Origin: a bacterium
GTDB taxonomy: Bacteria > RBG-13-66-14 > B26-G2 > WVWN01
NCBI GenBank assembly: GCA_035529855.1
Contig: DATKVX010000039.1
Coordinates: forward strand, 4,244-68,243
Length of the DNA: 64,000 nt
Reading direction: 5' to 3'
Part shown: positions 1 to 64,000 of the stretch, in pieces
How positions within the stretch are numbered: the stretch's first letter is position 1
Layout of the letters: each line of letters opens with the position of its first letter
Made by a program: the position numbers and the translations under genes
Notes under the pieces: generated by a model
Told to the model about the DNA's origin: nothing
Database searches by the model: none
The model's input: only the letters and a program-made list of their open reading frames with translations

Positions 1-778
1 TGTCGCGGATGGCCAACAGCGCGCGCCCGGGCCGCGACCGCCGCAAGCGGTATACGACGTACACCGCCAGCGCCAGCAAAATTAAGACCAGGAAGTAGTA
101 GCGCATGTAGCCGCCGCGAGCGGCGTCGAAGCCGAACGAGAACGCGCCTATCGTAGGGGCCTCGATGCCGCGCAGGCCCATCGGGCCGTTGGTCAGGCCG
201 ACCCAGTTGGTAAACGTCAGGCGCACGATCTCGCCGAAGCCCAGCGTCACGATGGCGAGGTAGTCGCCGGAGAGGCGTAGCGCCGGCAGGCCGCGGAGGA
301 CGCCCAGCAGCGCTCCGGCCGCCGTCGCCACCGGCAGCGCGGCCCAGAACGACCAGCCGCACTTGAGCATCAGTAGCGCCGCGGTGTACGCGCCGATGCC
401 GTAGAACGCGATGAAGCCGAGGTCGAGGACGCCGGCGAAGCCGACGATGATGTTGAGGCCCAGCGCCAGGATGGCGTAGACGCCCATGGTAACCGTGACG
501 CGGAGCCAGTATTGGTCGCGGACGACGAACGGCACGATCGCGAGCGCCACGACGAAGAACGCGATAAGCAGAACCTTCGTCCGCGCGAAGAGCAGCGAGC
601 CGACGGCGATGGCCGCCGCGACGGCGACGAGGCCGACGGGCAGGTTGAGGACCGTCAGGCCCAGCGCCACGGCCGCGCCGATCGCGAGGAATATGGCCGC
701 CGCCCGCGCCGGGTACTGCAACAGCGCGCCCACGTTGCGCTCGAAGCGCTCCAGGTCGGATGTGACTATCCCGTGCAA
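1..778 (-). CDS. livM: Branched-chain amino acid ABC transporter permease LivM, partial: the C-terminus runs off the window start. Probable TTG start at 776-778.
   Basis: The reverse-strand translation reads ...QYWLRVTVTMGVYAILALGLNIIVGFAGVLDLGFIAFYGIGAYTAALL..., a typical LivM permease core. It is polytopic. An AGGAA motif lies upstream of the TTG. Confidence 0.8.
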   Translation of the reverse strand, partial: MHGIVTSDLERFERNVGALLQYPARAAAIFLAIGAAVALGLTVLNLPVGLVAVAAAIAVGSLLFARTKVLLIAFFVVALAIVPFVVRDQYWLRVTVTMGVYAILALGLNIIVGFAGVLDLGFIAFYGIGAYTAALLMLKCGWSFWAALPVATAAGALLGVLRGLPALRLSGDYLAIVTLGFGEIVRLTFTNWVGLTNGPMGLRGIEAPTIGAFSFGFDAARGGYMRYYFLVLILLALAVYVVYRLRRSRPGRALLAIRD

Positions 779-835
779 TTTAATTCACGCCGGTTCCTAA
801 TTTTTGCGAAACCGTACGTTTGAGCGGTTAGCTGT

Positions 836-1851
836 TTAATCGTTGCTTAAATAAACGAACCCCTCAGAATTATTACGTAGCCGGCAATTATACCAACTAT
901 AATCACCATAAGGATCGTTTGCTTTAGACAACAAATCGTTTCCGTCGTCATAATAGATATATATCCTTTCACTCATCGGTACGGTAGCTAAAATATCATA
1001 ACTATTCCCCGGCCCAGCGCGGACGATTAAACCAGCGTCGTCATTTACAGTAATAAAATCGCCGCTACCACTAAAAAAATCGTAAGGACTAAAATAGAGT
1101 TCAATTCTTTCAGTTCCTGCGAACCCTATATCGTCTCCCGAAACATCCTCCCAAAACCAACGGCAACCGTCGTCCGTAAAAACGAAATCGTAAGGCCTTA
1201 CCATAGCGAGTTCAGAGATGTCCCCACCTTTACAAACCAAATAAACCCTTATCGAGTCAACCACTCCCGCCCAATACTTCACAGGCGACAAATCGTAACA
1301 AAGCCCTATTAGCGATTTAATATGCGATCGTTCCGTTCTCTCGAACGATTTCTCGAGCGTATACGAATACTCGATAACCACCGTATACTGCCCAACGTCA
1401 TCGAACCCCAAACGAAATATCGCAATTACCGGTACCGCTTCGTCCTTCTCTTCCGTAACGAAATCGATATCGCCCTTTTTTAACTCAGTTCCCCCAACTA
1501 ACACCCGAAATTTATCAAAAGCGTAAGGAGCTCGGCCGCCTATTTCGGGCCGCCCGATTTTAACCCCGGTATCGGGTATGTAAGATACTAGTAAGTCCTG
1601 ACGGGGTTTTAACGATTCGAAAAAATATTTGGACCGTACGGATACCCGATCCGGATACTCCAAAGTTATAGTTAACTCGTTACTCCGTAAAGCCACCGTA
1701 TCTATATCCGCATATTCGTACCCGTATGTCTTCCATTCCCCAGTAACGCCTAAATCGGAAGTATAGGTCCAATCGCCGAACGGCCCGATATTCGCTAAAC
1801 TTACCCCCGGTAATAAAATTAGGGCACTTAAGTATCTTAGTGTCTGAACCA
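836..1851 (-). CDS. Hypothetical secreted protein, about 338 aa from a GTG start. The gene is AT-rich and sits between livH and livM.
   Basis: GGGGAA lies upstream of the GTG. The N-terminus MVQTLRYLSALILLPGVSLA looks like a signal peptide. The protein is Tyr/Asp-rich and beta-like (YGYEYADIDT, YIYYDDGND) and matched no family I could recognise. GC is visibly much lower than in both flanks. Confidence 0.6.
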
Positions 1852-1863
1852 CCGATTCCCCTT

Positions 1864-2766
1864 TTACGTCCTCCGCGGGATCTGCTTGCCCAATATTCCC
1901 GAGGGGCGGTATATCAATACTATTATTAAAATCGCGAAGGCGATGGCGTCCATCCACAGCGACGAGATGTACGCGCCGGCGAAACCCTCCGCCAACCCCA
2001 GGACGAGGCCCCCCACGAACGCCCCCGGCATGTTCCCGATGCCGCCCAGCACCGCCGCCGTGAACGCCTTCAGGCCGGCCATATACCCCATCATCGGCCA
2101 CACCTGGTTGTAGTTCATGCCGACGAGGATGCCGGCGACCGCGGCCATCGCCGAGCCGATGGCGAACGTGGCGGATATGGTCCGGTCGACGTTGACGCCC
2201 ATAAGCTTCGCGGCCACCTGGTCCTGGGCGCAGGCCCGCATCGCCCGCCCCAACTTCGTCTTGCCGATTATCAACGTCAGGAAAACCATCATCGCCGCGG
2301 CGGTCCCCAATATCGTTAGCTGCATGTTGGAGAACGTGGCCTCGCCCAGAACCGGGACGATGAGCTGGTGCTTTACCTGGAAGAACGCGAGCGGCCTCTC
2401 GGCGTCGAGGAACGGTTGGCGGCGCGCGCCCCAGACCTTCATCGCCAGGTTCTGGAAGAAGAGCGACGCGCCGATGGCGGATATGAGCGCCACCAGCCGG
2501 GGGCTCCGGCGCAGCGGCCTGTACGCGATGTATTCCAACGTGACGCCCATTATCATCGCCGCCACGATGGCCGCCGGCGCCGCGAGCCAAATCGGATACC
2601 CCGCGAGCCTGAAAAGCGTCATCGCGACGAACGTCGCCATCATGTAAATTTCGCCGTGGGCGAAGTTGATAAGCTCCACGATGCCGTAGACCATCGTGTA
2701 GCCGACGGCGATGAGCGCGTACACCGCGCCTATCGTCAAACCGTTGATGAGCTGTTGGAGGAACAT
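1864..2766 (-). CDS. livH: Branched-chain amino acid ABC transporter permease LivH.
   Basis: The translation MFLQQLINGLTIGAVYALIAVGYTMVYGIVELINFAHGE... is a canonical LivH N-terminus. The ATG at 2764-2766 lies inside a longer ORF with a spurious upstream extension. Confidence 0.85.
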   Translation of the reverse strand: MFLQQLINGLTIGAVYALIAVGYTMVYGIVELINFAHGEIYMMATFVAMTLFRLAGYPIWLAAPAAIVAAMIMGVTLEYIAYRPLRRSPRLVALISAIGASLFFQNLAMKVWGARRQPFLDAERPLAFFQVKHQLIVPVLGEATFSNMQLTILGTAAAMMVFLTLIIGKTKLGRAMRACAQDQVAAKLMGVNVDRTISATFAIGSAMAAVAGILVGMNYNQVWPMMGYMAGLKAFTAAVLGGIGNMPGAFVGGLVLGLAEGFAGAYISSLWMDAIAFAILIIVLIYRPSGILGKQIPRRT

Positions 2767-2836
2767 CGCTAAGCGGTCGAAACCGTACGCGAATAATATC
2801 CCGAAGACGCCCGGCCCGCAAGGCCCGAACGGCGCC

Positions 2837-3010
2837 CTTAACCTATCCCGGCCAGCTTCGCGATTATAATAATCGCGACCGCGAGCGGCGTGATCGTCCG
2901 GCACATCCAGAGCCAGATTTTACCCGTCGGGAAGCCGTGGTAGGAGCCCTCCGCCGCGGCCTGTATCGCCTTCGGGCCCCAACCCCACCCCACGAAGAGC
3001 GCTATCAACA
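2837..3010 (-). CDS. Possible small membrane protein of about 55-60 aa, absent from the ORF track. The start is uncertain (TTG or GTG).
   Basis: A reverse-strand frame reads ...GTVFFLPLGGLLIALFVGWGWGPKAIQAAAEGSYHGFPTGKIWLWMCRTITPLAVAIIIIAKLAGIG* with two hydrophobic helices. It lies between the GT-C gene and livH and has no ATG. Confidence 0.3.
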
Positions 3011-3169
3011 GGCCCCCGAGCGGCAGGAAGAAGACCGTCCCCGATATCGACTTGTAGCGGAGCCCGTCGCCGCCCGGATGAAACCGAACCTCGAGCCCCA
3101 GCGTTCCCGCAAGCGCTTCGGTACTACCTTCGCCATGAGACGCTTTCTCCGTCCAGCCTTATATAATAA

Positions 3170-4750
3170 TTATCTTTTCGGAACCAACCGCCAGAAATTA
3201 CTCGGTTCGTAGCGCGGGCCCTCGTACGCGGCGACGAACTCGCGTTCGTACGACGCCAAGAGCTTCTCGGCCTCGGCGCCGGTTACGCCGTACTCCTCGC
3301 GCGCGCCGGGGGCGAGCAAGTCCGTGGAAGACGTCGCCGGCCGGGCGTCGCTGACGTAAACGGCGCGGCCCGCGGCTAATTTATCGTCTATCCGCCTCTT
3401 GAAGTCGTCCGGGTCCCGGACGCCGAAATATATGCCGGCGGTCTCGACGCCCGCGAAGTAGTCGGAATATATCCCCGGCCCGAGGCCGTCCAAACCCGAG
3501 AAGATTACCAGGTCGTCCGGGGCCGTCACGTCATCCACGAACCTCGCGAACGATAAATGCTCGTTGTACTCGGCCTTGGACTCGGGGTATATCGAACCCC
3601 AGAAGTTCCCCGCGAACAGCAGGACCGGCAGCGCGTACAGCACTACCCGGCCTAAGCGCTTCGTCGCCGCGGCGCCGGCACTCGCGTATAAAAAGAATAT
3701 AACGGCGAAGGCTTGCGGCGTCCACCGGTCCGTGCCGCCGGCGTCGCGAAACGTGAAGAAGACGGCGTACGGCAAAAAGAACGCCAACGCCAGCCACGCC
3801 TGCCGGCGCGACGCCCCTCGAGCGGAGAAGCGCGACACGGCCCCCACGAACGCCGCGAGCAACGCCGCCGCGCCCAAAATAATCAAGGCCGCCACCGCGT
3901 ACGACTGCCAGGCCCAATCGCCGGCCAGCACGTCTTTTATCCAACGCAGGCCGAAGACGTTTCGCGCCAACGCGTAAAGGTCGAGCGCGACGTTCACCAG
4001 GCGATAGGTCATGTAGTAATGCGTCCGGCCCGGCGTGCCGAAAGCCCAGCGCCAAAGTTCGCCCGGGCCGCGGTAACCCAAAACGCCGAAGCCTACGACG
4101 ACGTATGCGACGACCCCCGGCGATAAATACGTCAAAACCAAAGCCGGCAAACGCCGCAAATATTTGTCCGGCCTCGAGATGAAGTAGGCCGCGATTAAGA
4201 ACAGAAAGAGCAGGCCGTTAGTTATATGGGTTAAAACGGCGGCGCCGGCGACCGCCGCGCACAACGCCCAGCGGCGGAAATCGCGCGCTTCCGACGCCCA
4301 TTGCGCCGAAAGGAAGGTCGCCATCGCGGCGACGGTACTGACGATTACGCACTCCGCGTTGCACGAGTACGCCCAATACCCGTACGAAAACGCGAGCGCG
4401 AAACTCCCCGCCAAAGACATAGGCCGCGGCGCGCCGGCCTTCCTCAATACCATATAACATAAAACGAAACCGACGCCCCCCACCAAAGCGTCCAGAATTT
4501 GCATAGCGCCGAGCAGCCGGCCGCCGTAACCGAACAACCGCAAGGCCGCTTGGAACGCCAACGCCAAGGGATTATACGAGAGGTGATGCTGGTGCCATAC
4601 GGCGGGGGCCCCGAATTCCGCAATCGCCAATTCCCACCGCATGCCGTCCGGGAAATAATAGGCGGACCGGAATACAAGGTAAATCGCCGCCACGGCTAAG
4701 GCCGCGGCGGCCGCCGTTACACCCCAAAGATATTGCCGCCGCTCGCGCAA
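3170..4750 (-). CDS. GT-C superfamily polyprenyl-phosphate-sugar-dependent glycosyltransferase (ArnT/PMT-like), paralog 1. Putative TTG start.
   Basis: The N-terminal half has more than 10 predicted TM helices and the C-terminal half is soluble. The architecture matches paralogs at 9318, 15021 and 25539. The gene sits inside the liv operon between livK and livH. Confidence 0.6.
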   Translation of the reverse strand: MRERRQYLWGVTAAAAALAVAAIYLVFRSAYYFPDGMRWELAIAEFGAPAVWHQHHLSYNPLALAFQAALRLFGYGGRLLGAMQILDALVGGVGFVLCYMVLRKAGAPRPMSLAGSFALAFSYGYWAYSCNAECVIVSTVAAMATFLSAQWASEARDFRRWALCAAVAGAAVLTHITNGLLFLFLIAAYFISRPDKYLRRLPALVLTYLSPGVVAYVVVGFGVLGYRGPGELWRWAFGTPGRTHYYMTYRLVNVALDLYALARNVFGLRWIKDVLAGDWAWQSYAVAALIILGAAALLAAFVGAVSRFSARGASRRQAWLALAFFLPYAVFFTFRDAGGTDRWTPQAFAVIFFLYASAGAAATKRLGRVVLYALPVLLFAGNFWGSIYPESKAEYNEHLSFARFVDDVTAPDDLVIFSGLDGLGPGIYSDYFAGVETAGIYFGVRDPDDFKRRIDDKLAAGRAVYVSDARPATSSTDLLAPGAREEYGVTGAEAEKLLASYEREFVAAYEGPRYEPSNFWRLVPKR

Positions 4751-4789
4751 GACAGACGTCCCGGGCGCGGCGCGACCGAGCGCGGCGCC

Positions 4790-5998
4790 CTAACTCCCTT
4801 CAGGCGGGCTCGGCTCCGCGGGCGCCGACGCTTTCAAAGCTTCCTTGGCCCGCTCGAGGTCCTCGGCCTGTTTTCGGAAGGGGACGAATTCGCCGTCCTT
4901 CACGACCGCGACGACGAGCGGCTTCATACAATCGCCGTCTTCGTTGAAGTACGTAAGGCCCGCCACGCCTTTGTAACCCTTCTCCGCCGAATCCATCGCC
5001 GCCACGTAGTCGCGAATAGCCTTGCGGTCCGGCCCCGCCTTCTCGATGGCCTCCGCCGCTATCCCCAACGCGTCGTACGTCAGCGCCGCCCACGCGTCGG
5101 GCTCGATACCGTAGCGCTGCTTAAAAGACGTGACGAAGTTCCGCGTCTTCTCTTCCCCCACGGTGGGCAAGAACGGGCAGGTAACGATGACGCCCTCCGA
5201 GGCCTTGCCGGCGTTCGTCACCAGGTCCGCCGAGAGTAGGCCGTCGCCGCCGATGAACGGCGTCTCCATGCCGAGGTTGCGGGCCTGGGTGAGTATCATC
5301 GCCGCGTTGGCGTACAGGCCGGAGACGAAGATGATGTCCGGGTTCTTCGCCATAATTTGCGTAAGCTGCGGCGTGTACTCCTGGGTGTCGCGGACGTAGG
5401 CTTCCTCGCGCACTATCTCCAGGCCGATTTCTTCGGCGCGAGCCGCGAAGGCGTCCCTGAGTCCCCGCCCGTAATCGTCGTTGTCGAAGAAGACGGCGAC
5501 GCGGTTATACCCCAGGACGTATTTAATATATTCGGCGATAAACCGGCCTTGGAAATCGTCGCGGTAGACGTTCCGAAAGGTCCAGTCGCCGCCGGCGCAC
5601 ACCGTAACGTTGGTCGAGCCGGGCGAAAGCTGGAGCACGCCCATCGAGTTATACACTTCTTTGCCCGCGAGCGAACAACTGGAGTTGAAGTGGCCGAGTA
5701 CGGCCAAAACGTTCGGGTTAGAACCCAATTTCTGCGCCGTGTTCGCCGCCTCTTTCGGGTCGCCCTTATCGTCCTGGAACTCGAGCTCGAGGGGGATGCC
5801 GTTGATGCCCCCGGCTTCGTTTATCTCGTCGGCCCGCATCTCGGCCGCCATCCGCAACATTTCGCCGTACTGGGCGCCGTCGCCCGTAAACGGGCCGGTC
5901 ACGCCCACCAGGTAGGTCTTTTCGGCCTTCCTGCCGCAACCGCCGAATACGACTAAAATGAGCGCTGCAACGACGGCAGCCTTGAAAACCCTGCTCAT
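4790..5998 (-). CDS. livK: Branched-chain amino acid ABC transporter substrate-binding lipoprotein (LivK/LivJ family).
   Basis: The signal/lipobox is MSRVFKAAVVAALILVVFGGCG. The body reads YLVGVTGPFTGDGAQYGEM...NVLAVLGHFNSS..., a type-I periplasmic binding fold. The strong RBS GGAGGAGGAA precedes the ATG at 5996-5998. Confidence 0.85.
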   Translation of the reverse strand: MSRVFKAAVVAALILVVFGGCGRKAEKTYLVGVTGPFTGDGAQYGEMLRMAAEMRADEINEAGGINGIPLELEFQDDKGDPKEAANTAQKLGSNPNVLAVLGHFNSSCSLAGKEVYNSMGVLQLSPGSTNVTVCAGGDWTFRNVYRDDFQGRFIAEYIKYVLGYNRVAVFFDNDDYGRGLRDAFAARAEEIGLEIVREEAYVRDTQEYTPQLTQIMAKNPDIIFVSGLYANAAMILTQARNLGMETPFIGGDGLLSADLVTNAGKASEGVIVTCPFLPTVGEEKTRNFVTSFKQRYGIEPDAWAALTYDALGIAAEAIEKAGPDRKAIRDYVAAMDSAEKGYKGVAGLTYFNEDGDCMKPLVVAVVKDGEFVPFRKQAEDLERAKEALKASAPAEPSPPEGS

Positions 5999-6056
5999 TT
6001 TCCTCCTCCTACGCCCAAGCCCGGGGCGCGGCGCGGCCCAAACGAAACCGCTCAAC

Positions 6057-7748
6057 CTACCGGTTAATCCACCGCCCGGAGGCGTCGGCCTCTTCGGCGA
6101 GCCGCGAACTTATTCGCGCCATGTTATCCACGGCGTCGCGCACCGCCTTAACCTGGCCCAAGGCTTCGGCCGCGGCCTCGTTTATATTCTCGACCGCGGT
6201 AGTGACTTGCTCCAGACCCAAACTCTGTTGTCGCGCCGACGCCGCGATTTGTTTAGACGTCCGGCCCATCTCGTCGACTAACGGGACGATTTCCTCGATC
6301 AAACTCTTCGTCTTCGCGGCGCCCTCGCGTAAGATACTCGACTGCTCGGCGCTCCCCCGCGCCGACGCCACCGTCTTCACCGTCCCGTCCCTTATGTCGT
6401 GCAGGACTTTTCGTATTTCCTCGGTGCCCTCTTTCGACGACCCGGCTAAGTTCTTCACCTCCCGCGCCACCGCGGCGAAACCTCGGCCGAACTCGCCCGC
6501 TTTCGCCGCCTCGATGGAGGCGTTCAACGCCAAGACCGTCGACTGTTCCGCGAGGTCGTTGACCAGAGCCACGATGTCGTCCATCCGGCGCGCGCTCTCG
6601 TTTAAGGTCACCGCGAGTTTGGCGGTGGTATGGGCCTCCTCGGCCAACGCCCCTATTCTCTCCGTGTTCCCCGATATCTGGTCCCGGGCGGTCTTTATCA
6701 ATCCCGCCGACGAGTCGACGCGCCCCGATATTTCCTCCGCCCGCGCCGCGGTCTGCTTAACCGTCCCCGCCAGCTCCTTCATCGTAACCGAAGTCTGGGA
6801 AATAGCCGAGGCCTGCTCCGCCGCTATGCTCGCTTGTTCCGTCAAACTCTCGCGGGCGCGGCCGGCCCCGCCGGCGAGTTCTTCCGCTGCGCGCCGTGTT
6901 TTTTCGTCAAACGCGCGGGCATCGTCGAAGAACCGTCGGTACGCGGCCGTCAACTCCTCGACCTCGCCGCCTACGTAATACGTAATCGGCGCCGCCGTAG
7001 CGGTATTCCTGAGCGGCACCGTTACGTGACCGGAAGCGACGTACGCCGCCGCCGCGGATACGGCTACCAACACCGCCGCCGCCGCCCACCGGCCCAAACC
7101 CCACGCGGCCCCGCCGCCCAAACCGGGGCCGACGGCCGCTAACGCGATTAAAGCCGCCGCGCCCGCGCCACCCGCGATAAGGTACCGAACACCGAGCGAT
7201 ACACCCCGCCGCGGCGCGAACCTAATCCTCTTCGCCGTTAGGAACGCGAAAATCGGCGCCAAATAACGCTCCGCGGCCGCGTACGAAACGAGGCCGTACA
7301 TAAGGGCGGCCCCGACGCCGATACACCAAATCGCCGCTACCCCGGCGTAACCGGCGGGCCCTGCTGCCGCGGCTCCGCAAATGACGTACGCCACGACGCC
7401 GCTCACGAAAGCGACGAGGGCCGCTAAAAACGGGAACGCCCTGATCCGCTTGGCGGCCGGCGGTTCGAAATCATTTTGGGTAGCGGCCGGCGTCAAGAAC
7501 GAAACCGCCCGCGCCAGCGACGCCGCCATAGCCGCAACGACGACGACCGACGCCAGGCCCAACGGCGCGACTACGTACAGATGGGCGTATACCAGGCGGC
7601 GTTGCGCCGCGGCTTCGAGGCCGGCGGTCAGGAATAAGGCCGCCGCCGCCGGCAATACGTAAAAAGCGACGAACAATAACGCTTGCGTAAACGCCACTCG
7701 GGGGACGTCGACGCCGGTTTCGTCTCGCGCAGCCACGTTAGCTACCAC
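6057..7748 (-). CDS. Methyl-accepting chemotaxis protein with a multi-TM N-terminal domain. GTG start.
   Basis: The C-terminus carries the MCP signalling signature ...LALNASIEAAKAGEFGRGFAAVAREVKNLA... The N-terminal 250 aa or so are polytopic. Confidence 0.8.
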   Translation of the reverse strand: MVANVAARDETGVDVPRVAFTQALLFVAFYVLPAAAALFLTAGLEAAAQRRLVYAHLYVVAPLGLASVVVVAAMAASLARAVSFLTPAATQNDFEPPAAKRIRAFPFLAALVAFVSGVVAYVICGAAAAGPAGYAGVAAIWCIGVGAALMYGLVSYAAAERYLAPIFAFLTAKRIRFAPRRGVSLGVRYLIAGGAGAAALIALAAVGPGLGGGAAWGLGRWAAAAVLVAVSAAAAYVASGHVTVPLRNTATAAPITYYVGGEVEELTAAYRRFFDDARAFDEKTRRAAEELAGGAGRARESLTEQASIAAEQASAISQTSVTMKELAGTVKQTAARAEEISGRVDSSAGLIKTARDQISGNTERIGALAEEAHTTAKLAVTLNESARRMDDIVALVNDLAEQSTVLALNASIEAAKAGEFGRGFAAVAREVKNLAGSSKEGTEEIRKVLHDIRDGTVKTVASARGSAEQSSILREGAAKTKSLIEEIVPLVDEMGRTSKQIAASARQQSLGLEQVTTAVENINEAAAEALGQVKAVRDAVDNMARISSRLAEEADASGRWINR

Positions 7749-7772
7749 CTCGGGCTTTTACTCCGGACGTAT

Positions 7773-8612
7773 CTATTCGGCCGTAACCTCCTCGGCCTCG
7801 AGCCATTCCGCCGGCAACGCGTAACCTTCCCGGACGAGTTTCATCGTCGTCGCGACGTGTTCTCCCAAATCGCGCTGCTTGCCGCCGATTATAAAAGACC
7901 TCTCCCGCGTGCCGGCGACATCGAGACGGGCGTACGCCGGCAGGCCGTCGGGAGCCGGGACGGCCGCACCCGCGCCCTCGTACGAAGACCGCCCCGTCAT
8001 GGTGCTGAACTTCGTATCCTGGCTGAGTTTTTGGTTAAATACGACCGAAAATTCGACTTGTGCGCCCTCTTCCCCCTCGAAAGCGGGCAACGGCTGCGCC
8101 TCGGCCGCTTCCATAGATACGACGCTCGTACCGTAGGAACGCGCCACCGCCGCCCGGGCGCCGTCGCGCCACAAGTCGGCCTTCGGGCCGCCGGGCGGAA
8201 AGAGCATCAACGCCAATAAGTTATAACTGATTTCCTCGCTGTCCTTGACGAACGCCGGCGCGCGCTTCACGCCGCCCTCGGCCAACGTCCAGGGCGCGAA
8301 CTCGAGCCACCGCCCGGGTAAAAACCCGGCCACCTTCTCGACGTCCGGTATCACCGCGTCGCCCGCGAGCGTTTGTTGGTTCGCGGTCACGAACGTCAAC
8401 CGGTACACGCCGCCGTCGAGCTCCTCCAGCGAGAAGGTCGCCGACGTCTCGGTGCGGCTGAGCGACGGTATGCCGAACGCGTTCGCTACTTCCGCGGACG
8501 CGCCGTCGATCTCGTGCGTCGCGACGACGCTAACGGCGTAATTAACCGGCACCGCGGAAGCCGCTGCGGCCGCCGCCACCACCGCCGCCGCCAAATAATA
8601 GGCCCTATACAT
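7773..8612 (-). CDS. Hypothetical secreted protein.
   Basis: The signal peptide is MYRAYYLAAAVVAAAAAASAVPV. I recognised no family. Confidence 0.5.
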   Translation of the reverse strand: MYRAYYLAAAVVAAAAAASAVPVNYAVSVVATHEIDGASAEVANAFGIPSLSRTETSATFSLEELDGGVYRLTFVTANQQTLAGDAVIPDVEKVAGFLPGRWLEFAPWTLAEGGVKRAPAFVKDSEEISYNLLALMLFPPGGPKADLWRDGARAAVARSYGTSVVSMEAAEAQPLPAFEGEEGAQVEFSVVFNQKLSQDTKFSTMTGRSSYEGAGAAVPAPDGLPAYARLDVAGTRERSFIIGGKQRDLGEHVATTMKLVREGYALPAEWLEAEEVTAE

Positions 8613-8694
8613 ATTCTACCCTAATGCCGTTAATACTTGGACTTTTGTAACATCTTTAACGTCCTTTATCAACCATTTTCGGCCGCGGCCGGCG

Positions 8695-8723
8695 TTGACA
8701 CCGCGGCCTTCGTGTGTTAATTT
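8695..8723 (+). promoter_or_regulatory. Sigma70-like promoter: TTGACA, a 17-bp spacer, then TAATTT. It sits upstream of the gamma-CA gene.
   Basis: ttgaca(8695-8700)-ccgcggccttcgtgtgt-taattt(8718-8723). RBS GAGGAG precedes the ATG at 8751. Confidence 0.5.
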
Positions 8724-8750
8724 GCTCGTCGAAGCACACGAGGAGAATAT

Positions 8751-9272
8751 ATGATCGAGGGTTATTTGGAATACGAACCCCGGCTGGGCCGGGATGTCTA
8801 CGTCGCGCCCACGGCGCTGGTGCTGGGGCGCGTTACGCTGGGCGAACGCGCTTCCGTTTGGCCGGGCGCGGTCCTGCGCGGCGACATCAACGAGATAATC
8901 GTCGGCGAGTACACCAACATCCAGGACCTGTGTGTGGGCCACCTGGAGGACGACTTGCCGCTCGTCGTGGGCGCGTACGTGACGGTAGGCCACGGCGCCA
9001 TACTGCACGCCTGCGAGGTGGGCGATAATTGCTTAATCGGCATGGGCGCCATCGTGCTGAACGGCGCCAGGGTGGGCGACGGCGCCATCGTAGGCGCGGG
9101 CTCGCTGGTGCCGCCGGGCAAAGAGGTCGCGGCCGGCGTCCTCGCCCTCGGCTCGCCCGCCAAAGTGGTGAGGAAGCTCTCGGACGACGAAATAGGCCAC
9201 AACCGCTACTGGGCCGAAAAGTACGCCAAGCTCGCCGCGACCTTCTTGCGGGACCGGAAGGACAACGCGTAG
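8751..9272 (+). CDS. Gamma-class carbonic anhydrase / hexapeptide-repeat protein (YrdA/PaaY/CaiE family).
   Basis: RLGRDVYVAPTALVLGRVTLGERASVWPGAVLRGD...VGHGAILHAC... shows left-handed beta-helix hexapeptide repeats with His ligands. Confidence 0.8.
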   Translation: MIEGYLEYEPRLGRDVYVAPTALVLGRVTLGERASVWPGAVLRGDINEIIVGEYTNIQDLCVGHLEDDLPLVVGAYVTVGHGAILHACEVGDNCLIGMGAIVLNGARVGDGAIVGAGSLVPPGKEVAAGVLALGSPAKVVRKLSDDEIGHNRYWAEKYAKLAATFLRDRKDNA

Positions 9273-9317
9273 CCGCCGGCCGGCCGGCGGCCCTGCCGCC
9301 CGCGCCGGGAGGTTTTA

Positions 9318-10970
9318 TTGGACAAACATATTAGAATATTGCTGCTGATTATATTGGCGTCGGCATTGGGGCTCGTCACGTTGGGCCGCTACGATTTGCG
9401 ACCCTGGGACGAGCCTTTTTACGCGCTCCGCGCCCGGGCCGCAGCGGAAGACGACGCCTGGCTCGACCAGAACGACTACTGCCCCAACCGCATGGCGAAC
9501 GCGTGCTACCCGCCGCTGTTCGTGTGGCTCGCCGGCGCGACGATGAAAGTGCTCGGGCCCAACGAGTTCGCCGCGCGTTTGTGGGCCGCGCTATTGGGCC
9601 TCGCCGCGATACCGATAGCGTACCTCTTGGGTACGCGCCTCTACGGCCGAACCGCCGGCCTGTACGCCGCCGGCGCGCTGGCCGCGCTGCCCGGCTTCGT
9701 GCGCGTGAGCCGCATGGCGCAATTCGACGCCCCGGTGGCGTTTTTCGTTCTGCTGACGTTTTGGCTGTGGGTGGAATACTACCGAAACCGTAGATGGTTA
9801 ACGGCCGTCCTGTGCGGCTTCGCCCTCGGCCTGGCCTTAATGACCAAAATCGCGGTGCCGTTCGTCTTCGTCGCCGCGGCCGCGGCCGCCGTCCTCACCC
9901 CGGGCGGCGGGCCGAACAGGGCCCGGGATGTCGGCGCCCTGGCGCTGGTCGTCGGCGTCGGGCTGGCCGTCGCGGCGCCCTGGCATATCTACATGTACGC
10001 CAAACACGGCGACTATTTCCTCGAGCATTACGCCGGTTACATCCTGCTATACCGCGGCGACGGCATCGCGGCGCAAATAAAACCCGCGACGTCGCCGCTC
10101 CGTTTTCTATTTTATTACAATTCCACCGTAATCTTTTTGAAGGGCGTCGCGCCCTTCTTCTTCGCCGGCCTGGTCGCGCTGCTGGCGTCGAAGGATACCT
10201 GGCGGAACCGGCCCGACCGCCTCGCCGTGGTCCTGTGGGTCGTCTTGTCGCTGGCGGTCCTGATGGTAGTTCGGTTCAAACGGGAGATATACCTCGCGGC
10301 CATATTGGCGCCGATGTGCGTTATAGCCGGCGGTTGGCTCGCGAAATTCGGCCGGGCGCAGCTAGGGAAAGTCGGCGCGGCCGTCCTGGCCGGGGCGGCG
10401 CTCTTCGCCGGCGGCTGGGCGGACTCCTCCCGGGTGCGGGGACCGTTCGTCGCCTGGATTACCCCCGAGTTCGCGCGCGGGAACGGCGGTTGGATGCTCA
10501 CGGCGGCCGCCGCCGCGGCCGCGACCGCGCTGGCCTTCGCCTTCTACTTCTGGTACCGGCGGGCGCCGAAGGCCGCCGCCGCAACCCTCCTGGTCGCGAT
10601 ATACGTCCAGCTCGCGACGGGGGCCGTAGGCCAACTCGTGTACGGCCGGCGGGACTGGCAGCCGCTCAAGGGCCGGCTGGAGGACGCGCGCTACGCCGGC
10701 GTGGTGATGGTAACCGCCGACGAGTTGCCGACGCACCTCTTCTACTTCCACCGCCTTATGCCGGGCTTCGGCGGCGCCGAGCGGTTGATGTTGAACCCGA
10801 CGTGGACGCGGGTGGACCCGGCGTACTTGGAGGAGCATTACCGGGAGGGCTATCTAATTCTTCTGGATAAGGAGACGAGGCCCGAGCTGGCGGCGCGGCT
10901 GGCGGCCGGCCTCGAGCGAAGCGGCGGCTCCCGCGTGGAGTCGGGGCGCTATATCCTATTCATTAAATAG
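9318..10970 (+). CDS. GT-C glycosyltransferase (ArnT/PMT-like, GT39/GT83-type), paralog 2. TTG start with a GGGAGG RBS.
   Basis: The N-terminal motif is RPWDEPFYALRA, the 'DE' acidic motif of ArnT/PMT. It has about 12 TM helices plus a C-terminal soluble domain. Confidence 0.7.
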   Translation: MDKHIRILLLIILASALGLVTLGRYDLRPWDEPFYALRARAAAEDDAWLDQNDYCPNRMANACYPPLFVWLAGATMKVLGPNEFAARLWAALLGLAAIPIAYLLGTRLYGRTAGLYAAGALAALPGFVRVSRMAQFDAPVAFFVLLTFWLWVEYYRNRRWLTAVLCGFALGLALMTKIAVPFVFVAAAAAAVLTPGGGPNRARDVGALALVVGVGLAVAAPWHIYMYAKHGDYFLEHYAGYILLYRGDGIAAQIKPATSPLRFLFYYNSTVIFLKGVAPFFFAGLVALLASKDTWRNRPDRLAVVLWVVLSLAVLMVVRFKREIYLAAILAPMCVIAGGWLAKFGRAQLGKVGAAVLAGAALFAGGWADSSRVRGPFVAWITPEFARGNGGWMLTAAAAAAATALAFAFYFWYRRAPKAAAATLLVAIYVQLATGAVGQLVYGRRDWQPLKGRLEDARYAGVVMVTADELPTHLFYFHRLMPGFGGAERLMLNPTWTRVDPAYLEEHYREGYLILLDKETRPELAARLAAGLERSGGSRVESGRYILFIK

Positions 10971-10997
10971 GACCGGGACCGGTTATTACTCGAGCCG

Positions 10998-11025
10998 AAG
11001 AAAAAGCCGCCCGGGAGGGCGGCGT
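10998..11025 (-). terminator. Rho-independent terminator candidate for the minus-strand gene 11142-11510.
   Basis: The hairpin GCCGCCC-GGGA-GGGCGGC is followed on the minus strand by a T-run (CTTTTTCTT). Confidence 0.45.
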
Positions 11026-11141
11026 CTCAATACGAACTTAAACCTACTCCCCCGTACAAATCCCGCGCCGTCAGCAACTCCGGCGCGACCTCGCGGCCCC
11101 CTTTGAAACTGCGGAAAGAGACGCCGGAACCGCGGCCCCGT

Positions 11142-11510
11142 TCACCTCAACCCGTTCTGGCTCTTATCCGTAACCAGGCCGTTTTTAAACGTTATCGTCG
11201 CCTGGCCTTTCGCCGTATCTTTCCACGTGTAGAACTCGAGCCGCTCGCCGGCCAATTCCATCTGCGCGGTCCGGACGCCCGCGCCGCCGAAGATCGCGGC
11301 GACTTCCTGATGCGTCGTCCCAACTTGAATCCGGTCATAATTCGCGAGCGTGACGTTCGGCGAGCCCGGCCCCTGCGCCACGTCTATTACGTCGCCGACG
11401 TTGAAGACGCCGGCCAGGAATACGGCCGCCGCCACCGTCACGACGCAGCACAGCAGCAGCACCACCGCCACGAGGACGACTATCAACCATACCTTAGCGG
11501 TCCTGGTCAC
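11142..11510 (-). CDS. Small membrane-anchored protein with a BLIP/PepSY-like fold (?).
   Basis: One N-terminal TM helix (VWLIVVLVAVVLLLCCVV) is followed by a domain of about 80 aa: NYDRIQVGTTHQEVAAIFGG...ATITFKNG. Confidence 0.45.
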   Translation of the reverse strand: MTRTAKVWLIVVLVAVVLLLCCVVTVAAAVFLAGVFNVGDVIDVAQGPGSPNVTLANYDRIQVGTTHQEVAAIFGGAGVRTAQMELAGERLEFYTWKDTAKGQATITFKNGLVTDKSQNGLR

Positions 11511-12582
11511 CGCGTCCCGCCTTCGCCGCGGCCTCGAACTTCTTCAGCTGTTCGTCGAAGAACTCGTTCGTCGCGTCGGCCCCGAGCGCCTTCTTTTCCC
11601 ACTCGAGCGCCTTGCCGTACTCGCCCGCGGCGTAGTACGCCTCGGCTACGGTGTCCATAACGTTGGCGTCGTCCGGCGTAAGCGCGTGCGCCATAAGCGC
11701 GAGCTCGAGCGCCCGGGCCGGGTAGAGCTTCCGCGTCGCGAGGGCCCAGGCGAAGTCGTTAAGGGTCGCGGCGTCGGCGGCGCCCGCCGCGGCGACGCGG
11801 TCCATTATAGCGAGCGCGTACGCGGCCTCCCTGTCGCCGCCGAGCGCGAGATATCGTTCGACGAGAAACTTGAATTCCCAGAGGTCGTAAATACGCTTGA
11901 GCTCGGCCACCGGCTCGGCGTGGTCGTCGACGCGGACGTCGACCATACGGTCCGTCTTGCCCTGGTAGCCGCCGCCCTCGCGGACGACGAGGAGCGCCGC
12001 GGACTCCTTGCCGCGTTTGTCGCCGCCCGCGGCGTCGCCGGCCTTGAGCGCCTCGAGCAGCCGCCGCGCCAGCGGCCCCTCGGCCGAGATGTACGCCCGT
12101 TCCATCTCCGTTAGAACTTCCTCGCCGACCAGAATATTACCCTGGACCGAGTAGCCGTCGCCGGCGATATGGCCCGACCACGCGGGCGCCCCCTCGCCGG
12201 TGAAGACGGCGACGTTGCCGGCGGCGTCGACTATCGCGACCTGGCGCCGCGGGGCTTCCGCGTCATTCTCGCGCAAGCTCTCGAGCGCCTCCTCCGCCGA
12301 CAGTCCCTCCGCCAGCAGCTCGAGCCCCTCGACGCCGTAGTCGAGGTTGGCGTACGCCTGCGTCGCCACCGCGCCCGCGCCGGCCTTCGCCCACGGGACG
12401 ATGTACCCGGCCGCCAGAACCCTCGAGGCGACGGCCACGCCCCACTCGCCGGCTTCGGCGTCGTACGCCACGATGGAGAAGGTCCCCGCGTAATTCCCTA
12501 CCGAGCCGCCGTACGTAGGCAAACGCCCGAGGGATAAAAAGGCGGCGGTTAATGCCATAATGCCGTGTATTTTCATGCTCAC
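11494..12582 (-). CDS. DUF1028 (Ntn-hydrolase-like) protein with C-terminal TPR repeats; secreted.
   Basis: The signal peptide MKIHGIMALTAAFLSLG is followed by GTFSIVAYD... (DUF1028 N-terminal Thr/Ser) and C-terminal TPR-like helices. An AGGTG RBS precedes the GTG/ATG. Confidence 0.5.
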   Translation of the reverse strand: MSMKIHGIMALTAAFLSLGRLPTYGGSVGNYAGTFSIVAYDAEAGEWGVAVASRVLAAGYIVPWAKAGAGAVATQAYANLDYGVEGLELLAEGLSAEEALESLRENDAEAPRRQVAIVDAAGNVAVFTGEGAPAWSGHIAGDGYSVQGNILVGEEVLTEMERAYISAEGPLARRLLEALKAGDAAGGDKRGKESAALLVVREGGGYQGKTDRMVDVRVDDHAEPVAELKRIYDLWEFKFLVERYLALGGDREAAYALAIMDRVAAAGAADAATLNDFAWALATRKLYPARALELALMAHALTPDDANVMDTVAEAYYAAGEYGKALEWEKKALGADATNEFFDEQLKKFEAAAKAGRGDQDR

Positions 12583-12674
12583 GTTAAAGCACCTCGTAGT
12601 CCGTTTGCTCAACCGGCTCGCCGCCGTCGCGTCGAACCGGCCGGCCTAACCACATCCCATAAACGTCCATAACC

Positions 12675-13148
12675 CTACTCGCCGACGGGATGGCCGAAAT
12701 ACGCCACCTCGAACTCGCGAAGCAGCGACCGCAGCGTGGCCACGTGCGCCGGGTCCGTCGACTGCTTGGCCTTCATCGCGTAATACATTATCTTGTGTAG
12801 CAACGTGAGCCGGGTAACGTACTCGCCGTACGCCCCGCCCTCGTCGGCGCCGACGGCCTTGATGCGTTGGGCCATGAAGTAGTCGGCGACGACGCCCATA
12901 ATATCGTCGGCGTGGTATTCTTTGGTGTTGACCCAGCGGACGATTTGATTAAAATTCAGCTCGCCTTCGGCCGAAAGCTCGTCTATCATCTTCATGCACT
13001 TTTCGACCGTGGTTATATCTTCGGCGATAACCTTTATACGGATCTCGTCGTCGTAAATACCGCACGGAACCTGGCAATGCGAAAAGGCCGCCGGCGCTAA
13101 AACCACCCCGGCCGACATCAAACACATCGCCGCGAAAGCCCCCTTCAT
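12675..13148 (-). CDS. sodN: Nickel superoxide dismutase (NiSOD) with a Sec-type signal peptide.
   Basis: The Ni-hook motif HCQVPCGIYDD (compare canonical HCDLPCGVYDP) comes immediately after the predicted signal peptide MKGAFAAMCLMSAGVVLAPAAFS. The body is a four-helix bundle of about 130 aa. Confidence 0.75.
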   Translation of the reverse strand: MKGAFAAMCLMSAGVVLAPAAFSHCQVPCGIYDDEIRIKVIAEDITTVEKCMKMIDELSAEGELNFNQIVRWVNTKEYHADDIMGVVADYFMAQRIKAVGADEGGAYGEYVTRLTLLHKIMYYAMKAKQSTDPAHVATLRSLLREFEVAYFGHPVGE

Positions 13149-13345
13149 CTCGCACCTCCTATTTCACCCCGCCTAAAAGGATATCGTAACCCAACGGCAT
13201 TTTACCACGGCCGCATTTTTATGCAAACCTTTCTTCAGCCGCGCCGAATAGGTCCTTTTATCCCCGGGCCGCTTTCCGTTTTCGTTTTGACTTGACGCCG
13301 CCGTTATGATAATTTCCGGCGTCAACGTCGAAAGGAGAGCCAGCG

Positions 13346-14446
13346 ATGCCCGAGGTAAAATGCCCCAAGTGCGACACCGCCATACCCTATACCGACGCCG
13401 ACGCGGGAAAGGCCGTCAAGTGCGCGAGCTGCGGCGCCGAGGTGTTCGCGGTCGAGGCCGCCGAAAAACTCATCAGCCTGAAGTGCGCGGGCTGCGGCGG
13501 CACGATAGACCTGCAGCCGGGGATGGCGGAGGCCTTGTGCCAATATTGCGGCGCGTCGTACCTGCTGCCGGCCGCGGCGGCGCCGGTCACCAAGGCCGAC
13601 GTCCCGGAATATATTACGACGTTCAAAATCTTCCAGAACGATATGCTCGAGCACCTGAACAAGTGGCTCGATAAGGGGGTCTTTACCGCCGGCGACGCGG
13701 ACACCGCCGCGGCCGTAACCAAAGCAACCGCCAAATACGTTCCGCTGTACGTCTGCAACTGCGACGCGACCTCCGCGTGGACCGGCCGGAACAGCACTAC
13801 CGAACACCGCACCGTAACGAAGACCCGCACCGACGCCCAGGACGCGCGCTCAACGTATCAGGAGGAGGAACCGTACAAAGAATGGCACAGCGCCTCCGGG
13901 ACCCACGTGGGGCATTACCGCGTCGCGCTGGCGGCCTCGAGCGGCATCCCCCAGGACGACCTGGACAAGCTCGTCGGCGACCCGGGCAACTTTACGAGCG
14001 ACGAGGGGGCCGAGCCGTACGGCCGCGCCGTCCGCGAGGATAACTTCCCGGTGGAGCGCACGGCCTTCGACGCCGCCGAGGCCAAACGGCGGGCCAAGAT
14101 GAAGGTGGAAGCGCTCGAGCGCGCGGCCTGCGAGGGCGAGGTGGAGCGCCTCGGTTCGTGCAGCACCCAGCTCTCGAACCTCACCGCGCGCCTCTCGTAT
14201 CACCCTTTCTGGTGGCTCACTTATTCGTACAAGGCCAAGGCGTACAATTGCGTCATGGACGGCGTGACGGGAGCCGTGACCGGCAAGAAACCCGTAAGCA
14301 AAACGAAAATAGTAATCGCCGTCGTCGTCGCGGTAATCGTCGTCGTATTGATCGTAATAGCGATAGCTTGCCTCGGCGGCGGATACTGCGCGAGCACGTC
14401 GGCGCTATTCGACTGCGTAGTCGAGGGCGCCCGGGCACCGGCCTAA
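13346..14446 (+). CDS. Tandem zinc-ribbon protein with a C-terminal TM anchor.
   Basis: It carries two CxxC...CxxC ribbons (CPKC..CASC and CAGC..CQYC). The C-terminus has the TM helix IVIAVVVAVIVVVLIVIAIA. RBS AAAGGAGAG. Confidence 0.55.
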   Translation: MPEVKCPKCDTAIPYTDADAGKAVKCASCGAEVFAVEAAEKLISLKCAGCGGTIDLQPGMAEALCQYCGASYLLPAAAAPVTKADVPEYITTFKIFQNDMLEHLNKWLDKGVFTAGDADTAAAVTKATAKYVPLYVCNCDATSAWTGRNSTTEHRTVTKTRTDAQDARSTYQEEEPYKEWHSASGTHVGHYRVALAASSGIPQDDLDKLVGDPGNFTSDEGAEPYGRAVREDNFPVERTAFDAAEAKRRAKMKVEALERAACEGEVERLGSCSTQLSNLTARLSYHPFWWLTYSYKAKAYNCVMDGVTGAVTGKKPVSKTKIVIAVVVAVIVVVLIVIAIACLGGGYCASTSALFDCVVEGARAPA

Positions 14447-14466
14447 TATCCCAAGAGGACGGTGCG

Positions 14467-14502
14467 TAAAAAAAGCCGCCGGCTAAGCCGGCGGTTTTTT
14501 CC
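14467..14502. terminator. Bidirectional rho-independent terminator between convergent genes.
   Basis: AAAAAAA-GCCGCCGGC-TAA-GCCGGCGG-TTTTTT. Confidence 0.7.
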
Positions 14503-14518
14503 AAAATCGATACGGCCC

Positions 14519-15016
14519 TTATCGGCGCCGGAATTCCCTCTCCAGTATCGGCCCGACCTTCTGGAACGCCTCGAACGGCTTGACCGACAACTTCTTCCCG
14601 TACCACCCGTTCAATAATGCGACGTACTTCTTCACTTCCGGGTTCTGGTAGACGCGGATGAAGCGGTACGCGAAGTATCTGATGTCGTTCTTATTTATAT
14701 TGTCCATTACGTACATGCGGGCGATGTTCTCGTAGACATAGAGCAGTTTATCCAGCTTTTTCTCCTGGTCGGTTTGCAGCACGCTCTCGTCGAACTTGAA
14801 CCGCTCGTAATCTATTTCGTAATACAGCTCCACCAGGTCCGGGTCCAACAAGTAATCCCGGGCGAGCGTAATTAAAAACTCGGCGCGTTTCTGCAGAAGG
14901 TTCTTCCGCATCTGAACGAAGTTCGTTATCAGGCCGACGAACGTCAGCAACAACAAACTGGCCAGGATAACGTTGCCCATCGTAATTTCCGGGTTCCACA
15001 CCAACATAATGTTCAC
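14519..15016 (-). CDS. Hypothetical single-TM protein. GC is lower than the neighbours. A 4-bp gap after the GT-C/TPR gene suggests they share an operon.
   Basis: MNIMLVWNPEITMGNVILASLLLLTFVGLITNF... I recognised no family. Confidence 0.45.
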   Translation of the reverse strand: MNIMLVWNPEITMGNVILASLLLLTFVGLITNFVQMRKNLLQKRAEFLITLARDYLLDPDLVELYYEIDYERFKFDESVLQTDQEKKLDKLLYVYENIARMYVMDNINKNDIRYFAYRFIRVYQNPEVKKYVALLNGWYGKKLSVKPFEAFQKVGPILEREFRRR

Positions 15017-15020
15017 CTTT

Positions 15021-17201
15021 TTACCGGACTACCAGGCGCTCGAAATCGGACCTGCCGCGCAGCGACGCGAGGTCCCCGTCCTCTGCAGCCATTTTCTTAT
15101 AACGGGCCGGCGCGAGTTCTACGGCGCGGCCTAGCTCCGCCATCGCTTCGTCGCCGCGGCCTTGCTGTGCCAGCGCGCACGCCAGGTTGTACCTCGCCCG
15201 GGGGTCTTCGCCCATCTTTAAGATAACGCGGTACTCCCGCGCCGCCGCGGCGTAGTCGCCCATTTGATGGAGGACCTCGGCCAGCCTGTGCCTGACGTCC
15301 AGGGCCTTCGGCTCGTAGTACGCCGCCTCCTCATAATAGTCGCGGGCCTGCTCGAGGTCGCCCCGGTCGCGGGTGACGTTGCCCAGCTCGTACCAGGCCG
15401 CGCTGAAGTTGGGCTGGAAGTGAACGGAACGTTCTAATTTCTCGGCGGCGCCGTCGATGTCGCCTTCCCCCAAAAGGAGTTTACCGTAGAAATAATACGC
15501 CCGGCCGTCCTCGGGCTCCAAAGTTAGCGCGCGCTCGTAGCACTCGCGCGCCCCCTCCACGTCGCCGGCCTGCGCGCGGATGTTGCCTATGTTATTCCAC
15601 GCCTTGGCGTACGTGGGTTCTACCTTGGCCACCAGCCGGAAGTAATATTCCGCCTTTTCCATATCGCCCCGCCGCGCGGCGATGATGCCGAGGTCGTTGA
15701 GCGTGTTCATGCCGGCGATTTCCCAATCCGCCTCCAGCGCCGCCTCGTACTCGCGCTCGGCGGCGTCGAAGTCGCCGTCGGCGAGGTATACCGTACCCAT
15801 CGCATAATGCCCTTGCGCCTCGAACTTCGACTGCCGGCCTATTCCGAACGGGTCCGCATCGCAGAATACGAACAGCGCCGCGAGCGCCGCGACGCGCCAA
15901 CCGATTCGTACGCCGCGCCACCGCCGCAAATTTTCCCAGAAATAGAAGAAAGCCGCGGCGGCGAAAACGCAAAAATAAGGCACGACCGGCATCCGGAAAC
16001 GCGCGTTCACGAAGAACAATATCACCGACGCCGAATAGGCGACGACATAAATATACGACGGCGCCAATTGCCGCCACCGCCGCGCATATAGAATCATTCC
16101 GAAGAAGGCGAACGGTAAAACGACGTACAGGCTCACCGGGTCGTATTTCAACACCCAGAAATGCTTTTTCAAATAATAGAGGTCGAAATTGTTCGCGACC
16201 TCGTACGCGTTCGTGAAGAAATAAGTTTTCTGCGCTAGTAACCTGAGCGCCGTCAACGGCTCCGTGCGACCGAACTCGGCTACGCGAGCCAGGTAGTAGT
16301 GATCTACTTCGGAACGGCTTAGCGGCCTGCCGACGGCCTCCTCCGCCATCCGTATCGATTCGTAATGGCCCCGCCACCAGTCGCCGTGGGTCCCCGGCAC
16401 CATCGCCGTCATACCGTCCGCTTCGGGGTTGTTGCCTATCCACAGGTTGACGCCGCCCTGCCAGGATATCAGGACCGGCTCCCGGGCGACGGCGTAGTTC
16501 CGCGCCGCCACCGCGCCCACGAACGCCCCGGCGAGGCCGTACAAGATAGCGAGCGATACGATTATACGTCGCCGCGGCAAACGCTTCCCGGCCCGGGCCG
16601 CGACGTACGCCAGCCAGATGAAGGCCGCCACCGCGAGAACGTTGGGCCTGGTTATAGCGGCCAACCCCAGCGCTACGCCCGCCGCCGCGGCCCACCGGTA
16701 ATTGCCGGTCTTCGCCGAACGCACGACGGCGTACACGAACGCGAGCCCCAGCGGGACCTCCAGCACCACCAACAACAATTCAACGTCGTAAAAGACGGCG
16801 GTCCATATCGTGCCCAGCGCGACCGCCGCTACGGCGCCCACCCGCCGGTCGAAGAACTCGCGGCCCAGGAGGAAACAAAGCCCCGCGCTTAAGCCGCCTA
16901 CGAAACCCTGCGCTACGCGCGCAAACAGGACCGACCCTTTACCCAACCAGTACAATAACCCCAAAAAGTACGGGTACAGCGGCGCCCGGAAGAAAACCTC
17001 GTCCCCCCAGAAGTCGCCGCCGGCGATGCGACGCGCCCACGCGTCGTGGTAGGACATATCCATAACGGGGGTCCGGTAGTACGCGTGGTCGCCGGCCGTC
17101 GCCAGCAAGAGCAACCGGACGGCGACGGCCCACACCACGACGCCGGCCAGTATTAACCAATCGCGCCGCGTCCAACCCTTATCCACTTCTTCCGTTACCA
17201 T
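15021..17201 (-). CDS. GT-C glycosyltransferase (ArnT/PMT-like) fused to a C-terminal TPR array, paralog 3.
   Basis: The N-terminal 480 aa or so are polytopic (...FWGDEVFFRAPLYPYFLGL...). The C-terminus carries at least 6 TPR repeats (AWNNIGNIRAQAGDVEGARECYERAL..). Confidence 0.7.
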   Translation of the reverse strand: MVTEEVDKGWTRRDWLILAGVVVWAVAVRLLLLATAGDHAYYRTPVMDMSYHDAWARRIAGGDFWGDEVFFRAPLYPYFLGLLYWLGKGSVLFARVAQGFVGGLSAGLCFLLGREFFDRRVGAVAAVALGTIWTAVFYDVELLLVVLEVPLGLAFVYAVVRSAKTGNYRWAAAAGVALGLAAITRPNVLAVAAFIWLAYVAARAGKRLPRRRIIVSLAILYGLAGAFVGAVAARNYAVAREPVLISWQGGVNLWIGNNPEADGMTAMVPGTHGDWWRGHYESIRMAEEAVGRPLSRSEVDHYYLARVAEFGRTEPLTALRLLAQKTYFFTNAYEVANNFDLYYLKKHFWVLKYDPVSLYVVLPFAFFGMILYARRWRQLAPSYIYVVAYSASVILFFVNARFRMPVVPYFCVFAAAAFFYFWENLRRWRGVRIGWRVAALAALFVFCDADPFGIGRQSKFEAQGHYAMGTVYLADGDFDAAEREYEAALEADWEIAGMNTLNDLGIIAARRGDMEKAEYYFRLVAKVEPTYAKAWNNIGNIRAQAGDVEGARECYERALTLEPEDGRAYYFYGKLLLGEGDIDGAAEKLERSVHFQPNFSAAWYELGNVTRDRGDLEQARDYYEEAAYYEPKALDVRHRLAEVLHQMGDYAAAAREYRVILKMGEDPRARYNLACALAQQGRGDEAMAELGRAVELAPARYKKMAAEDGDLASLRGRSDFERLVVR

Positions 17202-17277
17202 TGCGGGAATATAACACCGGCCTTACGCCTTCCTCAACACAAATAAAGGTTTGCCTCCGCCCGCGTTTTTACATATT

Positions 17278-18702
17278 ATGGTTCCCGTGGAACGCGCGAA
17301 AGCCCCGTGCCTGCTTATGCTATTGGCGTTCGCGGTCTCGCCGTTGCCCGGCGGCGCCGCGCCGACCGACGAACTGCGCGGCCTGTGGGTATGTCCGTGG
17401 GACGTGAACTCCCCCGCGGCCGTGGACCGCGTTATAAACGCCGCCGCGAGGTACAACTTCAACGCCCTTTTCGTCGAGGTTCGCTACCGCGGCGACGCGC
17501 TCTACGTTCCCAACAAGAACGACGGCCGCTTCCCCAATCCGGAACCCCGCTCCCCCCACCTCGCCGGCCAACCGGCCGACTTCGACCCGCTGGAAGAGAT
17601 AATCGAAAAAGGCCACGCCGCCGGCCTGGAGGTCCACGCCTGGGTAACGACGTACGTCGTTTTGAACCGGAAGACGCCCACGCCGCCCGGCCACCCCGCG
17701 CTCGAGCATCCCGAGTGGTTGAGCCAGAACGGCCGCGGCGAAACGTGGGACCCGCACGGCATGGCCTGGCTCGAGCCCGCGCTGCCCGAAGTCCGGGACT
17801 ACCTCTATAATGTATTCGGCGATATCGTCGCCAACTACGACGTCGACGGCCTGCACCTCGATTACGTCCGCTACCCCTCGCCCGCCTTCGGCCGGCACCC
17901 TAAAGCCATAGAATTATATCAAGCCGAAACCGGGAAGACGCTGGAAGACGCGCAGGCCTTCGCGGACTGGCGCCGGCAAAAAATAAACGCCTTCCTGAAT
18001 CGGCTTTACGACGGCCTTGCCGCGCTTAAGCCCGCTTGCCGGTTTACGGCGGCCGCCTTCGCCTCGCGAAAGGGGACGGCCTATAACGACTGCCTCCAGG
18101 ACTGGACCGCCTGGCTCGAGGGCGGCTACGTAGACGCCGTAATGCCGATGGCGTACAGCCGCGACGCCGGCATAGTAGGCAAGCAAATCGACGACGCCGT
18201 GGGCGTCGCGTCAGGCCGCCACATTTACGCCGGCATTATGGTCCCGGAGGTGGCGGCCGACGAATTCGACGACGCCGTCGGCGAGGAGATGGTCGCGAAG
18301 GGTCGCGCAGCCAGGGAGGCCGGAGCCGACGGATTGGTGGTATTCTCGAGCAAAGGCGCGTTGAAGGAAGACGCGCTCGTCGCCCGGGCGATGCGCGAGG
18401 GATTGTTCGCCGAACCGGCCGAGCCCCCCGAAATGGCTTGGAAGGGCGAAGTACCGCTTGCCGCCGGCGCGGCCGTCGTTACGGTCTACGTAAAAGGCGA
18501 GCCGAGATTCGCCGTACGCGTCGAACAAGACGTCCCGCGCCGCCACGCCTACTTGCTCGCCAAAGAAATCTCGGCGCGCGCGAACGCCGACGTATTCATA
18601 AAAGCCGCGTCCGACCGAACGTACCGCGTCTACGCCGGCGCGTACGACGAGCGCCCCGCCGCGGCCGAACTCCGCGACAAGCTCGCGCGTCTCGGTTATT
18701 AG
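17278..18702 (+). CDS. GH10-like (GHL10/DUF187-type) glycoside hydrolase-like protein with a C-terminal SPOR domain; secreted.
   Basis: The signal peptide is MVPVERAKAPCLLMLLAFAVSPL. The TIM-barrel-like region reads LRGLWVCPWDV...NALFVEVRYRGDALY. The C-terminal SPOR-like region reads RTYRVYAGAYDERPAAAELRDKLARLGY. The ORF-track start is a TTG at 17251, so the true start is uncertain. Confidence 0.5.
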   Translation: MVPVERAKAPCLLMLLAFAVSPLPGGAAPTDELRGLWVCPWDVNSPAAVDRVINAAARYNFNALFVEVRYRGDALYVPNKNDGRFPNPEPRSPHLAGQPADFDPLEEIIEKGHAAGLEVHAWVTTYVVLNRKTPTPPGHPALEHPEWLSQNGRGETWDPHGMAWLEPALPEVRDYLYNVFGDIVANYDVDGLHLDYVRYPSPAFGRHPKAIELYQAETGKTLEDAQAFADWRRQKINAFLNRLYDGLAALKPACRFTAAAFASRKGTAYNDCLQDWTAWLEGGYVDAVMPMAYSRDAGIVGKQIDDAVGVASGRHIYAGIMVPEVAADEFDDAVGEEMVAKGRAAREAGADGLVVFSSKGALKEDALVARAMREGLFAEPAEPPEMAWKGEVPLAAGAAVVTVYVKGEPRFAVRVEQDVPRRHAYLLAKEISARANADVFIKAASDRTYRVYAGAYDERPAAAELRDKLARLGY

Positions 18703-20025
18703 ATGAATCGGCACCTTAGAGCGGCCCTGGTTTGCGGCCTGGTCCTATGGGCCTTATCGGTCTCGCCGGAAGGCACCGGGCCCCGCGAACTGGTAATTAT
18801 ATATACCGGCGACAGCGGCGCCGAAGTCGAATCTTGCGGCTGCAACCTGCTCGCTTACGGCGGCCTGGCCCGCCGCGCCGCGCTCGTCAACGTCATCCGC
18901 GCCGCCCATCCCGACGCCGTCCTCGTCGACGCCGGCGACTTCCTCAGCCCCAACGTCGGCGAACAAGACCGCCTTAAAAACGAAATCTCGGCCGAGGCGT
19001 ACGGCGCTTTCGACTACGACGCCGTCAACCTGGGCGAAGACGACTTCAACTTCGGCCTGGGTTTTTTAACGAACCTGGTCGAAACCAACGATATCCCGAT
19101 AATATCGGCCAACGTCGCCGCGGAGGGGGAACCGTTCGCGCCGGCCTTCAGCGTGGTCGACCGCGCCGGCCTGAAAATCGGCATCGTGGGCTTTCTCAAC
19201 CCCGAGCTCGTCGCCGGAAAAGACTTCCGCGGCGTCGACGTCAAGCCGTATAAAAAGAGCCTCAAAGCGGCGACGTCCGAACTCGCGCGCCGGGCCGACG
19301 TCGTCATCTGCCTCGCCCACGTCGGCAACGTCGACAAAGCCCGCGCCTTCGCCGCCAAGTGCCCCAAGGAGATAGACGTCGTCATCGCGGGGCACCGCGG
19401 CGGCCAAACGTCGCAAGCGGAAAAGGTCAAAGGCCGCTGGATGGTTTACACGCGAAGCCGCAACCGCTACGTCGGCATGCTCAAGCTCTCGCTCGACGAG
19501 GAGTTAAACGTCGTCGCGGCCGAAAACCACGTCTTGCCGGTGACGAGAGAGACGGCGAAAGACGAGGCTGCGCAGGTACTGGTCGAGAAGTACTACGCCG
19601 CGCTGCGAGAACTGGTCGACGAAAAGAAGCTGTTGAAACCGCCGGAAGACGTGCCGCCGGGCGGTTTCATCTACGTGGGCACGAGTCGGTGCGCCGAGTG
19701 CCACGGCTCGCAAACGAAACAATGGCGCGCGACGGCCCACGCCGCGGCGTACGCATCCCTCGAAGAAGCGGGCCGCGAGACGGACCCGGAGTGCGTCGCC
19801 TGCCACGTTACCGGCTACGGCTTCCGCGGCGGCTTCGTGGGCGCCCGGAAACCGGCTGTATTGAACGTCGGCTGCGAGGAATGCCACGGCCCGGGTGAAG
19901 GGCACGCGCAATCGCCCGCGGTCAAAACGCCCCCCATCAACGGAAATACCTGCACCCGCTGCCACGACGCGGAGCGCAGCCCGGCGTTCGACTACGCCAA
20001 GTTCCTCGAGCCGGTCCGCCACTAA
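18703..20025 (+). CDS. Secreted fusion of a 5'-nucleotidase/metallophosphoesterase-fold domain, with degenerate metal ligands, to a C-terminal tetraheme cytochrome c domain.
   Basis: 5'-NT topology is retained (IIYTGDSGAEV / LVDAGDFLSPNV / AVNLGEDDFNFG / IPIISANVA), but the ND-HHG and GNHE ligands are replaced. The C-terminus has four CxxCH motifs (CAECH, CVACH, CEECH, CTRCH). The ATG directly abuts the stop of the upstream gene. Confidence 0.6.
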   Translation: MNRHLRAALVCGLVLWALSVSPEGTGPRELVIIYTGDSGAEVESCGCNLLAYGGLARRAALVNVIRAAHPDAVLVDAGDFLSPNVGEQDRLKNEISAEAYGAFDYDAVNLGEDDFNFGLGFLTNLVETNDIPIISANVAAEGEPFAPAFSVVDRAGLKIGIVGFLNPELVAGKDFRGVDVKPYKKSLKAATSELARRADVVICLAHVGNVDKARAFAAKCPKEIDVVIAGHRGGQTSQAEKVKGRWMVYTRSRNRYVGMLKLSLDEELNVVAAENHVLPVTRETAKDEAAQVLVEKYYAALRELVDEKKLLKPPEDVPPGGFIYVGTSRCAECHGSQTKQWRATAHAAAYASLEEAGRETDPECVACHVTGYGFRGGFVGARKPAVLNVGCEECHGPGEGHAQSPAVKTPPINGNTCTRCHDAERSPAFDYAKFLEPVRH

Positions 20026-20029
20026 GCGG

Positions 20030-20060
20030 CGACGAAAAGGCGGGCCCGGGGCCCGCCCTC
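20030..20060 (-). terminator. Hairpin terminator candidate downstream of manC (minus strand).
   Basis: GGCGGGCCC/GGGCCCGCC inverted repeat; on the minus strand it is followed by TTTTCGTC. Confidence 0.4.
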
Positions 20061-20079
20061 AACGTCCGTCGCAGCGCCT

Positions 20080-21159
20080 TTAAACGAGGTCCGGCCGCTC
20101 CTCCTCCAACAGCTCGACGACCTTCCGTACGTCCTGGCCGGCCCCCTTCGGGTATACGAGGACGACGTCGCCGGCGTCGACGACGACGTTGTTGTCCACG
20201 CCGAACAACACTACCGGCCGCCGGCCGCCGGCGAGGACGATGTTCCCCACGCCCCCCAGCTGGTAAACGTCGCCCCGGCCTATGTTGCCGCGGTCGTCGC
20301 GCGGCAACACGCGCTCGAGCGCGTCGAAGGAACCGATGTCGTCCCACCCGCAATCGGTTTCGACCACCTCGAACGCGGGCAACTTCTCCATAAAGGCGTA
20401 ATCCACGGACGTCGCCTCGAACCTCCCGTACAAATCCGCCACTTTCGCCGTCTCGCCCGCCGCCAACGGCCTCTTCAGGCTCTTCGCGACCGCGAACTGG
20501 TCCGGGCAACACTCGGCGGCCACCTCGAGGAAGCGGTCGGCGCGCCAAACGAACATCCCGCTATTCCACAAGTAGTCCCCCGAGGCCAGGTAATCGCGCG
20601 CCGTCGCCTCGTCCGGCTTCTCCTTGAACGCGAGGCCTTGCCGAACGCGCGGCGCGCCGGCCTCCAAAACCTCGCCGCACTTGACGTAACCGTACCCGGT
20701 TTCGGGACGGTCCGGCTTTATGCCGAAGGTAACTATGGCCCCCTCCGCGGCGCGCCCGAAACCGGCCGCCAACGCGCAGCGAAAAGCGTCCCCGTCGTCG
20801 ACGGCGTGGTCGGCCGGCAGGACGAGGACCGCGGCTTTCGAGCCGAGGCGGTCCGCTACCTCCAGCGTCCCCAAAACGCAACCGGGCCAGGTGTTGCGCG
20901 CCGCCGGCTCGGCGACGAAGTTGGCCAGCGGTATCTCCCGCAACAGCGGCCGCGCCTGGAGCAAGATGTCCTCTTCGGCTATGACGTATATCCGCGACGG
21001 CTCGAGCAGCGGCGCGACGCGCTCGTACGCGTCCTCGAGCAGCGTTCGGTCCGTCACCAACGAAAGAAACTGCTTCGGCCTGTCGCGCCGGGAGAGAGGC
21101 CAGAGCCTCGTTCCCCGGCCGCCGGCCATAATCAAGGCCGCCCTGCGTGGGCCCGGCAT
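20080..21159 (-). CDS. manC: Mannose-1-phosphate guanylyltransferase (GDP-mannose pyrophosphorylase).
   Basis: LIMAGGRGTRLWPLS...PKQF is the nucleotidyltransferase signature. A C-terminal left-handed helix is present. A strong AGGAGG RBS precedes the start. Confidence 0.8.
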   Translation of the reverse strand: MPGPRRAALIMAGGRGTRLWPLSRRDRPKQFLSLVTDRTLLEDAYERVAPLLEPSRIYVIAEEDILLQARPLLREIPLANFVAEPAARNTWPGCVLGTLEVADRLGSKAAVLVLPADHAVDDGDAFRCALAAGFGRAAEGAIVTFGIKPDRPETGYGYVKCGEVLEAGAPRVRQGLAFKEKPDEATARDYLASGDYLWNSGMFVWRADRFLEVAAECCPDQFAVAKSLKRPLAAGETAKVADLYGRFEATSVDYAFMEKLPAFEVVETDCGWDDIGSFDALERVLPRDDRGNIGRGDVYQLGGVGNIVLAGGRRPVVLFGVDNNVVVDAGDVVLVYPKGAGQDVRKVVELLEEERPDLV

Positions 21160-21163
21160 ATGG

Positions 21164-21985
21164 TTACCTCCTGACCTCGGCGTCTAAATACGGCTCGAGT
21201 AATGCGTACATCTCGGCGAACTCGCCCGGCGAAAAGCTCTCCGGCCTGGCGGCCGGCTCGAAGCCGGCCTCGCGGAGCTTGGAAGCCACCTCCGCCGCCG
21301 AAAGGCCGCCGCCCAGAAGGGTGGCCAGCCGATTGCCGACCTTCTTACGCCGCGCGGCGAAGACGAAGTCCACGAAGTGGCCGAAGAGCTCCGACCCCGC
21401 TAACGGGACCGCCTGCTCGTCGTAGTACCGGTACGTTACGAGGGCGGCGTCCACCTCCGGCTTCGGCTCGAAGGCATCGGCCGGTATCACGAACGCGATA
21501 TACGGTTCGCCCCGGGTTTGCATCTTTACCGACAGCGCGCCGTAAGCCTTGCCGCCGGGCGGGGCGCAGATGCGCTCGGCGACCTCTTTCTGGAGCGTAA
21601 GCACCCAGCGCTTAAGCTGCCGCCGGTGCTCGCCCAGGAGTTTAAGTATCGGCCCCGTAATATAAAAAGGGACGTTACCGACCGCCACCACGCGCCGGCC
21701 TTCCGGAATCAGCTCGGCCCAGTCAACGTCCAGGATGTCGCCGTGCACTATGGTAAGGTTGTCGTACCGGTCGAAGTCGCGCGCGGCGGCGTCTACGAAG
21801 CGCTCCTCCAATTCGACCGCTACCACTTCGCGGGCGCGCCGGACGAGGTGCTGCGTCAGCTCGCCCCGCCCCATTCCGATTTCGAGCACGCTCTCGTCGG
21901 GCGCTATCTCCGCGGCGTCGGCGATGCGCCGCAATACGTCGTTATCGACCAGGAATACCTGGCCTTTACGCACCCGCTTTACCAC
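21164..21985 (-). CDS. rsmA: 16S rRNA (adenine1518/1519-N6)-dimethyltransferase.
   Basis: KGQVFLVDNDVLRRIAD...VLEIGMGRGELT... shows the KsgA motifs. Confidence 0.85.
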   Translation of the reverse strand: MVKRVRKGQVFLVDNDVLRRIADAAEIAPDESVLEIGMGRGELTQHLVRRAREVVAVELEERFVDAAARDFDRYDNLTIVHGDILDVDWAELIPEGRRVVAVGNVPFYITGPILKLLGEHRRQLKRWVLTLQKEVAERICAPPGGKAYGALSVKMQTRGEPYIAFVIPADAFEPKPEVDAALVTYRYYDEQAVPLAGSELFGHFVDFVFAARRKKVGNRLATLLGGGLSAAEVASKLREAGFEPAARPESFSPGEFAEMYALLEPYLDAEVRR

Positions 21986-23946
21986 TTAATAAAGTAACCC
22001 GTTTCCAGCGTAAAAACCGCCGGTTTAAAACCCGGCTTATACCGCAGCGACGTCTCGACCTCGCGGCGGGCGTCGTCCTTCCGCCCGAGCTCGTGGTAAC
22101 AGTCGGCAAGCAAATAACGCGTGAAGGAATCGGTCGGCTCGAGCGCCACGGACCTCTCGAGATAGGGTACGGCGCCGGCGTAATCCTTTTTAAGGTAAAA
22201 GACGGTCCCCAAGTTATGTTGCACCTCGTGCGAACGGCGGCCTACGCGGTCGGCGAGCGTAAAATACTCTTCGGCCCGGCCCTCGTCGCGGGGGCGAAAA
22301 CGCGTATACAAATCGTAGAGGAAATTCCCCACCGTCCCCTGCGCCCAGTGGTCCAAGTACGTGGCGGGCGGGTCTACGCCGCGAATTACGTAACGGCCTA
22401 TGACGTCGGCGCGGGGAGGCGGCGAACCGCGTCGTACAACCCGGTAAACCGCGCCGTCCTTCGCGAGGCCGTAGCCCCACGACGCTACGAAATCGTACGG
22501 GTAGAGGAAATAATAATCGTGGCGTTTGTCCGAGAGAACGTCGCTCATAATTTCGTAGAAATATTTGACTATTACGTTGACCGGCGCGTGCGACAGGTCC
22601 CGGCCGCCGAAGTCGAAGACGTCGAAATAATTCGCGTTACCCGTGGTATCGACGAAGAAAATGTCGGGCCGCGCGTACTCCAACGTCGTCAACGCCTGTA
22701 TGCCGGTCGTAGCCGCCGAGTTCTCCTCGCCCAGGAAAACGAAGTCGCCGTACCCTACCGGACGTAAGTAATTCGCCCCGAAATCCCGGACGTACGGGTA
22801 GTAAGTCCTGTCCGCCTGGTAAAAGCGCGTAAGCACGGGCGACAGAGCGACGACCGCCGCCGGCGCCAAAAAGACGTAAGCCGCAGCCCGTCGCCATTTG
22901 GCCAACGCCTCGCCGACCCGCGTTACCGCGACGCCGGCGCATATCGCCGTCAACATGTAGAACGGGAAGTACCACGCCCGAAAGCCGAAAGACGGGTAGT
23001 TGACGATGAGGATCAACGTGAAGAAAGAGATGCCGACGAAATACAGGAAATAGCCCCGGCGCCGCCACGCCAGCCAAGCCGCGCCGACCGCGGCCGCGCC
23101 TATACCCACCCACCGGAATTGGTCCAAATATAACCACGCCGCGGTCTTGGCGCGCCACCCGACTACCGCCCAGGGCGCGCTGAACATCTGGCTCTGGAAC
23201 TCCTTACAGGTTAAATGGAAGTACAAGCCGTACAGGGTGCGCGGCTTGCCCCAATTCTGGACGACGCCGGCCGCGGACCGCACCGGCAGGTAAAGATAAG
23301 TGGACATCGCGAGCAGCCACAACGCCGCCGCTACGTAGAGGTGGCGGGGGCGAAGGCCGGCGGCGCGCCGCTGCCAAACGACGAACGCCGCGTACGGAAT
23401 CAAGAGGACCACTTGCTGGGGATGGTTGGTGCAAGCTATACCGAACGCGAAGGCCGCGGCGTAAAACCACCTGACGTCGGCGCGGCGGCGCCACGCGAAA
23501 AGCGCGAGCATCGTCGCCGCCGTGAGCGCCATGTTCATCGTGTAAACTTCGCACGTCGTGGATTGAATCCAAACCGTAGGGGCCACCGAATACGCGAGGC
23601 CCGCGACGGCCGCGCCCACCGAAGTAGCCCAACCGCCGTCCGCTATTTCGTAAACCAGCAGAACGACGAAAAAGGCCGTAGCCGCGCCCGCGACCGCCGA
23701 AAAGAGGTTCATCCCCACGATGGGGGTTACCCCGGGCAGCATCGCGAAGAGATAACACGCTAAATGCCACCCCGGGAACCCCGGCGGCACGCCGCTGCCG
23801 AGGAGGCCGACGGAACGGTTGAACAGGCCCGAGTCCTGCCAGAAGACGTCGCCGCACAGCGTTTTGGCGTATACGACGAACGCCGCCAAAGCGACCGCCG
23901 CGGCTACGTAGAAACGCTCGCCGGGCAAGGGGAATCTAGCTTTCAT
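21979..23946 (-). CDS. DUF2723 (TMEM260-like) polytopic membrane protein with C-terminal TPR repeats; putative protein glycosyltransferase.
   Basis: The N-terminal 400 aa or so are polytopic (...DVFWQDSGLF...CTNHPQQVVLL...). The C-terminus has TPR repeats (HNLGTVFYLKKDYAGAVPYLERSVALEP..). Confidence 0.6.
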   Translation of the reverse strand: MKARFPLPGERFYVAAAVALAAFVVYAKTLCGDVFWQDSGLFNRSVGLLGSGVPPGFPGWHLACYLFAMLPGVTPIVGMNLFSAVAGAATAFFVVLLVYEIADGGWATSVGAAVAGLAYSVAPTVWIQSTTCEVYTMNMALTAATMLALFAWRRRADVRWFYAAAFAFGIACTNHPQQVVLLIPYAAFVVWQRRAAGLRPRHLYVAAALWLLAMSTYLYLPVRSAAGVVQNWGKPRTLYGLYFHLTCKEFQSQMFSAPWAVVGWRAKTAAWLYLDQFRWVGIGAAAVGAAWLAWRRRGYFLYFVGISFFTLILIVNYPSFGFRAWYFPFYMLTAICAGVAVTRVGEALAKWRRAAAYVFLAPAAVVALSPVLTRFYQADRTYYPYVRDFGANYLRPVGYGDFVFLGEENSAATTGIQALTTLEYARPDIFFVDTTGNANYFDVFDFGGRDLSHAPVNVIVKYFYEIMSDVLSDKRHDYYFLYPYDFVASWGYGLAKDGAVYRVVRRGSPPPRADVIGRYVIRGVDPPATYLDHWAQGTVGNFLYDLYTRFRPRDEGRAEEYFTLADRVGRRSHEVQHNLGTVFYLKKDYAGAVPYLERSVALEPTDSFTRYLLADCYHELGRKDDARREVETSLRYKPGFKPAVFTLETGYFIKW

Positions 23947-23964
23947 AACAAAAGATAATCCGCC

Positions 23965-25407
23965 CTACGCCGCCAGGAATATCAAACGAGCGACGAAGAG
24001 CGCGGCCAGCACGTACGCCAGCGGGCTTACCTCCCGCCACCGCCCCGCGACGACCATCACTATGGGGTACGATATGAAACCGAGCGTGATGCCGTTCGCG
24101 ATCGAGAACGTAAACGGTATGGCGATCAAAGTCACAAACGCCGGGATGGCCTCCACCGGGACGTCCCACTTGATATCCTTGAGCCCCGTCAACATAAACG
24201 AACCGACGATTATGAGCGCCGGCGCCGTTATGGGCTGTAGGAAGCGCGTCATCTCGAAGAAGCCGCGCACCGACGCGCCGCCGAGTACGCCCTCCAGCGG
24301 GGCCCCCTGCGTTACCATTATGCCGCCGCCGACCATCCTGGCCAGCGGCAAGAACAGCGGCGCGACCAAGAAGAGCGCCGCGGTTACGACGTTCGCGAGG
24401 CCGGTGCGGGCGCCGGCCGCGATGCCGGCCGCGGACTCGATATAGGAAGTCGTCGTCGACGTGCCGAAGGCCGCGCCCACCGACGTCGCGACGCCGTCGG
24501 AAATAAGGGCGCGGTTGATGCGGGGCATCCGCCCCTTTTCGTCCAAGAACTTGCCCTGCTCCGCTATGCCCAGGAAAGTCCCCAGCGTATCGAACATATC
24601 CATAAAGAGGAAAACGAAAATTACGTTTAGAAGGCCCAACTTGAACGCGCCCGCCAGGTCCATCTGTAAGAACAACGTCGCTTTGGGAAGCGGCCCCACT
24701 TCGACCAGGTGTTTCAGCGGCCCGACGAAAACGGGCGCGACACTTTCCGGAACCGCAACGACGCCGGTGTACTCGACCTGGCCGAAGACGAGCGCCGCCG
24801 CGGCGGTGAGCAGCATCCCGTAGAGCAACGCGCCCCGCCACTTCAATACCAACATTATGGCGGTTACGACGAGGCCGAAGACGGCGAGCAGCGCCGCGGG
24901 GTGCGTCAGGTCGCCCAACGTGACGAACGTGGCCTGATTCAATCTAATAAAACCCGCCTTCTCGAAGCCGATAAACGCGATGAACAGGCCGATGCCCGCG
25001 GCTATGGCCTTCCGCACCGACGGGGGCAGCGCGTCGACTATGAGCGAGCGGATGCGCAGTAGGGTCAATACCGTGAATATCACGCCCGATATGAAGACGG
25101 CGCCGAGCGCGGTCTGCCACGGCACCCCCATCATCAGGACGACGGTGTACGCGAAGTACGCATTAAGCCCCATCCCCGGCGCCTGCGCTATGGGGTAATT
25201 GGCCAGAAGGCCCATGAGGAGCGTACCGGTCGCCGCCGCGACGCAGGTCGCGACGAGGGCGCCGCCGAAATCCAAACCCGCGGCGCTCAAAATCGCCGGG
25301 TTCACGAAAATAATGTACGACATCGTCATGAAAGTGACGACGCCGCCCAAAAGCTCGCGACGAACGGTGGAGTTTCTTTCTCTTATATGGAAAAATCGCT
25401 CGAGCAT
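23965..25407 (-). CDS. NCS2-family nucleobase permease (adenine/guanine/hypoxanthine, PbuG-like).
   Basis: ELLGGVVTFMTMSYIIFVNPAIL... resembles the AzgA/PbuG-type N-terminus. About 13 TM helices. Confidence 0.75.
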   Translation of the reverse strand: MLERFFHIRERNSTVRRELLGGVVTFMTMSYIIFVNPAILSAAGLDFGGALVATCVAAATGTLLMGLLANYPIAQAPGMGLNAYFAYTVVLMMGVPWQTALGAVFISGVIFTVLTLLRIRSLIVDALPPSVRKAIAAGIGLFIAFIGFEKAGFIRLNQATFVTLGDLTHPAALLAVFGLVVTAIMLVLKWRGALLYGMLLTAAAALVFGQVEYTGVVAVPESVAPVFVGPLKHLVEVGPLPKATLFLQMDLAGAFKLGLLNVIFVFLFMDMFDTLGTFLGIAEQGKFLDEKGRMPRINRALISDGVATSVGAAFGTSTTTSYIESAAGIAAGARTGLANVVTAALFLVAPLFLPLARMVGGGIMVTQGAPLEGVLGGASVRGFFEMTRFLQPITAPALIIVGSFMLTGLKDIKWDVPVEAIPAFVTLIAIPFTFSIANGITLGFISYPIVMVVAGRWREVSPLAYVLAALFVARLIFLAA

Positions 25408-25538
25408 AGCGACCTCTCAAACGGCATCAATATACCAAATGAAGCCCTACCGCGCAAACGATTTCGCCCGCGGCCACCCTCGGCCTTGACCGCCGCCGAG
25501 CCGTATATTATGATGCGCGGGCGAGAGGAGTCGAGCCG

Positions 25539-26963
25539 TTGGACGCTAAAAAAACCGTAGCCGCGGCCGTATTGGCCGTCATCTTCGTACTCGCCGTCGC
25601 GCAGATCTGGTACCGCCCGGTCGACCGCGACGAGGGTTTCTGGCTCTATACTTCGTGGCGCTTCGCGGAAGGCGACCTTCCCTACCGCGACTTCGCCCTG
25701 CCGCACATGCCGCTCGCGTCGCTCTACTACGCCGGCGCAATAAAGGTCTTCGGGCCTTCGCTCTACGCGCTGCGCGGTTTGAACGTCGCGCTGTTCGCCG
25801 TCTCCGCGGCCTTCCTCGGCTTAGCGGTCGCGCGGCGCTTCGGCGGGCCGGCGTCGTTCTTCGCCGTCGTCTTTCTCGGTTCGTCGTCGCTCGCGCTTAC
25901 CTGGCTCGTCCCGGTCAAGGCGTACGCGCCGGCTGCGGCCGCTTTAACTTTCGCCGTCGCCGTCTGGCTCTGGCCCGGCGATATCGAGAAAACGGGTTTA
26001 GGCCGGGCGCTGGTCATAGGCGTCTTGCTGGGCGCGGCCACGCTGGCGCGGCTAACGGTCGCGGTAACCCTCCCGGCCGCGGCCTTCGGCATTTGGCTCT
26101 CGCTACCCCGGCGGCCGGGCCGGCGGGCGGCCGCCGTCGGCGCGCTATGCATCGGCTTCTTGGCCGTAACGCCGATAATCGTCTACTTCCGCGCCGTCGC
26201 GGGGGACGCGTTCGCTTTTAACGTTTGGGGCATACACAAGCTGTTCCTGGGGGGCGGCGCGACGGGGCGATGGGCCGCGGCGTTGAGTCTCCTGCTGCCG
26301 CCGGACCCGGCGATTCTAATCGTCGCCGCGTTTCTGGCGCTTCGAGCGGAGGGGCGTAAAATTTTAGCGTTCCCCCTCGCCGCCGGCGTCCTCATCCTCC
26401 TCGGCCACCTCGTACCCGGCAGCAGCCAACGCCAATACTTCGTACCGGCGGTACCCGCCTTCGCCGCCGCCGCGGGCGTCGGCGCGGCGTGGTTATGGCG
26501 CCGGAAAAAGGCCGTCGCGCTGGCGGTGGTGGGCGCCGCGGCCTTCGTCGGCGCCGCCCGACCGGCCGCCAAGGTCGTGTTCGACCGGGCGCACAAAGAG
26601 CTCGTCGGCCCGGCGGAAGTGTACGCCGCGGCCCGCCTACTGGCCGACGCCACGCGTGAAAGCGACGTCGTGTACACCGGTTGGCCCGGCTACGCCGCCC
26701 TCGCCCGGCGGCGGGTATTGCCGGGTTGGGAGCTCGGCTACTTCACGCACCGCGTCGGCGAAAGGCTGAACGCCGCGGACCGCCGCCGCTACCACTTGAT
26801 GACGTACGACGAAACGGCGGAGGTACTCGCCTCCGGCAAAGCCCGGTTCGCGCTCGACGGCCTGGACACGCCCGAGGCGCTCGAGCCGACCTTAGCCGAA
26901 CACTTCGAAAAAGCGACTTCCCGCCGGGGCGTAACGCTTCGGCGATACAAAGCCGGCGAATAA
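25539..26963 (+). CDS. GT-C glycosyltransferase (ArnT/PMT-like), paralog 4.
   Basis: YRPVDRDEGFWLYTSWRF is the acidic DE motif near TM1. About 11 TM helices plus a C-terminal domain. Confidence 0.65.
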   Translation: MDAKKTVAAAVLAVIFVLAVAQIWYRPVDRDEGFWLYTSWRFAEGDLPYRDFALPHMPLASLYYAGAIKVFGPSLYALRGLNVALFAVSAAFLGLAVARRFGGPASFFAVVFLGSSSLALTWLVPVKAYAPAAAALTFAVAVWLWPGDIEKTGLGRALVIGVLLGAATLARLTVAVTLPAAAFGIWLSLPRRPGRRAAAVGALCIGFLAVTPIIVYFRAVAGDAFAFNVWGIHKLFLGGGATGRWAAALSLLLPPDPAILIVAAFLALRAEGRKILAFPLAAGVLILLGHLVPGSSQRQYFVPAVPAFAAAAGVGAAWLWRRKKAVALAVVGAAAFVGAARPAAKVVFDRAHKELVGPAEVYAAARLLADATRESDVVYTGWPGYAALARRRVLPGWELGYFTHRVGERLNAADRRRYHLMTYDETAEVLASGKARFALDGLDTPEALEPTLAEHFEKATSRRGVTLRRYKAGE

Positions 26964-26988
26964 GGCCGCCGCGTTAGGGTTCCTCCAT

Positions 26989-28134
26989 TTGTCGAAGAAA
27001 CGGAATATATTCAAAAGGGCCGTACGCGCCGCGGCGAAAGCCGCCGCCAAAACGGTCCTCAGGCCGCGGGAAGCCGCGCTCCCGCCGCGCGAAGAAATCC
27101 GTAAGGTCCTAGTTATCAAACTATGGGCTATCGGCGAATATTTGATGGCCACGCCGGCCTTCGCCGCCCTGCGCCAATTGTTCCCTCGAGCCGAGATAGC
27201 GCTGCTTACCGGCGTCGCGACCGCGCCCCTCGCCGCGGCGGCGCCCGCCTTCGACCGCGTCTGGACCATACCGGAGGGAATATTCGTAAAAAGGCGTATC
27301 CGCGAGTTACGCCGGCTCCGCGAACGGCTCGCGCGCGAAAAATTCGGCCTCGCCGTCGTCTTCCACCTAGCCTGGGAATTCTCGGCCTTCGCCGCTTGGG
27401 CCGGCGTACCCAACCGCGTGGGCTTCGACCGCGGCGGCGACGGCTTCGCTCATACCGTGAAGGTGCCCCGCCTCGGGGGCCGACACCAGGTGGAGGAATA
27501 CTTCGACCTCGCCCGGGCGTGCGGCGCCGCCGGCGACCCGGGCCCGCTAGCGGTCGTGCCGGGCGAAGAAGCGGAAGCCGAAGCCGAGCATTTTTTGAGC
27601 GAACCGCCCTTCGCCGCGTCAGCGCCGGTGCTGGTCGCTCCCGGCGGCGGCGTTAACCCCAAGACCCGAATGGAGGCCAAACGCTGGCCCGCCGAACGTT
27701 ACGTCGAACTCGTAGATATTTTGAAACGCGACTACCAAGTAGCGCTCGTGGGCGGCCCCTCCGACGCCGCGTTAAACGCCGGCGTCGCCGCCGCCACCGG
27801 TGCAATCGACCTTACCGGCAAGACTTCCTTGCCGGCGTTATATCTTCTATTCAAAAGGGCCAAGGCCTTTATCGGCAACGACTCGGCGCCCATGCACCTG
27901 GCCGCGGCCGCGGGAACGCCCACCGTCGCCTTCTTCGGCCCGACCGACCCAAAAGTGAACGGCCCGTGGCGTACGCCGGCGCTGATTCTCACGCACGAAA
28001 CCGATTGCCGACCTTGTTACGAAGACGGCTACTTCCCCGATTGCAACGACCGCCGCTGCTTAACGGCGATAACGGCCTCGTACACCGCTACTCGCGTTCA
28101 CGATTTCCTTGACAGCCTCGGAACGAGGTGTTAA
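26989..28134 (+). CDS. GT9-family glycosyltransferase (ADP-heptose:LPS heptosyltransferase-like).
   Basis: VLVIKLWAIGEYLMATPAFAALRQLFP...GNDSAPMHLAAAAGTPTVAFFGPTDP is the GT9 signature. Confidence 0.75.
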   Translation: MSKKRNIFKRAVRAAAKAAAKTVLRPREAALPPREEIRKVLVIKLWAIGEYLMATPAFAALRQLFPRAEIALLTGVATAPLAAAAPAFDRVWTIPEGIFVKRRIRELRRLRERLAREKFGLAVVFHLAWEFSAFAAWAGVPNRVGFDRGGDGFAHTVKVPRLGGRHQVEEYFDLARACGAAGDPGPLAVVPGEEAEAEAEHFLSEPPFAASAPVLVAPGGGVNPKTRMEAKRWPAERYVELVDILKRDYQVALVGGPSDAALNAGVAAATGAIDLTGKTSLPALYLLFKRAKAFIGNDSAPMHLAAAAGTPTVAFFGPTDPKVNGPWRTPALILTHETDCRPCYEDGYFPDCNDRRCLTAITASYTATRVHDFLDSLGTRC

Positions 28135-28194
28135 ATTCCGGCAGTTATCGCGGCGGCGCCGCGTATTCAGTAATAAATTGCCTAGGAGGATAAG

Positions 28195-28929
28195 ATGAAA
28201 AAGGCGTTCGTTTTTCTGGGCGTTGTTATACTGCTGATTATAGCCTTCGGCTGCGCCAAGAAGAAGGTTGAAGCGCCCGGTACGAGCGAAACGGCGGGCG
28301 TAACCGATATCGCCAAATTCGACGAGGGCTACGCCGGTCTCCGGGAGGCTATTCGTTACACCTCGCTAACGCCCAATAAAGGGAAGGCTGCCGAAGCGGC
28401 CGGCCGAAGCGAAGAAGCTTTCGGCGAAGTTAAACGCGCCTGGCCCGAAGAACCGCCCGAGGAATTCCAGGGCGACACCGAGTGGGGCGACCATATCGCG
28501 TCGCTTACGAAGATAATGGGCGACATCAAGAACCAGGTTGGAGCGGACCAGTTCGAAGAAGCTCGGGTCAGCGCCCTCGAAGCGCAAAAGATAATTTTGG
28601 CGCTGCACGAGAAAAACAACGTCAACACCGCCGGCGACGAAGCGGTGCGGCTTCTCGTTATATCCTACGAGATGGACCTCGCGTTCCGGGAGAAGCGTTT
28701 CAACGACATGAAGCACATTATGCCTAGCATGCGCGAGGCTCAGAAAAATTTCTTCGGTTCGACGATGCCGCCGTCCGCGCGCGGCCGCGAAGCGGAGTTC
28801 GACGACCTCAAGGATAAAGCATACGACGGCGTCGAGAATTTCGCGGATGCGCCCGACCCCGAAACGCGGTGGGCGGCGCTCGACGGCCTGATAAAAACGA
28901 CTACAGAATTCTACGTCGAGTTCGGTTAA
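28195..28929 (+). CDS. Hypothetical lipoprotein.
   Basis: MKKAFVFLGVVILLIIAFGC is a lipobox. The rest is a helical, charged protein that matched no family I recognise. Confidence 0.5.
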   Translation: MKKAFVFLGVVILLIIAFGCAKKKVEAPGTSETAGVTDIAKFDEGYAGLREAIRYTSLTPNKGKAAEAAGRSEEAFGEVKRAWPEEPPEEFQGDTEWGDHIASLTKIMGDIKNQVGADQFEEARVSALEAQKIILALHEKNNVNTAGDEAVRLLVISYEMDLAFREKRFNDMKHIMPSMREAQKNFFGSTMPPSARGREAEFDDLKDKAYDGVENFADAPDPETRWAALDGLIKTTTEFYVEFG

Positions 28930-28930
28930 T

Positions 28931-30724
28931 ATGAAAACCAGCGTAAACAAACCGTCCATAATAGCGTTCGCCGTGGGGGCCTCCTTGACAGGGGGCCTTA
29001 TCGGCGCCTGGGAAGCGGCGGCCCTCGTCGTACTCGACGTTGAACTAACGACTTCGCGGGGAGGAGCCGCCCTCCTCTTATGCGCCGCGTTCGCGCTCGC
29101 CGCGGCGGCCGCTTTCCCGGCCGGGTTAATATTCGCCCTGGCCCGTCGGAGCCCGCCCGGGCGGTTTATATTGGGCGAACGGACCGACGGCGTCACGTTC
29201 GCCGCAGCCGCGGCCCTCCTGTTCTACGGCGGGTACTATTTGAACGCCAACGTCCTCCCGGCTAAACTCCACCCGGCCAGCCTCGCGGCCGACGTCGCGC
29301 TGCTCGCGGTATGCTGGCTCGCCGTACGGTTCGCGCCATCCTTCAAGATTCGACGTCGCTGGCTGGCCGCGGCGTTCGCGGTGCTTCTTGCCGGCGCCGT
29401 AACCGTAAGCGTAACCGCGGCCGGCTCGAGCCGGCGCCTCGGCCCGCCCCAAACGCCGCCCCCCAAAGGCGCCGCGAATTTATTGCTCGTCACTATGGAC
29501 ACGACGCGCGCCGACCGCCTGGGCGCGTACGGCGGGCCCCCCGGCCTCACCCCGAACCTCGACCGTTTAACCGCTTCAAGTATCGTCTTCAAGCGCGCCT
29601 ACTGCCCCATGCCGCTGACGGGGCCCAGCCACGCGGCGCTCCTCACCGGCCTTACGCCGCGCGAGAACGGCGTCGTCCAAAACGGCGCACCGCTTGCGAC
29701 GGACGCGCCTACTTTAGCCGAGGCCCTCCGCTCGCGCGGTTATCGTACCGGCGCCGTCGTCGCGGCTTTTCCCGTTTCGTCCAAGCTCGGCTTCGCCCGG
29801 GGATTCGAATACTTCGACGACGACTTCGCCGCGGCCGGCGCATTAACCCGCCTTACCTTCGTACGTCTCGCCGGTTCGTTCGGGATAATCGACGTCAAAG
29901 CCCGCCTCCAACGACCGGCCGACGAGGTGACGCCGCGGGCGCTCCGTTGGCTGGGCGACGAGAGGAACAGGCCGTTCTTCCTATGGGTCCATTACTTCGA
30001 CCCCCACACGCCGTACGAGCCGCCGGACGGATACCGGGGATTAACCGACGCCGACCCGCCCCAAGTCCGCTCGTACGACGGCGAGGTCGCGTTTATGGAC
30101 GCCGAGATAGGCGGATTACTCGCTGCTTTGCATGACGCGGGCGTGCGCGAGAATACGGTCGTCGTCGCCGTAGCCGACCACGGCGAGAGTTTGGGCGAAC
30201 ACGACTACTACTACGACCACGGCCGGTACGTCTACGAGCCGTGCATGCGCGTACCGCTGCTGGTCGCCGCCCCGCCCGGATTCAGCGGCCTAAGCGGCGC
30301 GGTTATTAAAAGCGAACCCGGGTTGGTGACGTTGGCCTCGTTGTACGATTTCTTGTTAGATAATATCGCGGCCTATTCGTCCGATTCGGCAAGCGGCCGG
30401 AACGAGCCGGCGCCGGCGGCCGAAGCCGCCGTCTTCGGCGAGTCGCTGGAGGGCGACCTCAACTATCGAATGGTGATATCGCGCGTCGACGGCTCGAGCC
30501 CCCTCTACAAGCTCATCCTCGACGCCGGCACCGGTGCGGTTGAACTGTACGACCTCGACGCCGACCCGCGAGAGACGCAAAACCTGGCGCGGGACCGATT
30601 GGAGGTAACGCGCGTACTGCTCAAGCGGTTGGAAGAACACTTCGCGGCGCAACCGCCGCTACCGGCGGGCGCCCCGGCCGACGCCGAGATGATGGAGAAG
30701 CTGCGCACGCTCGGTTACGTATAA
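28931..30724 (+). CDS. Membrane-anchored sulfatase-family (alkaline phosphatase superfamily) enzyme, LTA-synthase/EptA-like transferase or sulfatase.
   Basis: The N-terminal 5 TM helices are followed by LLLVTMDTTRADRLGAYGG...CPMPLTGPSHAALLTG...DHGESLGEH, the PF00884 pattern. Confidence 0.65.
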   Translation: MKTSVNKPSIIAFAVGASLTGGLIGAWEAAALVVLDVELTTSRGGAALLLCAAFALAAAAAFPAGLIFALARRSPPGRFILGERTDGVTFAAAAALLFYGGYYLNANVLPAKLHPASLAADVALLAVCWLAVRFAPSFKIRRRWLAAAFAVLLAGAVTVSVTAAGSSRRLGPPQTPPPKGAANLLLVTMDTTRADRLGAYGGPPGLTPNLDRLTASSIVFKRAYCPMPLTGPSHAALLTGLTPRENGVVQNGAPLATDAPTLAEALRSRGYRTGAVVAAFPVSSKLGFARGFEYFDDDFAAAGALTRLTFVRLAGSFGIIDVKARLQRPADEVTPRALRWLGDERNRPFFLWVHYFDPHTPYEPPDGYRGLTDADPPQVRSYDGEVAFMDAEIGGLLAALHDAGVRENTVVVAVADHGESLGEHDYYYDHGRYVYEPCMRVPLLVAAPPGFSGLSGAVIKSEPGLVTLASLYDFLLDNIAAYSSDSASGRNEPAPAAEAAVFGESLEGDLNYRMVISRVDGSSPLYKLILDAGTGAVELYDLDADPRETQNLARDRLEVTRVLLKRLEEHFAAQPPLPAGAPADAEMMEKLRTLGYV

Positions 30725-30782
30725 ACCGGGCCGACCTGAAGGTCGGCCCCTACATAAAAAATTTTAAGGCCGAAGGAACGAT

Positions 30783-31745
30783 ATGGCCGACGACAACTTG
30801 AGAGAAGCCGCGCGGCGTACGCTGTCCGACTGCATGGGCGTGCGCGCCGGCGAGGTCGTAACGGTAGTGACCGACGACGTCGTCCGCGCCGTGGGCGAAG
30901 CGCTGGCGCGCGAGGCGGGCGAGCTGGGGGCGGACCCGGTACTGGCGGTAATGGCGCCGCGGCGCGTCAGCGGCGAGGAGCCGCCGGAGCCCGTAGCGGC
31001 CCTTATGCTCGAGAGCGCGGTCCTGTTGTTGGCGACGAACGCCTCGTTGTCGCATACGCGCGCGCGCAAGGCCGCCAGCAAGGCGGGCGCCCGCTGCGCG
31101 TCGATGCCCGGTATAACCGAGGATATAATGGTCCGCACGATGGCCGTCGACTACCGCGACGTCGCCGCCCGGAGCCGAAAGCTGGCCGAGTCGCTCGCGG
31201 GCGTAAAATATTTCCGCCTTACGTCGCCCGCCGGAACCGACATTACGATTAACGTCACGGACCTCGAATACTTCGCCGACACCGGCACGTACCGCGAGCC
31301 GGGCGATTTCGGCAACTTGCCCGCGGGCGAGGTGTGCGCGGGGCCGGTCCTGGAAGGCAGCGCGGGGACGGCGGTATTCGACGGCTCGTTCGCCGGCCTG
31401 GGCCTTCTGGGGGAACCGATTACGGTCACCTTCGAGGACGGCGTCGCGACGGCCATCGAAGACGGCGAGAAGGCCGACGCGCTACGCGCCTTGCTCGAGC
31501 CCTTCGGCGAGGGCGGGAGGGTGCTGGCCGAGATAGGCATCGGCACCCACCCTACGGCCCGACTCACCGGCGTCGTTTTGGAGGACGAGAAGATCGCCGG
31601 CACCGTCCACCTGGCGCTCGGGAACAACGTCGGCTTCGGCGGGGCCAACGACGTGGCCGTGCACGTCGACGGCGTAATCCTTTCGCCGACCCTCGTAACC
31701 GACCGCGGCGAGGCCGTACTGGAGGAAGGCACACCCCGCTTCTGA
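30783..31745 (+). CDS. M29-family (AmpS/aminopeptidase T-like) aminopeptidase.
   Basis: AEIGIGTHPTA and VHLALGNN motifs. The stop overlaps the hutI start. Confidence 0.5.
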   Translation: MADDNLREAARRTLSDCMGVRAGEVVTVVTDDVVRAVGEALAREAGELGADPVLAVMAPRRVSGEEPPEPVAALMLESAVLLLATNASLSHTRARKAASKAGARCASMPGITEDIMVRTMAVDYRDVAARSRKLAESLAGVKYFRLTSPAGTDITINVTDLEYFADTGTYREPGDFGNLPAGEVCAGPVLEGSAGTAVFDGSFAGLGLLGEPITVTFEDGVATAIEDGEKADALRALLEPFGEGGRVLAEIGIGTHPTARLTGVVLEDEKIAGTVHLALGNNVGFGGANDVAVHVDGVILSPTLVTDRGEAVLEEGTPRF

Positions 31746-31747
31746 AG

Positions 31748-33013
31748 ATGGGCGAGCTGTTGCTATACAACGCCGGCCAGATATTCACCGCGGCGGGCGG
31801 GCCGAGGCGGGGCGCCGCGCTGGCCGAAAAAACGGTAGCCGCGGGCGACGCGCTGCTCGCCCGGAACGGCGTCATAGTCGCGGTCGGACGGCGGCCCGAC
31901 GTCGAGAAGCTCGCGGCCTCCGACGCCGAAGGGCTCGACTGCGGCGGCCGCCTCGTTACGCCCGGCCTGGTAGACTGCCACACCCACCTGGTCTACGGCG
32001 GCTCGCGCGCCGACGAGTACGAACGCCGCCTGCGCGGCGCTTCTTACCTGGAGATATTCGAGGCCGGCGGCGGCATCCACGCCACCGTCCGGGACACGCG
32101 CGCCGCGAGCGAAGACGAGCTCGTCGCCTCGAGCCGGCGCCGCGCCGAAGTATTCTTAAGTCACGGGACCACGGCGGCGGAAGTGAAGACCGGCTACGGC
32201 CTGACGACCGAAGACGAACTCAAAATGCTGCGCGCCGCGGCCCGTCTCGCCAAAGAAACACCCCTTAAAATCATCCCCACGTTCCTGGGCGCGCACGCGA
32301 TTCCGCCCGAGTACGCCGACCGCCGGGGCGACTTCGTCGCGCTGGTGACCGACGAAATGCTCCCGGCCGTAACCGCGGAGGGCCTGGCCGAATACGCCGA
32401 CGTCTTCTGCGACCGCGGCGCCTTCAACGTCGACGAGACGCGCGCGGTCCTCGCCGCGGCCCGCGACGCCGGCCTGAAGCTCCGCCTCCACGCCGACGAA
32501 TTCGAGCCGCTGGGCGGTACGGAGTTGGCGGTCGAGATGGGCGCGGCGTCCGTCGAGCACCTGGCGGTCGTGACGGCGGCCGGGATAGAAGCGCTGGCCG
32601 GCTCCGACACGGCGGCGGTCCTGCTTCCCGGGACGACCGTCTTCCTGGGCTCGAGCCGCTTCGCGCCGGCGCGGAAGCTGGTCGACGCCGGCGCCCTGGT
32701 CGCCGTGGGGAGCGACCACAACCCGGGCTCGTGCCACGCCGCGTCCTTGCGAACCGTACTCACGCCGGCGGCGACTTATTTGAAGATGACGCCCGCCGAG
32801 ATACTCCACGCCGTAACCGTAAACGCCGCCTATTCGCTGGCGCGCGCGGACCGGCTCGGTTCCCTCGAGCCGGGCAAGGCCGCGGACGTCGCCGTCTTCG
32901 ACGCGGCCGACGTCAACGAGCTGTTCTACGACTGGGGGCCTACGCGCGCCTGGGCCACGGTCGCGGACGGAAAAGTCGTATGTCGCGACAACCCGCCTCG
33001 TTTTAACCCCTAA
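31748..33013 (+). CDS. hutI: Imidazolonepropionase.
   Basis: LVTPGLVDCHTHLVYGGSRADEY...TFLGAHAIPPEY...HADEF..AVGSDHNPGS is the amidohydrolase HutI signature. The true ATG at 31748 lies inside a longer spurious ORF. Confidence 0.85.
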   Translation: MGELLLYNAGQIFTAAGGPRRGAALAEKTVAAGDALLARNGVIVAVGRRPDVEKLAASDAEGLDCGGRLVTPGLVDCHTHLVYGGSRADEYERRLRGASYLEIFEAGGGIHATVRDTRAASEDELVASSRRRAEVFLSHGTTAAEVKTGYGLTTEDELKMLRAAARLAKETPLKIIPTFLGAHAIPPEYADRRGDFVALVTDEMLPAVTAEGLAEYADVFCDRGAFNVDETRAVLAAARDAGLKLRLHADEFEPLGGTELAVEMGAASVEHLAVVTAAGIEALAGSDTAAVLLPGTTVFLGSSRFAPARKLVDAGALVAVGSDHNPGSCHAASLRTVLTPAATYLKMTPAEILHAVTVNAAYSLARADRLGSLEPGKAADVAVFDAADVNELFYDWGPTRAWATVADGKVVCRDNPPRFNP

Positions 33014-33015
33014 AA

Positions 33016-34314
33016 ATGTTTCGGCGGCGCATAGCCGACGCGCCGTACCTCTCCCTCCCCGGGCGGGCGTGGGCGTGGGCGACGTACGACTTCGCCAACA
33101 CGATCTTCTCGATGAACGTCATCACGATGTACTTCGCCCAGTGGATAATCGTAGACCTGGGGTTCGAGGACATATCGTACAGCATAGCTTACGCCGCGTC
33201 GATGGTAGCGGTGGCCTTGACGATGCCGGCGCTGGGCGCGCTCGCCGACGCGCGTAAAAATCGCCTGCGCTGCCTGCTCGTCTATACCGGCGCCTGCGTC
33301 GCCTTCACCATAACCGTCGGCAACGTCGCGGCGCTCATACGCCCCGTCTATTGGAAAGGGGTATTGGCGCTCGCCGCGTTCGCCCTGGCCAACTACTTCT
33401 ACATCGGCGGCCAGACGTTCTACAACGCGCTCCTTCGCGGCGCGGCGCCGCCCGGGCAAACGGGCCGCGTCTCCGGCCTGGGGACGGCGCTGGGGTACGT
33501 CGGCGCCATCGCCGGCCTATTACTCGTGTGGCCGTTCGTCAAAGGGTGGGTCCCGGGGTTCGCGGAAGGCCGGCCGTCGGCCTTCGTGCCGACGGGTCTA
33601 TTATTCCTGATTTTTTCTATACCGACTTTCCTGTTGGTAAAAGAGGCCGCGGCGGGCGCGGAACGCCGGTCCGCGTGGTGGGGGCTCCGTAAAGTCGTCG
33701 GCACGCTCAAGCGGGCGCGCGAACGGCCCGACGTATTTAGGTTCCTCATCGGGAACGTACTCCTACAGGACCCGGTCGCGACGGCGATAGTCTTCATGGC
33801 GGTGTACGCCAACGTCGTCTTCGGCATGCCCGACGCCGCCAAGATACCCCTATTTATAGTCGCGACGACGTTCGCGGTAGTGGGCGCGGCGGCCGCGGGC
33901 TTCGTAACGGACCGGTGGGGCCCGCGCAAGACGACCATCGCCACCGCCGTGGGTTGGGCGGCGACGTTCATTCTGATCGCGGCGGCGAATCGTCCGATAT
34001 TGTTCTGGGTGGGAGGCTCGTTGGTGGGCGTCGGCCTGGGTTTCACCTGGACCGCGGCGAGGCCTTTTCTAGCCGGCCTGGTCGGCGAAAGCGAGCAGGG
34101 CGAATTCTTCGGCCTTTACTCGCTCTCCAGCCGGGTCGCCGCGATAATAGGGCCGCTGCTGTGGGGAACCATAATATACGTCGGCGCGGCGTGGCCCGTG
34201 GGAAAGTACCGCCTCGCCGTCGCTTCCCTCGCCGTGCTGGAGGTGGCCGCGGCTTTCGTATTCGCCTCTATTAAAACACGCGCGAAACCGCGCGCGGCGA
34301 AAGGCGTATTGTGA
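33016..34314 (+). CDS. MFS transporter.
   Basis: 12 TM helices. Located in the hutI/peptidase neighbourhood. Confidence 0.6.
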   Translation: MFRRRIADAPYLSLPGRAWAWATYDFANTIFSMNVITMYFAQWIIVDLGFEDISYSIAYAASMVAVALTMPALGALADARKNRLRCLLVYTGACVAFTITVGNVAALIRPVYWKGVLALAAFALANYFYIGGQTFYNALLRGAAPPGQTGRVSGLGTALGYVGAIAGLLLVWPFVKGWVPGFAEGRPSAFVPTGLLFLIFSIPTFLLVKEAAAGAERRSAWWGLRKVVGTLKRARERPDVFRFLIGNVLLQDPVATAIVFMAVYANVVFGMPDAAKIPLFIVATTFAVVGAAAAGFVTDRWGPRKTTIATAVGWAATFILIAAANRPILFWVGGSLVGVGLGFTWTAARPFLAGLVGESEQGEFFGLYSLSSRVAAIIGPLLWGTIIYVGAAWPVGKYRLAVASLAVLEVAAAFVFASIKTRAKPRAAKGVL

Positions 34315-34412
34315 AAAACGGCGACATATATTATCGTTACCTCGGCTCGTGCCATAAACTAAGACTCGCCGTTAAAGGCCGCGGTTCATCCGCGCGCGTG
34401 GAAGGATAAAAA

Positions 34413-35456
34413 ATGCTTTCGAAAAAATGGATACTTTACGGCGCCGTCTTGACGTTAGCGGGCGTGCCGGCCGGCTGCGGCCCCGACACGGAAGGCAACG
34501 GCGCCCCAATCGCCGGTACGAGGCTCTGGGTCGCCGACCAACCCGATTCGGAGGTCGTTATATACGACGATACGGGAAACCTCCTCAAATTCGTCGGCGG
34601 CCCGGTTGTATTCAGCAAGCCCAACGCCATAGACATATACGCCGAGGACGGCGCGGCGTGGATCTGCGACTTCTATACCAACCGAATACGTAAGTTCGAC
34701 GCCGACGGCAACCCGCTCTACGCTTCGCCCGACCCGGAGGTGGGAGCCCTCGTTCTCAACGCCGCGGACCTCTCGGTATCGCAATCGTCCGGCGAATGTT
34801 GGATCTCGGACCGCGGCAACAACCGCGTAATACGCCTCGACGCGGACGGCAACGTGCTGGCCAAGGTTTCCGCTTTTAAGTACCCGCGCGGCATCTCGGC
34901 CGACCCCGCCGCCGGCGACGTGTGGGTAGCGGACGAAGGTAACGACGCCGTCGTGAAAGTGGCGGCGACGGCGACGGGCGACATCTCGGTCCGGGCCGTG
35001 GAGGTAGGCCGCTTCACGGGTATGGAAAACCCGTGGGCGGTGGCGGCCGACGCGGACGGCAAGGGCTGGGCTTGCAGCCGCGCGGAGGGGCGCGTCGTCA
35101 GGCTATCGGTCGACGCCGCCGAGCTCGCGTCGGTGGAGGGTTTCGACGCGCCGGTCGCTCTCGCGGTAGACGAGACGGCGAAGGCGGTGTACGTCGTGGA
35201 TACCGCAAAAGGCTTACTGGTAGCGTTACCGCGGGGCGTAACCGGTACGCATAAAAATTACGCCGCCGTCGCGACCTTCGTCGTGTCCGGCCTCGCCCAC
35301 CCCGAGGACGTCTTCGTCAACGAGAAGACCGACCGTGTATACGTCGCCGAAATGGGCGGCGGCAACGTCAAGATATACGACCGCGACGGGAAAGCCGTAA
35401 ATACCATACCGGGTTTCAGCGGCCCCGCGGCGCTGGCCGCTTGGAGCGAAAACTGA
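34413..35456 (+). CDS. NHL-repeat beta-propeller lipoprotein.
   Basis: The lipobox is LTLAGVPAGCG. Repeats follow the pattern ...CDFYTNRIRKFDADGN / ISDRGNNRVIRLDADGN / VADEGNDAVVKV. Confidence 0.65.
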   Translation: MLSKKWILYGAVLTLAGVPAGCGPDTEGNGAPIAGTRLWVADQPDSEVVIYDDTGNLLKFVGGPVVFSKPNAIDIYAEDGAAWICDFYTNRIRKFDADGNPLYASPDPEVGALVLNAADLSVSQSSGECWISDRGNNRVIRLDADGNVLAKVSAFKYPRGISADPAAGDVWVADEGNDAVVKVAATATGDISVRAVEVGRFTGMENPWAVAADADGKGWACSRAEGRVVRLSVDAAELASVEGFDAPVALAVDETAKAVYVVDTAKGLLVALPRGVTGTHKNYAAVATFVVSGLAHPEDVFVNEKTDRVYVAEMGGGNVKIYDRDGKAVNTIPGFSGPAALAAWSEN

Positions 35457-35462
35457 GGGTCT

Positions 35463-36569
35463 ATGGCCGCTACGATAAGCCGACGCAAACTGCTCCGGAC
35501 CTTTAAAGAACTCGCCGCCTTGTACGGCCCGAGCAAAAGGGAACGCGACGTAGCCGATTATATTCTAAATCGGCTCGACGGCTTATGGCCCCTCGCCGAA
35601 GACGGCGCCGGCGACGTCGTAGGGGGCGACGCCGGCAACATCCTGCTAAAAATAAACGGCCGGGGCGAACCCGTCCTACTGACGGCACATATGGACACGG
35701 TCGAACCGTGCGCCGGCGTCAAACCGCGGGTTAAGAACGGTTACGTCTACAGCAAGCGCGACACCATCCTCGGCGCCGACGACCGCGCCGCGGTCGCGGT
35801 ACTGCTGGAGCTGGCCGAAATCGCCGGCGGCCTAAAAGAGCGCCGGTCGCTCGAGATATTATTCACCGTCGCCGAAGAGGTCGGCCTCCTGGGGGCGAAG
35901 CACGCCGACTACGGCCCCATAACAAGCAAGACGGCCTTCGTCCTCGACGCGTCGGAACCGCCCGGGTACGCCGTCAACGCCGCGCCCGGCTCCGAAACGG
36001 TCAAGGCGACCTTCCGCGGCCGCGCGGCCCACGCCGGCATCGAGCCCGAAAAAGGCATCAACGCCATCCAAATGGCCGCCTCGGCCGTAGCCGCGATGAA
36101 GCTCGGCCGCATCGACCACGAAACGACCGCCAATATTGGCCTTATCTCCGGCGGCCGGGCGACGAATATCGTCTCCGATACCGCCCGGATCGAAGGCGAG
36201 GTCCGTTCCCACGACGCCTCCAAGCTCGCGGCTCAGCTCGAGAACGTAACCGACGTCGCGAAAAAAGCCGCCGCCGAATTCGGCGGCGAAGTCGATATAA
36301 CGTGGGAGAAGGCGTACGTTTCGTACCGCTTAGCGGAAGACGCTACGCCGGTAGCGCTATTCTCGCGCGCCGCTCGAGCCGTAGGGCTGGAGCCCAAGTT
36401 CGTCGCCGGGGGCGGCGGCTCGGACGCCAACGTCTTCAACGAACGCGCCATCGCGGCCATCGTACTGGGCTGCGGCATGGAAAAACCGCACACCGTCGAC
36501 GAAAGAATCGCCGTCGCCTCCCTCTACAAACTGGGGGAGTTGGCGACGGCGTTGGCCCGAACGCCCTAG
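35463..36569 (+). CDS. M20-family metallopeptidase (peptidase T/tripeptidase-like).
   Basis: LLTAHMDTVEP...GADDRAAVAV...EEVGLLGA is the M20 metal-ligand pattern. Confidence 0.7.
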   Translation: MAATISRRKLLRTFKELAALYGPSKRERDVADYILNRLDGLWPLAEDGAGDVVGGDAGNILLKINGRGEPVLLTAHMDTVEPCAGVKPRVKNGYVYSKRDTILGADDRAAVAVLLELAEIAGGLKERRSLEILFTVAEEVGLLGAKHADYGPITSKTAFVLDASEPPGYAVNAAPGSETVKATFRGRAAHAGIEPEKGINAIQMAASAVAAMKLGRIDHETTANIGLISGGRATNIVSDTARIEGEVRSHDASKLAAQLENVTDVAKKAAAEFGGEVDITWEKAYVSYRLAEDATPVALFSRAARAVGLEPKFVAGGGGSDANVFNERAIAAIVLGCGMEKPHTVDERIAVASLYKLGELATALARTP

Positions 36570-36571
36570 GG

Positions 36572-36973
36572 TTATTTTACGACGACGAGCTCGACGTCGG
36601 CGACGCCGGCGCCGAGCATTTTAATTTTTTTGGCGGCGGCGTACGACAAATCGATTATGCGGCCGGCGACGAAGGGCCCGCGGTCGTTGACGCGCACGAC
36701 GACGCTCTTCTTATTGGCTAAATTGGTAACGCGGACGTTGGTCCCGAACGGCAGCGTCTTGTGGGCCGCCGTGTAGGCGTTCATATTGAACTTCTCGCCG
36801 GAGGCGGTGGCCTTCCCGTGGGCCTCGCGGCCGTAATACGAAGCCTCGCCTACTTCGCGATAGGCGGCGGGTCGGCCGTAACTGCGCGGATAGCGCCTGG
36901 AGAAGCTGCAAGCCGAAACCGCCAACGCCGCACACAGCGCGGCCGATATGCCGTATCTAGCCGCGGCCTTCAC
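36572..36973 (-). CDS. rlpA: RlpA-like lytic transglycosylase (DPBB domain) lipoprotein.
   Basis: [58 protein letters not shown]. Confidence 0.8.
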
Positions 36974-36985
36974 TTCGAAACTCCG

Positions 36986-37366
36986 CTACCGGCCTTCTCT
37001 TTTTCGCTCCGCCGACACCGCGTCGACGTACGCGCATATAGCCGCACGGCAGGCCTCGTCTACCCTGGTGAAATGTACCGCCGCGGCGAACGACCAATCC
37101 GGCTTATCCGCCTTCTCTTCGACGCGGACGATGACGCCGGCGCACCGGAAGGATAGCTCCCCCGCCTTTCCTACGGGCGGTAATGACACCATGAGCGATA
37201 CCTCCGTGAACTCGGTGAGCTTCTTCTCGGTATAGAAATAGATACCGGAGCCGGATATATTCCGGGTTCGGAGGTAGACCTTGTCCCCGGAGGTCGTCTC
37301 TAAAACGCCCTTATAGTCGACCGCGGCGCGGGGGTACCGGCGGCGTTCGATAAAGGTATCATTCAT
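36986..37366 (-). CDS. PilZ-domain protein, a putative c-di-GMP receptor.
   Basis: The RRRYPR ... NISGSG motifs match RxxxR and DxSxxG. A strong GGAGGAGG RBS precedes the MNDTF start. Confidence 0.65.
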   Translation of the reverse strand: MNDTFIERRRYPRAAVDYKGVLETTSGDKVYLRTRNISGSGIYFYTEKKLTEFTEVSLMVSLPPVGKAGELSFRCAGVIVRVEEKADKPDWSFAAAVHFTRVDEACRAAICAYVDAVSAERKREGR

Positions 37367-38402
37367 AGCCTCCTCCCTTTTCGGCATATGCGGCCTCCGT
37401 TTGGATTTCCTCCGCCTTCGCTAACTCGGCGATGGTCAGGTGTTCCGTCCAAAGGTAGACTAGGCCGATCCCAACCGCGGGCAGGACCTGGACGAGGTGG
37501 ACGACGATGGCATACGACAACCCCTCGTTACGCGTGAGGGCCGGCTCGATAATGTGGAGCGCGGCCAATACGCCCAGCTCCATCGTTCCGATGAAGCCCG
37601 GCGACGACGGTATGGATATCGCGAGGCTGACGATAGCGACGAGTAGGAGCGGCGCGTAGAGCGGCAACGTCGACGTAAACTTAAACCCGAGGTTCACGAA
37701 ATAGTACGACAACGCCACGAGCAACCAGATCGCACCCGAGTAGAGGAACGCTTTCCCCAAATCCGCCGGGCTCCGGAAGCAGCTGAAGCCGTGGGTGAAC
37801 TTATCCAACGAGCGGACGATCTTAATGGCGAGCCTTTTCGAGAACGGCGCGAAAATAAACTTGATGATGGAAGTCGCCGCGTCCCGGTTGAAATAGAATA
37901 ACACGAAGAAGCTCACGATGGCGGCGTAAATTATGAAGCCGGTAGTACCGCCGGCCTTGAAGCCCGCGATTTTAGCCGGTATCAATATCGCGAAGCCGCC
38001 CAATATTAGGAACAGGATGGCGCCGTCCAACAGGCGCGTAACGATGACGGAGCCGAAGGCGGTCCCTTTCGACAACCGCTGCTTACGGGCCAGGATGTAC
38101 GCCCGCACGACTTCGCCCAACCTCGCCGGCAGCAGCGTATTGGCCAAAAACCCCAGCATCGTGATGCGGAAAAGGGGATAGGCCGGCAGCCGCCGGATGC
38201 CGCCCAGAACGTACCGCCACTGCAGCGCCCGGCAGTAATAGGAAGCCACGACGCAACAGGTAGCGGGAATTAAATATAAATAGTTGAACCGCGCGAGGGT
38301 CGCCGCGAACTCGCGCCAGTCGATGACCACCGCCAGGAAAATCGCCGAGGCCAGGCTGACGCCTAGTCCCAATAAGATGCGCGTTCTTTTGGTAATCTTC
38401 AC
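37359..38402 (-). CDS. Flippase-like membrane protein (lysylphosphatidylglycerol-synthase TM-region family, UPF0104).
   Basis: 8 TM helices. YCRALQWRYVLGG...LGFLANTLLPARLGEVVRAYIL is typical of this family, which often partners polyprenyl-P-sugar synthases. Confidence 0.6.
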   Translation of the reverse strand: MKITKRTRILLGLGVSLASAIFLAVVIDWREFAATLARFNYLYLIPATCCVVASYYCRALQWRYVLGGIRRLPAYPLFRITMLGFLANTLLPARLGEVVRAYILARKQRLSKGTAFGSVIVTRLLDGAILFLILGGFAILIPAKIAGFKAGGTTGFIIYAAIVSFFVLFYFNRDAATSIIKFIFAPFSKRLAIKIVRSLDKFTHGFSCFRSPADLGKAFLYSGAIWLLVALSYYFVNLGFKFTSTLPLYAPLLLVAIVSLAISIPSSPGFIGTMELGVLAALHIIEPALTRNEGLSYAIVVHLVQVLPAVGIGLVYLWTEHLTIAELAKAEEIQTEAAYAEKGGGYE

Positions 38403-38421
38403 GCCCGGCGGCCGGCCTGGG

Positions 38422-39309
38422 TCATTTTACGACGTATAAAATGATGAAGACGACCGCCACGTACAGCAAGATGTTCACCTGCAGCGGCCGGTCGGTGATT
38501 AGAATCGCGGAGGGTCGCGCGCCCTTACCCTTCTTGTACATGAGGTAGAGGTAACGGAATATCCCGTAGACCACGAACGGGATGGTGTATATCATTTTAT
38601 TGGTGCCCAAACGCGCGACCGTACCCGGCCAAATGGTGTAGAGGGAATAGGACATCACCGACGACGCCGTCGTGACGCCTATCATTTCGTCGATTAACTT
38701 GGGGGAATAGGAGGCCAGTATCGGGCGGTAGTCCGCCGCGTTCTCCGAGAGGTCCGTAATTTCGCCGCGCCGCTTCGAGAACGCCAAAAACAGCGCCAGG
38801 AAGAAGGTGCATATAAGCAGCCACTCCGATAGTTGGCCCGGCTCGGAAACTATGGCGTAGATGCCGGCGATGGCTCGCAACACGAAACCCAACGCTATGG
38901 CCAAGGAATCGACGATCACGACCCTCTTTACGCCGAACGAGTACGAGAGGTTGATGACGAAGTACGTCACCGCGCATAGGCCGAACTTCCAGCCCAACCA
39001 CCAGAACGAAGGCGCGAGCGACGCCGCGGCAAAGGCCGCGAACAATAAGACGCCGGCGAGCGGAGAAACCCGGCCCGAAGCTATGGGCCGGTTTCTCTTC
39101 TCCGGGTGCCGTCGGTCGTACCGCGCGTCTAAGACGTCGTTTAGAATATAAACGCTGCTCGAGAGAAAACAGAATAAAACGAACCCCAGTACGGCGTGAA
39201 ACGCGTCCGCCAATATCAACGCGCGGCCCGAAAAAACCACCGCTACGAAGACGATAAGGTTCTTCGTCCACTGCCGGGGCCTCATTAATTTTACGATTGC
39301 CGCTATCAT
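38422..39309 (-). CDS. UbiA-family prenyltransferase, decaprenyl-phosphate 5-phosphoribosyltransferase-like (Rv3806c/DPPR-synthase-type).
   Basis: YILNDVLDARYDRRHPEKRNRP carries the NDxxDxxxD motif. 8-9 TM helices. Confidence 0.65.
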   Translation of the reverse strand: MIAAIVKLMRPRQWTKNLIVFVAVVFSGRALILADAFHAVLGFVLFCFLSSSVYILNDVLDARYDRRHPEKRNRPIASGRVSPLAGVLLFAAFAAASLAPSFWWLGWKFGLCAVTYFVINLSYSFGVKRVVIVDSLAIALGFVLRAIAGIYAIVSEPGQLSEWLLICTFFLALFLAFSKRRGEITDLSENAADYRPILASYSPKLIDEMIGVTTASSVMSYSLYTIWPGTVARLGTNKMIYTIPFVVYGIFRYLYLMYKKGKGARPSAILITDRPLQVNILLYVAVVFIILYVVK

Positions 39310-39336
39310 TAAACGGACTCCGCTCGTTTGAAGCGA

Positions 39337-40356
39337 TTATAATTGATAACGGCCGACATCGCAATCACTTTCCGAACCGTCGGGGTCGTAATACCACAAC
39401 AGCAGCTTCGTCGCGCGGTACGTGACCCACCGCGACGCGCGGCCCGCGCGGACCGGCTTAAGCCAGCACGGCTCGCCGAACGGTACCTGCTGCCGCCAGA
39501 AGCCGCGTCGCGTCTGCAGCTCGCGGACGGCCCGGGCGAGGGGCGCGACCTCGAGCCGGGACGCCCCCGCCGCCGCCAACCCCGACGCCACCGTAAGCGC
39601 GTCGTACCGATATTGCGGCCAGCTCAGCCGCCGCCAAGGCCGGCTCGAGCGCGGGAAGCGGCCGTTGTAGTCCGTAAATAGGTTCCCGAGAAGGCACCCT
39701 CTCCCCGTCGCGAGGGTCCTGTCGTCGCGGCCGGCGCCGCCGGCCAGCGCGCGAAGGACCTCGGCCGTCGTACCCGCCGTGCTCGGCGCCGCGTCCCCGT
39801 CCACCTCGAATTCGTCGGCCCAGCCGCCGTCGTGACGTTGGCGTCCTCGCAGCCACGCCCGCACAGGCGCCAACGCCGCGTCGTCGACGCCCCACGCCGC
39901 GAGCGAGCTTACGGCCAGCGCATTACCCGCGACGAACGGGCCGCCCGGGCCCAGCTCGAAGAAACCGTCCGCCGTCCGCCGCGCGAGTACGGCCTCCGCC
40001 GCCCGCGCCGCTACCGGCTCGTTCAAACCGATACCCAAGTCCGCGAGGACCGACAGCTGCCAAACAGCGCCCAGGTACTTCGGTACGTACAAACTAGGGC
40101 GCCGTTGAAAAAAGGGCCCCGGCGCGTACCACAGGCCGTCCGGGGCCTGCGCATCCGCTACGGCGGCCAGGTTCGGGTCCTCGTACCGCCGTTCCCACAA
40201 GGCCGCCGCCTCGACGCAATCGGCCGGCCACTTCAGGAGGTCCACCGCGGCGCGGTACCTGACGAGCGGCGACCGCGCCTTCAAGAGCCAACGCGCCGGG
40301 TCGGCCCGAAAATTCGATGCCAAGTTTTTAGGGAGGTTTTGGGGCCGGGTCGCCAC
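39337..40356 (-). CDS. Prenyltransferase/squalene-oxidase-repeat (alpha-alpha toroid) protein.
   Basis: QxxDGGW-type repeats are present, e.g. RGRQRHDGGWADEF and APDGLWYAPG. Confidence 0.45.
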   Translation of the reverse strand: MATRPQNLPKNLASNFRADPARWLLKARSPLVRYRAAVDLLKWPADCVEAAALWERRYEDPNLAAVADAQAPDGLWYAPGPFFQRRPSLYVPKYLGAVWQLSVLADLGIGLNEPVAARAAEAVLARRTADGFFELGPGGPFVAGNALAVSSLAAWGVDDAALAPVRAWLRGRQRHDGGWADEFEVDGDAAPSTAGTTAEVLRALAGGAGRDDRTLATGRGCLLGNLFTDYNGRFPRSSRPWRRLSWPQYRYDALTVASGLAAAGASRLEVAPLARAVRELQTRRGFWRQQVPFGEPCWLKPVRAGRASRWVTYRATKLLLWYYDPDGSESDCDVGRYQL

Positions 40357-40359
40357 GGC

Positions 40360-41616
40360 TTAGAAAACCGAGATTACTACCATGGCGATGGATAACGCCG
40401 TTAAGACCACGGCCGTAACGCCCGAAATGATATTTTGTAACGGCTTGTTCACGTACTCCCCCATCAAGCGCCGGTCGTTTACCAACACGAGCATGAAGAA
40501 GATTACCGCCGGGAGGGCGACGCCGTTCACGACCTGCGACCAGTACATTATCTTGAAGAGCGGCGCGCCGGGCCATAGCACCGCCAAGGCCCCCACCGCC
40601 AAGATGGCGGTGTAGAGCGCGTAGAACCCGGGCGCCTCCGCGAACTTCTTGTCGACGCCCGCCTCCCAGCCGAACGCCTCCGATATGAAGAACGCCGTCG
40701 CGAGCGGCAGGATGGACGCCGCGAAGAGCGACGCGTTCAAAAGGCCGAAGCCGAACAAGACCGACGCGTATCGCCCGGCGAGCGGTTTGAGCGCCAACGC
40801 CGCGTCGACGGCGTCGCTTATCACGATACCCTGCGGGAACAACGTCGCGCCGCATACGACGACGATAAAGAACGCGACCACGCTCACTACCACCGAGCCG
40901 ATGACGACGTCCCATCTTGAAAGGCGGTATTCCGAGATCTTTACGCCCTTTTCGACGACCGCCGCCTGGAGGTAGAACTGCATCCACGGCGCGACCGTCG
41001 TCCCCACCAGGCCGACCAGCATCGCCAGGTACGCCCCGTCCCAGGATATCTCGGGGGCCGCGACGCTCGCCGCTACCTCGCGCCACGCCGGCCTGGCGAT
41101 GAACCCGGCCACGACGTACGAGACGTACACCAGGCACGCTACCAGGAAGACCTTCTCGACGCGTTTATAATCCCACTTGACGACGAGCAGCCACAACGCG
41201 GCCGCCGCCACCGGCACCGAGACGTACTTGCTGACGCCGACTATCCCCAGGCTGGCCGCGACCCCCGCGAACTCCGCGACGGTGTTGCCGAGGTTGACGA
41301 CCAACATCGCAAACATCAAATAAAAAGTGACGCGTACGCCGAAGCGCTCGCGGATGAGGTCCGACAAACCCTTGCCCGTTACGACGCCCATCCTGAGGCC
41401 CATCTCCTGGACGACTATAAGGAAAACCGTAATGGGGATGAACGCCCACAACATGGCGTAGCCGAAACGCGCGCCGCAGATGGAATACGTCGCGATGCCG
41501 CCGGCGTCGTTATCCACGTTCGACGTGATGATGCCCGGGCCGAGCAGCGCCAGAAAGAGCGCGAAGCCCTTAACGCGCGGCGTAAGCCAGGTGCGCGGTT
41601 TGAAGTTAAGAGCCAA
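40360..41616 (-). CDS. mntH: NRAMP-family divalent metal (Mn2+/Fe2+) transporter.
   Basis: GPGIITSNVDNDAGGIATYS and MLWAFIPITVFLIVVQEMGLRMGVVTGKGL are NRAMP consensus motifs. Confidence 0.85.
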   Translation of the reverse strand: MALNFKPRTWLTPRVKGFALFLALLGPGIITSNVDNDAGGIATYSICGARFGYAMLWAFIPITVFLIVVQEMGLRMGVVTGKGLSDLIRERFGVRVTFYLMFAMLVVNLGNTVAEFAGVAASLGIVGVSKYVSVPVAAAALWLLVVKWDYKRVEKVFLVACLVYVSYVVAGFIARPAWREVAASVAAPEISWDGAYLAMLVGLVGTTVAPWMQFYLQAAVVEKGVKISEYRLSRWDVVIGSVVVSVVAFFIVVVCGATLFPQGIVISDAVDAALALKPLAGRYASVLFGFGLLNASLFAASILPLATAFFISEAFGWEAGVDKKFAEAPGFYALYTAILAVGALAVLWPGAPLFKIMYWSQVVNGVALPAVIFFMLVLVNDRRLMGEYVNKPLQNIISGVTAVVLTALSIAMVVISVF

Positions 41617-41617
41617 C

Positions 41618-42880
41618 CTACTCCTTCTCGAAATCCGGATACATCGCCGCCACGGCGTCGTACAGCGTTACGACGCCCTTGAGCTTGCCGTCGTCGTCTA
41701 CCACCGGCAGCGTCGCGAAGCCGTACTTCCCGAAAAGCTCGAAGACGCGCTCGGGCCGGTCATCTAATTTCGCCGCGACCACCCGTTCGCTCGCGAGCTC
41801 GGCCGCGGGGGTCGTGCGCTTCGCCGACAGCGCGTCGCGCAACGAGAAGACGCCCACCAAAACGTCGTCGTCGTTAACCACGTACACGTAACTGTACGCC
41901 TCGACGTCCTCCGACGCCTTAATCCGTTTGAACGCGGCCGCCACCGTTTCGTCCGGTTTCACGGCCACGTACTCCGTCGTCATTATGGAACCGGCGGTCC
42001 CCTCCTCGTGGTCCAGCAGCTCGCGCAGGTCGTCGGCGAGCTCCGCGTCCTCCATCGCGCCGATGAGCTTCTGGGCCTGCGTTTCGTCCAGCTCGGCCAG
42101 CACGTCCGCCGCCTCGTCGGGGTCCATCTCCTCGATGATGTCGCCCGCGCGTTCCTCGCCCACCGTCTCGAGCAGGTCGACCGCCAACTCGGGCTCGTCG
42201 ACCTCCTCCAATATCTCGGCCGCTTTCTCGTCGTCGAAGGCGGCGAAGACGGCCGCGCGCTCGGGTTGCGGCAGCTCCTCGATGATGTCGGCCAGGTCGG
42301 CGGGGTGCAGCCGGCTCAGCCGCTGGCCGGCGACGTTGAGCTGCAAAGGGCTCCCTACCAGCTGCTCGCCGAGGGGCTGGACGTAGCGCCAATTGACGAA
42401 CCGCTCTTTGACGGTGTAATCGAACAACCACGTCGTAACGGCGTCGAAGGGCCGCAGTACGTTCAGCCGCCGCAGTATCCCCCGCACGCCGACGTCGGCG
42501 TGGATTACGCGTAAATCGCGGTTCGTATTCAACAAGTGGATATCGTTAACGCGTTCCACTTTGGCGCCGTTCATGTCTACGACCTGCTTGTCCCACAAGT
42601 CCGCCACCAGCAGCACCTCGCCCAGGCGCCGCTCGAACCGTTCGAACAAGGCCGGCTCGCCCTCGCGGAGGAATACGCCGTCGCGTTCCATACGGCCTAT
42701 CGCTTCCCACGGGACCCTGACCTTGCCGCGCGGCCGCCGTTGCCGGCATACGAAGTAGCCGACGCGGGGATATTGCTCGCGGCCGTCCGCCGCGCAATCG
42801 ACGACTTCACCGAGCCGCCGCCCGTCGGACGCGCGCAGCGCCTTGCCGATTATGTCGGTCATAAATATGAAGACGTCCAT
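41618..42880 (-). CDS. Cytoplasmic MgtE_N + CBS-pair protein with an N-terminal PRC-barrel-like domain. It has no TM pore.
   Basis: The acidic MgtE_N helix bundle is LADIIEELPQPERAAVF...DLLETVGEERAGDIIEEMDPDEAADVL. Tandem CBS domains follow. Common upstream partner of mntH. Confidence 0.65.
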   Translation of the reverse strand: MDVFIFMTDIIGKALRASDGRRLGEVVDCAADGREQYPRVGYFVCRQRRPRGKVRVPWEAIGRMERDGVFLREGEPALFERFERRLGEVLLVADLWDKQVVDMNGAKVERVNDIHLLNTNRDLRVIHADVGVRGILRRLNVLRPFDAVTTWLFDYTVKERFVNWRYVQPLGEQLVGSPLQLNVAGQRLSRLHPADLADIIEELPQPERAAVFAAFDDEKAAEILEEVDEPELAVDLLETVGEERAGDIIEEMDPDEAADVLAELDETQAQKLIGAMEDAELADDLRELLDHEEGTAGSIMTTEYVAVKPDETVAAAFKRIKASEDVEAYSYVYVVNDDDVLVGVFSLRDALSAKRTTPAAELASERVVAAKLDDRPERVFELFGKYGFATLPVVDDDGKLKGVVTLYDAVAAMYPDFEKE

Positions 42881-42958
42881 CGCCGCACCAACTTCTAAGC
42901 TAAACGGGGCGGTTGCGGCCGCCCCGCGCGTAACGCCACGGTTCGCGGCCCTTCCTAC

Positions 42959-44449
42959 TTATTCCCCGACGTCTATCTGCGCCCGCTGCAGCTTTCCGGA
43001 ATAGTCGAAGTATACGGATTTCCACTCCGTGAAGATATCGAACACCGTAAAGGACCCCTCGCGGTGGCCGTTGCCGGTATCCTTGACGCCGCCGAAGGGC
43101 AAGTGGACTTCCGCGCCGATGGTGGGGCCGTTGACGTACGTGATGCCGGCCTCGATGTCTTCGACGGCCTTGAAGGCCAGGTTAACGTCGCGGGTGTATA
43201 TCGAGCTCGAGAGGCCGTACGAGGAATCGTTCAGCACGCGGATAGCCTCGTCGGCGTCGCCGACCTTGAGAACCGACAGCACGGGCCCGAATATCTCCTC
43301 GCGGGCGATCCGCATCGTCGGCTTTACCCCCAGGAAGACGGTGGGCTTGTAGAAGAAGCCCTTCTTACACTCGCCCTCCTCGTAGAATTCACCGCCCAAC
43401 GCGAGCTCCGCTCCTTCCTCCTTCCCCACCTCGACGTACGAATGGACCGTCTCGCGCTGCGCGGCGCTTACCAGCGGGCCCACCTGGACCGATTCGTCCA
43501 GGCCGTTGCCGAGCTTCAACGCCGCCGCGGCGTCGACGAGCATCTTCACGAACTTATCGTGTATTTTTTTCTCGAGTATCAGGCGGCTGGTGGCGGTGCA
43601 CCGCTGTCCCGCGGTACCGTAGGCGCCCCACAATACGCCCTCGAGAGCCAGCTCCAGGTCCGCGTCGGCGAGGACGATTTGCGCGTTCTTGCCGCCGAGC
43701 TCGAGCGACACTCGCTTGAGGCTTTTTCCGCCCACCTCGTTGATGCGCCGGCCTACGGCGCTCGAGCCGGTGAACGATATTACGTCGACGTCCGGATGGC
43801 CCAGTATCGCCTCGCCCACCGTCGACCCGGAGCCGCACACGATATTGAATACGCCCGACGGAACGCCGGCTTCTTCCAAGATTAAACCCAATTCGCACAC
43901 CGTCGCCGGCGTATAGGTGGCGGGCTTAAGGACGACCGTATCGCCGGCGATAAGAGCCGGAAACACTTTCCAGGTAGGAATGGCCATCGGGAAGTTCCAC
44001 GGCGTAATGAGGCCCGCGACGCCGATAGGCCGCCGAACCGCCATACCGAACTTGCTCGGCAGCTCGACCGGCGTCGTTATACCGAAGAGCCGCCTACCCT
44101 CGCCCGCCATATAGAACGCGGTGTCTATGCCCTCCTGCGTATCGCCGCGCGTCTCCGCGACGACCTTGCCCATTTCGCGGGTCATCTGGCGGGATATCTC
44201 CTCCTTACGCTCGCGCATAAGTTCGCCCGCCCGCTGTATCTTTAACGCCCGGGCCGGCGCCGGGACCTTCCGCCACCGGCCGTACGCGTCGCGGGCGGCC
44301 GCCACCGCTTCGTCCAAATCCCCCGCCGCCGAGTCGGGAAACACGCCGACCAGGTCGTCCTGGTCGGCCGGGTTACGATTCTCGACCGTTTTACCGGATT
44401 TCGCCGGTACCCATTCGCCGGCGATATAATTTTTAAAGTGATGAGCCAT
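42959..44449 (-). CDS. NAD(P)+-dependent aldehyde dehydrogenase.
   Basis: ITPWNFP...VLKPA..., the catalytic LELGGKN...GQRCTA, and EEIFGPV. Confidence 0.85.
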   Translation of the reverse strand: MAHHFKNYIAGEWVPAKSGKTVENRNPADQDDLVGVFPDSAAGDLDEAVAAARDAYGRWRKVPAPARALKIQRAGELMRERKEEISRQMTREMGKVVAETRGDTQEGIDTAFYMAGEGRRLFGITTPVELPSKFGMAVRRPIGVAGLITPWNFPMAIPTWKVFPALIAGDTVVLKPATYTPATVCELGLILEEAGVPSGVFNIVCGSGSTVGEAILGHPDVDVISFTGSSAVGRRINEVGGKSLKRVSLELGGKNAQIVLADADLELALEGVLWGAYGTAGQRCTATSRLILEKKIHDKFVKMLVDAAAALKLGNGLDESVQVGPLVSAAQRETVHSYVEVGKEEGAELALGGEFYEEGECKKGFFYKPTVFLGVKPTMRIAREEIFGPVLSVLKVGDADEAIRVLNDSSYGLSSSIYTRDVNLAFKAVEDIEAGITYVNGPTIGAEVHLPFGGVKDTGNGHREGSFTVFDIFTEWKSVYFDYSGKLQRAQIDVGE

Positions 44450-44676
44450 CGCGACACTCCTCCGATTTTAAACTCGTGAACTATAAATGAACGTTGCCAT
44501 ATGGTATAGTTTTCAGCAATAGAAATCAAGGTTTTTCAAAAAGCGCCTAACTCCGCCGCCCATCCGACGACGTCTTAGCGGTAGGTTAAAAAACCGACGG
44601 CCGGCTGAAGCGTAGGCCCGACTCCGGATAAGGCCGCCGCCGCGCGAGATTAACGCCGCGTCACCTAAAATTAACC

Positions 44677-44704
44677 TTGATATTTATCTACGCGAGGTTA
44701 AAAT
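44677..44704 (+). promoter_or_regulatory. Sigma70-like promoter candidate for the multi-GAF kinase.
   Basis: TTGATA-16 bp-TAAAAT, 25 bp upstream of the ATG. It lies in a 278-bp AT-rich divergent intergenic region. Confidence 0.4.
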
Positions 44705-44728
44705 TAAATTAGGTAGGTACTTAGAGTT

Positions 44729-47700
44729 ATGGCTTCACCCTCCCGGAATAACGAACCCGCCGACGCGAGACGCCGAAAAGACGCCCGCGCTTTAAAAATG
44801 CGGGTTCACGGTACGACGTCGCGGGCCGAATTGCTGCCGCTCGCGACGAGCGGCCTGGCCGAATACTTCGGCGCCGAAGCGTGCGCCATCGTCTCGCGCG
44901 AGGGCACCGACCAACTCGAAATCGCGCTCTCAACCGGGCCTTCCGGGAAATACCGTCAACTCTCTTCGCCGGTCGCAGACGAAAACGTCGCCACTCGAGC
45001 GCTGCGCTCGGGGCGCGTCTTGAACCTGCCGTCGGCGTCCGCGGACGACCTCGCGGGGCTTCCCCTCGTCAAGGGTTACGCCGGCGGCTCGGTATTGGCC
45101 GTACCGTTAAAATCGGCGGACGGCGTAACCGGCGTAACCGTCTTGGTAAAAGGAGCCGAAGCCGGCGCCTTTTCGCCGGAAGACGAAGCCGAAAGTCGGT
45201 CCTTCGCCGACGAAATCGCGGCGACGCTAACCGCGATTAGCGGGCGCGAGAATTTGTCCGCCGAACTCGACCGCCTGAAATGGGAGAACAAACAACTCCG
45301 CCTCGTCATAGAATCCGCTCCCGCCCTATCCTCGGCCCAAGACCTGCAGACGCCGTTGGAACGGCTCCTGCAAGAAACAAGAAAGGGCATCCCGTTCGAC
45401 AAAGGCGCCGTATACTTTTACGACGAGAAGAGCGACGCCGTAAAGCAACTGGCCACCGTCGGCTACACGCCGGAAGAGGCGCAACTCATAACCGAGACTT
45501 TCCGAGAGAGCCTGGCCTACCAGGCCCTGCAGGATAACGAAACGGCCTACGTCGTCGACGTCTCCGCCGCGGCCGGCGGCCTGATGACCGCCGAAACGAG
45601 CGTTGGTTCCTCCCTCGCCGTCCCCATAGCCGTCGGCGAAACCGCCTTCGGCGTTATCACGCTGGGGAGCGACGTACGGGGCGCCTTCGAAAAAGAGGAC
45701 GTAACCTTCGTAGAAGCGCTCGCGGCTTGCGCGGCGTCCGCCGTCGAAAACGCCCGCCGCTTGGAGGGCGAGCGGAAGCGCGCGCTCCAACTAAGTCTCA
45801 TAAATGAGATCGGCAAAAAAGCCCTCCTCAGCGCATCCACGCGCGAGTTATATAAAGAAATAGCGGCCGCCATAAAGGACAAATTCAATTACTACAACGT
45901 CGCCATATTCTCGGTCGACGCGCGCGAAGACGAGCTGTTCCTCGAGACCATAGTAGGGGGTTACGCCAACTACCTTCCGGTAGGTTACCGTCAGCGTCGC
46001 AGCGACGGCCTCGTCGGCGCCGCGGTCGAAGCGAAACGCACAATACTGGTCAACGACGTAACAAAAGACGACCGATTCCTCGCGGCCAACCCGTCGTTGA
46101 CGGAAACCAAGTCCGAGCTGTGCGTACCGGTAATCGGTCGCGGCGGGGCGGCGGTAGCGGCCGTGATAGATATCCAAAGCAGGCGCACCGGCGCTTTCGA
46201 GGAAAGCGATACGCTGGTATTAGCGACGCTGGCCGACCAGGTCGGCGTGATAATCGAAAACGCCGGCTTGCTGCGCGAGGAACGGCAGCGGGCGAGCGAG
46301 ATAGCGCTCATCGGAGACCTCGGTAAAGAAATACTCGCGGCGCACGACGTACCGGCCCTGTTGCGGAAGGCGTCGGCGGCCATAAGGAGACACTTTAAAT
46401 ATTTCAACGTGGCGGCCTTCCTGGTAGACCCGGATGACGTTCAGACCATTATCGGCAGCGTCGTCGAGGGGGCGTACGAGAAAGCGCTCGAAAGGCCGCC
46501 GCGCATCAAACTCGGCGAGGGCTTTATCGGCTGGGCCGCGGAGAAGGGTGAAGTGGCGTTCTCCAACGACGCGACCAACGACCCGCGCTACGCACCCGAC
46601 CCCATCCCCGGCGATACCCGCTCCGAAATCGCCGTCCCCATCAAAATCGGCGACCGCGTCGTGGGCGTTCTCGACGTCCAGGAAAACGCCAAAGACGCGC
46701 TGACCAAACACGACCTGGACCTCCTGCGGACCTTCGCGGACCAACTCGCGGTCGCCATCCAGAACGTAAAGCTACTCACCGACGAACAAAAGGCTACCCA
46801 CAACGCCGAAACCCTCCTCCACATCGGCCACATAGTAAGCCAAACGCCCGACTTGGAGAAATCATTAGAGTTCCTCGTCGAGGAGACGAGGACCATTATG
46901 GACGCCGACGCGTCGGCGTTAATTCTCCTCGACGACGCGAAAGGACCCAAACAATTTAAAGCGTCGGCCGGCCTGTCCGAAGAAAGCGAAAAACTCCTCA
47001 GCTCGGGCGAAATCAACGTGGGGGGCCACCCCATATTCGAGGAGGCGGCGGCCAGAAACAAACCGGTATTCCTGGCCGACGTCGGCCCGACGGATGATAA
47101 GGTAAAAGGCGACTTGCTACCGGGCCTAACCGCCCGGTCGTTAGCCGTCGCGGCCCTAAAAAAGAAAAATCGCGTTTTGGGTTTTCTACTGTCTATTTGG
47201 CAAACGCCCCGCCCGGCCGTTTCGGAATCGGACCTCGCGTTATTCGAGGGCATCGCCTTCCAAGCCGCCATCGGCGTCGAAAACTTGCTGTACCTTGAAA
47301 ACGTTAAAAGACAAACCGACTACCTCGCCATCCTGAGCTCGATCGCCGCCGACGCCAGCCGGCTGCCGCCGTTCGACGAACTGCTGGACGCCGCCCTCGA
47401 AAAAATACGTTCCTTCGCCGGACTCGACGCCGGCGTCGTCCACTTATACGACGCGAAACGCCGTTCGTTGGTCTTAACCGCGACCGCGAGCGTCGACGAC
47501 GAAAAATCGAAAAGTTGGGAGGGACTCGCGGACATCGGGGGCGAACGCGCCGCGGCCTTATTGACCGAGGATACGATAACGCGGGAGCGTCCGGCGGAGG
47601 CCGACCCCTTCGGCCTTCCGGCCCGCGACGCCGAGGGGCCGGCGTCGTACGTCTCGCTCCCCCTGGTCGCCAAGCGAGAAGTGCTCGGCAGGCTGACGTT

Positions 47701-49414
47701 GTTCTCCGGAAGAGAGAGGACGTTCCTCGCCGAGGATATCGACCTGCTCAAAACTATATGCGACCAGCTGGCCGTCTTTATCGAGAACGCTCAACTCTTC
47801 GCTCAAAACGCCAGCCGTATGAAAGAGTTGGTAACTTTATTGGATACCTCCAAAACGTTATCTTCTTCGCTCGACACCGAGGAAATCATCTATAACATCG
47901 CCCAAAAAGTTAAAGACCTTATCGGTACGGACGCGTGTACCGTGTTCCTGCTGGACCGGGACGCCGGCGTCCTCGAGCCCATAGTCAGTCTGACCGCGTA
48001 CCCCGAGGAGGTAATGAAAATACGGCTGAAACTGGGAGAGGGCATTACCGGCCACGTGGCGCTAACCGGCGTAGGCGAATACGTCAACGACGCCGGCCTG
48101 GACCACCGCTCGCTGGAAGTCCCCGGCACCCCGTACGAGGAAAGGGAATCGCTGTTGTGCGTGCCGTTGATTTCCCGCGAAGAAGTCATCGGGGTTATGA
48201 CGCTGGGGCGTTTGGGGGGCGAGGTCTTCACCGACCGCGACCTACAACTCGTTACCCTCTTCGCCGGGCAGGTCGCGGGTTCGATCGAGAACGCCCGCCT
48301 TTTCGACCGCGTATTGTCGTCGATATCGATCGCCGAAGAGCACCGGCGCAAATTGGACGCCATCTTCGCGAGCATCGCGGACGCCATCGTCGTTACCGAC
48401 ATGGGCCTGCGCGTCGTCGAGGTCAACCCCGCGGCCGAGAAGATGCTGGGGCGGCAAGCGGAGAGCATCATCAACCACCACGTACGCTCGATTATCGAAA
48501 CCCCTACGCTCCACGAGACGTTCGAAAAGGCAAGCGCCATGCTGCAGGACAAGGACGTGGCGGAATTCGAACTCGCGTTAACCCCGCCGGGCGGGGGCGG
48601 CAAGACCGGTTATTACCGCGTGTTGGTCAACGCCGTCGCCAACCAGGCCGGCGAAAGGGTCGGGTACGTCGCGACGTTCCGAGACGTCACGGAATCCAAA
48701 GAGCTGACGTTCCTCAAAGAGAACTTCATCGCCAACGTGAGCCACGAGCTGCGGACGCCGCTCACGTCGATAATCGGGAGCGCCGAACTCATAATCGCCG
48801 ACGACAAAGCCGGCACCTTTCCCTACTCCCAATTCGTACGCATCATCGACAAAGAGGCGCGCCGGCTGCGCGAGCTGGTAGACAGCATCCTCGACTTCTC
48901 TCTCTTGGAATCGAGACGGTTGGAGTTGAACCTCGAGTACGTAGAAATCAACGACCTCGCCGCCGAGACGACCCAAAAGTACCAACCGATGGCGGACCGG
49001 AACGGCATTTCGCTGGAATTCGACCCGGGTAAAAGCATCCCCGGCACGTACGCCGACCCGAACCTGGTCCGAAGCGCGCTCGCGAACCTGATAAAAAACG
49101 CCATTCAGTTCAACTCGGCGGGAGGCCGCGTGCGCGTATCGACCGGGGCCCGGGACGGCGACGTGGCGCTCGCCGTCGCCGACGACGGGCCCGGCATCCC
49201 CCAAGACCAACTCATGACCATCTTCTCGACGTTCTACCAAGTGGACGGCTCCAGCACGCGCGCGGTGGGCGGAACGGGCCTCGGCCTAACGATCGCGAAA
49301 AGGGCCGCCGAATCCCACGGCGGCCGCATCGACGTCTCGTCGGAAGTGGGGGTCGGCTCGACCTTCACCATCCTCCTGCCGCTTCGAACCGAACCTACCG
49401 CCGAAACCGAATAA
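44729..49414 (+). CDS. Giant cytoplasmic sensor histidine kinase of 1561 aa: tandem GAF domains (at least 6), a PAS domain, HisKA and HATPase_c. No TM segment.
   Basis: Repeated GAF cores follow the pattern ...LAVPL/LCVPV/IAVPI...GV(L/I)... PAS spans about 1200-1320. The H-box is NVSHELRTPLTSIIG. The N/G1/G2 boxes are LIKNAIQFN...DDGPGIP...GGTGLGL. No response regulator is adjacent. Confidence 0.85.
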   Translation: MASPSRNNEPADARRRKDARALKMRVHGTTSRAELLPLATSGLAEYFGAEACAIVSREGTDQLEIALSTGPSGKYRQLSSPVADENVATRALRSGRVLNLPSASADDLAGLPLVKGYAGGSVLAVPLKSADGVTGVTVLVKGAEAGAFSPEDEAESRSFADEIAATLTAISGRENLSAELDRLKWENKQLRLVIESAPALSSAQDLQTPLERLLQETRKGIPFDKGAVYFYDEKSDAVKQLATVGYTPEEAQLITETFRESLAYQALQDNETAYVVDVSAAAGGLMTAETSVGSSLAVPIAVGETAFGVITLGSDVRGAFEKEDVTFVEALAACAASAVENARRLEGERKRALQLSLINEIGKKALLSASTRELYKEIAAAIKDKFNYYNVAIFSVDAREDELFLETIVGGYANYLPVGYRQRRSDGLVGAAVEAKRTILVNDVTKDDRFLAANPSLTETKSELCVPVIGRGGAAVAAVIDIQSRRTGAFEESDTLVLATLADQVGVIIENAGLLREERQRASEIALIGDLGKEILAAHDVPALLRKASAAIRRHFKYFNVAAFLVDPDDVQTIIGSVVEGAYEKALERPPRIKLGEGFIGWAAEKGEVAFSNDATNDPRYAPDPIPGDTRSEIAVPIKIGDRVVGVLDVQENAKDALTKHDLDLLRTFADQLAVAIQNVKLLTDEQKATHNAETLLHIGHIVSQTPDLEKSLEFLVEETRTIMDADASALILLDDAKGPKQFKASAGLSEESEKLLSSGEINVGGHPIFEEAAARNKPVFLADVGPTDDKVKGDLLPGLTARSLAVAALKKKNRVLGFLLSIWQTPRPAVSESDLALFEGIAFQAAIGVENLLYLENVKRQTDYLAILSSIAADASRLPPFDELLDAALEKIRSFAGLDAGVVHLYDAKRRSLVLTATASVDDEKSKSWEGLADIGGERAAALLTEDTITRERPAEADPFGLPARDAEGPASYVSLPLVAKREVLGRLTLFSGRERTFLAEDIDLLKTICDQLAVFIENAQLFAQNASRMKELVTLLDTSKTLSSSLDTEEIIYNIAQKVKDLIGTDACTVFLLDRDAGVLEPIVSLTAYPEEVMKIRLKLGEGITGHVALTGVGEYVNDAGLDHRSLEVPGTPYEERESLLCVPLISREEVIGVMTLGRLGGEVFTDRDLQLVTLFAGQVAGSIENARLFDRVLSSISIAEEHRRKLDAIFASIADAIVVTDMGLRVVEVNPAAEKMLGRQAESIINHHVRSIIETPTLHETFEKASAMLQDKDVAEFELALTPPGGGGKTGYYRVLVNAVANQAGERVGYVATFRDVTESKELTFLKENFIANVSHELRTPLTSIIGSAELIIADDKAGTFPYSQFVRIIDKEARRLRELVDSILDFSLLESRRLELNLEYVEINDLAAETTQKYQPMADRNGISLEFDPGKSIPGTYADPNLVRSALANLIKNAIQFNSAGGRVRVSTGARDGDVALAVADDGPGIPQDQLMTIFSTFYQVDGSSTRAVGGTGLGLTIAKRAAESHGGRIDVSSEVGVGSTFTILLPLRTEPTAETE

Positions 49415-49445
49415 AAAAAACGGCCCGCCCGGGCCGTTTCTTATT
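49415..49445 (+). terminator. Rho-independent terminator after the histidine kinase.
   Basis: AAAAAAAA-CGGCCCG-CCC-GGGCCG-TTTCTTATT. Confidence 0.7.
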
Positions 49446-49460
49446 GCGGAAAGGTATCCC

Positions 49461-51578
49461 CTACAGTGGTATCATATACGATACCTTCAGGAACACCACC
49501 TGTTCGACCAACGAGAAATGGCCCGTGGAATCCCGCCATTGCTCGTACGCGAGGTAGGCCGTGCTACCCGGGAGGAAGTCCCAACCCCAAAGCGTACTCG
49601 CGGAGCTCATACGGTTGTCCGAATTACCCTGTACGATAACCCGCCAGAAAATGTTATCCGTCAAATTGTACGTAACTTTCACGTTCCCGACTACGAAGCG
49701 CTCCGCCGGGCGCCGGTCGCCCACTTCCACGTCGCCGTTAACGACGACGACGGGGACGGGTATTAGGGTGCCTTGCAACGTGTAGTAATGGTAGAAGTAG
49801 CCGTACCACATCCCGCGCCAGTAGCCCAGGCGGAAACTCCCCCACGACGCCGGGCTGTGGCCCGCCGCCAAGTCGAAGACGTCGTTGTGGAATACGGGGT
49901 ACCCGGAAGGGACGTAGCGCAAATCCCTCCCGCCTCGGTAATTCAACGTTACGTAATAATCGTTCTCGGAGGCCAACCTCGCCGTGGACGATACGAAATT
50001 GTTCACCGTCTCGCCGGCTACGTTGCGTTCGTGTTCGTAATACCCGTTTAACCTGAGCGCGCGCACGCCGCCCCGGTTGATCTGCAGCTCCCTCAACCCG
50101 GAACACCCGAACTCGCGCTTGCCCAAATCTTCCGGGTGCAGGAAACCCATGTCCGCCCGGAAATCCTCCCCTATCGTCGAGGCCCACGCTTCCAGGTTTT
50201 CCGTTATGCCGTACCTCCCGAAGCTCCCGATGACCGCGTAGTCGTCGCCGCCGTCGCCCGCGGTTTGGGACCTCGCCGCCTCAAAACCGAAACCCAACCG
50301 CGCCGGCAATACCACCCTACCGTCCGCCATCACGACGTCGTTGTACCGCGGCAAGTCGTTACCCGGCTCTTCCTCGCCCGCCGCCTCCCGGCCGAATTCG
50401 TGCCGGTCGACGACCATAAAGCCCAACGACGAACCGCCCGGCGTATCGTACGTCGCCCGGGCCACGCCGAAGTTATTGTGGGGGTAAAGCAAGTCGTCCC
50501 CCGTCAACGCCGCGTCCAGGACGCCGTAGTTTACGGGCCCCGTCCGTCCCGTTACCTTCGCGCCCGCCGCGATTTCCGTGAGACGCCGCGTATAAACGAG
50601 GTCGGAGTAAGTATCGAAAAGCTCGTACCCCTCGGTGAAAAAAGGCCGCTTCTCCTCCAGCCATATCTCGGAGGGCTCGAGGTTTATCTGCGCCGGGTCG
50701 GCCTCGATGTACGCGTAATCGGGCAATACCGTAGCCAGAACGCTGGCCTTGGCGCCGGCCCGATATTCGAAGTCCAGGCCGTAGCGCGGTTTGAACCCCC
50801 ACCCGTCGGTGGGTTCTAAGCCGTAGGCGGGCGTATCTTTCTTTTCCTCGCCGCGCCCCGTCACGTACGGCGTAAACTTCAACGGCCGCGGCCGGGGTAG
50901 GTTCTCTAAACCCTCGACCCGGCCGAAGGTCGAAACGCGGTTGAGGAAGCTTCCGTCGCTGGCCCAATACGTCTCCTCGAACGTCGGCTTCCTAAAGCGT
51001 AAGAACTGGACGCCGAAGTGACCCGCGTCCCGGTCGTAGCGCAGCGTCGACCACGGTATCGCTATCTCGCAGTACCAGGCGTCGTCGCCGACGGAAGTCT
51101 TCGCCTCCCAATACCCGTCCCACGCCGAGCCGCCCACCGAACCGTCTTTCGCAATGCTCCCGTCGTACCGCACGCCCCGCCAGTTTACCATGAAGTCGTA
51201 CGCCGACTGGCGGTCGTTGTTGGCGTCGAGCATGAGGTCGACGCAATCGTCGTCGTTCATAAACATGTCTCGCACCGTAGCGCAGGCCACGAGACGCGTC
51301 GGGTCGTCCTCGTAGCATACCCATCCCACGTACAACGCCTCGTCGTCGTACAATATGTATACCTCGGTGTCTTTCAAGACCGGGTCGTTCAGCGCGGGCC
51401 GGAATTGCCGGAAGCCGCCGGCCGGTTCGGCCTCGAGCCAAACCTCCTCCAGCACACCGTCGATTACGGGCGGCGTATCCACCCGGCGCGCGCGCATGAC
51501 CCACTCGTCGCCCTCGGCGCCGTAGGCCGCCGCGACGGCGGACGAAATTAAATAGGCTACAATCTCGACTCGCTTCAT
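49461..51578 (-). CDS. DUF5916/CBM9-like domain protein, a secreted outer-membrane-type beta-rich protein.
   Basis: The signal peptide is MKRVEIVAYLISSAVAAAYG. The N-terminal CBM9-like region reads RRVDTPPVIDGVLEEVWLEAEP...DDEALYVGW. The C-terminal beta-rich region is long. Confidence 0.5.
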   Translation of the reverse strand: MKRVEIVAYLISSAVAAAYGAEGDEWVMRARRVDTPPVIDGVLEEVWLEAEPAGGFRQFRPALNDPVLKDTEVYILYDDEALYVGWVCYEDDPTRLVACATVRDMFMNDDDCVDLMLDANNDRQSAYDFMVNWRGVRYDGSIAKDGSVGGSAWDGYWEAKTSVGDDAWYCEIAIPWSTLRYDRDAGHFGVQFLRFRKPTFEETYWASDGSFLNRVSTFGRVEGLENLPRPRPLKFTPYVTGRGEEKKDTPAYGLEPTDGWGFKPRYGLDFEYRAGAKASVLATVLPDYAYIEADPAQINLEPSEIWLEEKRPFFTEGYELFDTYSDLVYTRRLTEIAAGAKVTGRTGPVNYGVLDAALTGDDLLYPHNNFGVARATYDTPGGSSLGFMVVDRHEFGREAAGEEEPGNDLPRYNDVVMADGRVVLPARLGFGFEAARSQTAGDGGDDYAVIGSFGRYGITENLEAWASTIGEDFRADMGFLHPEDLGKREFGCSGLRELQINRGGVRALRLNGYYEHERNVAGETVNNFVSSTARLASENDYYVTLNYRGGRDLRYVPSGYPVFHNDVFDLAAGHSPASWGSFRLGYWRGMWYGYFYHYYTLQGTLIPVPVVVVNGDVEVGDRRPAERFVVGNVKVTYNLTDNIFWRVIVQGNSDNRMSSASTLWGWDFLPGSTAYLAYEQWRDSTGHFSLVEQVVFLKVSYMIPL

Positions 51579-51668
51579 ACTACCCCTCGGATTAATTTAA
51601 TATAGATATATACGTATATCCGGCTGCGAGGTTGCCGCCGTCTTAACTCACCGTCATTTCGGGGGGAT

Positions 51669-52528
51669 TTAAACTTTCAAGAAGCGTCGCACCGCCACGC
51701 TCGAGCCCAACGCGCCGCCCAGGGCGAACGCGCCCAAGCCCGCGCCGACGTACGTCTCCGGCAAAAAGCGAACCGCCACGTCGTACGTTTGCAGAAACTG
51801 GACGCCGCCGTACAACGCGGCCAACGCCAGCAGGCCGCCGAAGACGCCGATTAAAAAACCCTCCACGACGAAAGGCGCCCGCACGAAACCGTCCGTAGCG
51901 CCGACCATCTTCATAATAGCTATAGTCTCGCGGCGGGCGTATACCGCCAGGCCGATGGTGCTAATAACGACCAATATCGCCGCCGCGCCGAGCACGACCG
52001 CCACCGCGGCCCCCGCTACGCCGACGACCCGCGCCGCCCGCTCCAAATTCGAGAGCCACTCTTGGGCGTACACGGCGTCGTCCACGCCGTCCACCGCTTT
52101 TATTTCCTCGACCAACCTCGCGACCTCTTCCGGCGCCCGCTCTTCGCCGGCCAGGTACACGCGGTACGACGCCGGCAGCGGGTTCTCGCCTAACGCGCTC
52201 AAGAGGTCGCTGTCCTCGGGGAACAGGCCGACGAATTCTTCCGCGGCCTTCTCGCGCGATATGTAGTCGGCGCGCGCTACCCCCGGCAACCTCCGCAAAT
52301 GCTTGCCGACCGCCGCGGCCCGTTCCTCGTCGACCTCGTATTTCATATAGACGTCGACGTAAAGCTCTTGCCTTACCTCCTCGTATATCATCCGGAGGTT
52401 ATAGTACACCGTCCCGAATATCCCGGCGATAAGCGCCGCGAACGTTATCGCCAGTACGGCCGCCGCCGTGAGGGTCCCGCCGCGGCCTATATTCTTGAAA
52501 GCCTCCCGCAGGAAAAAGCCGGTGTTTT

Positions 52529-52532
<4 letters not shown>
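51669..52532 (-). CDS. ftsX: Cell-division ABC transporter permease FtsX.
   Basis: FtsX topology: TM1, a periplasmic loop, then 3 TM. Reads ...MKMVGATDGFVRAPFVVEG... Confidence 0.8.
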
Positions 52533-53206
<674 letters not shown>

Positions 53207-53221
53207 ACGGCTCTACTTCCC

Positions 53222-53575
53222 CTAAAAGGTCAAGACTTTATCGGCCCACGCGAGCCAATCGGCAAGGTCCTTCAACGTCGCCGCCGGCGCCTGGGAGTGC
53301 ACTTTGTCCGCCGGAAGGTCACGGTTCTTGAGACAAGTCCCGCAGGTCTTGAACGTTACGCCGGAGCACGCCGCTACTTCGAATTCGGTGTCGGCGTCGT
53401 ATTCCGGATTCTCGGGTTGAGGGATGTCCTCGTGCGCCAACGTTACGGCGTCCGACATTAAAAAAACGTTCACCTCGTCGCCGAGTTCTTTTTGGAACGT
53501 CGCGACCCGCAACGCGTTCCAAACGACGTCGCTGCGGTCGTACGGGTCGGCGTACGTTACTACGAGTAACTTCAC
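53222..53575 (-). CDS. DsrE/DsrF-like family protein.
   Basis: 117 aa. MKLLVVTYADPYDRSDVVWNALRVA...CGTCLKNR shows the DsrE fold pattern. Confidence 0.5.
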   Translation of the reverse strand: MKLLVVTYADPYDRSDVVWNALRVATFQKELGDEVNVFLMSDAVTLAHEDIPQPENPEYDADTEFEVAACSGVTFKTCGTCLKNRDLPADKVHSQAPAATLKDLADWLAWADKVLTF

Positions 53576-53591
53576 GGTCGTCGACCTCCTT

Positions 53592-55883
53592 TTAAAACAG
53601 GTCGCCCGGGGCCCCGTACTGCTCCTCGCCGCCCGGCGGCCCCTCCCCCGCCGCCCCCAACATTGACCCGGCGTCGAGCCGGAACGCCGGCTTGGCGGCC
53701 TCGCCCGTTACGACAAAGTTAAAGTGGCCCCGGCCGTCTTCGTCCCGGACGAGCGCGAGCGCTTTGCCCTCCCGGGCCACGCGCTCCGCGGCTTTTTTAT
53801 TAAAAGTCGTACGTACGGTAAAATCGAGCTTTTTCTCGAGCGTAACTTCGCCCGCGGCCTCGATAACCATATCCGGGTTCTCGAGCTTCAGGTCGGCGGT
53901 TCGAATCACGCCGTCGCGGCCGTCGCACATCACCCATAACTTCGAAACCTGCAGCGGCTCGAAAAGGTCTATACGCGACCACTTCACCAATTCGGCGAGC
54001 AGGGGCAGTTCGGCGACGCGGCCTCCCTCCAGCTCGAGCGAGCCCTTGCCTCCCAACGACCGTTTTACGTCGTCGTACGCCGTTCCCTCGGCGGAGAAAG
54101 TGACGTCGGCTGAGAACCGGCCCGTGAGGACGTTTTCCAAGTATTTATTTTCCGTCAGGAAAATGCCCAGCCGCGCGTCGCGAACGGCGGCGGAGCACGT
54201 ATACCGCGGCCGGCCGCCGACGTATACCGTCAGCTGCGCCCGGACCTTCCCGTCGTACGCCGCGAAGTCGAGCTTGGTGACGCTCAGTATGCCGCCGCTA
54301 TACTCGAAATCCGATTCCAGGTTTTTACCGGTTACCGAGAGGAGCTTGAACTTCTTGAACCGCACCCGGCCTTTCGCCGTAATATCCTTGCCCGGTAGGC
54401 CCGGCGGCGACGAGCCGCGTTCGGCGTGCCGGCGCTTCGTCTCCTCGGCCGGCAACGCCGCGTCGAGGTCAAGTTCGTCGGCGACGGCGACGAAGTCCAG
54501 CCGCGGCGTCTCGAAGCCTTGCCAGCTGCCGCCGATCTCGAAACCGTGCCCCGCGAGCTGCCCCTTCAACTTGCCGACGTTTACCTTATATCCGTCGCAG
54601 TACGCCGTACCGGCCAGGTTTTGGAAGGGGCGTACGAAAGGTTTGAGCCGTACCCGGCAACCGAGGAGCTCGACGGTCCCGTCGACCGACGTCCCCCCGG
54701 GCGACGACACCTCCCCGTCGACGTCGACGTTCAGCTGCGCCGGGCCGGCGAGCATATAGGCGTCGGGCACGGCGAGCACGACGGCCGCCACCTCCAAGGG
54801 CACCGCGCCCTCTATTTTGAGTTGGTACGGCCAATTCCTGTCGGGCCGTATCGTCCCGTACCCTTTGAAGCCCCCGCGCGTCGTCTGGCCGCGGAAATTC
54901 TCGATTACGTACTTCTCGCCCTCGAAACGCACTTTGGCGGCAACGCTCGATATCCCGTCCCCCTCAAACGGCTTTAACGCGCCCTTCTTCACCTCGAGCT
55001 CGCCCCGTACGTCCGGACGGCGGCCCTCGCCCCATTTCCCTTTAACCGTCAGGCTCAGGTCCATCTCGCCTTCCACGTCGGCATCGCCGAAGCGGGGCGC
55101 TAGCGCCGGCAGGACCTGCTCGAGTGCCATCCGTTTTCCTTTAACGGTCAGGTCGACGTCGTTCTCGCCCGGGCCGGTTTGCAACTCGCCGGCGACGGTC
55201 AACCGGGCTTTGCCGAACAAGAAGTCGAGCTCTTCGAAGAAGATGCGGCCGCCCGGCGCTTCGGGCCGGTAGCGAATCTCCCCTTCGGCCGCGACGGCCA
55301 TACCGCCGGCCACTTCCCCCGCGCCGGCGGCGAACCTGAACTTGTCGGCGTGGAGCTTGCCGCGTACGTCGAGCTCTTCGCCCCACGAAACCTTACAACG
55401 GACGCGGCCGCCCAGGCCGTCTATAAGCGCCGTCCGCGTCTTGCCGGCGTACCGGACGAACCCCTCCGCCACGGTAACGGTCCCGCGGAACGGCGGGCCC
55501 TTTCCCTCCTCGCCGAAAGCCACGTCGCCCGGCGCCAGGTCGACCCGCGGGCGGATGAACGCCACGACCGCCACGCTCGGCTTGAGGGCCACGAAGCCGA
55601 CGTACGACAGCCCCAGGCTAACCTCGTCGGCGCGGACGATTTCTTTGCCGGCTCCGTTCACCAGGACGACGTCGCCCAGCGTAACCGCCGGCCGGGGGAA
55701 GAGTTTAAAGCGCGCCTTGACGTACCGCACGTCCAGGCCGGGACCTTCTTTCATAGCCTGCGCGAACGCCTTCGCGACGCGTTCCTTGCCCACTACCGCC
55801 GGCGCAACCGCGGCGTAATAGAGGACGCCCAGCGCCACGAGCGCCAAAACGAATACGAAAATAATTAATCTGCGTTTCTTCAT
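53592..55883 (-). CDS. AsmA-family outer-membrane biogenesis protein.
   Basis: The N-terminal TM anchor MKKRRLIIFVFVLALVALGVLYY is followed by a long repetitive beta-rich periplasmic domain. Confidence 0.65.
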   Translation of the reverse strand: MKKRRLIIFVFVLALVALGVLYYAAVAPAVVGKERVAKAFAQAMKEGPGLDVRYVKARFKLFPRPAVTLGDVVLVNGAGKEIVRADEVSLGLSYVGFVALKPSVAVVAFIRPRVDLAPGDVAFGEEGKGPPFRGTVTVAEGFVRYAGKTRTALIDGLGGRVRCKVSWGEELDVRGKLHADKFRFAAGAGEVAGGMAVAAEGEIRYRPEAPGGRIFFEELDFLFGKARLTVAGELQTGPGENDVDLTVKGKRMALEQVLPALAPRFGDADVEGEMDLSLTVKGKWGEGRRPDVRGELEVKKGALKPFEGDGISSVAAKVRFEGEKYVIENFRGQTTRGGFKGYGTIRPDRNWPYQLKIEGAVPLEVAAVVLAVPDAYMLAGPAQLNVDVDGEVSSPGGTSVDGTVELLGCRVRLKPFVRPFQNLAGTAYCDGYKVNVGKLKGQLAGHGFEIGGSWQGFETPRLDFVAVADELDLDAALPAEETKRRHAERGSSPPGLPGKDITAKGRVRFKKFKLLSVTGKNLESDFEYSGGILSVTKLDFAAYDGKVRAQLTVYVGGRPRYTCSAAVRDARLGIFLTENKYLENVLTGRFSADVTFSAEGTAYDDVKRSLGGKGSLELEGGRVAELPLLAELVKWSRIDLFEPLQVSKLWVMCDGRDGVIRTADLKLENPDMVIEAAGEVTLEKKLDFTVRTTFNKKAAERVAREGKALALVRDEDGRGHFNFVVTGEAAKPAFRLDAGSMLGAAGEGPPGGEEQYGAPGDLF

Positions 55884-55931
55884 AACGCGATGGCAGGCAA
55901 TCTTATACCATAGAGAGGGCGCGCGGCCAAA

Positions 55932-57266
55932 CTAAATATTCCCGCGTCGCGTCTGCGCAGCTTGCTTCTCGGCCTCGCACGCGCGGCGACACCGGCCGCA
56001 CTCGAGGCAAAGCGTAGCGTCGACAGCCTCGCGGTTCACGACTATCGCCGCCGTCGGGCAAACGTTTACGCACTCGCGGCACTCGCGGCACTCGAGCCGG
56101 GTAGCCGGCCTTCCCACCGCGGCCACCTCGCCCAATAACGCGCCCGCGGCGCATAAGTACCGGCAAAAAAAGCGGTAGTGGAACGCGGAAACCGCCAGGA
56201 CCGCGACCAGGAACAGCAGCGACATCCCCGCGGCGGCGTACGCGAACAAGTCGTCGAAGGGCTCGTACGTAGCGACGCCCAAATCCCGGCTCGCTATGAA
56301 CGCGGCGACGACGACGCATAATATAATGAAACGCAGGCCGCTGAGGCGCCGCGCGAACTCGGACGCTACTTTTAACTTGCGGACGGGCAGTTTATACAAG
56401 AGCTCCGTCAGCGCGCCGAAGGGGCAAAGCCAACCGCAATATATATTCCCGAAAAACAGCGCCAGCGCCGCGCCGCCCCCCAACAATAAATAGAGCGTAA
56501 GGCGCGGCCCGAACGGCGGGAACTTCCACAAAACCAGCCGGCCTACGTCGCCGATGGAGACGAACCGGCCCGCCCAAAAACCGAGTACTCCCACCGCCGC
56601 CGCGGCGAAGACGGCGCGAACCCATTCCGGCGGCCGCCGCCTGGCCCATATCGCCGCGCCGAAAAACGCCGCCACGACCAGCGCCCAGGCCCAATCCCAA
56701 CCCTCTCGCCCGGCGTCGAGCGGAACGGCGCGACCCAGCGCCGCGTTCAATATCTTGCGGCTCGTCACCCGCGTGGCCGCGGCGAAGGCCTCGCTCGTCA
56801 CCGTGGCCCGCGTTATGGCGTCGACGTCGCGGCCGGGCTCGAGCGGCGCCGTCGCCGGAAGGCCTACGAAAGACGAAAGGAAGTCGGCGACGTCCGCCAC
56901 GTACGACGGCGTTTCGTCGTGCCGCACCAGGACGACGCGGTCGACGGTCCCCGAACCGTCTACGACCACCAGGAGGTCGAACGGGCCGCCGTAGCCGACG
57001 ACCTCCGGCGCGGACGACGCGCTCTCGGCGGCGTAGAGCGTCTCGTCCCCCCGCCTGATGCGCCAATAGGTAATCTCGCCGTCGACCTTCTCCGGGGGCT
57101 CGGTGGCGCCGGTGAGCAACCGCACGCGTTCGGCGTCGAGCTCCCTGGGCGGCGGCTCGACGTGCCGGCCCCAAAAATACGAGCCGGTAAGGGTCGCCGC
57201 GACGACGACTATAAACGTTAACCGGCGAAGCCACCCCCGCCGGCCCCTCGCTACGCCATCGGCCAT
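55932..57266 (-). CDS. Membrane FMN-binding-domain / 4Fe-4S ferredoxin protein (NosR/NapH-like family).
   Basis: An N-terminal periplasmic FMN_bind-like region comes first. TM helices carry the CGWLCPFGAL motif. The C-terminus has CxxCxxC...CP clusters (CRECRECVNVCP, CLECGRCRRAC). Confidence 0.5.
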   Translation of the reverse strand: MADGVARGRRGWLRRLTFIVVVAATLTGSYFWGRHVEPPPRELDAERVRLLTGATEPPEKVDGEITYWRIRRGDETLYAAESASSAPEVVGYGGPFDLLVVVDGSGTVDRVVLVRHDETPSYVADVADFLSSFVGLPATAPLEPGRDVDAITRATVTSEAFAAATRVTSRKILNAALGRAVPLDAGREGWDWAWALVVAAFFGAAIWARRRPPEWVRAVFAAAAVGVLGFWAGRFVSIGDVGRLVLWKFPPFGPRLTLYLLLGGGAALALFFGNIYCGWLCPFGALTELLYKLPVRKLKVASEFARRLSGLRFIILCVVVAAFIASRDLGVATYEPFDDLFAYAAAGMSLLFLVAVLAVSAFHYRFFCRYLCAAGALLGEVAAVGRPATRLECRECRECVNVCPTAAIVVNREAVDATLCLECGRCRRACEAEKQAAQTRRGNI

Positions 57267-57318
57267 ATTTAATCCGTATTATAAGGCCGGCGCGGTAGCC
57301 CTTCAAGGAATATCGGCC

Positions 57319-57347
57319 TTGCCGCGAATACGCCGCGGTGGTAAAAT
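57319..57347 (+). promoter_or_regulatory. Sigma70-like promoter TTGCCG-17-TAAAAT ending only 6 nt before the MFS start codon, so the transcript may be leaderless.
   Basis: ttgccg(57319-24)-cgaatacgccgcggtgg-taaaat(57342-47); ATG at 57354. Confidence 0.4.
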
Positions 57348-57353
57348 ATTACA

Positions 57354-58529
57354 ATGCTCAACGTATTCATCCTCGGCCTGGTATCCTTCTTCGCGGACCT
57401 CCAGTCGGAAATAATATTCCCGCTACTGCCGATTTTCATAACGCAAGACCTCGGCCTGGCCGCCGCCTTCCTGGGCCTTATCGAAGGGGCGGCCGAAGCG
57501 ACCGCCGCCGTCTTTAAATACCTCTCGGGGTATATCTGCGACCGGGCGGGCCGGCACAAGTGGCTAATGTTCGCCGGGTACGCGCTGTCGGTAATCAGCA
57601 AACCCGTGATGGCCTTCGCCCGCTCGGGCCCCGCGGTGCTCGCGCTCCGCGTCGCCGACCGCCTCGGGAAAGGCGTCCGCACGTCGCCGCGCGACGCGCT
57701 GCTGGCGACCTATACGCCGTCGGGCGTCCGCGCCCGCGCCTTCGGCTTCCACCGCGCGCTCGACTCGGCGGGCGCGGTGGGGGGCGTTCTGGTCCTGTTC
57801 GCGCTCCTCAACTATACGGATTTCTCGCACCGCGACATCTTCAAACTAACCCTTATCCCGGGTATCCTCGTAGCGCTCGCCATCCTGGTGTTGGTAAGGC
57901 AGCCCAAACGGGTCAGCTGCCCGGTTCCGCCCAAGATTTTCGATCGCACCGTCGCGGCCGGCTGGTGGCCTTTCCTCGCGTGCCACGCCGTCTACTCTTT
58001 CGGCATGTTCTCGTACGCGTTCTACATCCTGCGCGCGAGCGAGCTCGGCGTCGCGACCGCCCTCGTTCCGCTCATCTACCTGGTCTTCACCGGGGCTCAG
58101 GTCCTGTGGCCGTTCCCCATCGGGTGGCTCGCGGATAAAGTCAAGGTATTGCCGGTCCTGGCGGGGATATATATCTTCCAAGCGGCCGTCCTCATAGCGG
58201 CGGGTTCTATCGGTGAGGCGTGGACCCTTTGGCCGCTGTTCGCGCTGTACGCGCTCTACTATCAAGCCTTCATGGCGCTTCCGCCGGCCTTCGTCTCCAC
58301 GGCCGTACCCGCCGAGAAGCGCGGCGCCGCTATTGGCCTGCTGCATATGACCAGCGGCCTGGCCATCCTGCCGGGGTCCCTCGTAGCGGGCCTAATCTGG
58401 GACCGCTGGCAGGGCGCCGGCACGTTCACCTTCGGCGCGGCGTGCGCGGCGCTCGCGGCCGTCGGCATCCTGGCGTACAACTTCGCGCGGACCCGACGGG
58501 CCGCCGCCGCTCATCAACCAAATGCGTAA
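57354..58529 (+). CDS. MFS transporter.
   Basis: 12 TM helices. Motif A-like GRHKW...ADRLGKGVRTSPRDAL. Confidence 0.7.
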   Translation: MLNVFILGLVSFFADLQSEIIFPLLPIFITQDLGLAAAFLGLIEGAAEATAAVFKYLSGYICDRAGRHKWLMFAGYALSVISKPVMAFARSGPAVLALRVADRLGKGVRTSPRDALLATYTPSGVRARAFGFHRALDSAGAVGGVLVLFALLNYTDFSHRDIFKLTLIPGILVALAILVLVRQPKRVSCPVPPKIFDRTVAAGWWPFLACHAVYSFGMFSYAFYILRASELGVATALVPLIYLVFTGAQVLWPFPIGWLADKVKVLPVLAGIYIFQAAVLIAAGSIGEAWTLWPLFALYALYYQAFMALPPAFVSTAVPAEKRGAAIGLLHMTSGLAILPGSLVAGLIWDRWQGAGTFTFGAACAALAAVGILAYNFARTRRAAAAHQPNA

Positions 58530-59784
58530 ACGTCCTAAAAACGATTCCGTCGGCGACTACCTGCGGCGCCGCGTAACGCTACCGCGGACGTTCAGCGCCC
58601 TCCGCCACCGCGACTTCCGTTTGTGGTGGTTCGGCCAGATGGTCTCGCTGGTGGGAACGTGGGTCCAGATAGTCGCGCAGAACTGGCTGGTATATCGCCT
58701 TACGGGCTCGCCGGCGATGCTGGGCCTGGTCAACTTCGTCGCGCTCGTGCCGGCGCTGCCGATGGGCCTGTGGGCCGGCTCGCTCGCGGACCGCTTCGAT
58801 AAAAAGCGCCTCGTCCTCATCGCGCAGACGCTGATGTTCATCCAGGCCGCGGTCCTCGCCACCCTCACCGTCACCGGCCTCGTCCAGGTCTGGCACGTGA
58901 TGGCGCTGGCCTTCGTCTTCGGCGTAGCGCGCGCGCTCGACGTCCCGGCGCGGCAGGCGTTCGTCGTCGAAATAGTCGGCAAGGAGGACCTCACCAACGC
59001 CATAGCGCTCAACTCCACCGTTTTCAACGTCGCCCGGAGCGCCGGCCCGGCCGTCGCCGGCCTGTTGATCATAGCCGTCGGAGAGGGTTTGGCCTTCGTC
59101 GTCAACGCGGCGACGTTCCTGCCGGTAATAGCGGCGCTGCTCGCGATGAGAACGTCCTCCGTCCGCCGCGAGGTAAAGGGCCCGGCCCACCGCCAGATCG
59201 TCGAGGGAATCCAATACGCCGGTCGGAACAAGCTGGTTTGGGTACTCATCTCGGTAGTGGGCGTCTCGGCGTTCTTCGTCATGCCTTACTCGGTACTGCT
59301 GCCCGTTTTCGCGAAGCAGGTCTTCCGCGGCGGCGCCGACGTATACGGCTACCTGATGACGTTCGCCGGCCTGGGGGCGCTGGTGGGCGCGCTCACCGTC
59401 GCGAGCTTGGGTCCACGCAGCCCTCGGGGCCTACTACTCTCCGGGGCCAACGTCGCGTTCGCGGTGCTCGTCTTCTCCTTCGCGTTCGTTCGCGCGTTCT
59501 GGCTGGCGGCGGCGGTGCTGGCGGCGGCCGGCTTCTGCTTCGTCGTCCAGAACTCGCTGGCCAACACGCTCATCCAACTCAACGTGCCGGACCGGCTGCG
59601 CGGCCGCGTGATGAGCATCTACTTCCTGGTATTTATGGGGGCGATGCGGCTGGGCTCGCTGCAGGCGGGGTACGTCGCGCGGTACGTCGACGTTCAGGCG
59701 GCGCTCCTCATCGGGGCGTCGGCCTCGCTACTCTGGGCCGCCCTGGTCGCCTGGCGCTTCCCGCGGCTTAGGGAGATTAGATAA
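58522..59784 (+). CDS. MFS transporter (EntS/DHA3-like).
   Basis: FSALRHRDFRLWWFGQMVSLVGTWVQIVAQNWLVYRLTGS is the EntS-type N-terminus. It overlaps the upstream MFS gene by 8 bp. Confidence 0.75.
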   Translation: MRKRPKNDSVGDYLRRRVTLPRTFSALRHRDFRLWWFGQMVSLVGTWVQIVAQNWLVYRLTGSPAMLGLVNFVALVPALPMGLWAGSLADRFDKKRLVLIAQTLMFIQAAVLATLTVTGLVQVWHVMALAFVFGVARALDVPARQAFVVEIVGKEDLTNAIALNSTVFNVARSAGPAVAGLLIIAVGEGLAFVVNAATFLPVIAALLAMRTSSVRREVKGPAHRQIVEGIQYAGRNKLVWVLISVVGVSAFFVMPYSVLLPVFAKQVFRGGADVYGYLMTFAGLGALVGALTVASLGPRSPRGLLLSGANVAFAVLVFSFAFVRAFWLAAAVLAAAGFCFVVQNSLANTLIQLNVPDRLRGRVMSIYFLVFMGAMRLGSLQAGYVARYVDVQAALLIGASASLLWAALVAWRFPRLREIR

Positions 59785-59787
59785 AAA

Positions 59788-59820
59788 ATAAGCCGGGCGT
59801 GAGGCCCGGGGTTTTTTTAT
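59788..59820 (+). terminator. Rho-independent terminator after the MFS pair. It also marks the left edge of the AT-rich island.
   Basis: AAAAAATAA-GCCGGGC-GTGAG-GCCCGGG-GTTTTTTTAT. Confidence 0.7.
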
Positions 59821-59853
59821 TAAGGTTTGCGCTTGTAGGAAAAACCGGACGGA

Positions 59854-60798
59854 TTACATCTTTTCTGAAATCAAATAAATAATTGCGTTTAGCCACATAA
59901 TATTCAATTTTCTATTAGTGGTATTAGAGGCGTTATGGTTAAAATAGGAATAGAATAGATTCCAATAATCCTTATCCCATTTTAGTAACCAAGCAGCATC
60001 GTACGTTCCGTGACCTAAATTTTCTTCATCGGTTAAATGATAAAACTTGAAGAGTACTTCGGGTTCGCCTCTAATAAAAGAATTAGGTATATCTTCGTGG
60101 GATTTAATAATCCGCGAGCCGTACGAACCTTCTTCTCCGGGTAATTCTACTCTACCCACCTTTTTACAAATCGGGTGATTGTAATCGAAAGGGTTGACCT
60201 CAACCGTTACGTAAGGTTTATCGAAATGACCTACTTCTCCAAAAAAGTGTAAATCGTGGGTACATACGGCGCTACCGCCCCCGCTTAAATAAGTCTTTAA
60301 TGCGTTTTCTATATCCACCCTTCTATCGTAAATTCCGTAACCAGTGGGGCAATGCTCGTCCGTATAATGTCGATTGTCACCAATTCCAAAGATGCAATCA
60401 TATTCGTTATTTATCTGGCCGACCGCATTTAAGAATTCGACCCGGAAAAACGGGCTAAAAAAATCCCGGAAATGATCTATGTAACTATTATGGCAAATCA
60501 CCAATAGCCTGGGCTTGAATTTCTTATTAACTTTTTTAGGATAGGGTAAAGGCAAGAGCCTTAAGACTTTTTTTTTGTCGTTGTCGGGTGCGGAAATAGT
60601 CGATATAAAGGTTAGAATAACCGCTAAAACCGGTCCTATTATAGTCGCCAACGCTACTATTTTATCTCCCTCAAAATCGAAAACCGCCAAAATTCCTATA
60701 GAAATTACTAAGATAAAAAGGCTTATATAGGTAACGAAAAGAACCCGTCCATACCTTCGATTTAGGTATTTAGTAACCCAATAAAACCCTATTTCCAT
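59854..60798 (-). CDS. Hypothetical 2-TM membrane protein from the AT-rich island; possible PLC-like phosphodiesterase (weak motif-level hint).
   Basis: The N-terminal helices are VLFVTYISLFILVISIGILAV and IVALATIIGPVLAVILTFI. The downstream domain carries LLVICHNSYIDHF, resembling the PI-PLC X-box 'sHNsY'. A second His lies about 50 aa later (NRHYTDEH). RBS GGGAG. AT-rich. Confidence 0.45.
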   Translation of the reverse strand: MEIGFYWVTKYLNRRYGRVLFVTYISLFILVISIGILAVFDFEGDKIVALATIIGPVLAVILTFISTISAPDNDKKKVLRLLPLPYPKKVNKKFKPRLLVICHNSYIDHFRDFFSPFFRVEFLNAVGQINNEYDCIFGIGDNRHYTDEHCPTGYGIYDRRVDIENALKTYLSGGGSAVCTHDLHFFGEVGHFDKPYVTVEVNPFDYNHPICKKVGRVELPGEEGSYGSRIIKSHEDIPNSFIRGEPEVLFKFYHLTDEENLGHGTYDAAWLLKWDKDYWNLFYSYFNHNASNTTNRKLNIMWLNAIIYLISEKM

Positions 60799-60860
60799 CT
60801 CATTCGCTCCCGCGGTCGTAGGTCGCAGCGGTCTATGTGTTGGATTGTTTTTTCAATTTA

Positions 60861-61469
60861 TTAATAATTATCGTCTATGAAATTTCCGAGGGCCGCCAAT
60901 ATCTCCTCAATAGAAAGGTTGTTTGGAGCTTGGCGTGCCGCCCACCTGCGCCCAGGATGGACGGTATCCCATAACGAACGTTGCTGCTTGCGCCTACCGC
61001 CCCCCGGGTCGTGGAGGCCAAAGCCATCCAAGTATAAATTCCATACGGGCCTAGTCGAAGTTATGACGAGCGTTTCACCCAAAGGTATCCATATATCGTC
61101 CGCAATTAAGTACCTACAACGAAAATCGGATAAATCCAAATTTTCTGCTTGGTTTATAGATTCGCCGTGCTCTCGCAAACGGTTATATAATGCGTTACCC
61201 GGCGGTTCGTCTAAACGCAGTATACCCCTCCGCGATCCCGGCGGTATTGCTTTCCCAACGTATATAGGTAGTCCCCATCTATCATCGGCGTTCCTATCAG
61301 CAATGCGCGAATAATAACCCAAAGGGCCTATATAATAAATGGCGTAAATACCCGCGCCTTCGAAAGAACTCCCGGGGGGTAAATTAGTAACGCCCCTTTC
61401 GAAAAGGGCTTCCTTTAAGCTTTTCCCAAGATTAGCTTTATCCAAAGGGTTATAAGGTTTCTCGTTCAT
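60861..61469 (-). CDS. GIY-YIG type II restriction endonuclease, Eco29kI/NgoMIII-family-like.
   Basis: GAGIYAIYYIGP...LPIYVGKAIPPG form GIY...YVG motifs. I also recall (from memory, with no database access) that NLDLSDFRCRY and WDTVHPGRRWA resemble conserved blocks in Eco29kI-family enzymes, which cut CCGCGG. The start overlaps the MTase stop by 4 bp. Confidence 0.55.
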   Translation of the reverse strand: MNEKPYNPLDKANLGKSLKEALFERGVTNLPPGSSFEGAGIYAIYYIGPLGYYSRIADRNADDRWGLPIYVGKAIPPGSRRGILRLDEPPGNALYNRLREHGESINQAENLDLSDFRCRYLIADDIWIPLGETLVITSTRPVWNLYLDGFGLHDPGGGRRKQQRSLWDTVHPGRRWAARQAPNNLSIEEILAALGNFIDDNY

Positions 61470-62848
61470 AAACCCGGTTTTTCCACTACGACCGCGGCGT
61501 CGTAAAGGCTACGTTTTTCGCCGTTACCGTACCTTACCGTTGAGTCCGTAATACTCGAACCGACACGTTTATCTCTAATAATGTACGTACCGACGAACTT
61601 TAACCCGTGTTCGCGAGCGATTTCCCCGAATAATCGGTCTACTTCAATTTCAATACCTTGGATTACGGAATTACCTATAACTATTACTGCACTCCCGCCG
61701 GTTTTCAATACCCTACTTACGATCTCCCAGAAAACGTAGGTATCGTTAAAATACGAAGCCACGTAGTTCGCCCACCCCGAGCCGCCGTAAACGCCGGCTT
61801 CCTTACGGGTTTCCTTTAATTCCGATAGAATCGCCCGTAATTCCTCATACTCGAACGTCAAAGGAACGTCTTCCAGGCCCCGGACTTCTTGCCAGTATTT
61901 ACCGAAATTCCCGGTTTCCAGCCCCTTTTGTTCATCAGGTTTCGAAACGAAAGACAACCAATATAATTGAGGTCTCGTATTTCTTACGTAATGGTAGTTA
62001 TTCAAATAAGGCGGGGACGTTATTAATAAATCTACAGAATTATCCTCGACCGTATGGTGGTCGGAAAGGAAATTAGCATGCCTTATCCTAGCATCCCCTA
62101 AACTTTCTGGCCTTTTTATCAGCCCCTTTACGGATATTATATCATCCAACATCTCTCGACATTTCCCGGACAATACCCGCGCAAAATCAGCGTCCTTCAT
62201 TGCCGGTTTCCCGGCACTCCTGCGCGTCCCCAAACTAGGCTCGTAGGAATAATTCGAAACGCCGACCATCACCGAGCCGAAGGCGATGCGGAATAAGTCC
62301 TTTATAAGACCGTCATCTATTCTATCGATATAATCTAACGCGTGTAGTACTTGTTTTTCTATACGGGGGCTAAAAAACGGTTCTTTAGTTTTCAAAGGGG
62401 GTTTTTCGATATTGGGGGCCGGCGTACTACGCCATTTAGAGGAAAGGTCCTCTAATTCTAATACCCTAGATCTAAGCGCCTCGATATTTACGGAAAGGCA
62501 TCTCGCTTTTGTACTAGCCGCTAATGAAGCGTAAGGGTTAATATCGAAACCTACGGCGTCGTAGCCCCTCACGACCGCTTGAAATATCGTCGTTCCGACG
62601 CCGGCAAACGGGTCTAAAATAACGGGCGTTTCCGTTTCAACGTCCGATTGAAGGTACAAATCGAAAACGCTATCGACGAAGCCTGCCGAAAACCCGGCGA
62701 TCCAAGGGACCCAGCGGTGTATAGGGGACTTTTTATTTTCAAAAAAAGCCGGGTCTTTTAAACCGTTATTCGTTTTCGGACTAACCCTATTCGAGAAAAG
62801 AACTCGCTGATAACTATCGCGGATTTTTTGTTGGTCTAATCGCGGCAT
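61466..62848 (-). CDS. DNA amino-methyltransferase (N4-C or N6-A, PF01555-like) with motif I (DPFAGVGTT) placed before motif IV (TSPPY).
   Basis: DPFAGVGTT at about aa 80 and LLITSPPYLNNYHY at about aa 270, counting from M18. A GAGGAG RBS precedes the ATG at 62846-62848; the ORF-track start is an upstream TTG. AT-rich. Confidence 0.65.
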   Translation of the reverse strand: MPRLDQQKIRDSYQRVLFSNRVSPKTNNGLKDPAFFENKKSPIHRWVPWIAGFSAGFVDSVFDLYLQSDVETETPVILDPFAGVGTTIFQAVVRGYDAVGFDINPYASLAASTKARCLSVNIEALRSRVLELEDLSSKWRSTPAPNIEKPPLKTKEPFFSPRIEKQVLHALDYIDRIDDGLIKDLFRIAFGSVMVGVSNYSYEPSLGTRRSAGKPAMKDADFARVLSGKCREMLDDIISVKGLIKRPESLGDARIRHANFLSDHHTVEDNSVDLLITSPPYLNNYHYVRNTRPQLYWLSFVSKPDEQKGLETGNFGKYWQEVRGLEDVPLTFEYEELRAILSELKETRKEAGVYGGSGWANYVASYFNDTYVFWEIVSRVLKTGGSAVIVIGNSVIQGIEIEVDRLFGEIAREHGLKFVGTYIIRDKRVGSSITDSTVRYGNGEKRSLYDAAVVVEKPGL

Positions 62849-62920
62849 GTTCTTTTTACTCCTCGTTGTGATAATATAATTATGAGCTGGAAACGTCAAC
62901 TTAAAATATTCCTAAAAAAC

Positions 62921-64000
62921 TTACCCCGGGTGCCAGCCGGCCTTGACCGTCTCGTAGAGGCCGCCGGGGAGGCCGGGCAGCAGCTCCGCCCGCTCGAGCG
63001 CGCCGCGGCCGTACCGCCGGTTCAGCTCGTCCAGCGTCGCCGTGAAGCGGTCCCGCCTCACCTCGAAGAGGTTGCCCGGCTTGCAGTGGTACAGCAGCAT
63101 CGAGGCCGAGACCCCCAGCATCCGCACGCCGCGCTCGCTCATGTCGCCGGGCAGGAGCGGCCAAGCCGCGCGAAAGACGTCCATCCCCTCGTCGACGTAG
63201 CGCGGGAGCCGGTGCGAACGGCCCACGGTGTAGAAGTCCGGGTAGCGCGCGACGGCGTAGACGCACCGGCCGCAGTACCCCTCGCCGCGCAGCCGCCGCG
63301 CCACCCGCTCGCACAGCCACAGGAACGTCCGCCGTAGCTCCGCGGCGTCGTAGGTGTCGCGGTTGAGCGTGATGGTGTTGCCGACGGACTTGGCCTCCTC
63401 GTAGTCGTAGTGCGCCGTCAGCGGCCGGCGGTCTATCCCCCGCCCCATGTTCTGCAGCACTTCGCCGACGATGCCGAAGCGCGCCTTCAGGCGCGACAAG
63501 GACAGGCGGCCGAGCTGGCCGCACGTGCTCGCGCCCAGCCGCCGCAGGTGCTCGCCCAGCTTGTCGCCGATGCCGGGCAGATCCGTCGTCGGCAGCTCCT
63601 CCAGGAAGGTCTCGAGCTGGGAGGGCCTGAGGACCGTGAGGCCGTTGGGCTTCTCGAGGCCGGCGGCCACCTTCGCGAGCATCTTGTTGGGCGCGACGCC
63701 CAGCGAGCACGGGAGGCCGAGCTCCTCGCGGACCTCGCGCTGAAAGGCCGCGGCGCAGTCGCGCGGCGTCCCCCACCGGCGGAACGTCGTCGTGACGTCC
63801 AGGGCCAGCTCGTCGATGGAGGCTATTTCGACCACGGGGGTGTAGTTGTGCGCCCGGGCGACGACCTCGCGGATGGCGTGGGTGTACTTGGAGATGTCGG
63901 CGGGGACGACGACGGCGTCGCGGCAGAGCCGCCGCGCCTCCTCGGAGGGCATGCCGGATTTGACGCCGAACGTACGCGTCTCGTAGGAGCAGGCGGCGAC
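62921..64000 (-). CDS. dinB: DNA polymerase IV (Y-family), partial: the N-terminus lies beyond the window end.
   Basis: ...LGLPCSLGVAPNKMLAKVAAGLEKPNGLTVL...DLPGIGDKLGEHLRRLG... shows the DinB palm, thumb and little-finger motifs. Confidence 0.8.
   Translation of the reverse strand, partial: VAACSYETRTFGVKSGMPSEEARRLCRDAVVVPADISKYTHAIREVVARAHNYTPVVEIASIDELALDVTTTFRRWGTPRDCAAAFQREVREELGLPCSLGVAPNKMLAKVAAGLEKPNGLTVLRPSQLETFLEELPTTDLPGIGDKLGEHLRRLGASTCGQLGRLSLSRLKARFGIVGEVLQNMGRGIDRRPLTAHYDYEEAKSVGNTITLNRDTYDAAELRRTFLWLCERVARRLRGEGYCGRCVYAVARYPDFYTVGRSHRLPRYVDEGMDVFRAAWPLLPGDMSERGVRMLGVSASMLLYHCKPGNLFEVRRDRFTATLDELNRRYGRGALERAELLPGLPGGLYETVKAGWHPG

What the first reader, a model, noticed from the sequence alone, without database searches (positions are those of the whole stretch)
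836..1851. AT-rich secreted-protein gene inserted between livH and livM
The permease genes livH and livM are normally adjacent. Here a 338-aa protein gene is wedged between them, with 12-bp and 57-bp gaps on the same strand. It has a signal peptide, unusual Tyr/Asp-rich beta-like repeats and a markedly lower GC than the rest. It looks like a foreign gene that has landed inside an ABC-transporter operon and is probably co-transcribed with it. It matched no family I recognise.
Basis: seen in the sequence. Interest (0 to 1): 0.55.

Follow-up and report, generated by a model that had tools for sequence, protein, structure and literature searches.

The report
Swappable secreted-protein gene inside liv operon
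A real, foreign-looking gene for a secreted, probably cell-wall-binding protein sits between two transporter genes, at a spot where related uncultured bacteria carry very different versions of it, other cargo, or nothing, so it is a gene-swapping hotspot rather than a one-off accident or a transporter part.

Summary
A 338-aa gene lies on the minus strand at 836-1852, 11 nt after livH and 57 nt before livM. Its GC3 is 0.44, against 0.89 and 0.93 in those neighbours.

It is a real gene from a very small family: signal peptide, DUF4424-like beta-sandwich, C-terminal SH3b domain. I found no internal repeats.

It is not a lone accident. In this clade of MAGs (labelled Ca. Zixiibacteriota, some Coatesbacteria), the livH-livM junction is a variable hotspot. 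One relative has the empty site, with livH stop and livM start 1 nt apart. Others carry a RAYT transposase with REP hairpins, a PDC-S11-like defence candidate, an unrelated SH3b protein or a GT2.

At least nine other family sequences, in seven other populations, sit at this same site. Pairwise identity is 16-48% across the twelve compared sequences, three not at this site. livH stays 78-94% identical to the window's. Most are AT-rich; one has host-like GC3 (0.81).

The best reading is a hypervariable, horizontally exchanged envelope-protein cassette. It is probably read through from the liv operon and uses the ribosome-binding site inside the livH terminus. Its biochemical function is unknown. 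Moderately interesting; a new variant of a known kind.

The parts
836..1852 (-). FAM gene. It encodes a 338-aa secreted protein and is AT-rich (GC 0.44, GC3 0.44).
   Evidence: It has eleven homologues at 16-36% identity. The AlphaFold2 model has pTM 0.79.
1793..1852 (-). Predicted Sec signal peptide, residues 1-20 (VVQTLRYLSALILLPGVSLA|N).
   Evidence: Hydropathy and alignment with the homologues' N-termini. This is heuristic; no dedicated signal-peptide predictor was available.
1088..1720 (-). N-terminal beta-sandwich domain, about residues 45-255, with an invariant YW.G motif (YWAG in 9 of 10 aligned members). The fold is DUF4424-like, also resembling the N-terminal domain of M1 aminopeptidases.
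851..1033 (-). C-terminal bacterial SH3 (SH3b) domain, residues 274-334.
1853..1863 (-). 11-nt spacer between the livH stop and the FAM start. It contains a Shine-Dalgarno-like AAGGGG.
   Evidence: Read from the sequence.
1865..1883 (-). The last 19 nt of livH, AGATCCCGCGGAGGACGTA. It holds the GGAGGA Shine-Dalgarno that directly precedes livM in the empty-site relative L016. An exact second copy follows the first cassette in L095 and L096.
1864..2766 (-). livH-like permease, 300 aa, the conserved left flank of the hotspot.
   Evidence: Pfam BPD_transp_2 at E 6e-46. It is 78-94% nt identical to the livH of other core-clade loci.
779..835 (-). 57-nt spacer between the FAM stop and the livM start. 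No terminator, REP hairpin or significant structure was found in it.
   Evidence: (fold z-score -1.2).
1..778 (-). livM-like permease, the conserved right flank. It starts at a TTG and runs off the window. Its first 4 codons differ from those of relatives.

Best explanation
The gene is one allele of a small, hyperdivergent family, here called FAM. The protein has a Sec signal peptide, a DUF4424-like beta-sandwich and usually a C-terminal SH3b domain.

It occupies a clade-specific variable hotspot that lies exactly between the livH stop codon and the livM start codon.

The likely mechanism has four inferred steps:
1. Cassettes are exchanged or replaced horizontally, most simply by recombination in the conserved livH and livM flanks. 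This produces presence, absence and allele turnover that is much faster than divergence of the flanks.
2. The promoterless cassette is transcribed by read-through from the liv operon. It is translated using the Shine-Dalgarno sequence embedded in the last codons of livH. In the empty-site genome that same sequence directly precedes the livM start.
3. The protein is exported to the periplasm. There the SH3b domain tethers it to peptidoglycan and the beta-sandwich binds a partner or ligand. No invariant catalytic-type residues are present.
4. The extreme allelic divergence, and the other cargo seen at the site (a defence candidate, a transposase), suggest an accessory envelope function under diversifying pressure rather than a role in amino-acid transport.
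For: Shown:
- GC3 is 0.44, against 0.89 and 0.93 in the flanking genes.
- The empty site exists. L016 reads livH TAG-C-GTG livM, with AGGAGGA inside the livH end.
- Alternative cargo occupies the same site. There is a Y1_Tnp/RAYT with REP hairpins in L010, L012, L021 and L090. There is a PDC-S11-like gene in L011 (E 9e-14), an SH3b/PD40-like protein in L017 and L018, and a GT2 in L020 and L087.
- FAM alleles occupy the same site in L008 (two copies), L009, L013, L090, L091, L095/L096 (two copies) and L097.
- Pairwise identity across the twelve compared family sequences (nine at this site, three not) is 16-48%. The livH of these loci is 78-94% nt identical to the window's.
- One allele, P0004, has host-like GC3 of 0.81, which indicates long residence. 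The others are at 0.44-0.57.
- Outside the clade, 60 of 61 genomes have livM directly after livH. Inside it, 7 of 8 scorable loci carry 0.6-1.5 kb of cargo.
- No terminator lies between the genes.
- The fold and domains are supported.
- dN/dS is 0.15 for the only closely related pair, so the family is under purifying selection.
- L095 and L096 carry an exact 19-nt copy of the livH terminus after the first cassette, which points to recombination at the livH end.
Against: - No recombination breakpoints are proven. Flank identity dips only modestly near the junction, and the livM N-terminus may simply be less constrained.
- No low-GC donor carrying liv flanks was found. The nearest homologues, P0002 and P0003, lie outside liv operons.
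- Persistent AT-richness across most alleles is not explained by flank recombination within a high-GC clade.
- Export, peptidoglycan binding, co-transcription and diversifying selection are all inferred.
- The window copy has no target-site duplication, inverted repeats or REP hairpins that would reveal how it arrived.
- The strain-level SNP comparison is uninformative: 0 mismatches in FAM, but also 0 in the PMT2-like gene.
Confidence: 0.6

Rival explanations
1. One-off horizontal acquisition. A single foreign gene from a low-GC donor landed by chance between livH and livM in this lineage only.
For: GC3 is 0.44 against about 0.9 in the flanks. The closest relatives, L010 and L011, lack it. The nearest homologue, P0002 (36-40% identity depending on the alignment), sits in a GC 0.46 genome and is not in a liv operon.
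Against: At least nine other family sequences sit at the identical site in seven other populations of the clade. These include L091 with the same livH-FAM-livM-SecDF order, and one allele with host-like GC. Chance cannot place one rare family, about 12 known sequences among 1.8 billion representative proteins, at one junction repeatedly.
Confidence: 0.1
2. A lineage-specific accessory component of the transporter. FAM is an ancestral periplasmic partner of this Liv-type system, for example one that tethers it to the wall or captures substrate. It has been retained at its operon position and evolves fast.
For: The position is conserved across the clade and the gene is tightly coupled to livH (11-nt gap, shared Shine-Dalgarno). 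Allele P0004 has host composition. An unrelated SH3b-containing secreted protein sits at the same position in the Coatesbacteria-labelled relatives L017 and L018.
Against: It is absent from L010, L012, L016 and L021, where livH and livM are intact. It is replaced by a transposase or a defence-candidate gene in sister genomes. Family-wide pairwise identity is only 16-48%. Most alleles are AT-rich. Homologues P0002 and P0003/L094 have no liv neighbours. It shows no similarity to substrate-binding proteins.
Confidence: 0.12
3. A site-specific cassette platform. The livH terminal 19-mer, possibly together with REP hairpins and RAYT, acts as an attachment site. Promoterless cassettes are inserted there and stacked, in an integron-like way, and the liv promoter expresses them.
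For: An exact 19-nt duplicate of the livH end brackets the first cassette in L095 and L096. Arrays of two or more cassettes occur in L008 and L095. REP hairpins lie between cargo units and next to RAYT genes in L010, L012, L013, L021 and L090. Insertions always fall precisely between the stop and start codons.
Against: The duplication is seen in one population only. The window, L091 and L009 have no REP hairpin and no second 19-mer. No recombinase appears among the called genes of the 17-kb contig L001. RAYTs are not known to move cargo genes (my own knowledge). There are no viral-contig matches to the 19-mer or to the family.
Confidence: 0.12
4. Artefact. The arrangement is a chimeric assembly, or the ORF is a spurious reading frame in an AT-rich spacer.
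For: Nothing specific supports this. Metagenome-derived sequence always carries some risk of it.
Against: The junctions are identical in three independent assemblies. An NCBI MAG, L091, has the same architecture with a divergent allele. The family alignment is conserved and the fold is confidently predicted. dN/dS is 0.15 in the family.
Confidence: 0.01

Closest known systems
lpg2210 of Legionella pneumophila (PDB 4g2a; Pfam DUF4424 + YARHG; Coggill et al. 2013, PMC3848476)
   Different: No sequence-level match to DUF4424 in any of the 10 members. About 9-11% identity. The C-terminal domain here is an all-beta SH3b, not the helical YARHG.
Bacterial SH3 (SH3b, Pfam PF08239) cell-wall-binding domains of lysostaphin, phage endolysins and NlpC/P60 hydrolases
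   Same: The C-terminal 60 residues match SH3_3 by sequence, borderline in the window but clear in the family. They also match solved SH3b domains by fold.
   Different: No catalytic (amidase, peptidase or muramidase) domain is attached. The partner domain is a non-enzymatic-looking beta-sandwich. One natural allele, P0010, lacks the SH3b altogether.
Chromosomal HGT hotspots and 'replacement' flexible genomic islands between conserved core genes, for example O-antigen or capsule loci (named from my own knowledge, not tested against a database)
   Same: The flanks are conserved. Content differs between close relatives. The cargo is AT-rich relative to the genome. The products are envelope or defence-type and the alleles are hyperdivergent.
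   Different: The hotspot is a single-gene-sized slot inside an operon, between two permease subunit genes of one ABC transporter. It takes over the translational coupling signal of the downstream subunit.
Integron gene-cassette arrays
   Same: Promoterless ORFs, sometimes stacked in the same orientation, presumably expressed from an upstream promoter. Hairpin-forming elements lie between some units.
   Different: No IntI integrase and no attI or attC were seen. The hairpins are 20-nt REP-type elements associated with a Y1 (RAYT) transposase. The window copy has no hairpin at all.
REPtrons: RAYT (IS200-like Y1 transposase) genes flanked by REP hairpins
   Same: These are present at the very same junction in L010, L012, L021 and L090 (Pfam Y1_Tnp E 7e-9 to 3.5e-11; flanking hairpins such as CACCGGCA-NNNN-TGCCGGTG).
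   Different: They are absent from the window. There is no REP-like match in 64 kb and no RAYT next to the gene. They are a co-occupant of the hotspot, not part of this gene.

Membership tests
SH3b (Pfam SH3_3, PF08239) | Sequence match to the family profile at or above its gathering score. | tested here: inconclusive
   The window protein scores 26.5 bits against a gathering score of 27 (E 7.4e-6). Eight of ten family members match SH3_3, best E 2.4e-8. At family level the feature is met; for this sequence it is borderline.
SH3b (Pfam SH3_3, PF08239) | A small beta-barrel SH3-like fold. | tested here: met
SH3b (Pfam SH3_3, PF08239) | Binding to peptidoglycan or the cell wall. | not testable with these tools
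   This needs a pull-down with purified sacculi.
DUF4424 (Pfam PF14415; lpg2210) | Sequence match to the family profile. | tested here: not met
   No DUF4424 hit at E <= 1 for any of the 10 members. A profile search of PDB sequences does not retrieve 4g2a.
DUF4424 (Pfam PF14415; lpg2210) | A multi-stranded beta-sandwich fold like the N-terminal domain of M1 aminopeptidases and LTA4 hydrolase. | tested here: met
Branched-chain amino acid ABC transporter (LivJ/K-HMGF) component | Homology to a known subunit: substrate-binding protein (Peripla_BP_6), permease (BPD_transp_2) or ATPase. | tested here: not met
   There are no such Pfam or NCBIfam hits. The operon's substrate-binding protein is a separate gene at 4790-5998.
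Branched-chain amino acid ABC transporter (LivJ/K-HMGF) component | Presence wherever the transporter is present in the clade. | tested here: not met
   It is absent from L010, L012, L016 and L021, which have intact livH and livM.
HGT hotspot / replacement genomic island | A conserved pair of flanking core genes with differing content between them in related genomes, including an empty state. | tested here: met
HGT hotspot / replacement genomic island | Cargo with atypical composition. | tested here: met
   FAM alleles have GC3 of 0.44-0.57, the PDC-S11-like gene 0.40 and the RAYT 0.57-0.62, against 0.89-0.93 in the flanks. The exception is P0004 at 0.81.
Integron cassette | An IntI tyrosine recombinase with attI, and attC sites bounding the cassettes. 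| tested here: not met
   No recombinase appears among the Pfam-annotated genes of the 17-kb contig L001. No hairpins flank the window copy. No attC covariance search was run.
IS200/IS605-type or REP/RAYT-mobilised element | A Y1 HUH transposase and/or subterminal hairpins at the element ends. | tested here: not met
   No REP-like hairpin occurs in the window. RAYT and REPs are present only in relatives.

The most novel reading that the evidence does not exclude
The 3' terminus of livH, a conserved 19-mer containing the Shine-Dalgarno sequence and the stop codon, may serve as a dedicated attachment site. Promoterless accessory cassettes would be captured and stacked there, perhaps with REP/RAYT involvement. 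Cassettes seen so far include FAM alleles and a PDC-S11-like defence gene. A housekeeping transporter operon would then act as an integron-like expression platform. On this reading FAM itself is a new envelope-level variation or defence protein.
Probability: 0.1. Interest if true: 0.75.

Novelty: new variant of a known kind. Interest (0 to 1): 0.45.

Why it matters
If this holds, it documents a gene-exchange hotspot of single-gene size inside an operon, between two subunit genes of one ABC transporter.

The incoming gene takes over the ribosome-binding site that directly precedes the downstream permease gene in the empty-site relative. That would be a compact example of accessory genes parasitising housekeeping expression signals, possibly at a cost to the host transporter.

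It also defines a previously undescribed family of secreted proteins: a DUF4424-like beta-sandwich plus SH3b. The alleles are hyperdivergent in uncultured Zixibacteria-like bacteria. That pattern is usually associated with phage or competitor pressure on the cell envelope.

The function of the family, and of its structural relative lpg2210, is still unknown.

Tried and rejected
- **Word-indexed protein search.** It found only the protein itself, and with the family alignment only 2 proteins. The full HMMER scan was needed to find the family.
- **Sequence libraries.** PDB sequence searches with the single protein and with the profile gave nothing, or only sub-threshold SH3b hits. NCBIfam, PHROGs and PADLOC gave nothing for FAM.
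- **Viral origin.** No relative was found in IMG/VR. BFVD fold matches were only generic beta-sandwich and SH3 hits. The livH 19-mer is absent from viral contigs.
- **Marks of transposition around the window copy.** I found no target-site duplication, terminal inverted repeats or REP hairpins. The 57-nt spacer does not fold better than shuffles.
- **'Insert identical while flanks differ'.** L001 against L002 first looked like evidence of a recent sweep. I rejected it because the 1.6-kb PMT2-like gene also has 0 mismatches and L092 has 1 mismatch in FAM.
- **AT-rich tract at the livH 3' end.** I considered it part of the insert. I rejected that because similar AT-rich codons occur in relatives with other cargo, and divergence begins only at the stop codon.
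- **Dips in flank identity near the junction.** These are too weak to prove recombination tracts.
- **Homology between FAM and other SH3b proteins.** I compared FAM with the SH3b/PD40-like protein of L018 and with the SH3b neighbour of P0002. Only the SH3b domain is shared.
- **Internal protein repeats.** None found.
- **RNA features.** No Rfam families or tRNAs in the window.
- **afdb50 fold library.** It was unavailable.

Full report
**1. The observation**

The feature is real. On the minus strand an ORF runs from a GTG at 1852-1850 to a TAA at 838-836.

It lies 11 nt downstream of a 300-aa livH-like permease at 1864-2766 (Pfam BPD_transp_2, E 6e-46). It lies 57 nt upstream of a livM-like permease that starts at a TTG at 778 and runs off the window.

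GC falls to 0.42-0.47 between about 750 and 1950, against 0.60-0.70 around it. At third codon positions the contrast is stark: 0.44 for the gene, 0.89 for livH, 0.93 for livM and 0.77-0.82 for other operon genes.

The same junctions appear in three independent JGI metagenome contigs, L001, L002 and L092. Window 1-10000 is identical to L001. An assembly artefact is therefore very unlikely.

The protein is rich in Asp (33) and Tyr (26). Its N-terminus looks like a Sec signal peptide: R6, a hydrophobic core at residues 7-20, and SLA|N. I found no internal repeats. The self-alignment score is 32, against 33 +/- 5 for shuffles.

**2. What the protein is**

Pfam reports only a borderline C-terminal SH3_3 domain at residues 274-334 (26.5 bits, gathering score 27). 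NCBIfam, PHROGs, PADLOC and PDB sequence searches add nothing.

The word-indexed search found only the protein itself. A full HMMER scan of 1.84 billion representative proteins found a very small family. There are nine near-full-length relatives at E <= 1e-20, at 31-40% identity by that search, plus a more distant one, P0015.

They share:
- a signal peptide;
- a domain of about 210 residues with invariant aromatic, Gly and Pro positions, including a YW.G motif (YWAG in 9 of 10 aligned members);
- usually the SH3b domain.

No invariant residues of catalytic type are present.

lpg2210 is itself a beta-sandwich followed by a small C-terminal domain, YARHG. Its authors suggested that YARHG binds a moiety close to peptidoglycan (PMC3848476). 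The architecture is therefore analogous. By sequence, however, the family is not DUF4424.

The only closely related pair in the family, P0003 and L094, has dN/dS of 0.15. The family therefore encodes a functional protein.

**3. The locus in relatives**

*Host clade.* A scan of GTDB species genomes with livH places the window in a clade of MAGs. They are labelled Candidatus Zixiibacteriota, and deeper ones Candidatus Coatesbacteria.

*Core-clade synteny.* The order is conserved in the core clade:
1. hexapeptide-repeat (Hexapep) protein
2. 279-aa protein
3. MCP
4. substrate-binding protein
5. PMT_2-like glycosyltransferase
6. an NSS transporter (present in some genomes only)
7. livH
8. the variable slot
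9. livM
10. SecDF

*The slot is variable.*

| Locus | Content between livH and livM |
|---|---|
| L016 | Empty. livH TAG, one base, then the livM GTG. The AGGAGGA Shine-Dalgarno lies inside the last livH codons. |
| L010, L012, L021 | A 156-175-aa IS200-like Y1 transposase (RAYT) flanked by 20-nt REP hairpins. |
| L011 | A 348-aa gene with GC 0.42 that matches the PADLOC defence candidate PDC-S11 (E 9e-14). |
| L017, L018 | A 485-aa secreted SH3b/PD40-like protein of host composition. |
| L020, L087 | A GT2 glycosyltransferase plus a small ORF. |

*Baseline.* Outside the clade, livM follows livH directly in 60 of 61 genomes. Inside it, 7 of 8 scorable loci hold 0.6-1.5 kb of cargo.

*Boundaries.* Nucleotide alignments show that homology is lost exactly at the livH stop codon and resumes around livM codon 5.

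**4. The family at this site**

Family members sit directly after livH in seven other populations.

| Locus | Arrangement | GC3 of the FAM gene |
|---|---|---|
| L091 (NCBI MAG) | livH-FAM-livM-SecDF | 0.47 |
| L009 | livH-FAM | 0.52 |
| L090 | livH-REP-RAYT-REP-FAM-livM | 0.48 |
| L013 | livH-REP-FAM (fragment) | not measured |
| L008 | livH-FAM-FAM-REP, then a third signal-peptide ORF | 0.46 and 0.81 |
| L095/L096 | livH-FAM (no SH3b), 19-nt livH-end copy, REP, FAM | 0.53 and 0.54 |
| L097 | livH-FAM | 0.57 |

Pairwise identity across the twelve compared family sequences (nine at this site, three not) is 16-48%. The livH genes of these loci are 78-94% nt identical to the window's.

The genomes with the closest livH to the window are L010 (94%) and L011 (93%). 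They carry RAYT and the PDC-S11-like gene instead.

Three family members are not next to liv genes:
- P0002, in a genome of GC 0.46, beside another SH3b protein;
- P0003 and L094, in a low-GC island of an otherwise GC 0.63 contig.

In a rough neighbour-joining tree these three nest among the liv-site alleles.

**5. Interpretation**

The gene is compositionally foreign, inserted relative to an ancestral adjacent livH-livM, and probably co-transcribed.

A single chance landing does not hold. A family this rare cannot reach the same junction repeatedly by accident.

- the gene is dispensable in close relatives;
- unrelated cargo can replace it;
- its alleles are hyperdivergent and mostly AT-rich;
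- its nearest homologues have no liv context.

The best-supported account is a clade-specific exchange hotspot. It holds a hypervariable accessory gene for an exported envelope protein that probably binds peptidoglycan.

*Expression is inferred.* No terminator-like site lies between livH, FAM and livM, and no convincing promoter does either. The cargo start sits where livM starts in the empty-site genome. It would use the GGAGGA in the livH terminus together with AAGGGG. livM is left with a TTG start and a poorly spaced Shine-Dalgarno-like sequence. The insertion may therefore carry a cost for the transporter.

*Exchange mechanism is inferred.* Recombination in the conserved flanks is the simplest route. 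The exact 19-nt copy of the livH terminus behind the first cassette in L095 and L096 shows that recombination at the livH end has happened at least once.

*What remains unexplained:*
- the persistent AT-richness of most alleles in GC3 of about 0.9 genomes;
- the lack of any insertion scar in the window copy;
- the biochemical role of the protein.

**6. Known comparators and novelty**

Functionally the locus behaves like the HGT hotspots, or replacement islands, described between core genes. That comparison rests on my own knowledge. The defining features tested here were all met: conserved flanks, an empty state, variable cargo and atypical composition.

It resembles an integron array only superficially. 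The ORFs are promoterless, stacked and separated in places by hairpins. However, none of the Pfam-annotated genes on contig L001 is a recombinase, and no hairpin flanks the window copy.

The protein is closest in fold and architecture to lpg2210 (DUF4424 plus a wall-proximal binding domain). It fails the sequence test for DUF4424 and carries SH3b instead of YARHG.

I rate it a new variant of a known kind and moderately interesting. The most novel reading still allowed is that the livH terminus is a true attachment site of a cassette platform. I give that about 10%.

Noticed in passing
window 59800-62900: A second low-GC island, GC 0.34-0.52 against 0.66-0.72 in its flanks. It encodes an Eco29kI-type restriction-modification system on the minus strand. 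The endonuclease is 202 aa (RE_Eco29kI, 60861-61469, E 2e-60). The methylase is 477 aa (N6_N4 DNA methylase, 61466-62899). A 314-aa ORF at 59854-60798, with a hydrophobic N-terminal region, has no family match.
   Followed up: partly
window 2838-3050 (minus strand): A 3' remnant, about 70 codons, of a sodium:neurotransmitter-symporter-like gene. The gene is intact (471 aa) between the PMT_2-like gene and livH in L012, and by ORF length also in L014. The window lineage has therefore lost about 1.2 kb here.
   Followed up: partly
window 3170-4750 (minus strand); L020 6912-7595; L087 7291-7983: A 526-aa PMT_2/TMEM260-like (GT-C) glycosyltransferase lies inside the operon, between the substrate-binding protein and livH, throughout the core clade. 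Deeper relatives carry a GT2 glycosyltransferase at the livH-livM slot. This hints at envelope or protein glycosylation genes interleaved with the transporter genes.
   Followed up: no
L011 6913-7959: In a genome whose livH is 93% nt identical to the window's, the same slot holds a 348-aa gene with GC 0.42. It matches the PADLOC candidate anti-phage system PDC-S11 at E 9e-14.
   Followed up: partly
L095 1509-1527 and 2360-2378 (also L096 740 and 1591): An exact 19-nt direct repeat of the livH terminus (AGATCCCGCGGAGGACGTA) brackets the first cassette, P0010, a natural FAM variant without SH3b. A REP hairpin and a second FAM paralogue follow it.
   Followed up: partly
L010 6911-7455; L012 6912-7663; L021 6917-7559; L090 686-1210: RAYT (Y1_Tnp) genes at the livH-livM slot are flanked by 20-nt REP hairpins, for example CACCGGCA-NNNN-TGCCGGTG and CACAGACA-TTCC-TGTCTGTG. 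No such hairpin occurs anywhere in the 64-kb window.
   Followed up: partly
L008 4833-7304: At least three consecutive signal-peptide ORFs follow livH. They are an AT-rich FAM (GC3 0.46), a FAM of host composition (GC3 0.81), and, after a REP-like hairpin, the start of a third at 7163. The slot can therefore grow into a small array.
   Followed up: partly
L001 9447-13224 (beyond the window start): No livG or livF ATPase genes follow livM. SecD/SecF genes follow instead, so the transporter's ATPases must be encoded elsewhere.
   Followed up: no
L001 vs L002, livM region (L001 9504-10217): Strain-level SNPs between two samples from the same site are concentrated in livM: 15 in 897 nt, against 0-4 per gene elsewhere. 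This could be a recombination tract next to the hotspot.
   Followed up: no

What the first reader, a model, noticed from the sequence alone, without database searches (positions are those of the whole stretch)
3170..26963. Expansion of GT-C (ArnT/PMT-like) glycosyltransferases, two fused to TPR arrays, plus a DUF2723/TMEM260-like TPR protein and manC
Five paralogous polytopic GT-C enzymes lie at 3170-4750, 9318-10970, 15021-17201 (TPR-fused), 25539-26963 and 21979-23946 (DUF2723, TPR-fused). Mannose-1-phosphate guanylyltransferase (20080-21159) sits immediately beside the DUF2723 gene and rsmA. TPR-fused GT-C enzymes are the architecture of eukaryotic TMTC and TMEM260 protein O-mannosyltransferases, whereas bacterial PMT-like enzymes are characterised mainly in Actinobacteria. 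This density suggests an extensive and uncharacterised protein or glycan O-glycosylation (mannosylation?) capacity.
Basis: partly seen in the sequence, partly recalled or inferred. Interest (0 to 1): 0.6.

Follow-up and report, generated by a model that had tools for sequence, protein, structure and literature searches.

The report
Five unrelated-looking GT-C membrane glycosyltransferases
A 24-kb stretch of an uncultured Coatesbacteria-like bacterium really does encode five membrane glycosyltransferases of the lipid-linked-sugar (GT-C) type, two of them fused to TPR repeats. They are five ancient, separate families in separate operons rather than a recent expansion, the TPR fusion is common in bacteria, and their sugars and targets are still unknown.

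Summary

Corrections to the finding:
- Only two of the five carry TPRs: C (15021-17201) and D (21979-23946).
- The five are not detectable paralogues by BLASTP. They are five old families, each in its own transcription unit.
- Only the E...D...C block is conserved, in about 10 related genomes. A lies 540 kb away in the complete relative CP070633. B has no orthologue in the relatives' loci examined.
- None is an ArnT orthologue, and no arn genes or GT2 lipid-sugar synthase lie nearby.
- PMT_2+TPR fusions like C are very common in bacteria: 13,103 clusters at 50% identity matched, and 61 of 69 sampled had TPRs.

What each protein looks like:
- D is a true TMEM260-like (DUF2723) protein with an invariant loop-1 Asp. 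It sits in an operon with rsmA and manC. Its in-genome paralogue sits beside an exported GH113 (mannanase-family) gene. Together these give weak, lineage-restricted support for mannose.
- E heads an LPS-like operon (GT9 plus a membrane sulfatase-like protein).
- A Rv3806c-like polyprenyl-phosphoribose synthase at 38422-39309 offers a rival pentofuranose donor.

Verdict: new members of known kinds, of modest interest.

The parts
3170..4750 (-). GT-C 'A': a lineage-restricted, highly divergent GT-C protein (526 aa) and the last gene of a conserved orf279-MCP-periplasmic binding protein-A unit.
9318..10970 (+). GT-C 'B': a PMT_2/PMT-type (GT39/GT83-like) glycosyltransferase of 550 aa, monocistronic and not found in the relatives' loci examined.
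   Evidence: PMT_2 at 1.3e-21, PMT at 1.1e-15, STT3 at 1.4e-5. ArnT equivalog scores 29 bits against a cut-off of 567. PDB ArnT 5ezm reaches only E 0.26. hhalign to the C family gives 97.1%, with D31-E32 ('PWDEPFY') aligned to C's D48. No orthologue appears in L001, L004, L021, L086 or L087.
15021..17201 (-). GT-C 'C': a PMT_2 domain (about 11 TM helices, with a large loop at 235-352) fused to a C-terminal array of about 7 TPRs (457-726).
   Evidence: Pfam PMT_2 at 28.0 bits (above the 26.1 cut-off) plus many TPR families. The family is very large: 13,103 representatives at E<=1e-3, with 61 of 69 sampled carrying TPRs. D48, H52 and W55 are nearly invariant; P74 and Y76 are invariant. Arg-rich loops at 375-378 and 423-436 put the TPR array outside the cytoplasm (inference). 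No DUF1736 hit.
14519..15016 (-). A 165-aa ORF with one N-terminal TM helix, 4 bp downstream of C and probably co-transcribed with it. Function unknown.
   Evidence: No Pfam or NCBIfam hit. A 162-aa gene follows the C orthologue in CP070633. The gap is 4 bp.
21979..23946 (-). GT-C 'D': a TMEM260-like/DUF2723 glycosyltransferase with about 11 TM helices (10-378), an alpha/beta domain (385-520) and about 3.5 TPRs (533-649).
21164..21985 (-). rsmA/ksgA, the 16S rRNA dimethyladenosine transferase. It overlaps the end of D by 7 bp.
   Evidence: RrnaAD at 3e-45. The overlap is shown. It is conserved next to D in L001 and L005-L014.
20080..21159 (-). manC, a mannose-1-phosphate guanylyltransferase with the GMP domain only. 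It is the last gene of the permease-D-rsmA-manC operon.
   Evidence: NTP_transferase at 7.8e-36 plus ManC_GMP_beta-helix. TIGR01479 scores 274 bits over positions 3-348 of 467, so there is no PMI part. It is conserved beside D only within this lineage.
23965..25407 (-). A xanthine/uracil-family permease, the first gene of the D operon (18-bp gap).
   Evidence: Xan_ur_permease at 8e-37. It is conserved in the lineage.
25539..26963 (+). GT-C 'E': a 474-aa GT-C protein and the first gene of an LPS-core-like operon.
   Evidence: PMT_2 at 25.5 bits over the whole model (2-160 of 160), just below the cut-off. Some homologues reach PF13231 and are named 'GT39 family' or 'ArnT-like' by their sources. 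hhalign to the C family gives 96.8% (E 2.8e-10) and to the D family 86.7%. D29, R30, D31 and E32 are nearly invariant, and D31 aligns with C's D48.
26989..30724 (+). The genes downstream of E in the same operon: a GT9 heptosyltransferase-like gene (26989-28134), a 244-aa lipoprotein (28195-28929), and a sulfatase/alkaline-phosphatase-family protein with an N-terminal hydrophobic region of about 170 aa (28931-30724).
   Evidence: Glyco_transf_9 at 3e-35. TIGR02195 scores 119 bits, below the 134.6 cut-off. Sulfatase at 2e-47 over residues 183-453, with weak EptA/MCR and YejM hits. Gaps are 25, 60 and 1 bp, and the sequences are. The operon is conserved in CP070633.
37359..39309 (-).
   Evidence: NF008977 scores 256.5 bits (cut-off 234) and TIGR00374 66.8 bits (cut-off 43.2). 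M. tuberculosis DPPRS 8j8j matches at E 2.4e-31 over the full length, with the NDxxDxxxD motif present as 'NDVLDARYD'. The role of such enzymes with GT-C partners is described in PMC11127046.

Best explanation
The region is ordinary chromosome from a Coatesbacteria-like uncultured bacterium whose lineage carries an unusually varied set of GT-C glycosyltransferases. It is not one glycosylation island.

General mechanism (inferred from the fold and family): each of the five proteins is an independent polytopic inner-membrane enzyme. Each takes a sugar from a polyprenyl-phosphate-linked donor on the periplasmic face and transfers it to an extracytoplasmic acceptor. An acidic residue in the first periplasmic loop does the chemistry: A D35/E40, B D31-E32, C D48, D D38, E D31-E32.

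The five work in different pathways (also inferred):
- E, with the GT9, lipoprotein and membrane sulfatase-like genes, most likely decorates LPS core, lipid A or another envelope glycolipid.
- C and D hold a periplasmic TPR module that recruits a protein or polymer acceptor, as TMTC and TMEM260 do in the ER. D is co-transcribed with manC and most plausibly uses polyprenyl-P-mannose.
- A travels with a chemoreceptor and a periplasmic binding protein. B is an accessory PMT_2 enzyme. Their acceptors are unknown.

What is shown: fold, family, conserved residues, operon structure and synteny. What is inferred: donors, acceptors and topology.
For: GT-C identity of all five:
- Pfam.
- hhalign to the diverse C-family profile: D 99.3%, B 97.1%, E 96.8%, A 92.5%.

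Conserved loop-1 acidic residues. Those of B, C and E align with each other.

Independence of the five:
- No BLASTP similarity between the GT-C domains.
- Five separate transcription units.
- A is 540 kb from C-D-E in CP070633.
- B is missing from the relatives' loci examined.
- Further distinct GT-Cs occur elsewhere in the lineage: the D2 paralogue, an A-like gene in L021, and a PMT_2 gene in L087.

E operon.

D operon with manC is conserved in about 10 genomes. The D2 paralogue lies next to an exported GH113 in 8 of 9 genomes. ArnC-like GT2 genes lie beside distant DUF2723 genes in 13 loci, which fits a polyprenyl-P-sugar donor for this family.

Topology and layout of D parallel TMEM260 as described in PMC10214176. 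C's layout of 7 TM, loop, 4 TM, then TPR parallels the TMTC topology in PMC7801869.
Against: - No enzyme activity, donor or acceptor is known for any close homologue of the five.
- No polyprenyl-P-sugar synthase of the GT2 type was found in the 64-kb window or in the lineage loci. The donor side is therefore open.
- The manC link is lineage-specific and runs through an unrelated housekeeping gene (rsmA), so it may be fortuitous.
- TPR domains also bind polysaccharide-export partners, so a TPR does not prove a protein acceptor.
- The E operon assignment to LPS rests on sub-threshold GT9 and sulfatase hits.
- The topology of C was deduced from hydropathy and charge only.
Confidence: 0.7

Rival explanations
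1. One reading: the five genes together form an extensive protein O-mannosylation capacity. manC supplies GDP-mannose, and the TPR-fused enzymes act like TMTC and TMEM260 on protein substrates.
Confidence: 0.15
2. At least one of the five GT-Cs is the transferase of a pentofuranose system. The Rv3806c-like synthase at 38422-39309 makes polyprenyl-P-ribofuranose, the adjacent flippase-like protein moves it outwards, and a GT-C adds ribofuranose or an epimer to a surface glycan or protein. This would resemble the Citrobacter three-component system, mycobacterial Emb/Aft, or P. aeruginosa TfpW.
For: The synthase passes the NCBIfam equivalog cut-off (256.5 against 234). It matches M. tuberculosis DPPRS at E 2.4e-31 with the catalytic NDxxDxxxD motif. 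It is the only lipid-sugar donor synthase recognisable in the window. Known systems of this kind end in a GT-C enzyme (PMC11127046). In 4 of 42 metagenomic loci a C-family-like GT-C lies within 3 kb of a synthase homologue.
Against: No GT-C is adjacent to the synthase here; the nearest, E, is about 10 kb away. No MATE flippase, ribose-5-P phosphatase or DprE1/E2-type epimerase was found in the window. In most homologous loci the neighbours are Glycos_transf_4, Wzy_C, MatE or transporters rather than GT-C.
Confidence: 0.3
3. The genes are ArnT-type lipid A/LPS-modifying transferases, that is, aminoarabinose or related cationic-sugar transferases.
Against: No protein approaches the ArnT equivalog threshold. 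BLASTP against E. coli ArnT gives E>1 for all five. No ArnB, ArnC, ArnA, ArnD, ArnE or ArnF-like genes lie in the window or lineage loci. ArnT has no TPR. This reading is plausible for E alone (about 0.35) but not for the set.
Confidence: 0.05
4. One or more of the weakly matching proteins, especially A, is a GT-C-fold protein without transferase activity. It would be a scaffold or substrate-binding subunit like PIG-U/GAB1.
Against: Both families keep conserved acidic and basic loop-1 motifs: A has invariant R38, W39 and E40 and nearly invariant D35; E has nearly invariant D29, R30, D31 and E32. True transferases score higher than PIG-U against A.
Confidence: 0.1

Closest known systems
TMEM260 (DUF2723, Pfam PF11028), the metazoan protein O-mannosyltransferase for IPT domains
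   Same: D matches PF11028 well above threshold. It has about 11 TM helices and an invariant Asp (D38) in the first extracytoplasmic loop, where TMEM260 has D52. Its C-terminal extramembrane domain ends in TPRs.
   Different: D is bacterial, so the donor would be undecaprenyl-type rather than dolichol-type. No IPT-domain client is evident. Mannose specificity is untested. The lineage has a second paralogue (D2). Bacterial homologues are mentioned but uncharacterised in PMC10214176.
TMTC1-4 (GT105), ER O-mannosyltransferases with a C-terminal TPR
   Same: C has a PMT_2-type GT-C core of about 11 TM helices, a large loop after TM7, and a C-terminal TPR array predicted to lie on the non-cytoplasmic side. 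This is the TMTC topology of PMC7801869.
   Different: C gives no DUF1736 (TM7-TM8 loop) Pfam match. It belongs to a very large family found mainly in uncultured-organism sequences. None of the members whose source names were looked up has a name beyond 'TPR repeat protein'.
ArnT (GT83), the lipid A aminoarabinose transferase
   Same: It has the same fold and is among the best structural neighbours of A and D. B and E share the D-E motif after TM1 that E. coli ArnT also shows ('QPDETRY'; output). E lies in an LPS-like operon.
   Different: There is no equivalog-level sequence match. BLASTP gives E>1. There is no arn operon. ArnT has 13 TM helices and no TPR.
PMT/POMT (GT39), protein O-mannosyltransferases of fungi, animals and Actinobacteria
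   Different: No MIR domains are present. B's PMT match covers only part of the model (positions 62-192 of 245). Identities to the solved structures are 8-15%.
Three-component pentofuranose systems (PPPRS + flippase + GT136 GT-C; Kelly et al. 2024) and the mycobacterial DPPRS/Emb/Aft pathway
   Same: A full-length PPPRS homologue with the catalytic motif is encoded in the window next to a flippase-like membrane protein, and GT-C enzymes lie within 35 kb.
   Different: The flippase-like protein belongs to the LPG_synthase_TM family, not MATE or SMR. No phosphatase or epimerase was found. No GT-C is adjacent. None of the five was tested against GT136.

Membership tests
GT-C superfamily | Polytopic membrane core homologous to, or superimposable on, known GT-C enzymes. 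| tested here: met
GT-C superfamily | Conserved acidic catalytic residue in the first extracytoplasmic loop after TM1. | tested here: met
   D38 is invariant in D. D48 is nearly invariant in C. D29, D31 and E32 are nearly invariant in E. In A, E40 is invariant and D35 nearly invariant. B has D31-E32, aligned to C's D48. A catalytic role was not tested.
GT-C superfamily | Uses a polyprenyl-phosphate-linked sugar donor. | not testable with these tools
   Only indirect evidence exists. ArnC-like GT2 genes lie next to distant DUF2723 genes, and a PPPRS gene is in the window.
ArnT (GT83) | Sequence reaches the NCBIfam ArnT equivalog score. | tested here: not met
   Only B hits NF009784, at 29.3 bits against a cut-off of 567. 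BLASTP of E. coli ArnT against all five gives E>=1.
ArnT (GT83) | Accompanying arnBCADEF genes for the Ara4N donor. | tested here: not met
   tblastn with E. coli ArnC, ArnE and ArnF finds nothing in the window or in the lineage loci held. Pfam scans of the window ORFs found no ArnA-, ArnB- or ArnD-type domains.
TMEM260/DUF2723 (PF11028) | Pfam PF11028 match above the gathering score. | tested here: met
   D scores 78.4 bits against a cut-off of 24.2, covering profile positions 1-174 of 179. A scores 20.4 bits, below the cut-off.
TMEM260/DUF2723 (PF11028) | 11-TM core followed by a non-cytoplasmic C-terminal domain with TPRs. | tested here: met
   The AF2 secondary structure of D shows helices 10-378, an alpha/beta domain at 385-520, and seven TPR-type helices at 533-649. 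This was compared with the description of TMEM260 in PMC10214176. Sidedness is inferred from the odd TM count.
TMEM260/DUF2723 (PF11028) | Protein O-mannosyltransferase activity. | not testable with these tools
   Only context is available: the manC operon and the GH113 gene next to the paralogue.
TMTC (GT105) | DUF1736 signature in the TM7-TM8 loop. | tested here: not met
   C has no PF08409 hit at E<=0.001. DUF1736 is not among the 25 families hit by most of the 69 sampled members.
TMTC (GT105) | PMT_2-type core plus a C-terminal TPR array. | tested here: met
   C has PMT_2 at 73-224 and TPRs at 457-700. Of 69 sampled family members, 61 have TPRs.
PMT (GT39) | PMT Pfam domain plus luminal MIR domains. 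| tested here: not met
   B hits PF02366 at 58.3 bits, but only over profile positions 62-192 of 245. No MIR domain appears in any of the five. From my own knowledge, actinobacterial PMTs also lack MIR, so this excludes only the eukaryotic type.
Three-component pentofuranose system | PPPRS (UbiA-family polyprenyl-phosphate phosphoribosyltransferase). | tested here: met
   The gene at 38422-39309 scores 256.5 bits on NF008977 (cut-off 234). It matches 8j8j at E 2.4e-31 and carries the NDxxDxxxD motif.
Three-component pentofuranose system | Adjacent MATE/SMR flippase and a dedicated GT-C (GT136-type) in the same locus. | tested here: not met
   The neighbours are an LPG_synthase_TM flippase-like protein, an SQHop-cyclase-like protein, Nramp and PilZ. 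No GT-C lies within about 10 kb.

The most novel reading that the evidence does not exclude
D and its in-genome paralogue D2 would be bacterial counterparts of TMEM260. They would be TPR-guided protein (or glycan) O-mannosyltransferases of the periplasm. D is fed through the co-transcribed manC, and D2 is paired with an exported GH113 mannanase-like enzyme. This would make the Coatesbacteria/Zixibacteria-like lineage a prokaryotic model for the third eukaryotic O-mannosylation pathway. C would represent the equally uncharacterised and very large bacterial sister group of TMTC.
Probability: 0.2. Interest if true: 0.6.

Novelty: new member of a known kind. Interest (0 to 1): 0.3.

Why it matters
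Bacterial GT-C enzymes outside ArnT, PglB and the actinobacterial PMT/Emb/Aft set are almost wholly uncharacterised. Yet the TPR-fused PMT_2 family seen here has thousands of members, and DUF2723 is the bacterial root of the human disease gene TMEM260.

This window adds three things:
- A clear example of a lineage that stacks at least seven distinct GT-C families.
- Two independent mannose-related neighbours for the DUF2723 pair: manC and GH113.
- A divergent GT-C family (A) that current Pfam thresholds miss.

It does not by itself reveal a new mechanism. The organism is uncultured, so testing would need heterologous expression.

Tried and rejected
- **PDB sequence searches.** Searches with B, D, the N-terminus of C, and profiles of the A and E families gave nothing useful beyond a weak ArnT hit and TPR hits.
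- **Fold library.** The afdb50 library, which would have allowed direct comparison with the human TMEM260 model, was not available.
- **Hydropathy TM prediction.** My crude prediction was too noisy to count helices reliably. I used AF2 secondary structure for A and D, and charge bias for C.
- **Recent duplication.** I considered it and rejected it. BLASTP shows no similarity between the GT-C domains.
- **One conserved island.** Rejected. A is 540 kb from the others in CP070633 and B is absent from the relatives' loci examined.
- **PPPRS normally sits beside a GT-C.** I tested this on 42 metagenomic loci. Only 5 had a GT-C hit. The large polytopic neighbours turned out to be Glycos_transf_4/CoA_binding_3 fusions, P-type ATPases, MatE, Wzy_C and others, so the idea is not general.
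- **manC adjacency as a family trait of DUF2723.** Rejected. It holds only within this lineage.
- **Source names.** Source names for ten C-family representatives gave only 'TPR repeat protein'.
- **RNA elements.** No tRNA or Rfam element lies in the window.


Full report
**What is there.**
- Pfam places B (9318-10970) firmly in PMT_2/PMT.
- D (21979-23946) falls in TMEM260-like/DUF2723, with a C-terminal TPR.
- C (15021-17201) is in PMT_2, just above threshold, with a long TPR array.
- A (3170-4750) and E (25539-26963) score just below the PMT_2 cut-off, at 25.4 and 25.5 bits against 26.1.
- manC (20080-21159) and rsmA (21164-21985) are as described.
- Only C and D carry TPRs, so the title's count of TPR proteins is one too many.

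**Are A and E really GT-C?** I collected homologues of A, D and E and of the GT-C domain of C, and built alignments A1-A4.
- Profile-profile comparison links every family to the diverse C-family profile: D 99.3% (E 1.5e-20), B 97.1%, E 96.8%, A 92.5%.
- AlphaFold models of A and D are confident (pLDDT 84.9 and 84.2, pTM 0.87 and 0.86).
- For D, the order is Pmt4 25.0, ArnT 24.0, AglB 23.0, ALG12 22.4, PglB 20.3, followed by TPR proteins.
- Each family keeps an acidic residue a few residues after TM1: D38 invariant in D, D48 in C, D29/D31/E32 in E, D35/E40 in A, D31-E32 in B. Those of B, C and E align with each other.

The observation 'five GT-C enzymes' therefore stands.

**Not an expansion of paralogues.**
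- All-against-all BLASTP finds no significant similarity between the five catalytic domains. C and D match only in their TPRs, and B-E reaches only E 0.007. These are five anciently separated families, not products of local duplication.
- They sit in five transcription units:
  - orf279-MCP-periplasmic binding protein-A
  - B alone
  - C-orf165, divergent from a GHL10 gene with a C-terminal motif that looks SPOR-like (my reading of the sequence, not tested)
  - xanthine/uracil permease-D-rsmA-manC (gaps 18, -7 and 4 bp)
  - E-GT9-lipoprotein-membrane sulfatase-like protein

**Source and synteny.**
- The window comes from an uncultured bacterium. D is 72% identical to a protein of the complete Candidatus Coatesbacteria genome CP070633.1. 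Closer relatives are labelled 'Zixibacteriota' or simply 'bacterium'.
- The block E-GT9...permease-D-rsmA-manC...GHL10-C is conserved in about 10 species-level genomes.
- The A unit keeps its own MCP/binding-protein neighbours. In CP070633, however, it lies about 540 kb from D.
- B has no orthologue in any of the five relatives' loci I examined. In two of them, BLIP-like and hexapeptide-repeat genes occupy its place.
- The lineage carries further GT-Cs:
  - a second DUF2723 paralogue (D2, about 40-46% identical to D) in every genome
  - an A-like gene near D2 in CP070633
  - another PMT_2 gene near A in a JGI contig
- The density in the window therefore reflects a GT-C-rich lineage plus partly conserved synteny, not a dedicated island.

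**How common is the TPR fusion?**
- The GT-C domain of C alone has 13,103 relatives at E<=1e-3 among 1.84 billion 50%-identity representatives, and 2,397 at E<=1e-30. Most of the best 150 are 600-800 aa long.
- Of 69 sampled, all match PMT_2 and 61 match TPR_2.
The architecture itself is widespread in bacteria.
- C does not hit the TMTC-specific DUF1736 model. Its inferred topology does mirror that described for TMTCs in PMC7801869: 7 TM helices, a large conserved loop at 235-352, 4 more TM helices with Arg-rich cytoplasmic turns at 375-378 and 423-436, then the TPR array.

**ArnT test.**
- None reaches the ArnT equivalog score. B is the only hit, at 29 bits against a cut-off of 567.
- E. coli ArnT, fetched as L085, gives BLASTP E>=1 to all five and only a superfamily-level hhalign match to the C profile.
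- E. coli ArnC, ArnE and ArnF find nothing in the window or in the lineage loci.
- The refutation condition is not met, as far as 64 kb plus the related loci allow.

**Donors.**
- No GT2 polyprenyl-P-sugar synthase is present in the window.
- manC adjacency to D is conserved only within this lineage. None of about 60 distant DUF2723 loci (Chloroflexota, Rubrobacter, Altiarchaeales, Eisenbacteria and others) has a manC within 10 kb.
- One small additional hint for mannose: D2 lies directly downstream of a GH113 (beta-mannanase family) gene with an N-terminal signal-anchor-like hydrophobic stretch, in 8 of 9 genomes.
- In 13 distant DUF2723 loci an ArnC-like GT2 lies within 10 kb, and in three it is directly upstream. 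This fits the expected lipid-phosphate-sugar donor for this family.
- A rival donor is encoded in the window itself. The gene at 38422-39309 passes the NCBIfam equivalog cut-off for decaprenyl-phosphate phosphoribosyltransferase (256.5 against 234). It also aligns end to end with M. tuberculosis DPPRS 8j8j (E 2.4e-31), including the NDxxDxxxD motif.
- That gene sits next to a flippase-like LPG_synthase_TM protein.
- Such synthases feed GT-C enzymes in mycobacteria, in P. aeruginosa pilin glycosylation, and in the Citrobacter three-component system (PMC11127046).
- The link is only a lead, though. No GT-C is adjacent here. Among 42 metagenomic loci of at least 5 kb with homologous synthases, only 5 had a detectable GT-C. 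The other large membrane neighbours were Glycos_transf_4 fusions, Wzy_C, MatE and transporters.

**Most likely mechanism.** Each protein is a periplasm-facing transferase that depends on a polyprenyl-P-sugar donor. I put this at about 0.85 for the class.
- E most plausibly modifies LPS core, lipid A or another envelope lipid, given its GT9 and membrane sulfatase/EptA/YejM-like partners (about 0.35-0.4).
- D and C use periplasmic TPRs to bind a protein or polymer acceptor. Protein is about as likely as not. For D, mannose as the sugar is about 0.3.
- A and B have unknown acceptors. A's fixed association with a chemoreceptor and binding-protein unit is unexplained.

**Comparison and novelty.**
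- D is a member of the TMEM260/DUF2723 family by Pfam and by layout.
- C is a member of a very large, unnamed bacterial PMT_2+TPR family that works like TMTC in architecture but fails the DUF1736 membership test.
- B is a generic PMT_2/PMT enzyme.
- A and E are lineage-restricted GT-C families that current Pfam thresholds miss.
- None is an ArnT orthologue.
- Overall these are new members of known kinds. Interest is modest. The finding highlights an uncharacterised but already visible area (bacterial TPR-GT-C and DUF2723 enzymes) without exposing a new mechanism, and the organism is uncultured.

Noticed in passing
window 37359-40356 (-): An operon-like run: an Rv3806c-like polyprenyl-phosphate phosphoribosyltransferase (38422-39309; NF008977 at 256.5 bits; 8j8j at E 2.4e-31; NDxxDxxxD motif), a flippase-like LPG_synthase_TM protein (37359-38402) and a weak squalene-cyclase/prenyltransferase-like protein (39337-40356). 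Nramp lies upstream and PilZ downstream. It may make a polyprenyl-P-ribofuranose donor.
   Followed up: partly
L015-L022, L002/L003 (e.g. L002 8912-9982 and 10001-11938): Every genome of the lineage has a second DUF2723 paralogue (40-46% identical to D). In 8 of 9 genomes it lies directly downstream of a GH113 (beta-mannanase family) gene with an N-terminal signal-anchor-like hydrophobic stretch.
   Followed up: partly
window 3170-8612 (-); L004, L086, L087: The GT-C protein A is always the last gene of a conserved unit: a roughly 279-aa unknown protein, a methyl-accepting chemotaxis protein, one or two periplasmic binding proteins (Peripla_BP_6), then A. The unit is conserved down to 53% identity. 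Why a GT-C should travel with a chemoreceptor is unexplained.
   Followed up: partly
window 17251-18702 (+): The GHL10 (DUF187) putative glycoside hydrolase, divergent from C, has a signal peptide. Its C-terminal sequence looks SPOR-like ('YRVYAGAYDERPAAAELRDKLARLGY'), which would suggest peptidoglycan binding. The C-GHL10 adjacency is conserved across the lineage.
   Followed up: no
window 60861-62899 (-): An Eco29kI-family restriction endonuclease and an N6/N4 DNA methylase sit in a low-GC island (GC 0.44 against about 0.63 elsewhere). This is probably a horizontally acquired restriction-modification system.
   Followed up: no
window 44729-49414 (+): A 1561-aa sensor histidine kinase with seven GAF domains and a PAS domain.
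   Followed up: no
window 12675-13148 (-) and 18703-20025 (+): A nickel superoxide dismutase and a multihaem cytochrome (Cytochrome_C554/c7-like) are interspersed among the GT-C genes. A DUF1028 protein with a TPR-like tail lies at 11494-12612.
   Followed up: no
L058, L070, L076, L066 (about 1-2 kb upstream of the DUF2723 match at 10001): In several Chloroflexota genomes an ArnC/Dpm1-like GT2 gene lies immediately upstream of the DUF2723 gene. This is a candidate donor-synthase/GT-C pair worth testing in a more tractable phylum.
   Followed up: no
L021 782-2908 (+); L087 19469-21172 (+): Additional GT-C genes occur in relatives: a 709-aa A-like paralogue about 7 kb from D2 in CP070633, and a 567-aa PMT_2 protein about 8 kb from A in a JGI contig. 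Neither has a counterpart in the window.
   Followed up: no

Follow-up and report, generated by a model that had tools for sequence, protein, structure and literature searches.

A cysteine form of the UshA-like (seleno)protein family joined to a tetraheme cytochrome, probably a periplasmic redox enzyme, next to a DigH-type hydrolase

Gene B of the window (the whole 64 kb stretch of DNA that was analysed) is an unannotated Cys-containing member of an already catalogued protein family, the UshA-like (seleno)proteins, and it probably works as a redox enzyme in the periplasm instead of being a dead nucleotidase. On balance we favour the reading that it is an exported, heme-wired thiol/selenol oxidoreductase on the scaffold of a former metallophosphatase, and that the upstream gene A encodes a separate hydrolase of the DigH/Cwp19 type. 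The first-pass annotation of this DNA had already considered a periplasmic electron-transfer role for gene B, and in this it was probably right. The features discussed below are collected in Table 1.

Table 1. Positions of genes, domains, motifs and a hairpin in the window
Feature	Position	Strand	Remarks
Gene A	17278..18702	+	Secreted GHL10 (YddW/DigH, Cwp19-type) glycosidase with C-terminal SPOR domain
GHL10 catalytic (TIM-barrel type) domain of gene A	17371..18198	+	Residues 41-316 in 483-aa numbering; best Pfam stretch
SPOR domain of gene A	18472..18699	+	About residues 408-483; fold-level support
Gene B	18703..20025	+	440 aa; Cys-form UshA-like (seleno)protein with c554-like tetraheme cytochrome
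Probable Sec-type signal peptide of gene B	18703..18765	+	MNRHLRAALVCGLVLWALSVS; read from sequence; pLDDT <50 in residues 1-25
5'-nucleotidase-type metallophosphatase N-domain	18784..19632	+	About residues 28-310; without conserved dimetal site
C45-G46-C47 motif (tgc ggc tgc)	18835..18843	+	Codon 47 is 18841-18843
Cytochrome c554-like tetraheme domain	19669..20022	+	Residues 323-440; 1bvb E 3.9e-14; NF041198 profile 404-519
Heme motif 1, CAECH	19690..19704	+	C330-H334; 100% conserved
Heme motif 2, CVACH	19792..19806	+	C364-H368; 100% conserved; aligns with second CxxCH of c554
Heme motif 3, CEECH	19873..19887	+	C391-H395; 100% conserved
Heme motif 4, CTRCH	19951..19965	+	C417-H421; 100% conserved
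G+C-rich perfect hairpin	20039..20057	.	ggcgggcc-cgg-ggcccgcc; read from sequence

Both reading frames are present on the + strand at the positions first claimed for them and they abut as described, the TAG stop of gene A (18700-18702) being followed immediately by the ATG of gene B at 18703. The frame of gene A, which ends at 18702 on the + strand, can start at a TTG at 17251 (the longest form) or at the ATG at 17278, and the latter start agrees with the N-termini of homologues and with a signal peptide. A sigma-70-like promoter match at 17251-17279 was discarded as a promoter because it overlaps this probable start codon. At the other end, a hairpin lies between gene B and a convergent NTP-transferase gene and is likely a bidirectional terminator that closes the operon. 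It was missed by the consensus terminator scan because it has no T-run on the + strand. Scanning the window with Rfam and for tRNA genes gave no match, tRNA-Sec included, and CxxCH is absent from every other reading frame of at least 100 codons in the 64 kb.

The NCBIfam profile NF041198 ‘UshA-like (seleno)protein’ (UshA_like_PCGU) matches gene B with an E-value of 8.6e-77 and 258.9 bits, which is below its equivalog cut-off of 275 bits, and we therefore file gene B as a sister clade or near-member. Four distant full-length homologues (P0036, P0041, P0047 and P0048) also stay under this cut-off. Residues 22-266 correspond to profile positions 16-269, and the C-terminal 144 residues alone match positions 404-519 (E 1.9e-34). 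Both domains are covered in all of the best 150 representatives (50% identity clusters, E <= 2.4e-99), exactly four CxxCH motifs being present in 148 of these. The fusion, which had been regarded as an unusual combination, is thus found in at least 150 such clusters and is the defining architecture of a large family. This family is widespread, counting roughly 5,000 sequence clusters, and among the loci that we fetched are metagenome-assembled genomes (MAGs) with the labels Planctomycetota, Nitrospirota, Polyangiaceae (Myxococcota), Zixibacteria and Coatesbacteria. It was first listed in 2008, as the selenoprotein family ‘COG0737, UshA-like, CxU’ (Zhang & Gladyshev, 2008), and it appears as a CxU selenoprotein in PMC2398784, PMC9312934 and PMC13188914. 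The 2008 GOS paper grouped UshA-like with SelD and FdhA, as families without a classical Cys-based redox motif. Literature searches on the fusion and on NF041198 retrieved no experimental work, function or structure for any member.

The N-terminal domain has indeed the 5'-nucleotidase/metallophosphoesterase topology that was first assigned to it. In the AF2 model of gene B (pLDDT 82.9, pTM 0.81; pLDDT below 50 in residues 1-25 and 371-387) it resembles YfkN and the N-domain of CD73, UshA and SoxB (Foldseek E about 5e-23 to 1e-22, TM about 0.55). Gene B also aligns with solved 5'-nucleotidases in phmmer, where ‘HTNDVHA’ is replaced by ‘YTGDSGA’ and ‘LGNHEF’ by ‘LGEDDF’; the substitutions of ND-HHG by GD-SGA and of GNHE by GEDD were therefore read correctly in the first place. 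The classical dimetal site (D-x-H, G-D, G-N-H-E, H and G-H) with the catalytic His is lost in gene B, although D37, D79, H206 and H231 are retained at four old ligand positions, and PF00149 scores 16.2 bits, under the threshold of 21.5. This loss of the dimetal phosphoesterase site extends across the family. Among 151 family representatives, on which the conservation percentages given here for gene B are based, position 37 is E/D/Q/R, 39 is N/H/R/D, 79 is G/D/N and 112 is E/P/A, and His is found at position 206 in only 60% and at 231 in only 31%. Other residues of the domain are conserved, namely E43 (78%), D76 (79%), D/E114 (100%) and N137 (99%), and the GG..RR, G78 and N137 positions are invariant. 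The description of this part as a nucleotide or sugar-binding fold could not be kept, since the substrate-binding C-domain of 5'-nucleotidases (5_nucleotid_C, PF02872) has no Pfam match in gene B and the N-terminal metallophosphatase domain alone remains. Homologues of the fusion family likewise do not carry PF02872, in contrast to true 5'-nucleotidase matches. Judged from these sequence features, gene B should not hydrolyse nucleotides.

The CGC motif at residues 45-47 had escaped the first reading. It is located in the loop that follows the first strand, where pLDDT is only about 72, and is conserved at C45 (97%), G46 (95%) and C47 (98%). The sequence S-C45-G46-C47 occupies the place of the ‘PCGU’ loop of NF041198, with Ser instead of Pro in the clade of the window. 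Codon 47 is TGC (Cys) in gene B. An in-frame TGA stands at exactly this codon in the orthologues L001-L003 and L004, which are syntenic with the window, as well as in the second of the paralogues at the unrelated locus L005, and protein similarity runs on past it on either side, so that this TGA is presumably read as selenocysteine. In L001 and L004 a hairpin begins 4 nt downstream of the TGA. Neither folds better than shuffled sequence (z -0.7 and -1.0, respectively) or has a lower energy than the corresponding site of Cys-form genes; we therefore make no claim to a verified SECIS element and base Sec insertion on homology. A loop of the PTP/ArsC-type (C-x5-R) was ruled out, as C47 and R57 are spaced by 9 residues and this spacing varies across the family. 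A CGC motif that is nearly invariant and becomes C-G-Sec in orthologues favours a redox-active centre over the pseudoenzyme or binding module that was proposed originally. The family thus lacks the His ligands naturally and still appears to be catalytic, a case that the first-pass annotation itself had named as refuting its reading.

The C-terminal domain carries the four CxxCH heme motifs that had been noticed in it, starting at C330, C364, C391 and C417, and PF13435 matches gene B with 62.2 bits (gathering threshold 20.8, E 9.1e-17). All four motifs are retained in each of the 151 representatives, so that their conservation in homologues, on which the first reading had made its claim depend, is confirmed, and heme is predicted to be attached covalently. 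H346, H401 and H440 are conserved to 99-100%. There are four hemes but only three conserved distal His, which suggests that one heme has no distal ligand from the protein, and by homology to the ligand pattern of c554 we take this to be heme 2 (CVACH). The module is also found on other proteins: P0038 and P0039 combine a TlpA/ResA-like domain with CPHC and two such tetraheme modules, and P0232 has a DsbA-like segment with the same heme module.

Gene A was borne out as a GHL10 hydrolase with a SPOR domain. PF02638 matches it with 141.7 bits (gathering threshold 27.9, E 3.5e-41), the catalytic-domain structure of Cwp19 (5oq2) aligns with E 2.7e-22, and the block DGxHLDYVRY is invariant in 16 homologues, which carry the names YddW or ‘family 10 glycosylhydrolase’. 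DigH is another name of YddW, in keeping with the JGI names of the homologues. The C-terminus is divergent in sequence, with PF05036 (SPOR) reaching 18.7 bits (E 0.0022) and so less than the gathering threshold of 21, and it folds as the RNP-like beta-alpha-beta repeat of SPOR domains. Denuded glycans are both the specific substrate of the hydrolase DigH of E. coli and the ligand of SPOR domains (PMC12288456). By analogy, the SPOR domain of gene A probably directs the enzyme to denuded septal glycans.

From these data the following mechanism can be proposed. Gene B would be exported. It has a 5'-nucleotidase-type scaffold without the dimetal phosphoesterase site, and on this scaffold the Cys-Gly-Cys (elsewhere Cys-Gly-Sec) loop would form the redox centre. 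The c554-like domain would connect this centre to a periplasmic electron-transfer chain. Electrons would pass along four hemes, three of them bis-His and one without a conserved distal ligand, and would either reach the C45/C47 disulfide or leave it, a selenylsulfide taking its place in the Sec forms. The centre would then reduce or oxidise a periplasmic substrate, most plausibly a sulfur, selenium or phosphate-like oxyanion, or a thiol/disulfide. Gene A is a separate DigH/Cwp19-type hydrolase of peptidoglycan glycans that is probably co-transcribed with gene B in the close lineage.

Sec also serves as a metal ligand, as in formate dehydrogenase (FdhA) and [NiFeSe] hydrogenase, and Cys/Sec exchange alone is therefore no proof of thiol-disulfide chemistry. 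This could imply that CGC/CGU belongs to a remodelled metal site in the former phosphatase pocket, for example with Fe, Ni, Cu, Mo, W or a heavy metal ligated by Cys/Sec, and that gene B is a new heme-wired metalloenzyme or metal-handling protein instead of a dithiol oxidoreductase. The metallophosphatase fold of the scaffold and the conserved acidic or polar residues (E43, D76, D/E114 and N137) are consistent with this, and the old ligands retained in the clade of the window might still form a residual metal site there. Nevertheless, it seems unlikely: every classical ligand position varies across the family, D76, D/E114 and N137 are also kept in ordinary 5'-nucleotidases, where they are structural, two Cys one Gly apart are insufficient by themselves for a full coordination sphere, and the same heme module is joined elsewhere to CxxC thioredoxin-fold domains. 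A different arrangement, which we regard as speculative and quite improbable, would place the Cys/Sec of the CGC(U) loop against heme 2, the counterpart of the five-coordinate heme of c554, where it would either complete the coordination as sixth ligand or react with this heme directly, forming a catalytic His/Cys(Sec)-heme centre in the former phosphate pocket. The Cys-ligated hemes of TsdA and SoxAX are comparable. Phosphate-like oxyanions of sulfur, selenium or arsenic could be reduced or oxidised at such a centre, and it would represent a new class of periplasmic redox enzyme with the first natural selenolate-heme site.

The first-pass annotation had coupled gene B to the peptidoglycan hydrolase, and in its fullest form this would mean that a dead enzyme or ligand-binding module, the hemes and the GHL10-SPOR protein act as one unit, for instance in sensing or redox control of septal peptidoglycan cleavage. 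The homologues of both genes do abut or overlap in 12 related loci, with gene B identity down to 46%, and envelope or division genes occur near some of the distant members: L017 has an M23 peptidase and an FtsX-like gene, and L008 has Maf and SLT. However, the latter are on the opposite strand and anecdotal, and the four-gene block, flanking divergent genes included, is wholly syntenic within the close lineage, whose MAGs are labelled Zixibacteria or Coatesbacteria, so that adjacency of genes A and B says little on function. The GHL10 neighbour is confined to this lineage; no GHL10 homologue was found within about 6 kb of L005-L009 or L017-L021, which are all distant members, or in the neighbourhoods of P0040, P0044, P0045, P0046 and P0047. 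The near-invariant CGC with its Sec substitution speaks against the dead module as well, and we consider functional coupling in a single unit very unlikely. The least probable of the readings, and a highly improbable one, is that gene B is a plain electron-transfer cytochrome, with the N-domain as a structural or docking scaffold and CGC as a structural disulfide. It agrees with c554 being itself an electron carrier and with the fact that no substrate or partner is evident, most family members standing alone in varied contexts. Yet the use of costly Sec for a structural Cys, in three sequences of two distant lineages (the syntenic L001-L003 and L004, and L005 of a different genome), is hard to explain, and conservation of a scaffold of 300 residues with its invariant positions suggests that the N-domain has a function. 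The oxidoreductase reading is the one we retain.

The related loci came from a scan with a single protein and comprise mostly close relatives and few distant ones, and ORF calls were noisy in the high-GC loci L018-L020, so that the neighbour annotation covers the other loci. Members without GHL10 within about 6 kb include ones labelled Myxococcota, Nitrospirota and Planctomycetota. A DUF1573 gene is directly upstream in four distant contexts and DUF1573 is fused in P0373; since no homologue was found in the window or the remaining loci, DUF1573 was dropped as a universal partner.

The UshA-like family has been catalogued since 2008, and the window adds a compact natural Cys form of 440 residues. 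Such a form could be expressed with standard cytochrome c maturation and without Sec machinery, which makes a phosphatase scaffold with a Cys-Gly-Cys/Sec centre wired to four hemes directly testable. The analysis also corrects the labels in present use, under which gene B is a ‘hypothetical protein’ or of the ‘5'-nucleotidase family’ and gene A a ‘family 10 glycosylhydrolase’. Gene A appears from its sequence to be a tidy case of a DigH-type glycosidase fused to a SPOR module that recognises its probable substrate.

Compared with known systems, gene A is of the same type as Cwp19 of Clostridioides difficile, a GHL10 enzyme that cleaves peptidoglycan glycans. DigH (YddW) of E. coli is not described with a SPOR domain in the literature we read, whereas gene A fuses the catalytic and targeting modules. 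RlpA and CwlC are SPOR-bearing hydrolases like gene A but have another catalytic domain.

Gene B shares the N-domain fold and the motifs GG.ARR, D.GD and SAN with 5'-nucleotidase/UshA/CD73 and with the thiosulfohydrolase SoxB. Unlike these, it has lost the catalytic histidine of GNHE along with the dimetal ligands and carries the CGC insertion, and the cytochrome domain takes the place of PF02872 of the 5'-nucleotidases. With NF041198 it has the two-domain architecture and the C-G-[C/U] position in common, but the stretch between its domains is shorter by about 80 residues (only about 56 residues stand for profile positions 270-403), and its Ser-Cys-Gly-Cys has Cys (TGC) where the family has the Sec of Pro-Cys-Gly-Sec. 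Its heme domain shows the CxxCH spacing pattern of cytochrome c554 of Nitrosomonas europaea (PDB 1bvb/1ft5) and the blocks C..CH......W..T.HA.A and GYG..GG. In its ligand pattern, c554 likewise has one heme without protein distal ligand. In gene B the domain is much more compact (about 118 versus 211 residues), is fused to an enzyme-like domain and has no link to hydroxylamine oxidation. Functional analogues are P0038 and P0039, in which the same tetraheme module (about 36% identity) is attached to a Cys-based redox domain, so that hemes are wired to a dithiol, albeit with a redox domain of a different fold and with two heme modules.

Gene B, the second of two abutting plus-strand open reading frames in the window, encodes a UshA-like N-terminal domain followed by a tetraheme cytochrome domain. 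Phmmer searches against solved structures aligned residues of about 28-290 with 5'-nucleotidases and the C-terminus with cytochrome c554; residues 330-396 matched the Pfam family Cytochrome_C554 (E 9.1e-17). With 46 sequences as input, AlphaFold2 gave a model (pLDDT 82.9, pTM 0.81) that retrieved CD73, UshA, YfkN and SoxB in Foldseek (E about 1e-22), which gives the N-terminal domain a 5'-nucleotidase-type fold. The four CxxCH motifs (C330, C364, C391 and C417) are the only ones among the reading frames of at least 100 codons in the 64 kb window and bear out the four-heme-motif C-terminal domain of the first-pass annotation. Residue-by-residue alignment to a solved 5'-nucleotidase showed 'YTGDSGA' in place of 'HTNDVHA' and 'LGEDDF' in place of 'LGNHEF', the same substitutions in the ND-HHG and GNHE motifs as had been described before. 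A Cys-Gly-Cys (CGC) motif at residues 45-47 had been overlooked.

The protein matches the NCBIfam family NF041198, 'UshA-like (seleno)protein' (UshA_like_PCGU; E 8.6e-77), with 258.9 bits, slightly below the equivalog cut-off of 275 bits. When the C-terminal 144 residues were scanned alone, the tetraheme domain corresponded to profile positions 404-519, and therefore the fusion is the family's own architecture. Searching 1.84 billion representatives with a profile yielded 5,377 proteins at E <= 1e-30. The 150 best of them (E <= 2.4e-99) all span both domains, and 148 of these have exactly four CxxCH motifs. The fusion thus occurs widely elsewhere, and its earlier description as an 'unusual combination' is contradicted by this large catalogued family. 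Family loci fetched from genomes were in MAGs labelled Zixibacteria, Nitrospirota, Planctomycetota and Polyangiaceae, and one close homologue was labelled Coatesbacteria.

Five homologues with 45-49% identity to gene B appeared to be N-terminally truncated. The contigs of two of them are syntenic with the window over the four genes, with the gene split into an ORF of 41-46 codons and the 'truncated' gene. Translation across the gap gave 'EDCG*S', with a TGA stop precisely at the position of C47, and similarity continued through the stop codon in tblastn alignments. TGA was also found in the second paralogue at L005, a locus in a 6.45 Mb genome ('EECG*K'), whereas codon 47 is TGC or TGT in the window and all its closer relatives. 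From this in-frame TGA, gene B is, as judged from sequence, the Cys form of a selenoprotein in which Sec takes the place of the second Cys of CGC. Hairpins follow the TGA in loci L001 and L004, but in DNA this rich in G+C they do not stand out statistically and are not taken here as verified SECIS elements. Across the whole window (1-64000), scans for tRNA genes and for Rfam families at the gathering threshold gave no matches. The paralogues at L005 are in tandem (6001-7434 and 7655-9016), the first with Cys (ECGC, TGC) and the second with Sec, and they sit behind a gene for a 1348-residue protein without a Pfam match.

When one position of a motif that is otherwise invariant alternates between Cys and Sec, the residue there is usually redox-active. 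Recent reviews agree with this in general terms (PMC9312934, PMC13188914). In an alignment of 151 family representatives (50% clustering), C45, G46 and C47 are conserved in 97%, 95% and 98%, respectively, and G53, G54, R57, R58, G78 and N137 in 92-100%. The CxxCH motifs, whose loss in homologues would have argued against a multiheme module, show 100% conservation, with 99-100% for H346, H401 and H440. In cytochrome c554, three hemes are bis-His coordinated and the fourth lacks a distal ligand from the protein; because there are three invariant additional His per four hemes and the alignment with c554 is close, the sequence suggests the same arrangement for gene B. A tetraheme module of the gene B type (about 36% identity) also occurs in the proteins P0038 and P0039, where its fusion partner is a thioredoxin-fold domain of the TlpA/ResA type whose active site is CPHC; these two are a further kind of heme-wired thiol oxidoreductase, likewise uncharacterised. 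Both have 640 residues, with the TlpA/ResA-like domain followed by two c554-like tetraheme modules and eight CxxCH (P0038 at L029 6001-7923). A DsbA-like segment is present in one more member of the family.

The best explanation is that gene B encodes an exported heme-wired thiol/selenol oxidoreductase with a periplasmic substrate, where export, heme attachment, catalysis, electron direction and substrate are all predicted. Electrons would pass between the hemes and a C45/C47 disulfide (a selenylsulfide in the Sec forms), and this centre would sit in a loop beside the vestigial phosphate-binding pocket and act on the periplasmic substrate. Alternatively, CGC/CGU could be a remodelled Cys/Sec metal site. 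The former metal-ligand positions themselves are variable among the 151 representatives (37, E/D/Q/R; 39, N/H/R/D; 79, G/D/N; 112, E/P/A), with His in 60% at position 206 and in 31% at position 231. The product could also be a plain electron carrier, with C45 and C47 forming a structural disulfide, or its N-terminal domain could be a binding module, as in the first-pass annotation. It is reasonable to assume, as was proposed there, that phosphoesterase chemistry is lost and that the protein transfers electrons in the periplasm, but the CGC/CGU centre contradicts the label 'pseudoenzyme'.

Gene A encodes a GHL10 domain (PF02638, E 3.5e-41) and a C-terminal SPOR domain; its start at 17278, chosen previously, agrees with the N-termini of homologues and yields a normal signal peptide. 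Among solved structures the only homologue is Cwp19, a cell-wall protein of C. difficile (E 2.7e-22), and database names of homologues are 'family 10 glycosylhydrolase' and 'lipoprotein YddW', which we take to be E. coli DigH. As a hydrolase, DigH is specific for denuded glycans and collects at midcell, and denuded glycans are the ligand of SPOR domains (PMC12288456). Gene A thus resembles a DigH-type enzyme joined to a module recognising its likely substrate; it is coherent by itself and a cytochrome partner is not needed.

Gene B begins with an ATG directly after the TAG stop of gene A, as noted before. With the flanking genes divergent and convergent and a perfect G+C-rich hairpin behind gene B, the two therefore look like an operon (see table). 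In 12 close-lineage loci (gene B 46-92% identical) the order PMT/TPR(-), GHL10(+), gene B(+), NTP-transferase(-) is kept where the contig reaches. The junction is abutting or overlapping in all of them, which supports a probable co-transcription. The proposed pairing is kept in the close lineage, but coupling to a peptidoglycan hydrolase finds no support outside it: no GHL10 homologue lies within about 6 kb of the distant members at L005-L009 and L017-L021 or in the contexts of P0040, P0044, P0045, P0046 and P0047. Synteny in the close lineage covers the entire neighbourhood, so shared function and shared ancestry cannot be told apart there from adjacency. A distant clade of the family offers a stronger candidate than GHL10 for a conserved partner, though one with no homologue in the window: in four contexts a DUF1573/Ig-like protein of 390-405 residues is encoded immediately upstream. 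This position is kept although the two DUF1573 proteins that were compared are only 26% identical, and in P0373 DUF1573 is fused to the family protein.

The glycosyltransferase/NTP-transferase/KsgA block is syntenic in related MAGs and may serve O-mannosylation of proteins or glycosylation of the envelope. Both glycosyltransferases are PMT_2/TMEM260-like, have C-terminal TPR arrays and bracket the operon. ManC-type NTP-transferases recur near the family members at L019, L021 and L027. Genes for an M23 peptidase and an FtsX-like protein (L017, 5456-8676), and for Maf and an SLT lytic transglycosylase (L008, 5174-5788 and 10349-11017), lie near distant members on the opposite strand; these division/envelope genes are anecdotal, and such envelope and ManC-type neighbours are too few to tell from chance. 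Elsewhere in the window, G+C falls from about 0.63 to 0.44 in a region that probably represents a type II restriction-modification cassette gained by horizontal transfer.

Features of the window and, in the last three lines, of contigs with distant family members
Feature	Position	Strand	Remarks
366-residue protein	13346-14446	+	two N-terminal zinc-ribbon-like CxxC pairs, C-terminal transmembrane segment; weak Pfam matches; gene of equal length at matching position in related contig L001
PMT_2/TPR membrane glycosyltransferase	15021-17201	-	divergent from gene A
Gene A	17251 (TTG) or 17278 (ATG) to 18702	+
Gene B	18703-20025	+	440 residues
Hairpin	20039-20057		between convergent genes
ManC-type NTP-transferase	20080-21159	-	convergent with gene B
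KsgA	21164-21985
PMT_2/TMEM260-like membrane glycosyltransferase	21979-23946	-
Sensor histidine kinase	44729-49414	+	1561 residues; about seven GAF, then PAS, HisKA, HATPase_c
Low-GC region	59854-63776		core at about 60000-62000
Eco29kI-type restriction endonuclease	60861-61469	-	PF09517, E 2e-60
DNA methylase	61466-62899	-	overlaps endonuclease gene; in low-GC region
DUF1573/HYDIN-type Ig-like protein	L028 4785-5987	same as family gene
DUF1573/HYDIN-type Ig-like protein	L030 3223-4425	same as family gene
DUF1573/HYDIN-type Ig-like protein	contigs of P0044 and P0047	same as family gene

In the 2008 GOS study the family appears as the CxU selenoprotein 'COG0737, UshA-like' (PMC2398784), and reviews of 2022 and 2026 list it again (PMC9312934, PMC13188914). 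A literature search found no paper with experimental work on it. Gene B is a new, so far unannotated Cys-form member or sister clade of this known, uncharacterised selenoprotein family. The window adds nothing beyond what selenoproteome specialists have catalogued, and the compact Cys form would be a convenient entry to the family's function. Real 5'-nucleotidases carry the substrate-binding domain PF02872 at their C-terminus, whereas gene B lacks this domain and has a linker and the cytochrome domain in its place, so that the 'nucleotide or sugar-binding fold' formerly assigned to it is not justified.
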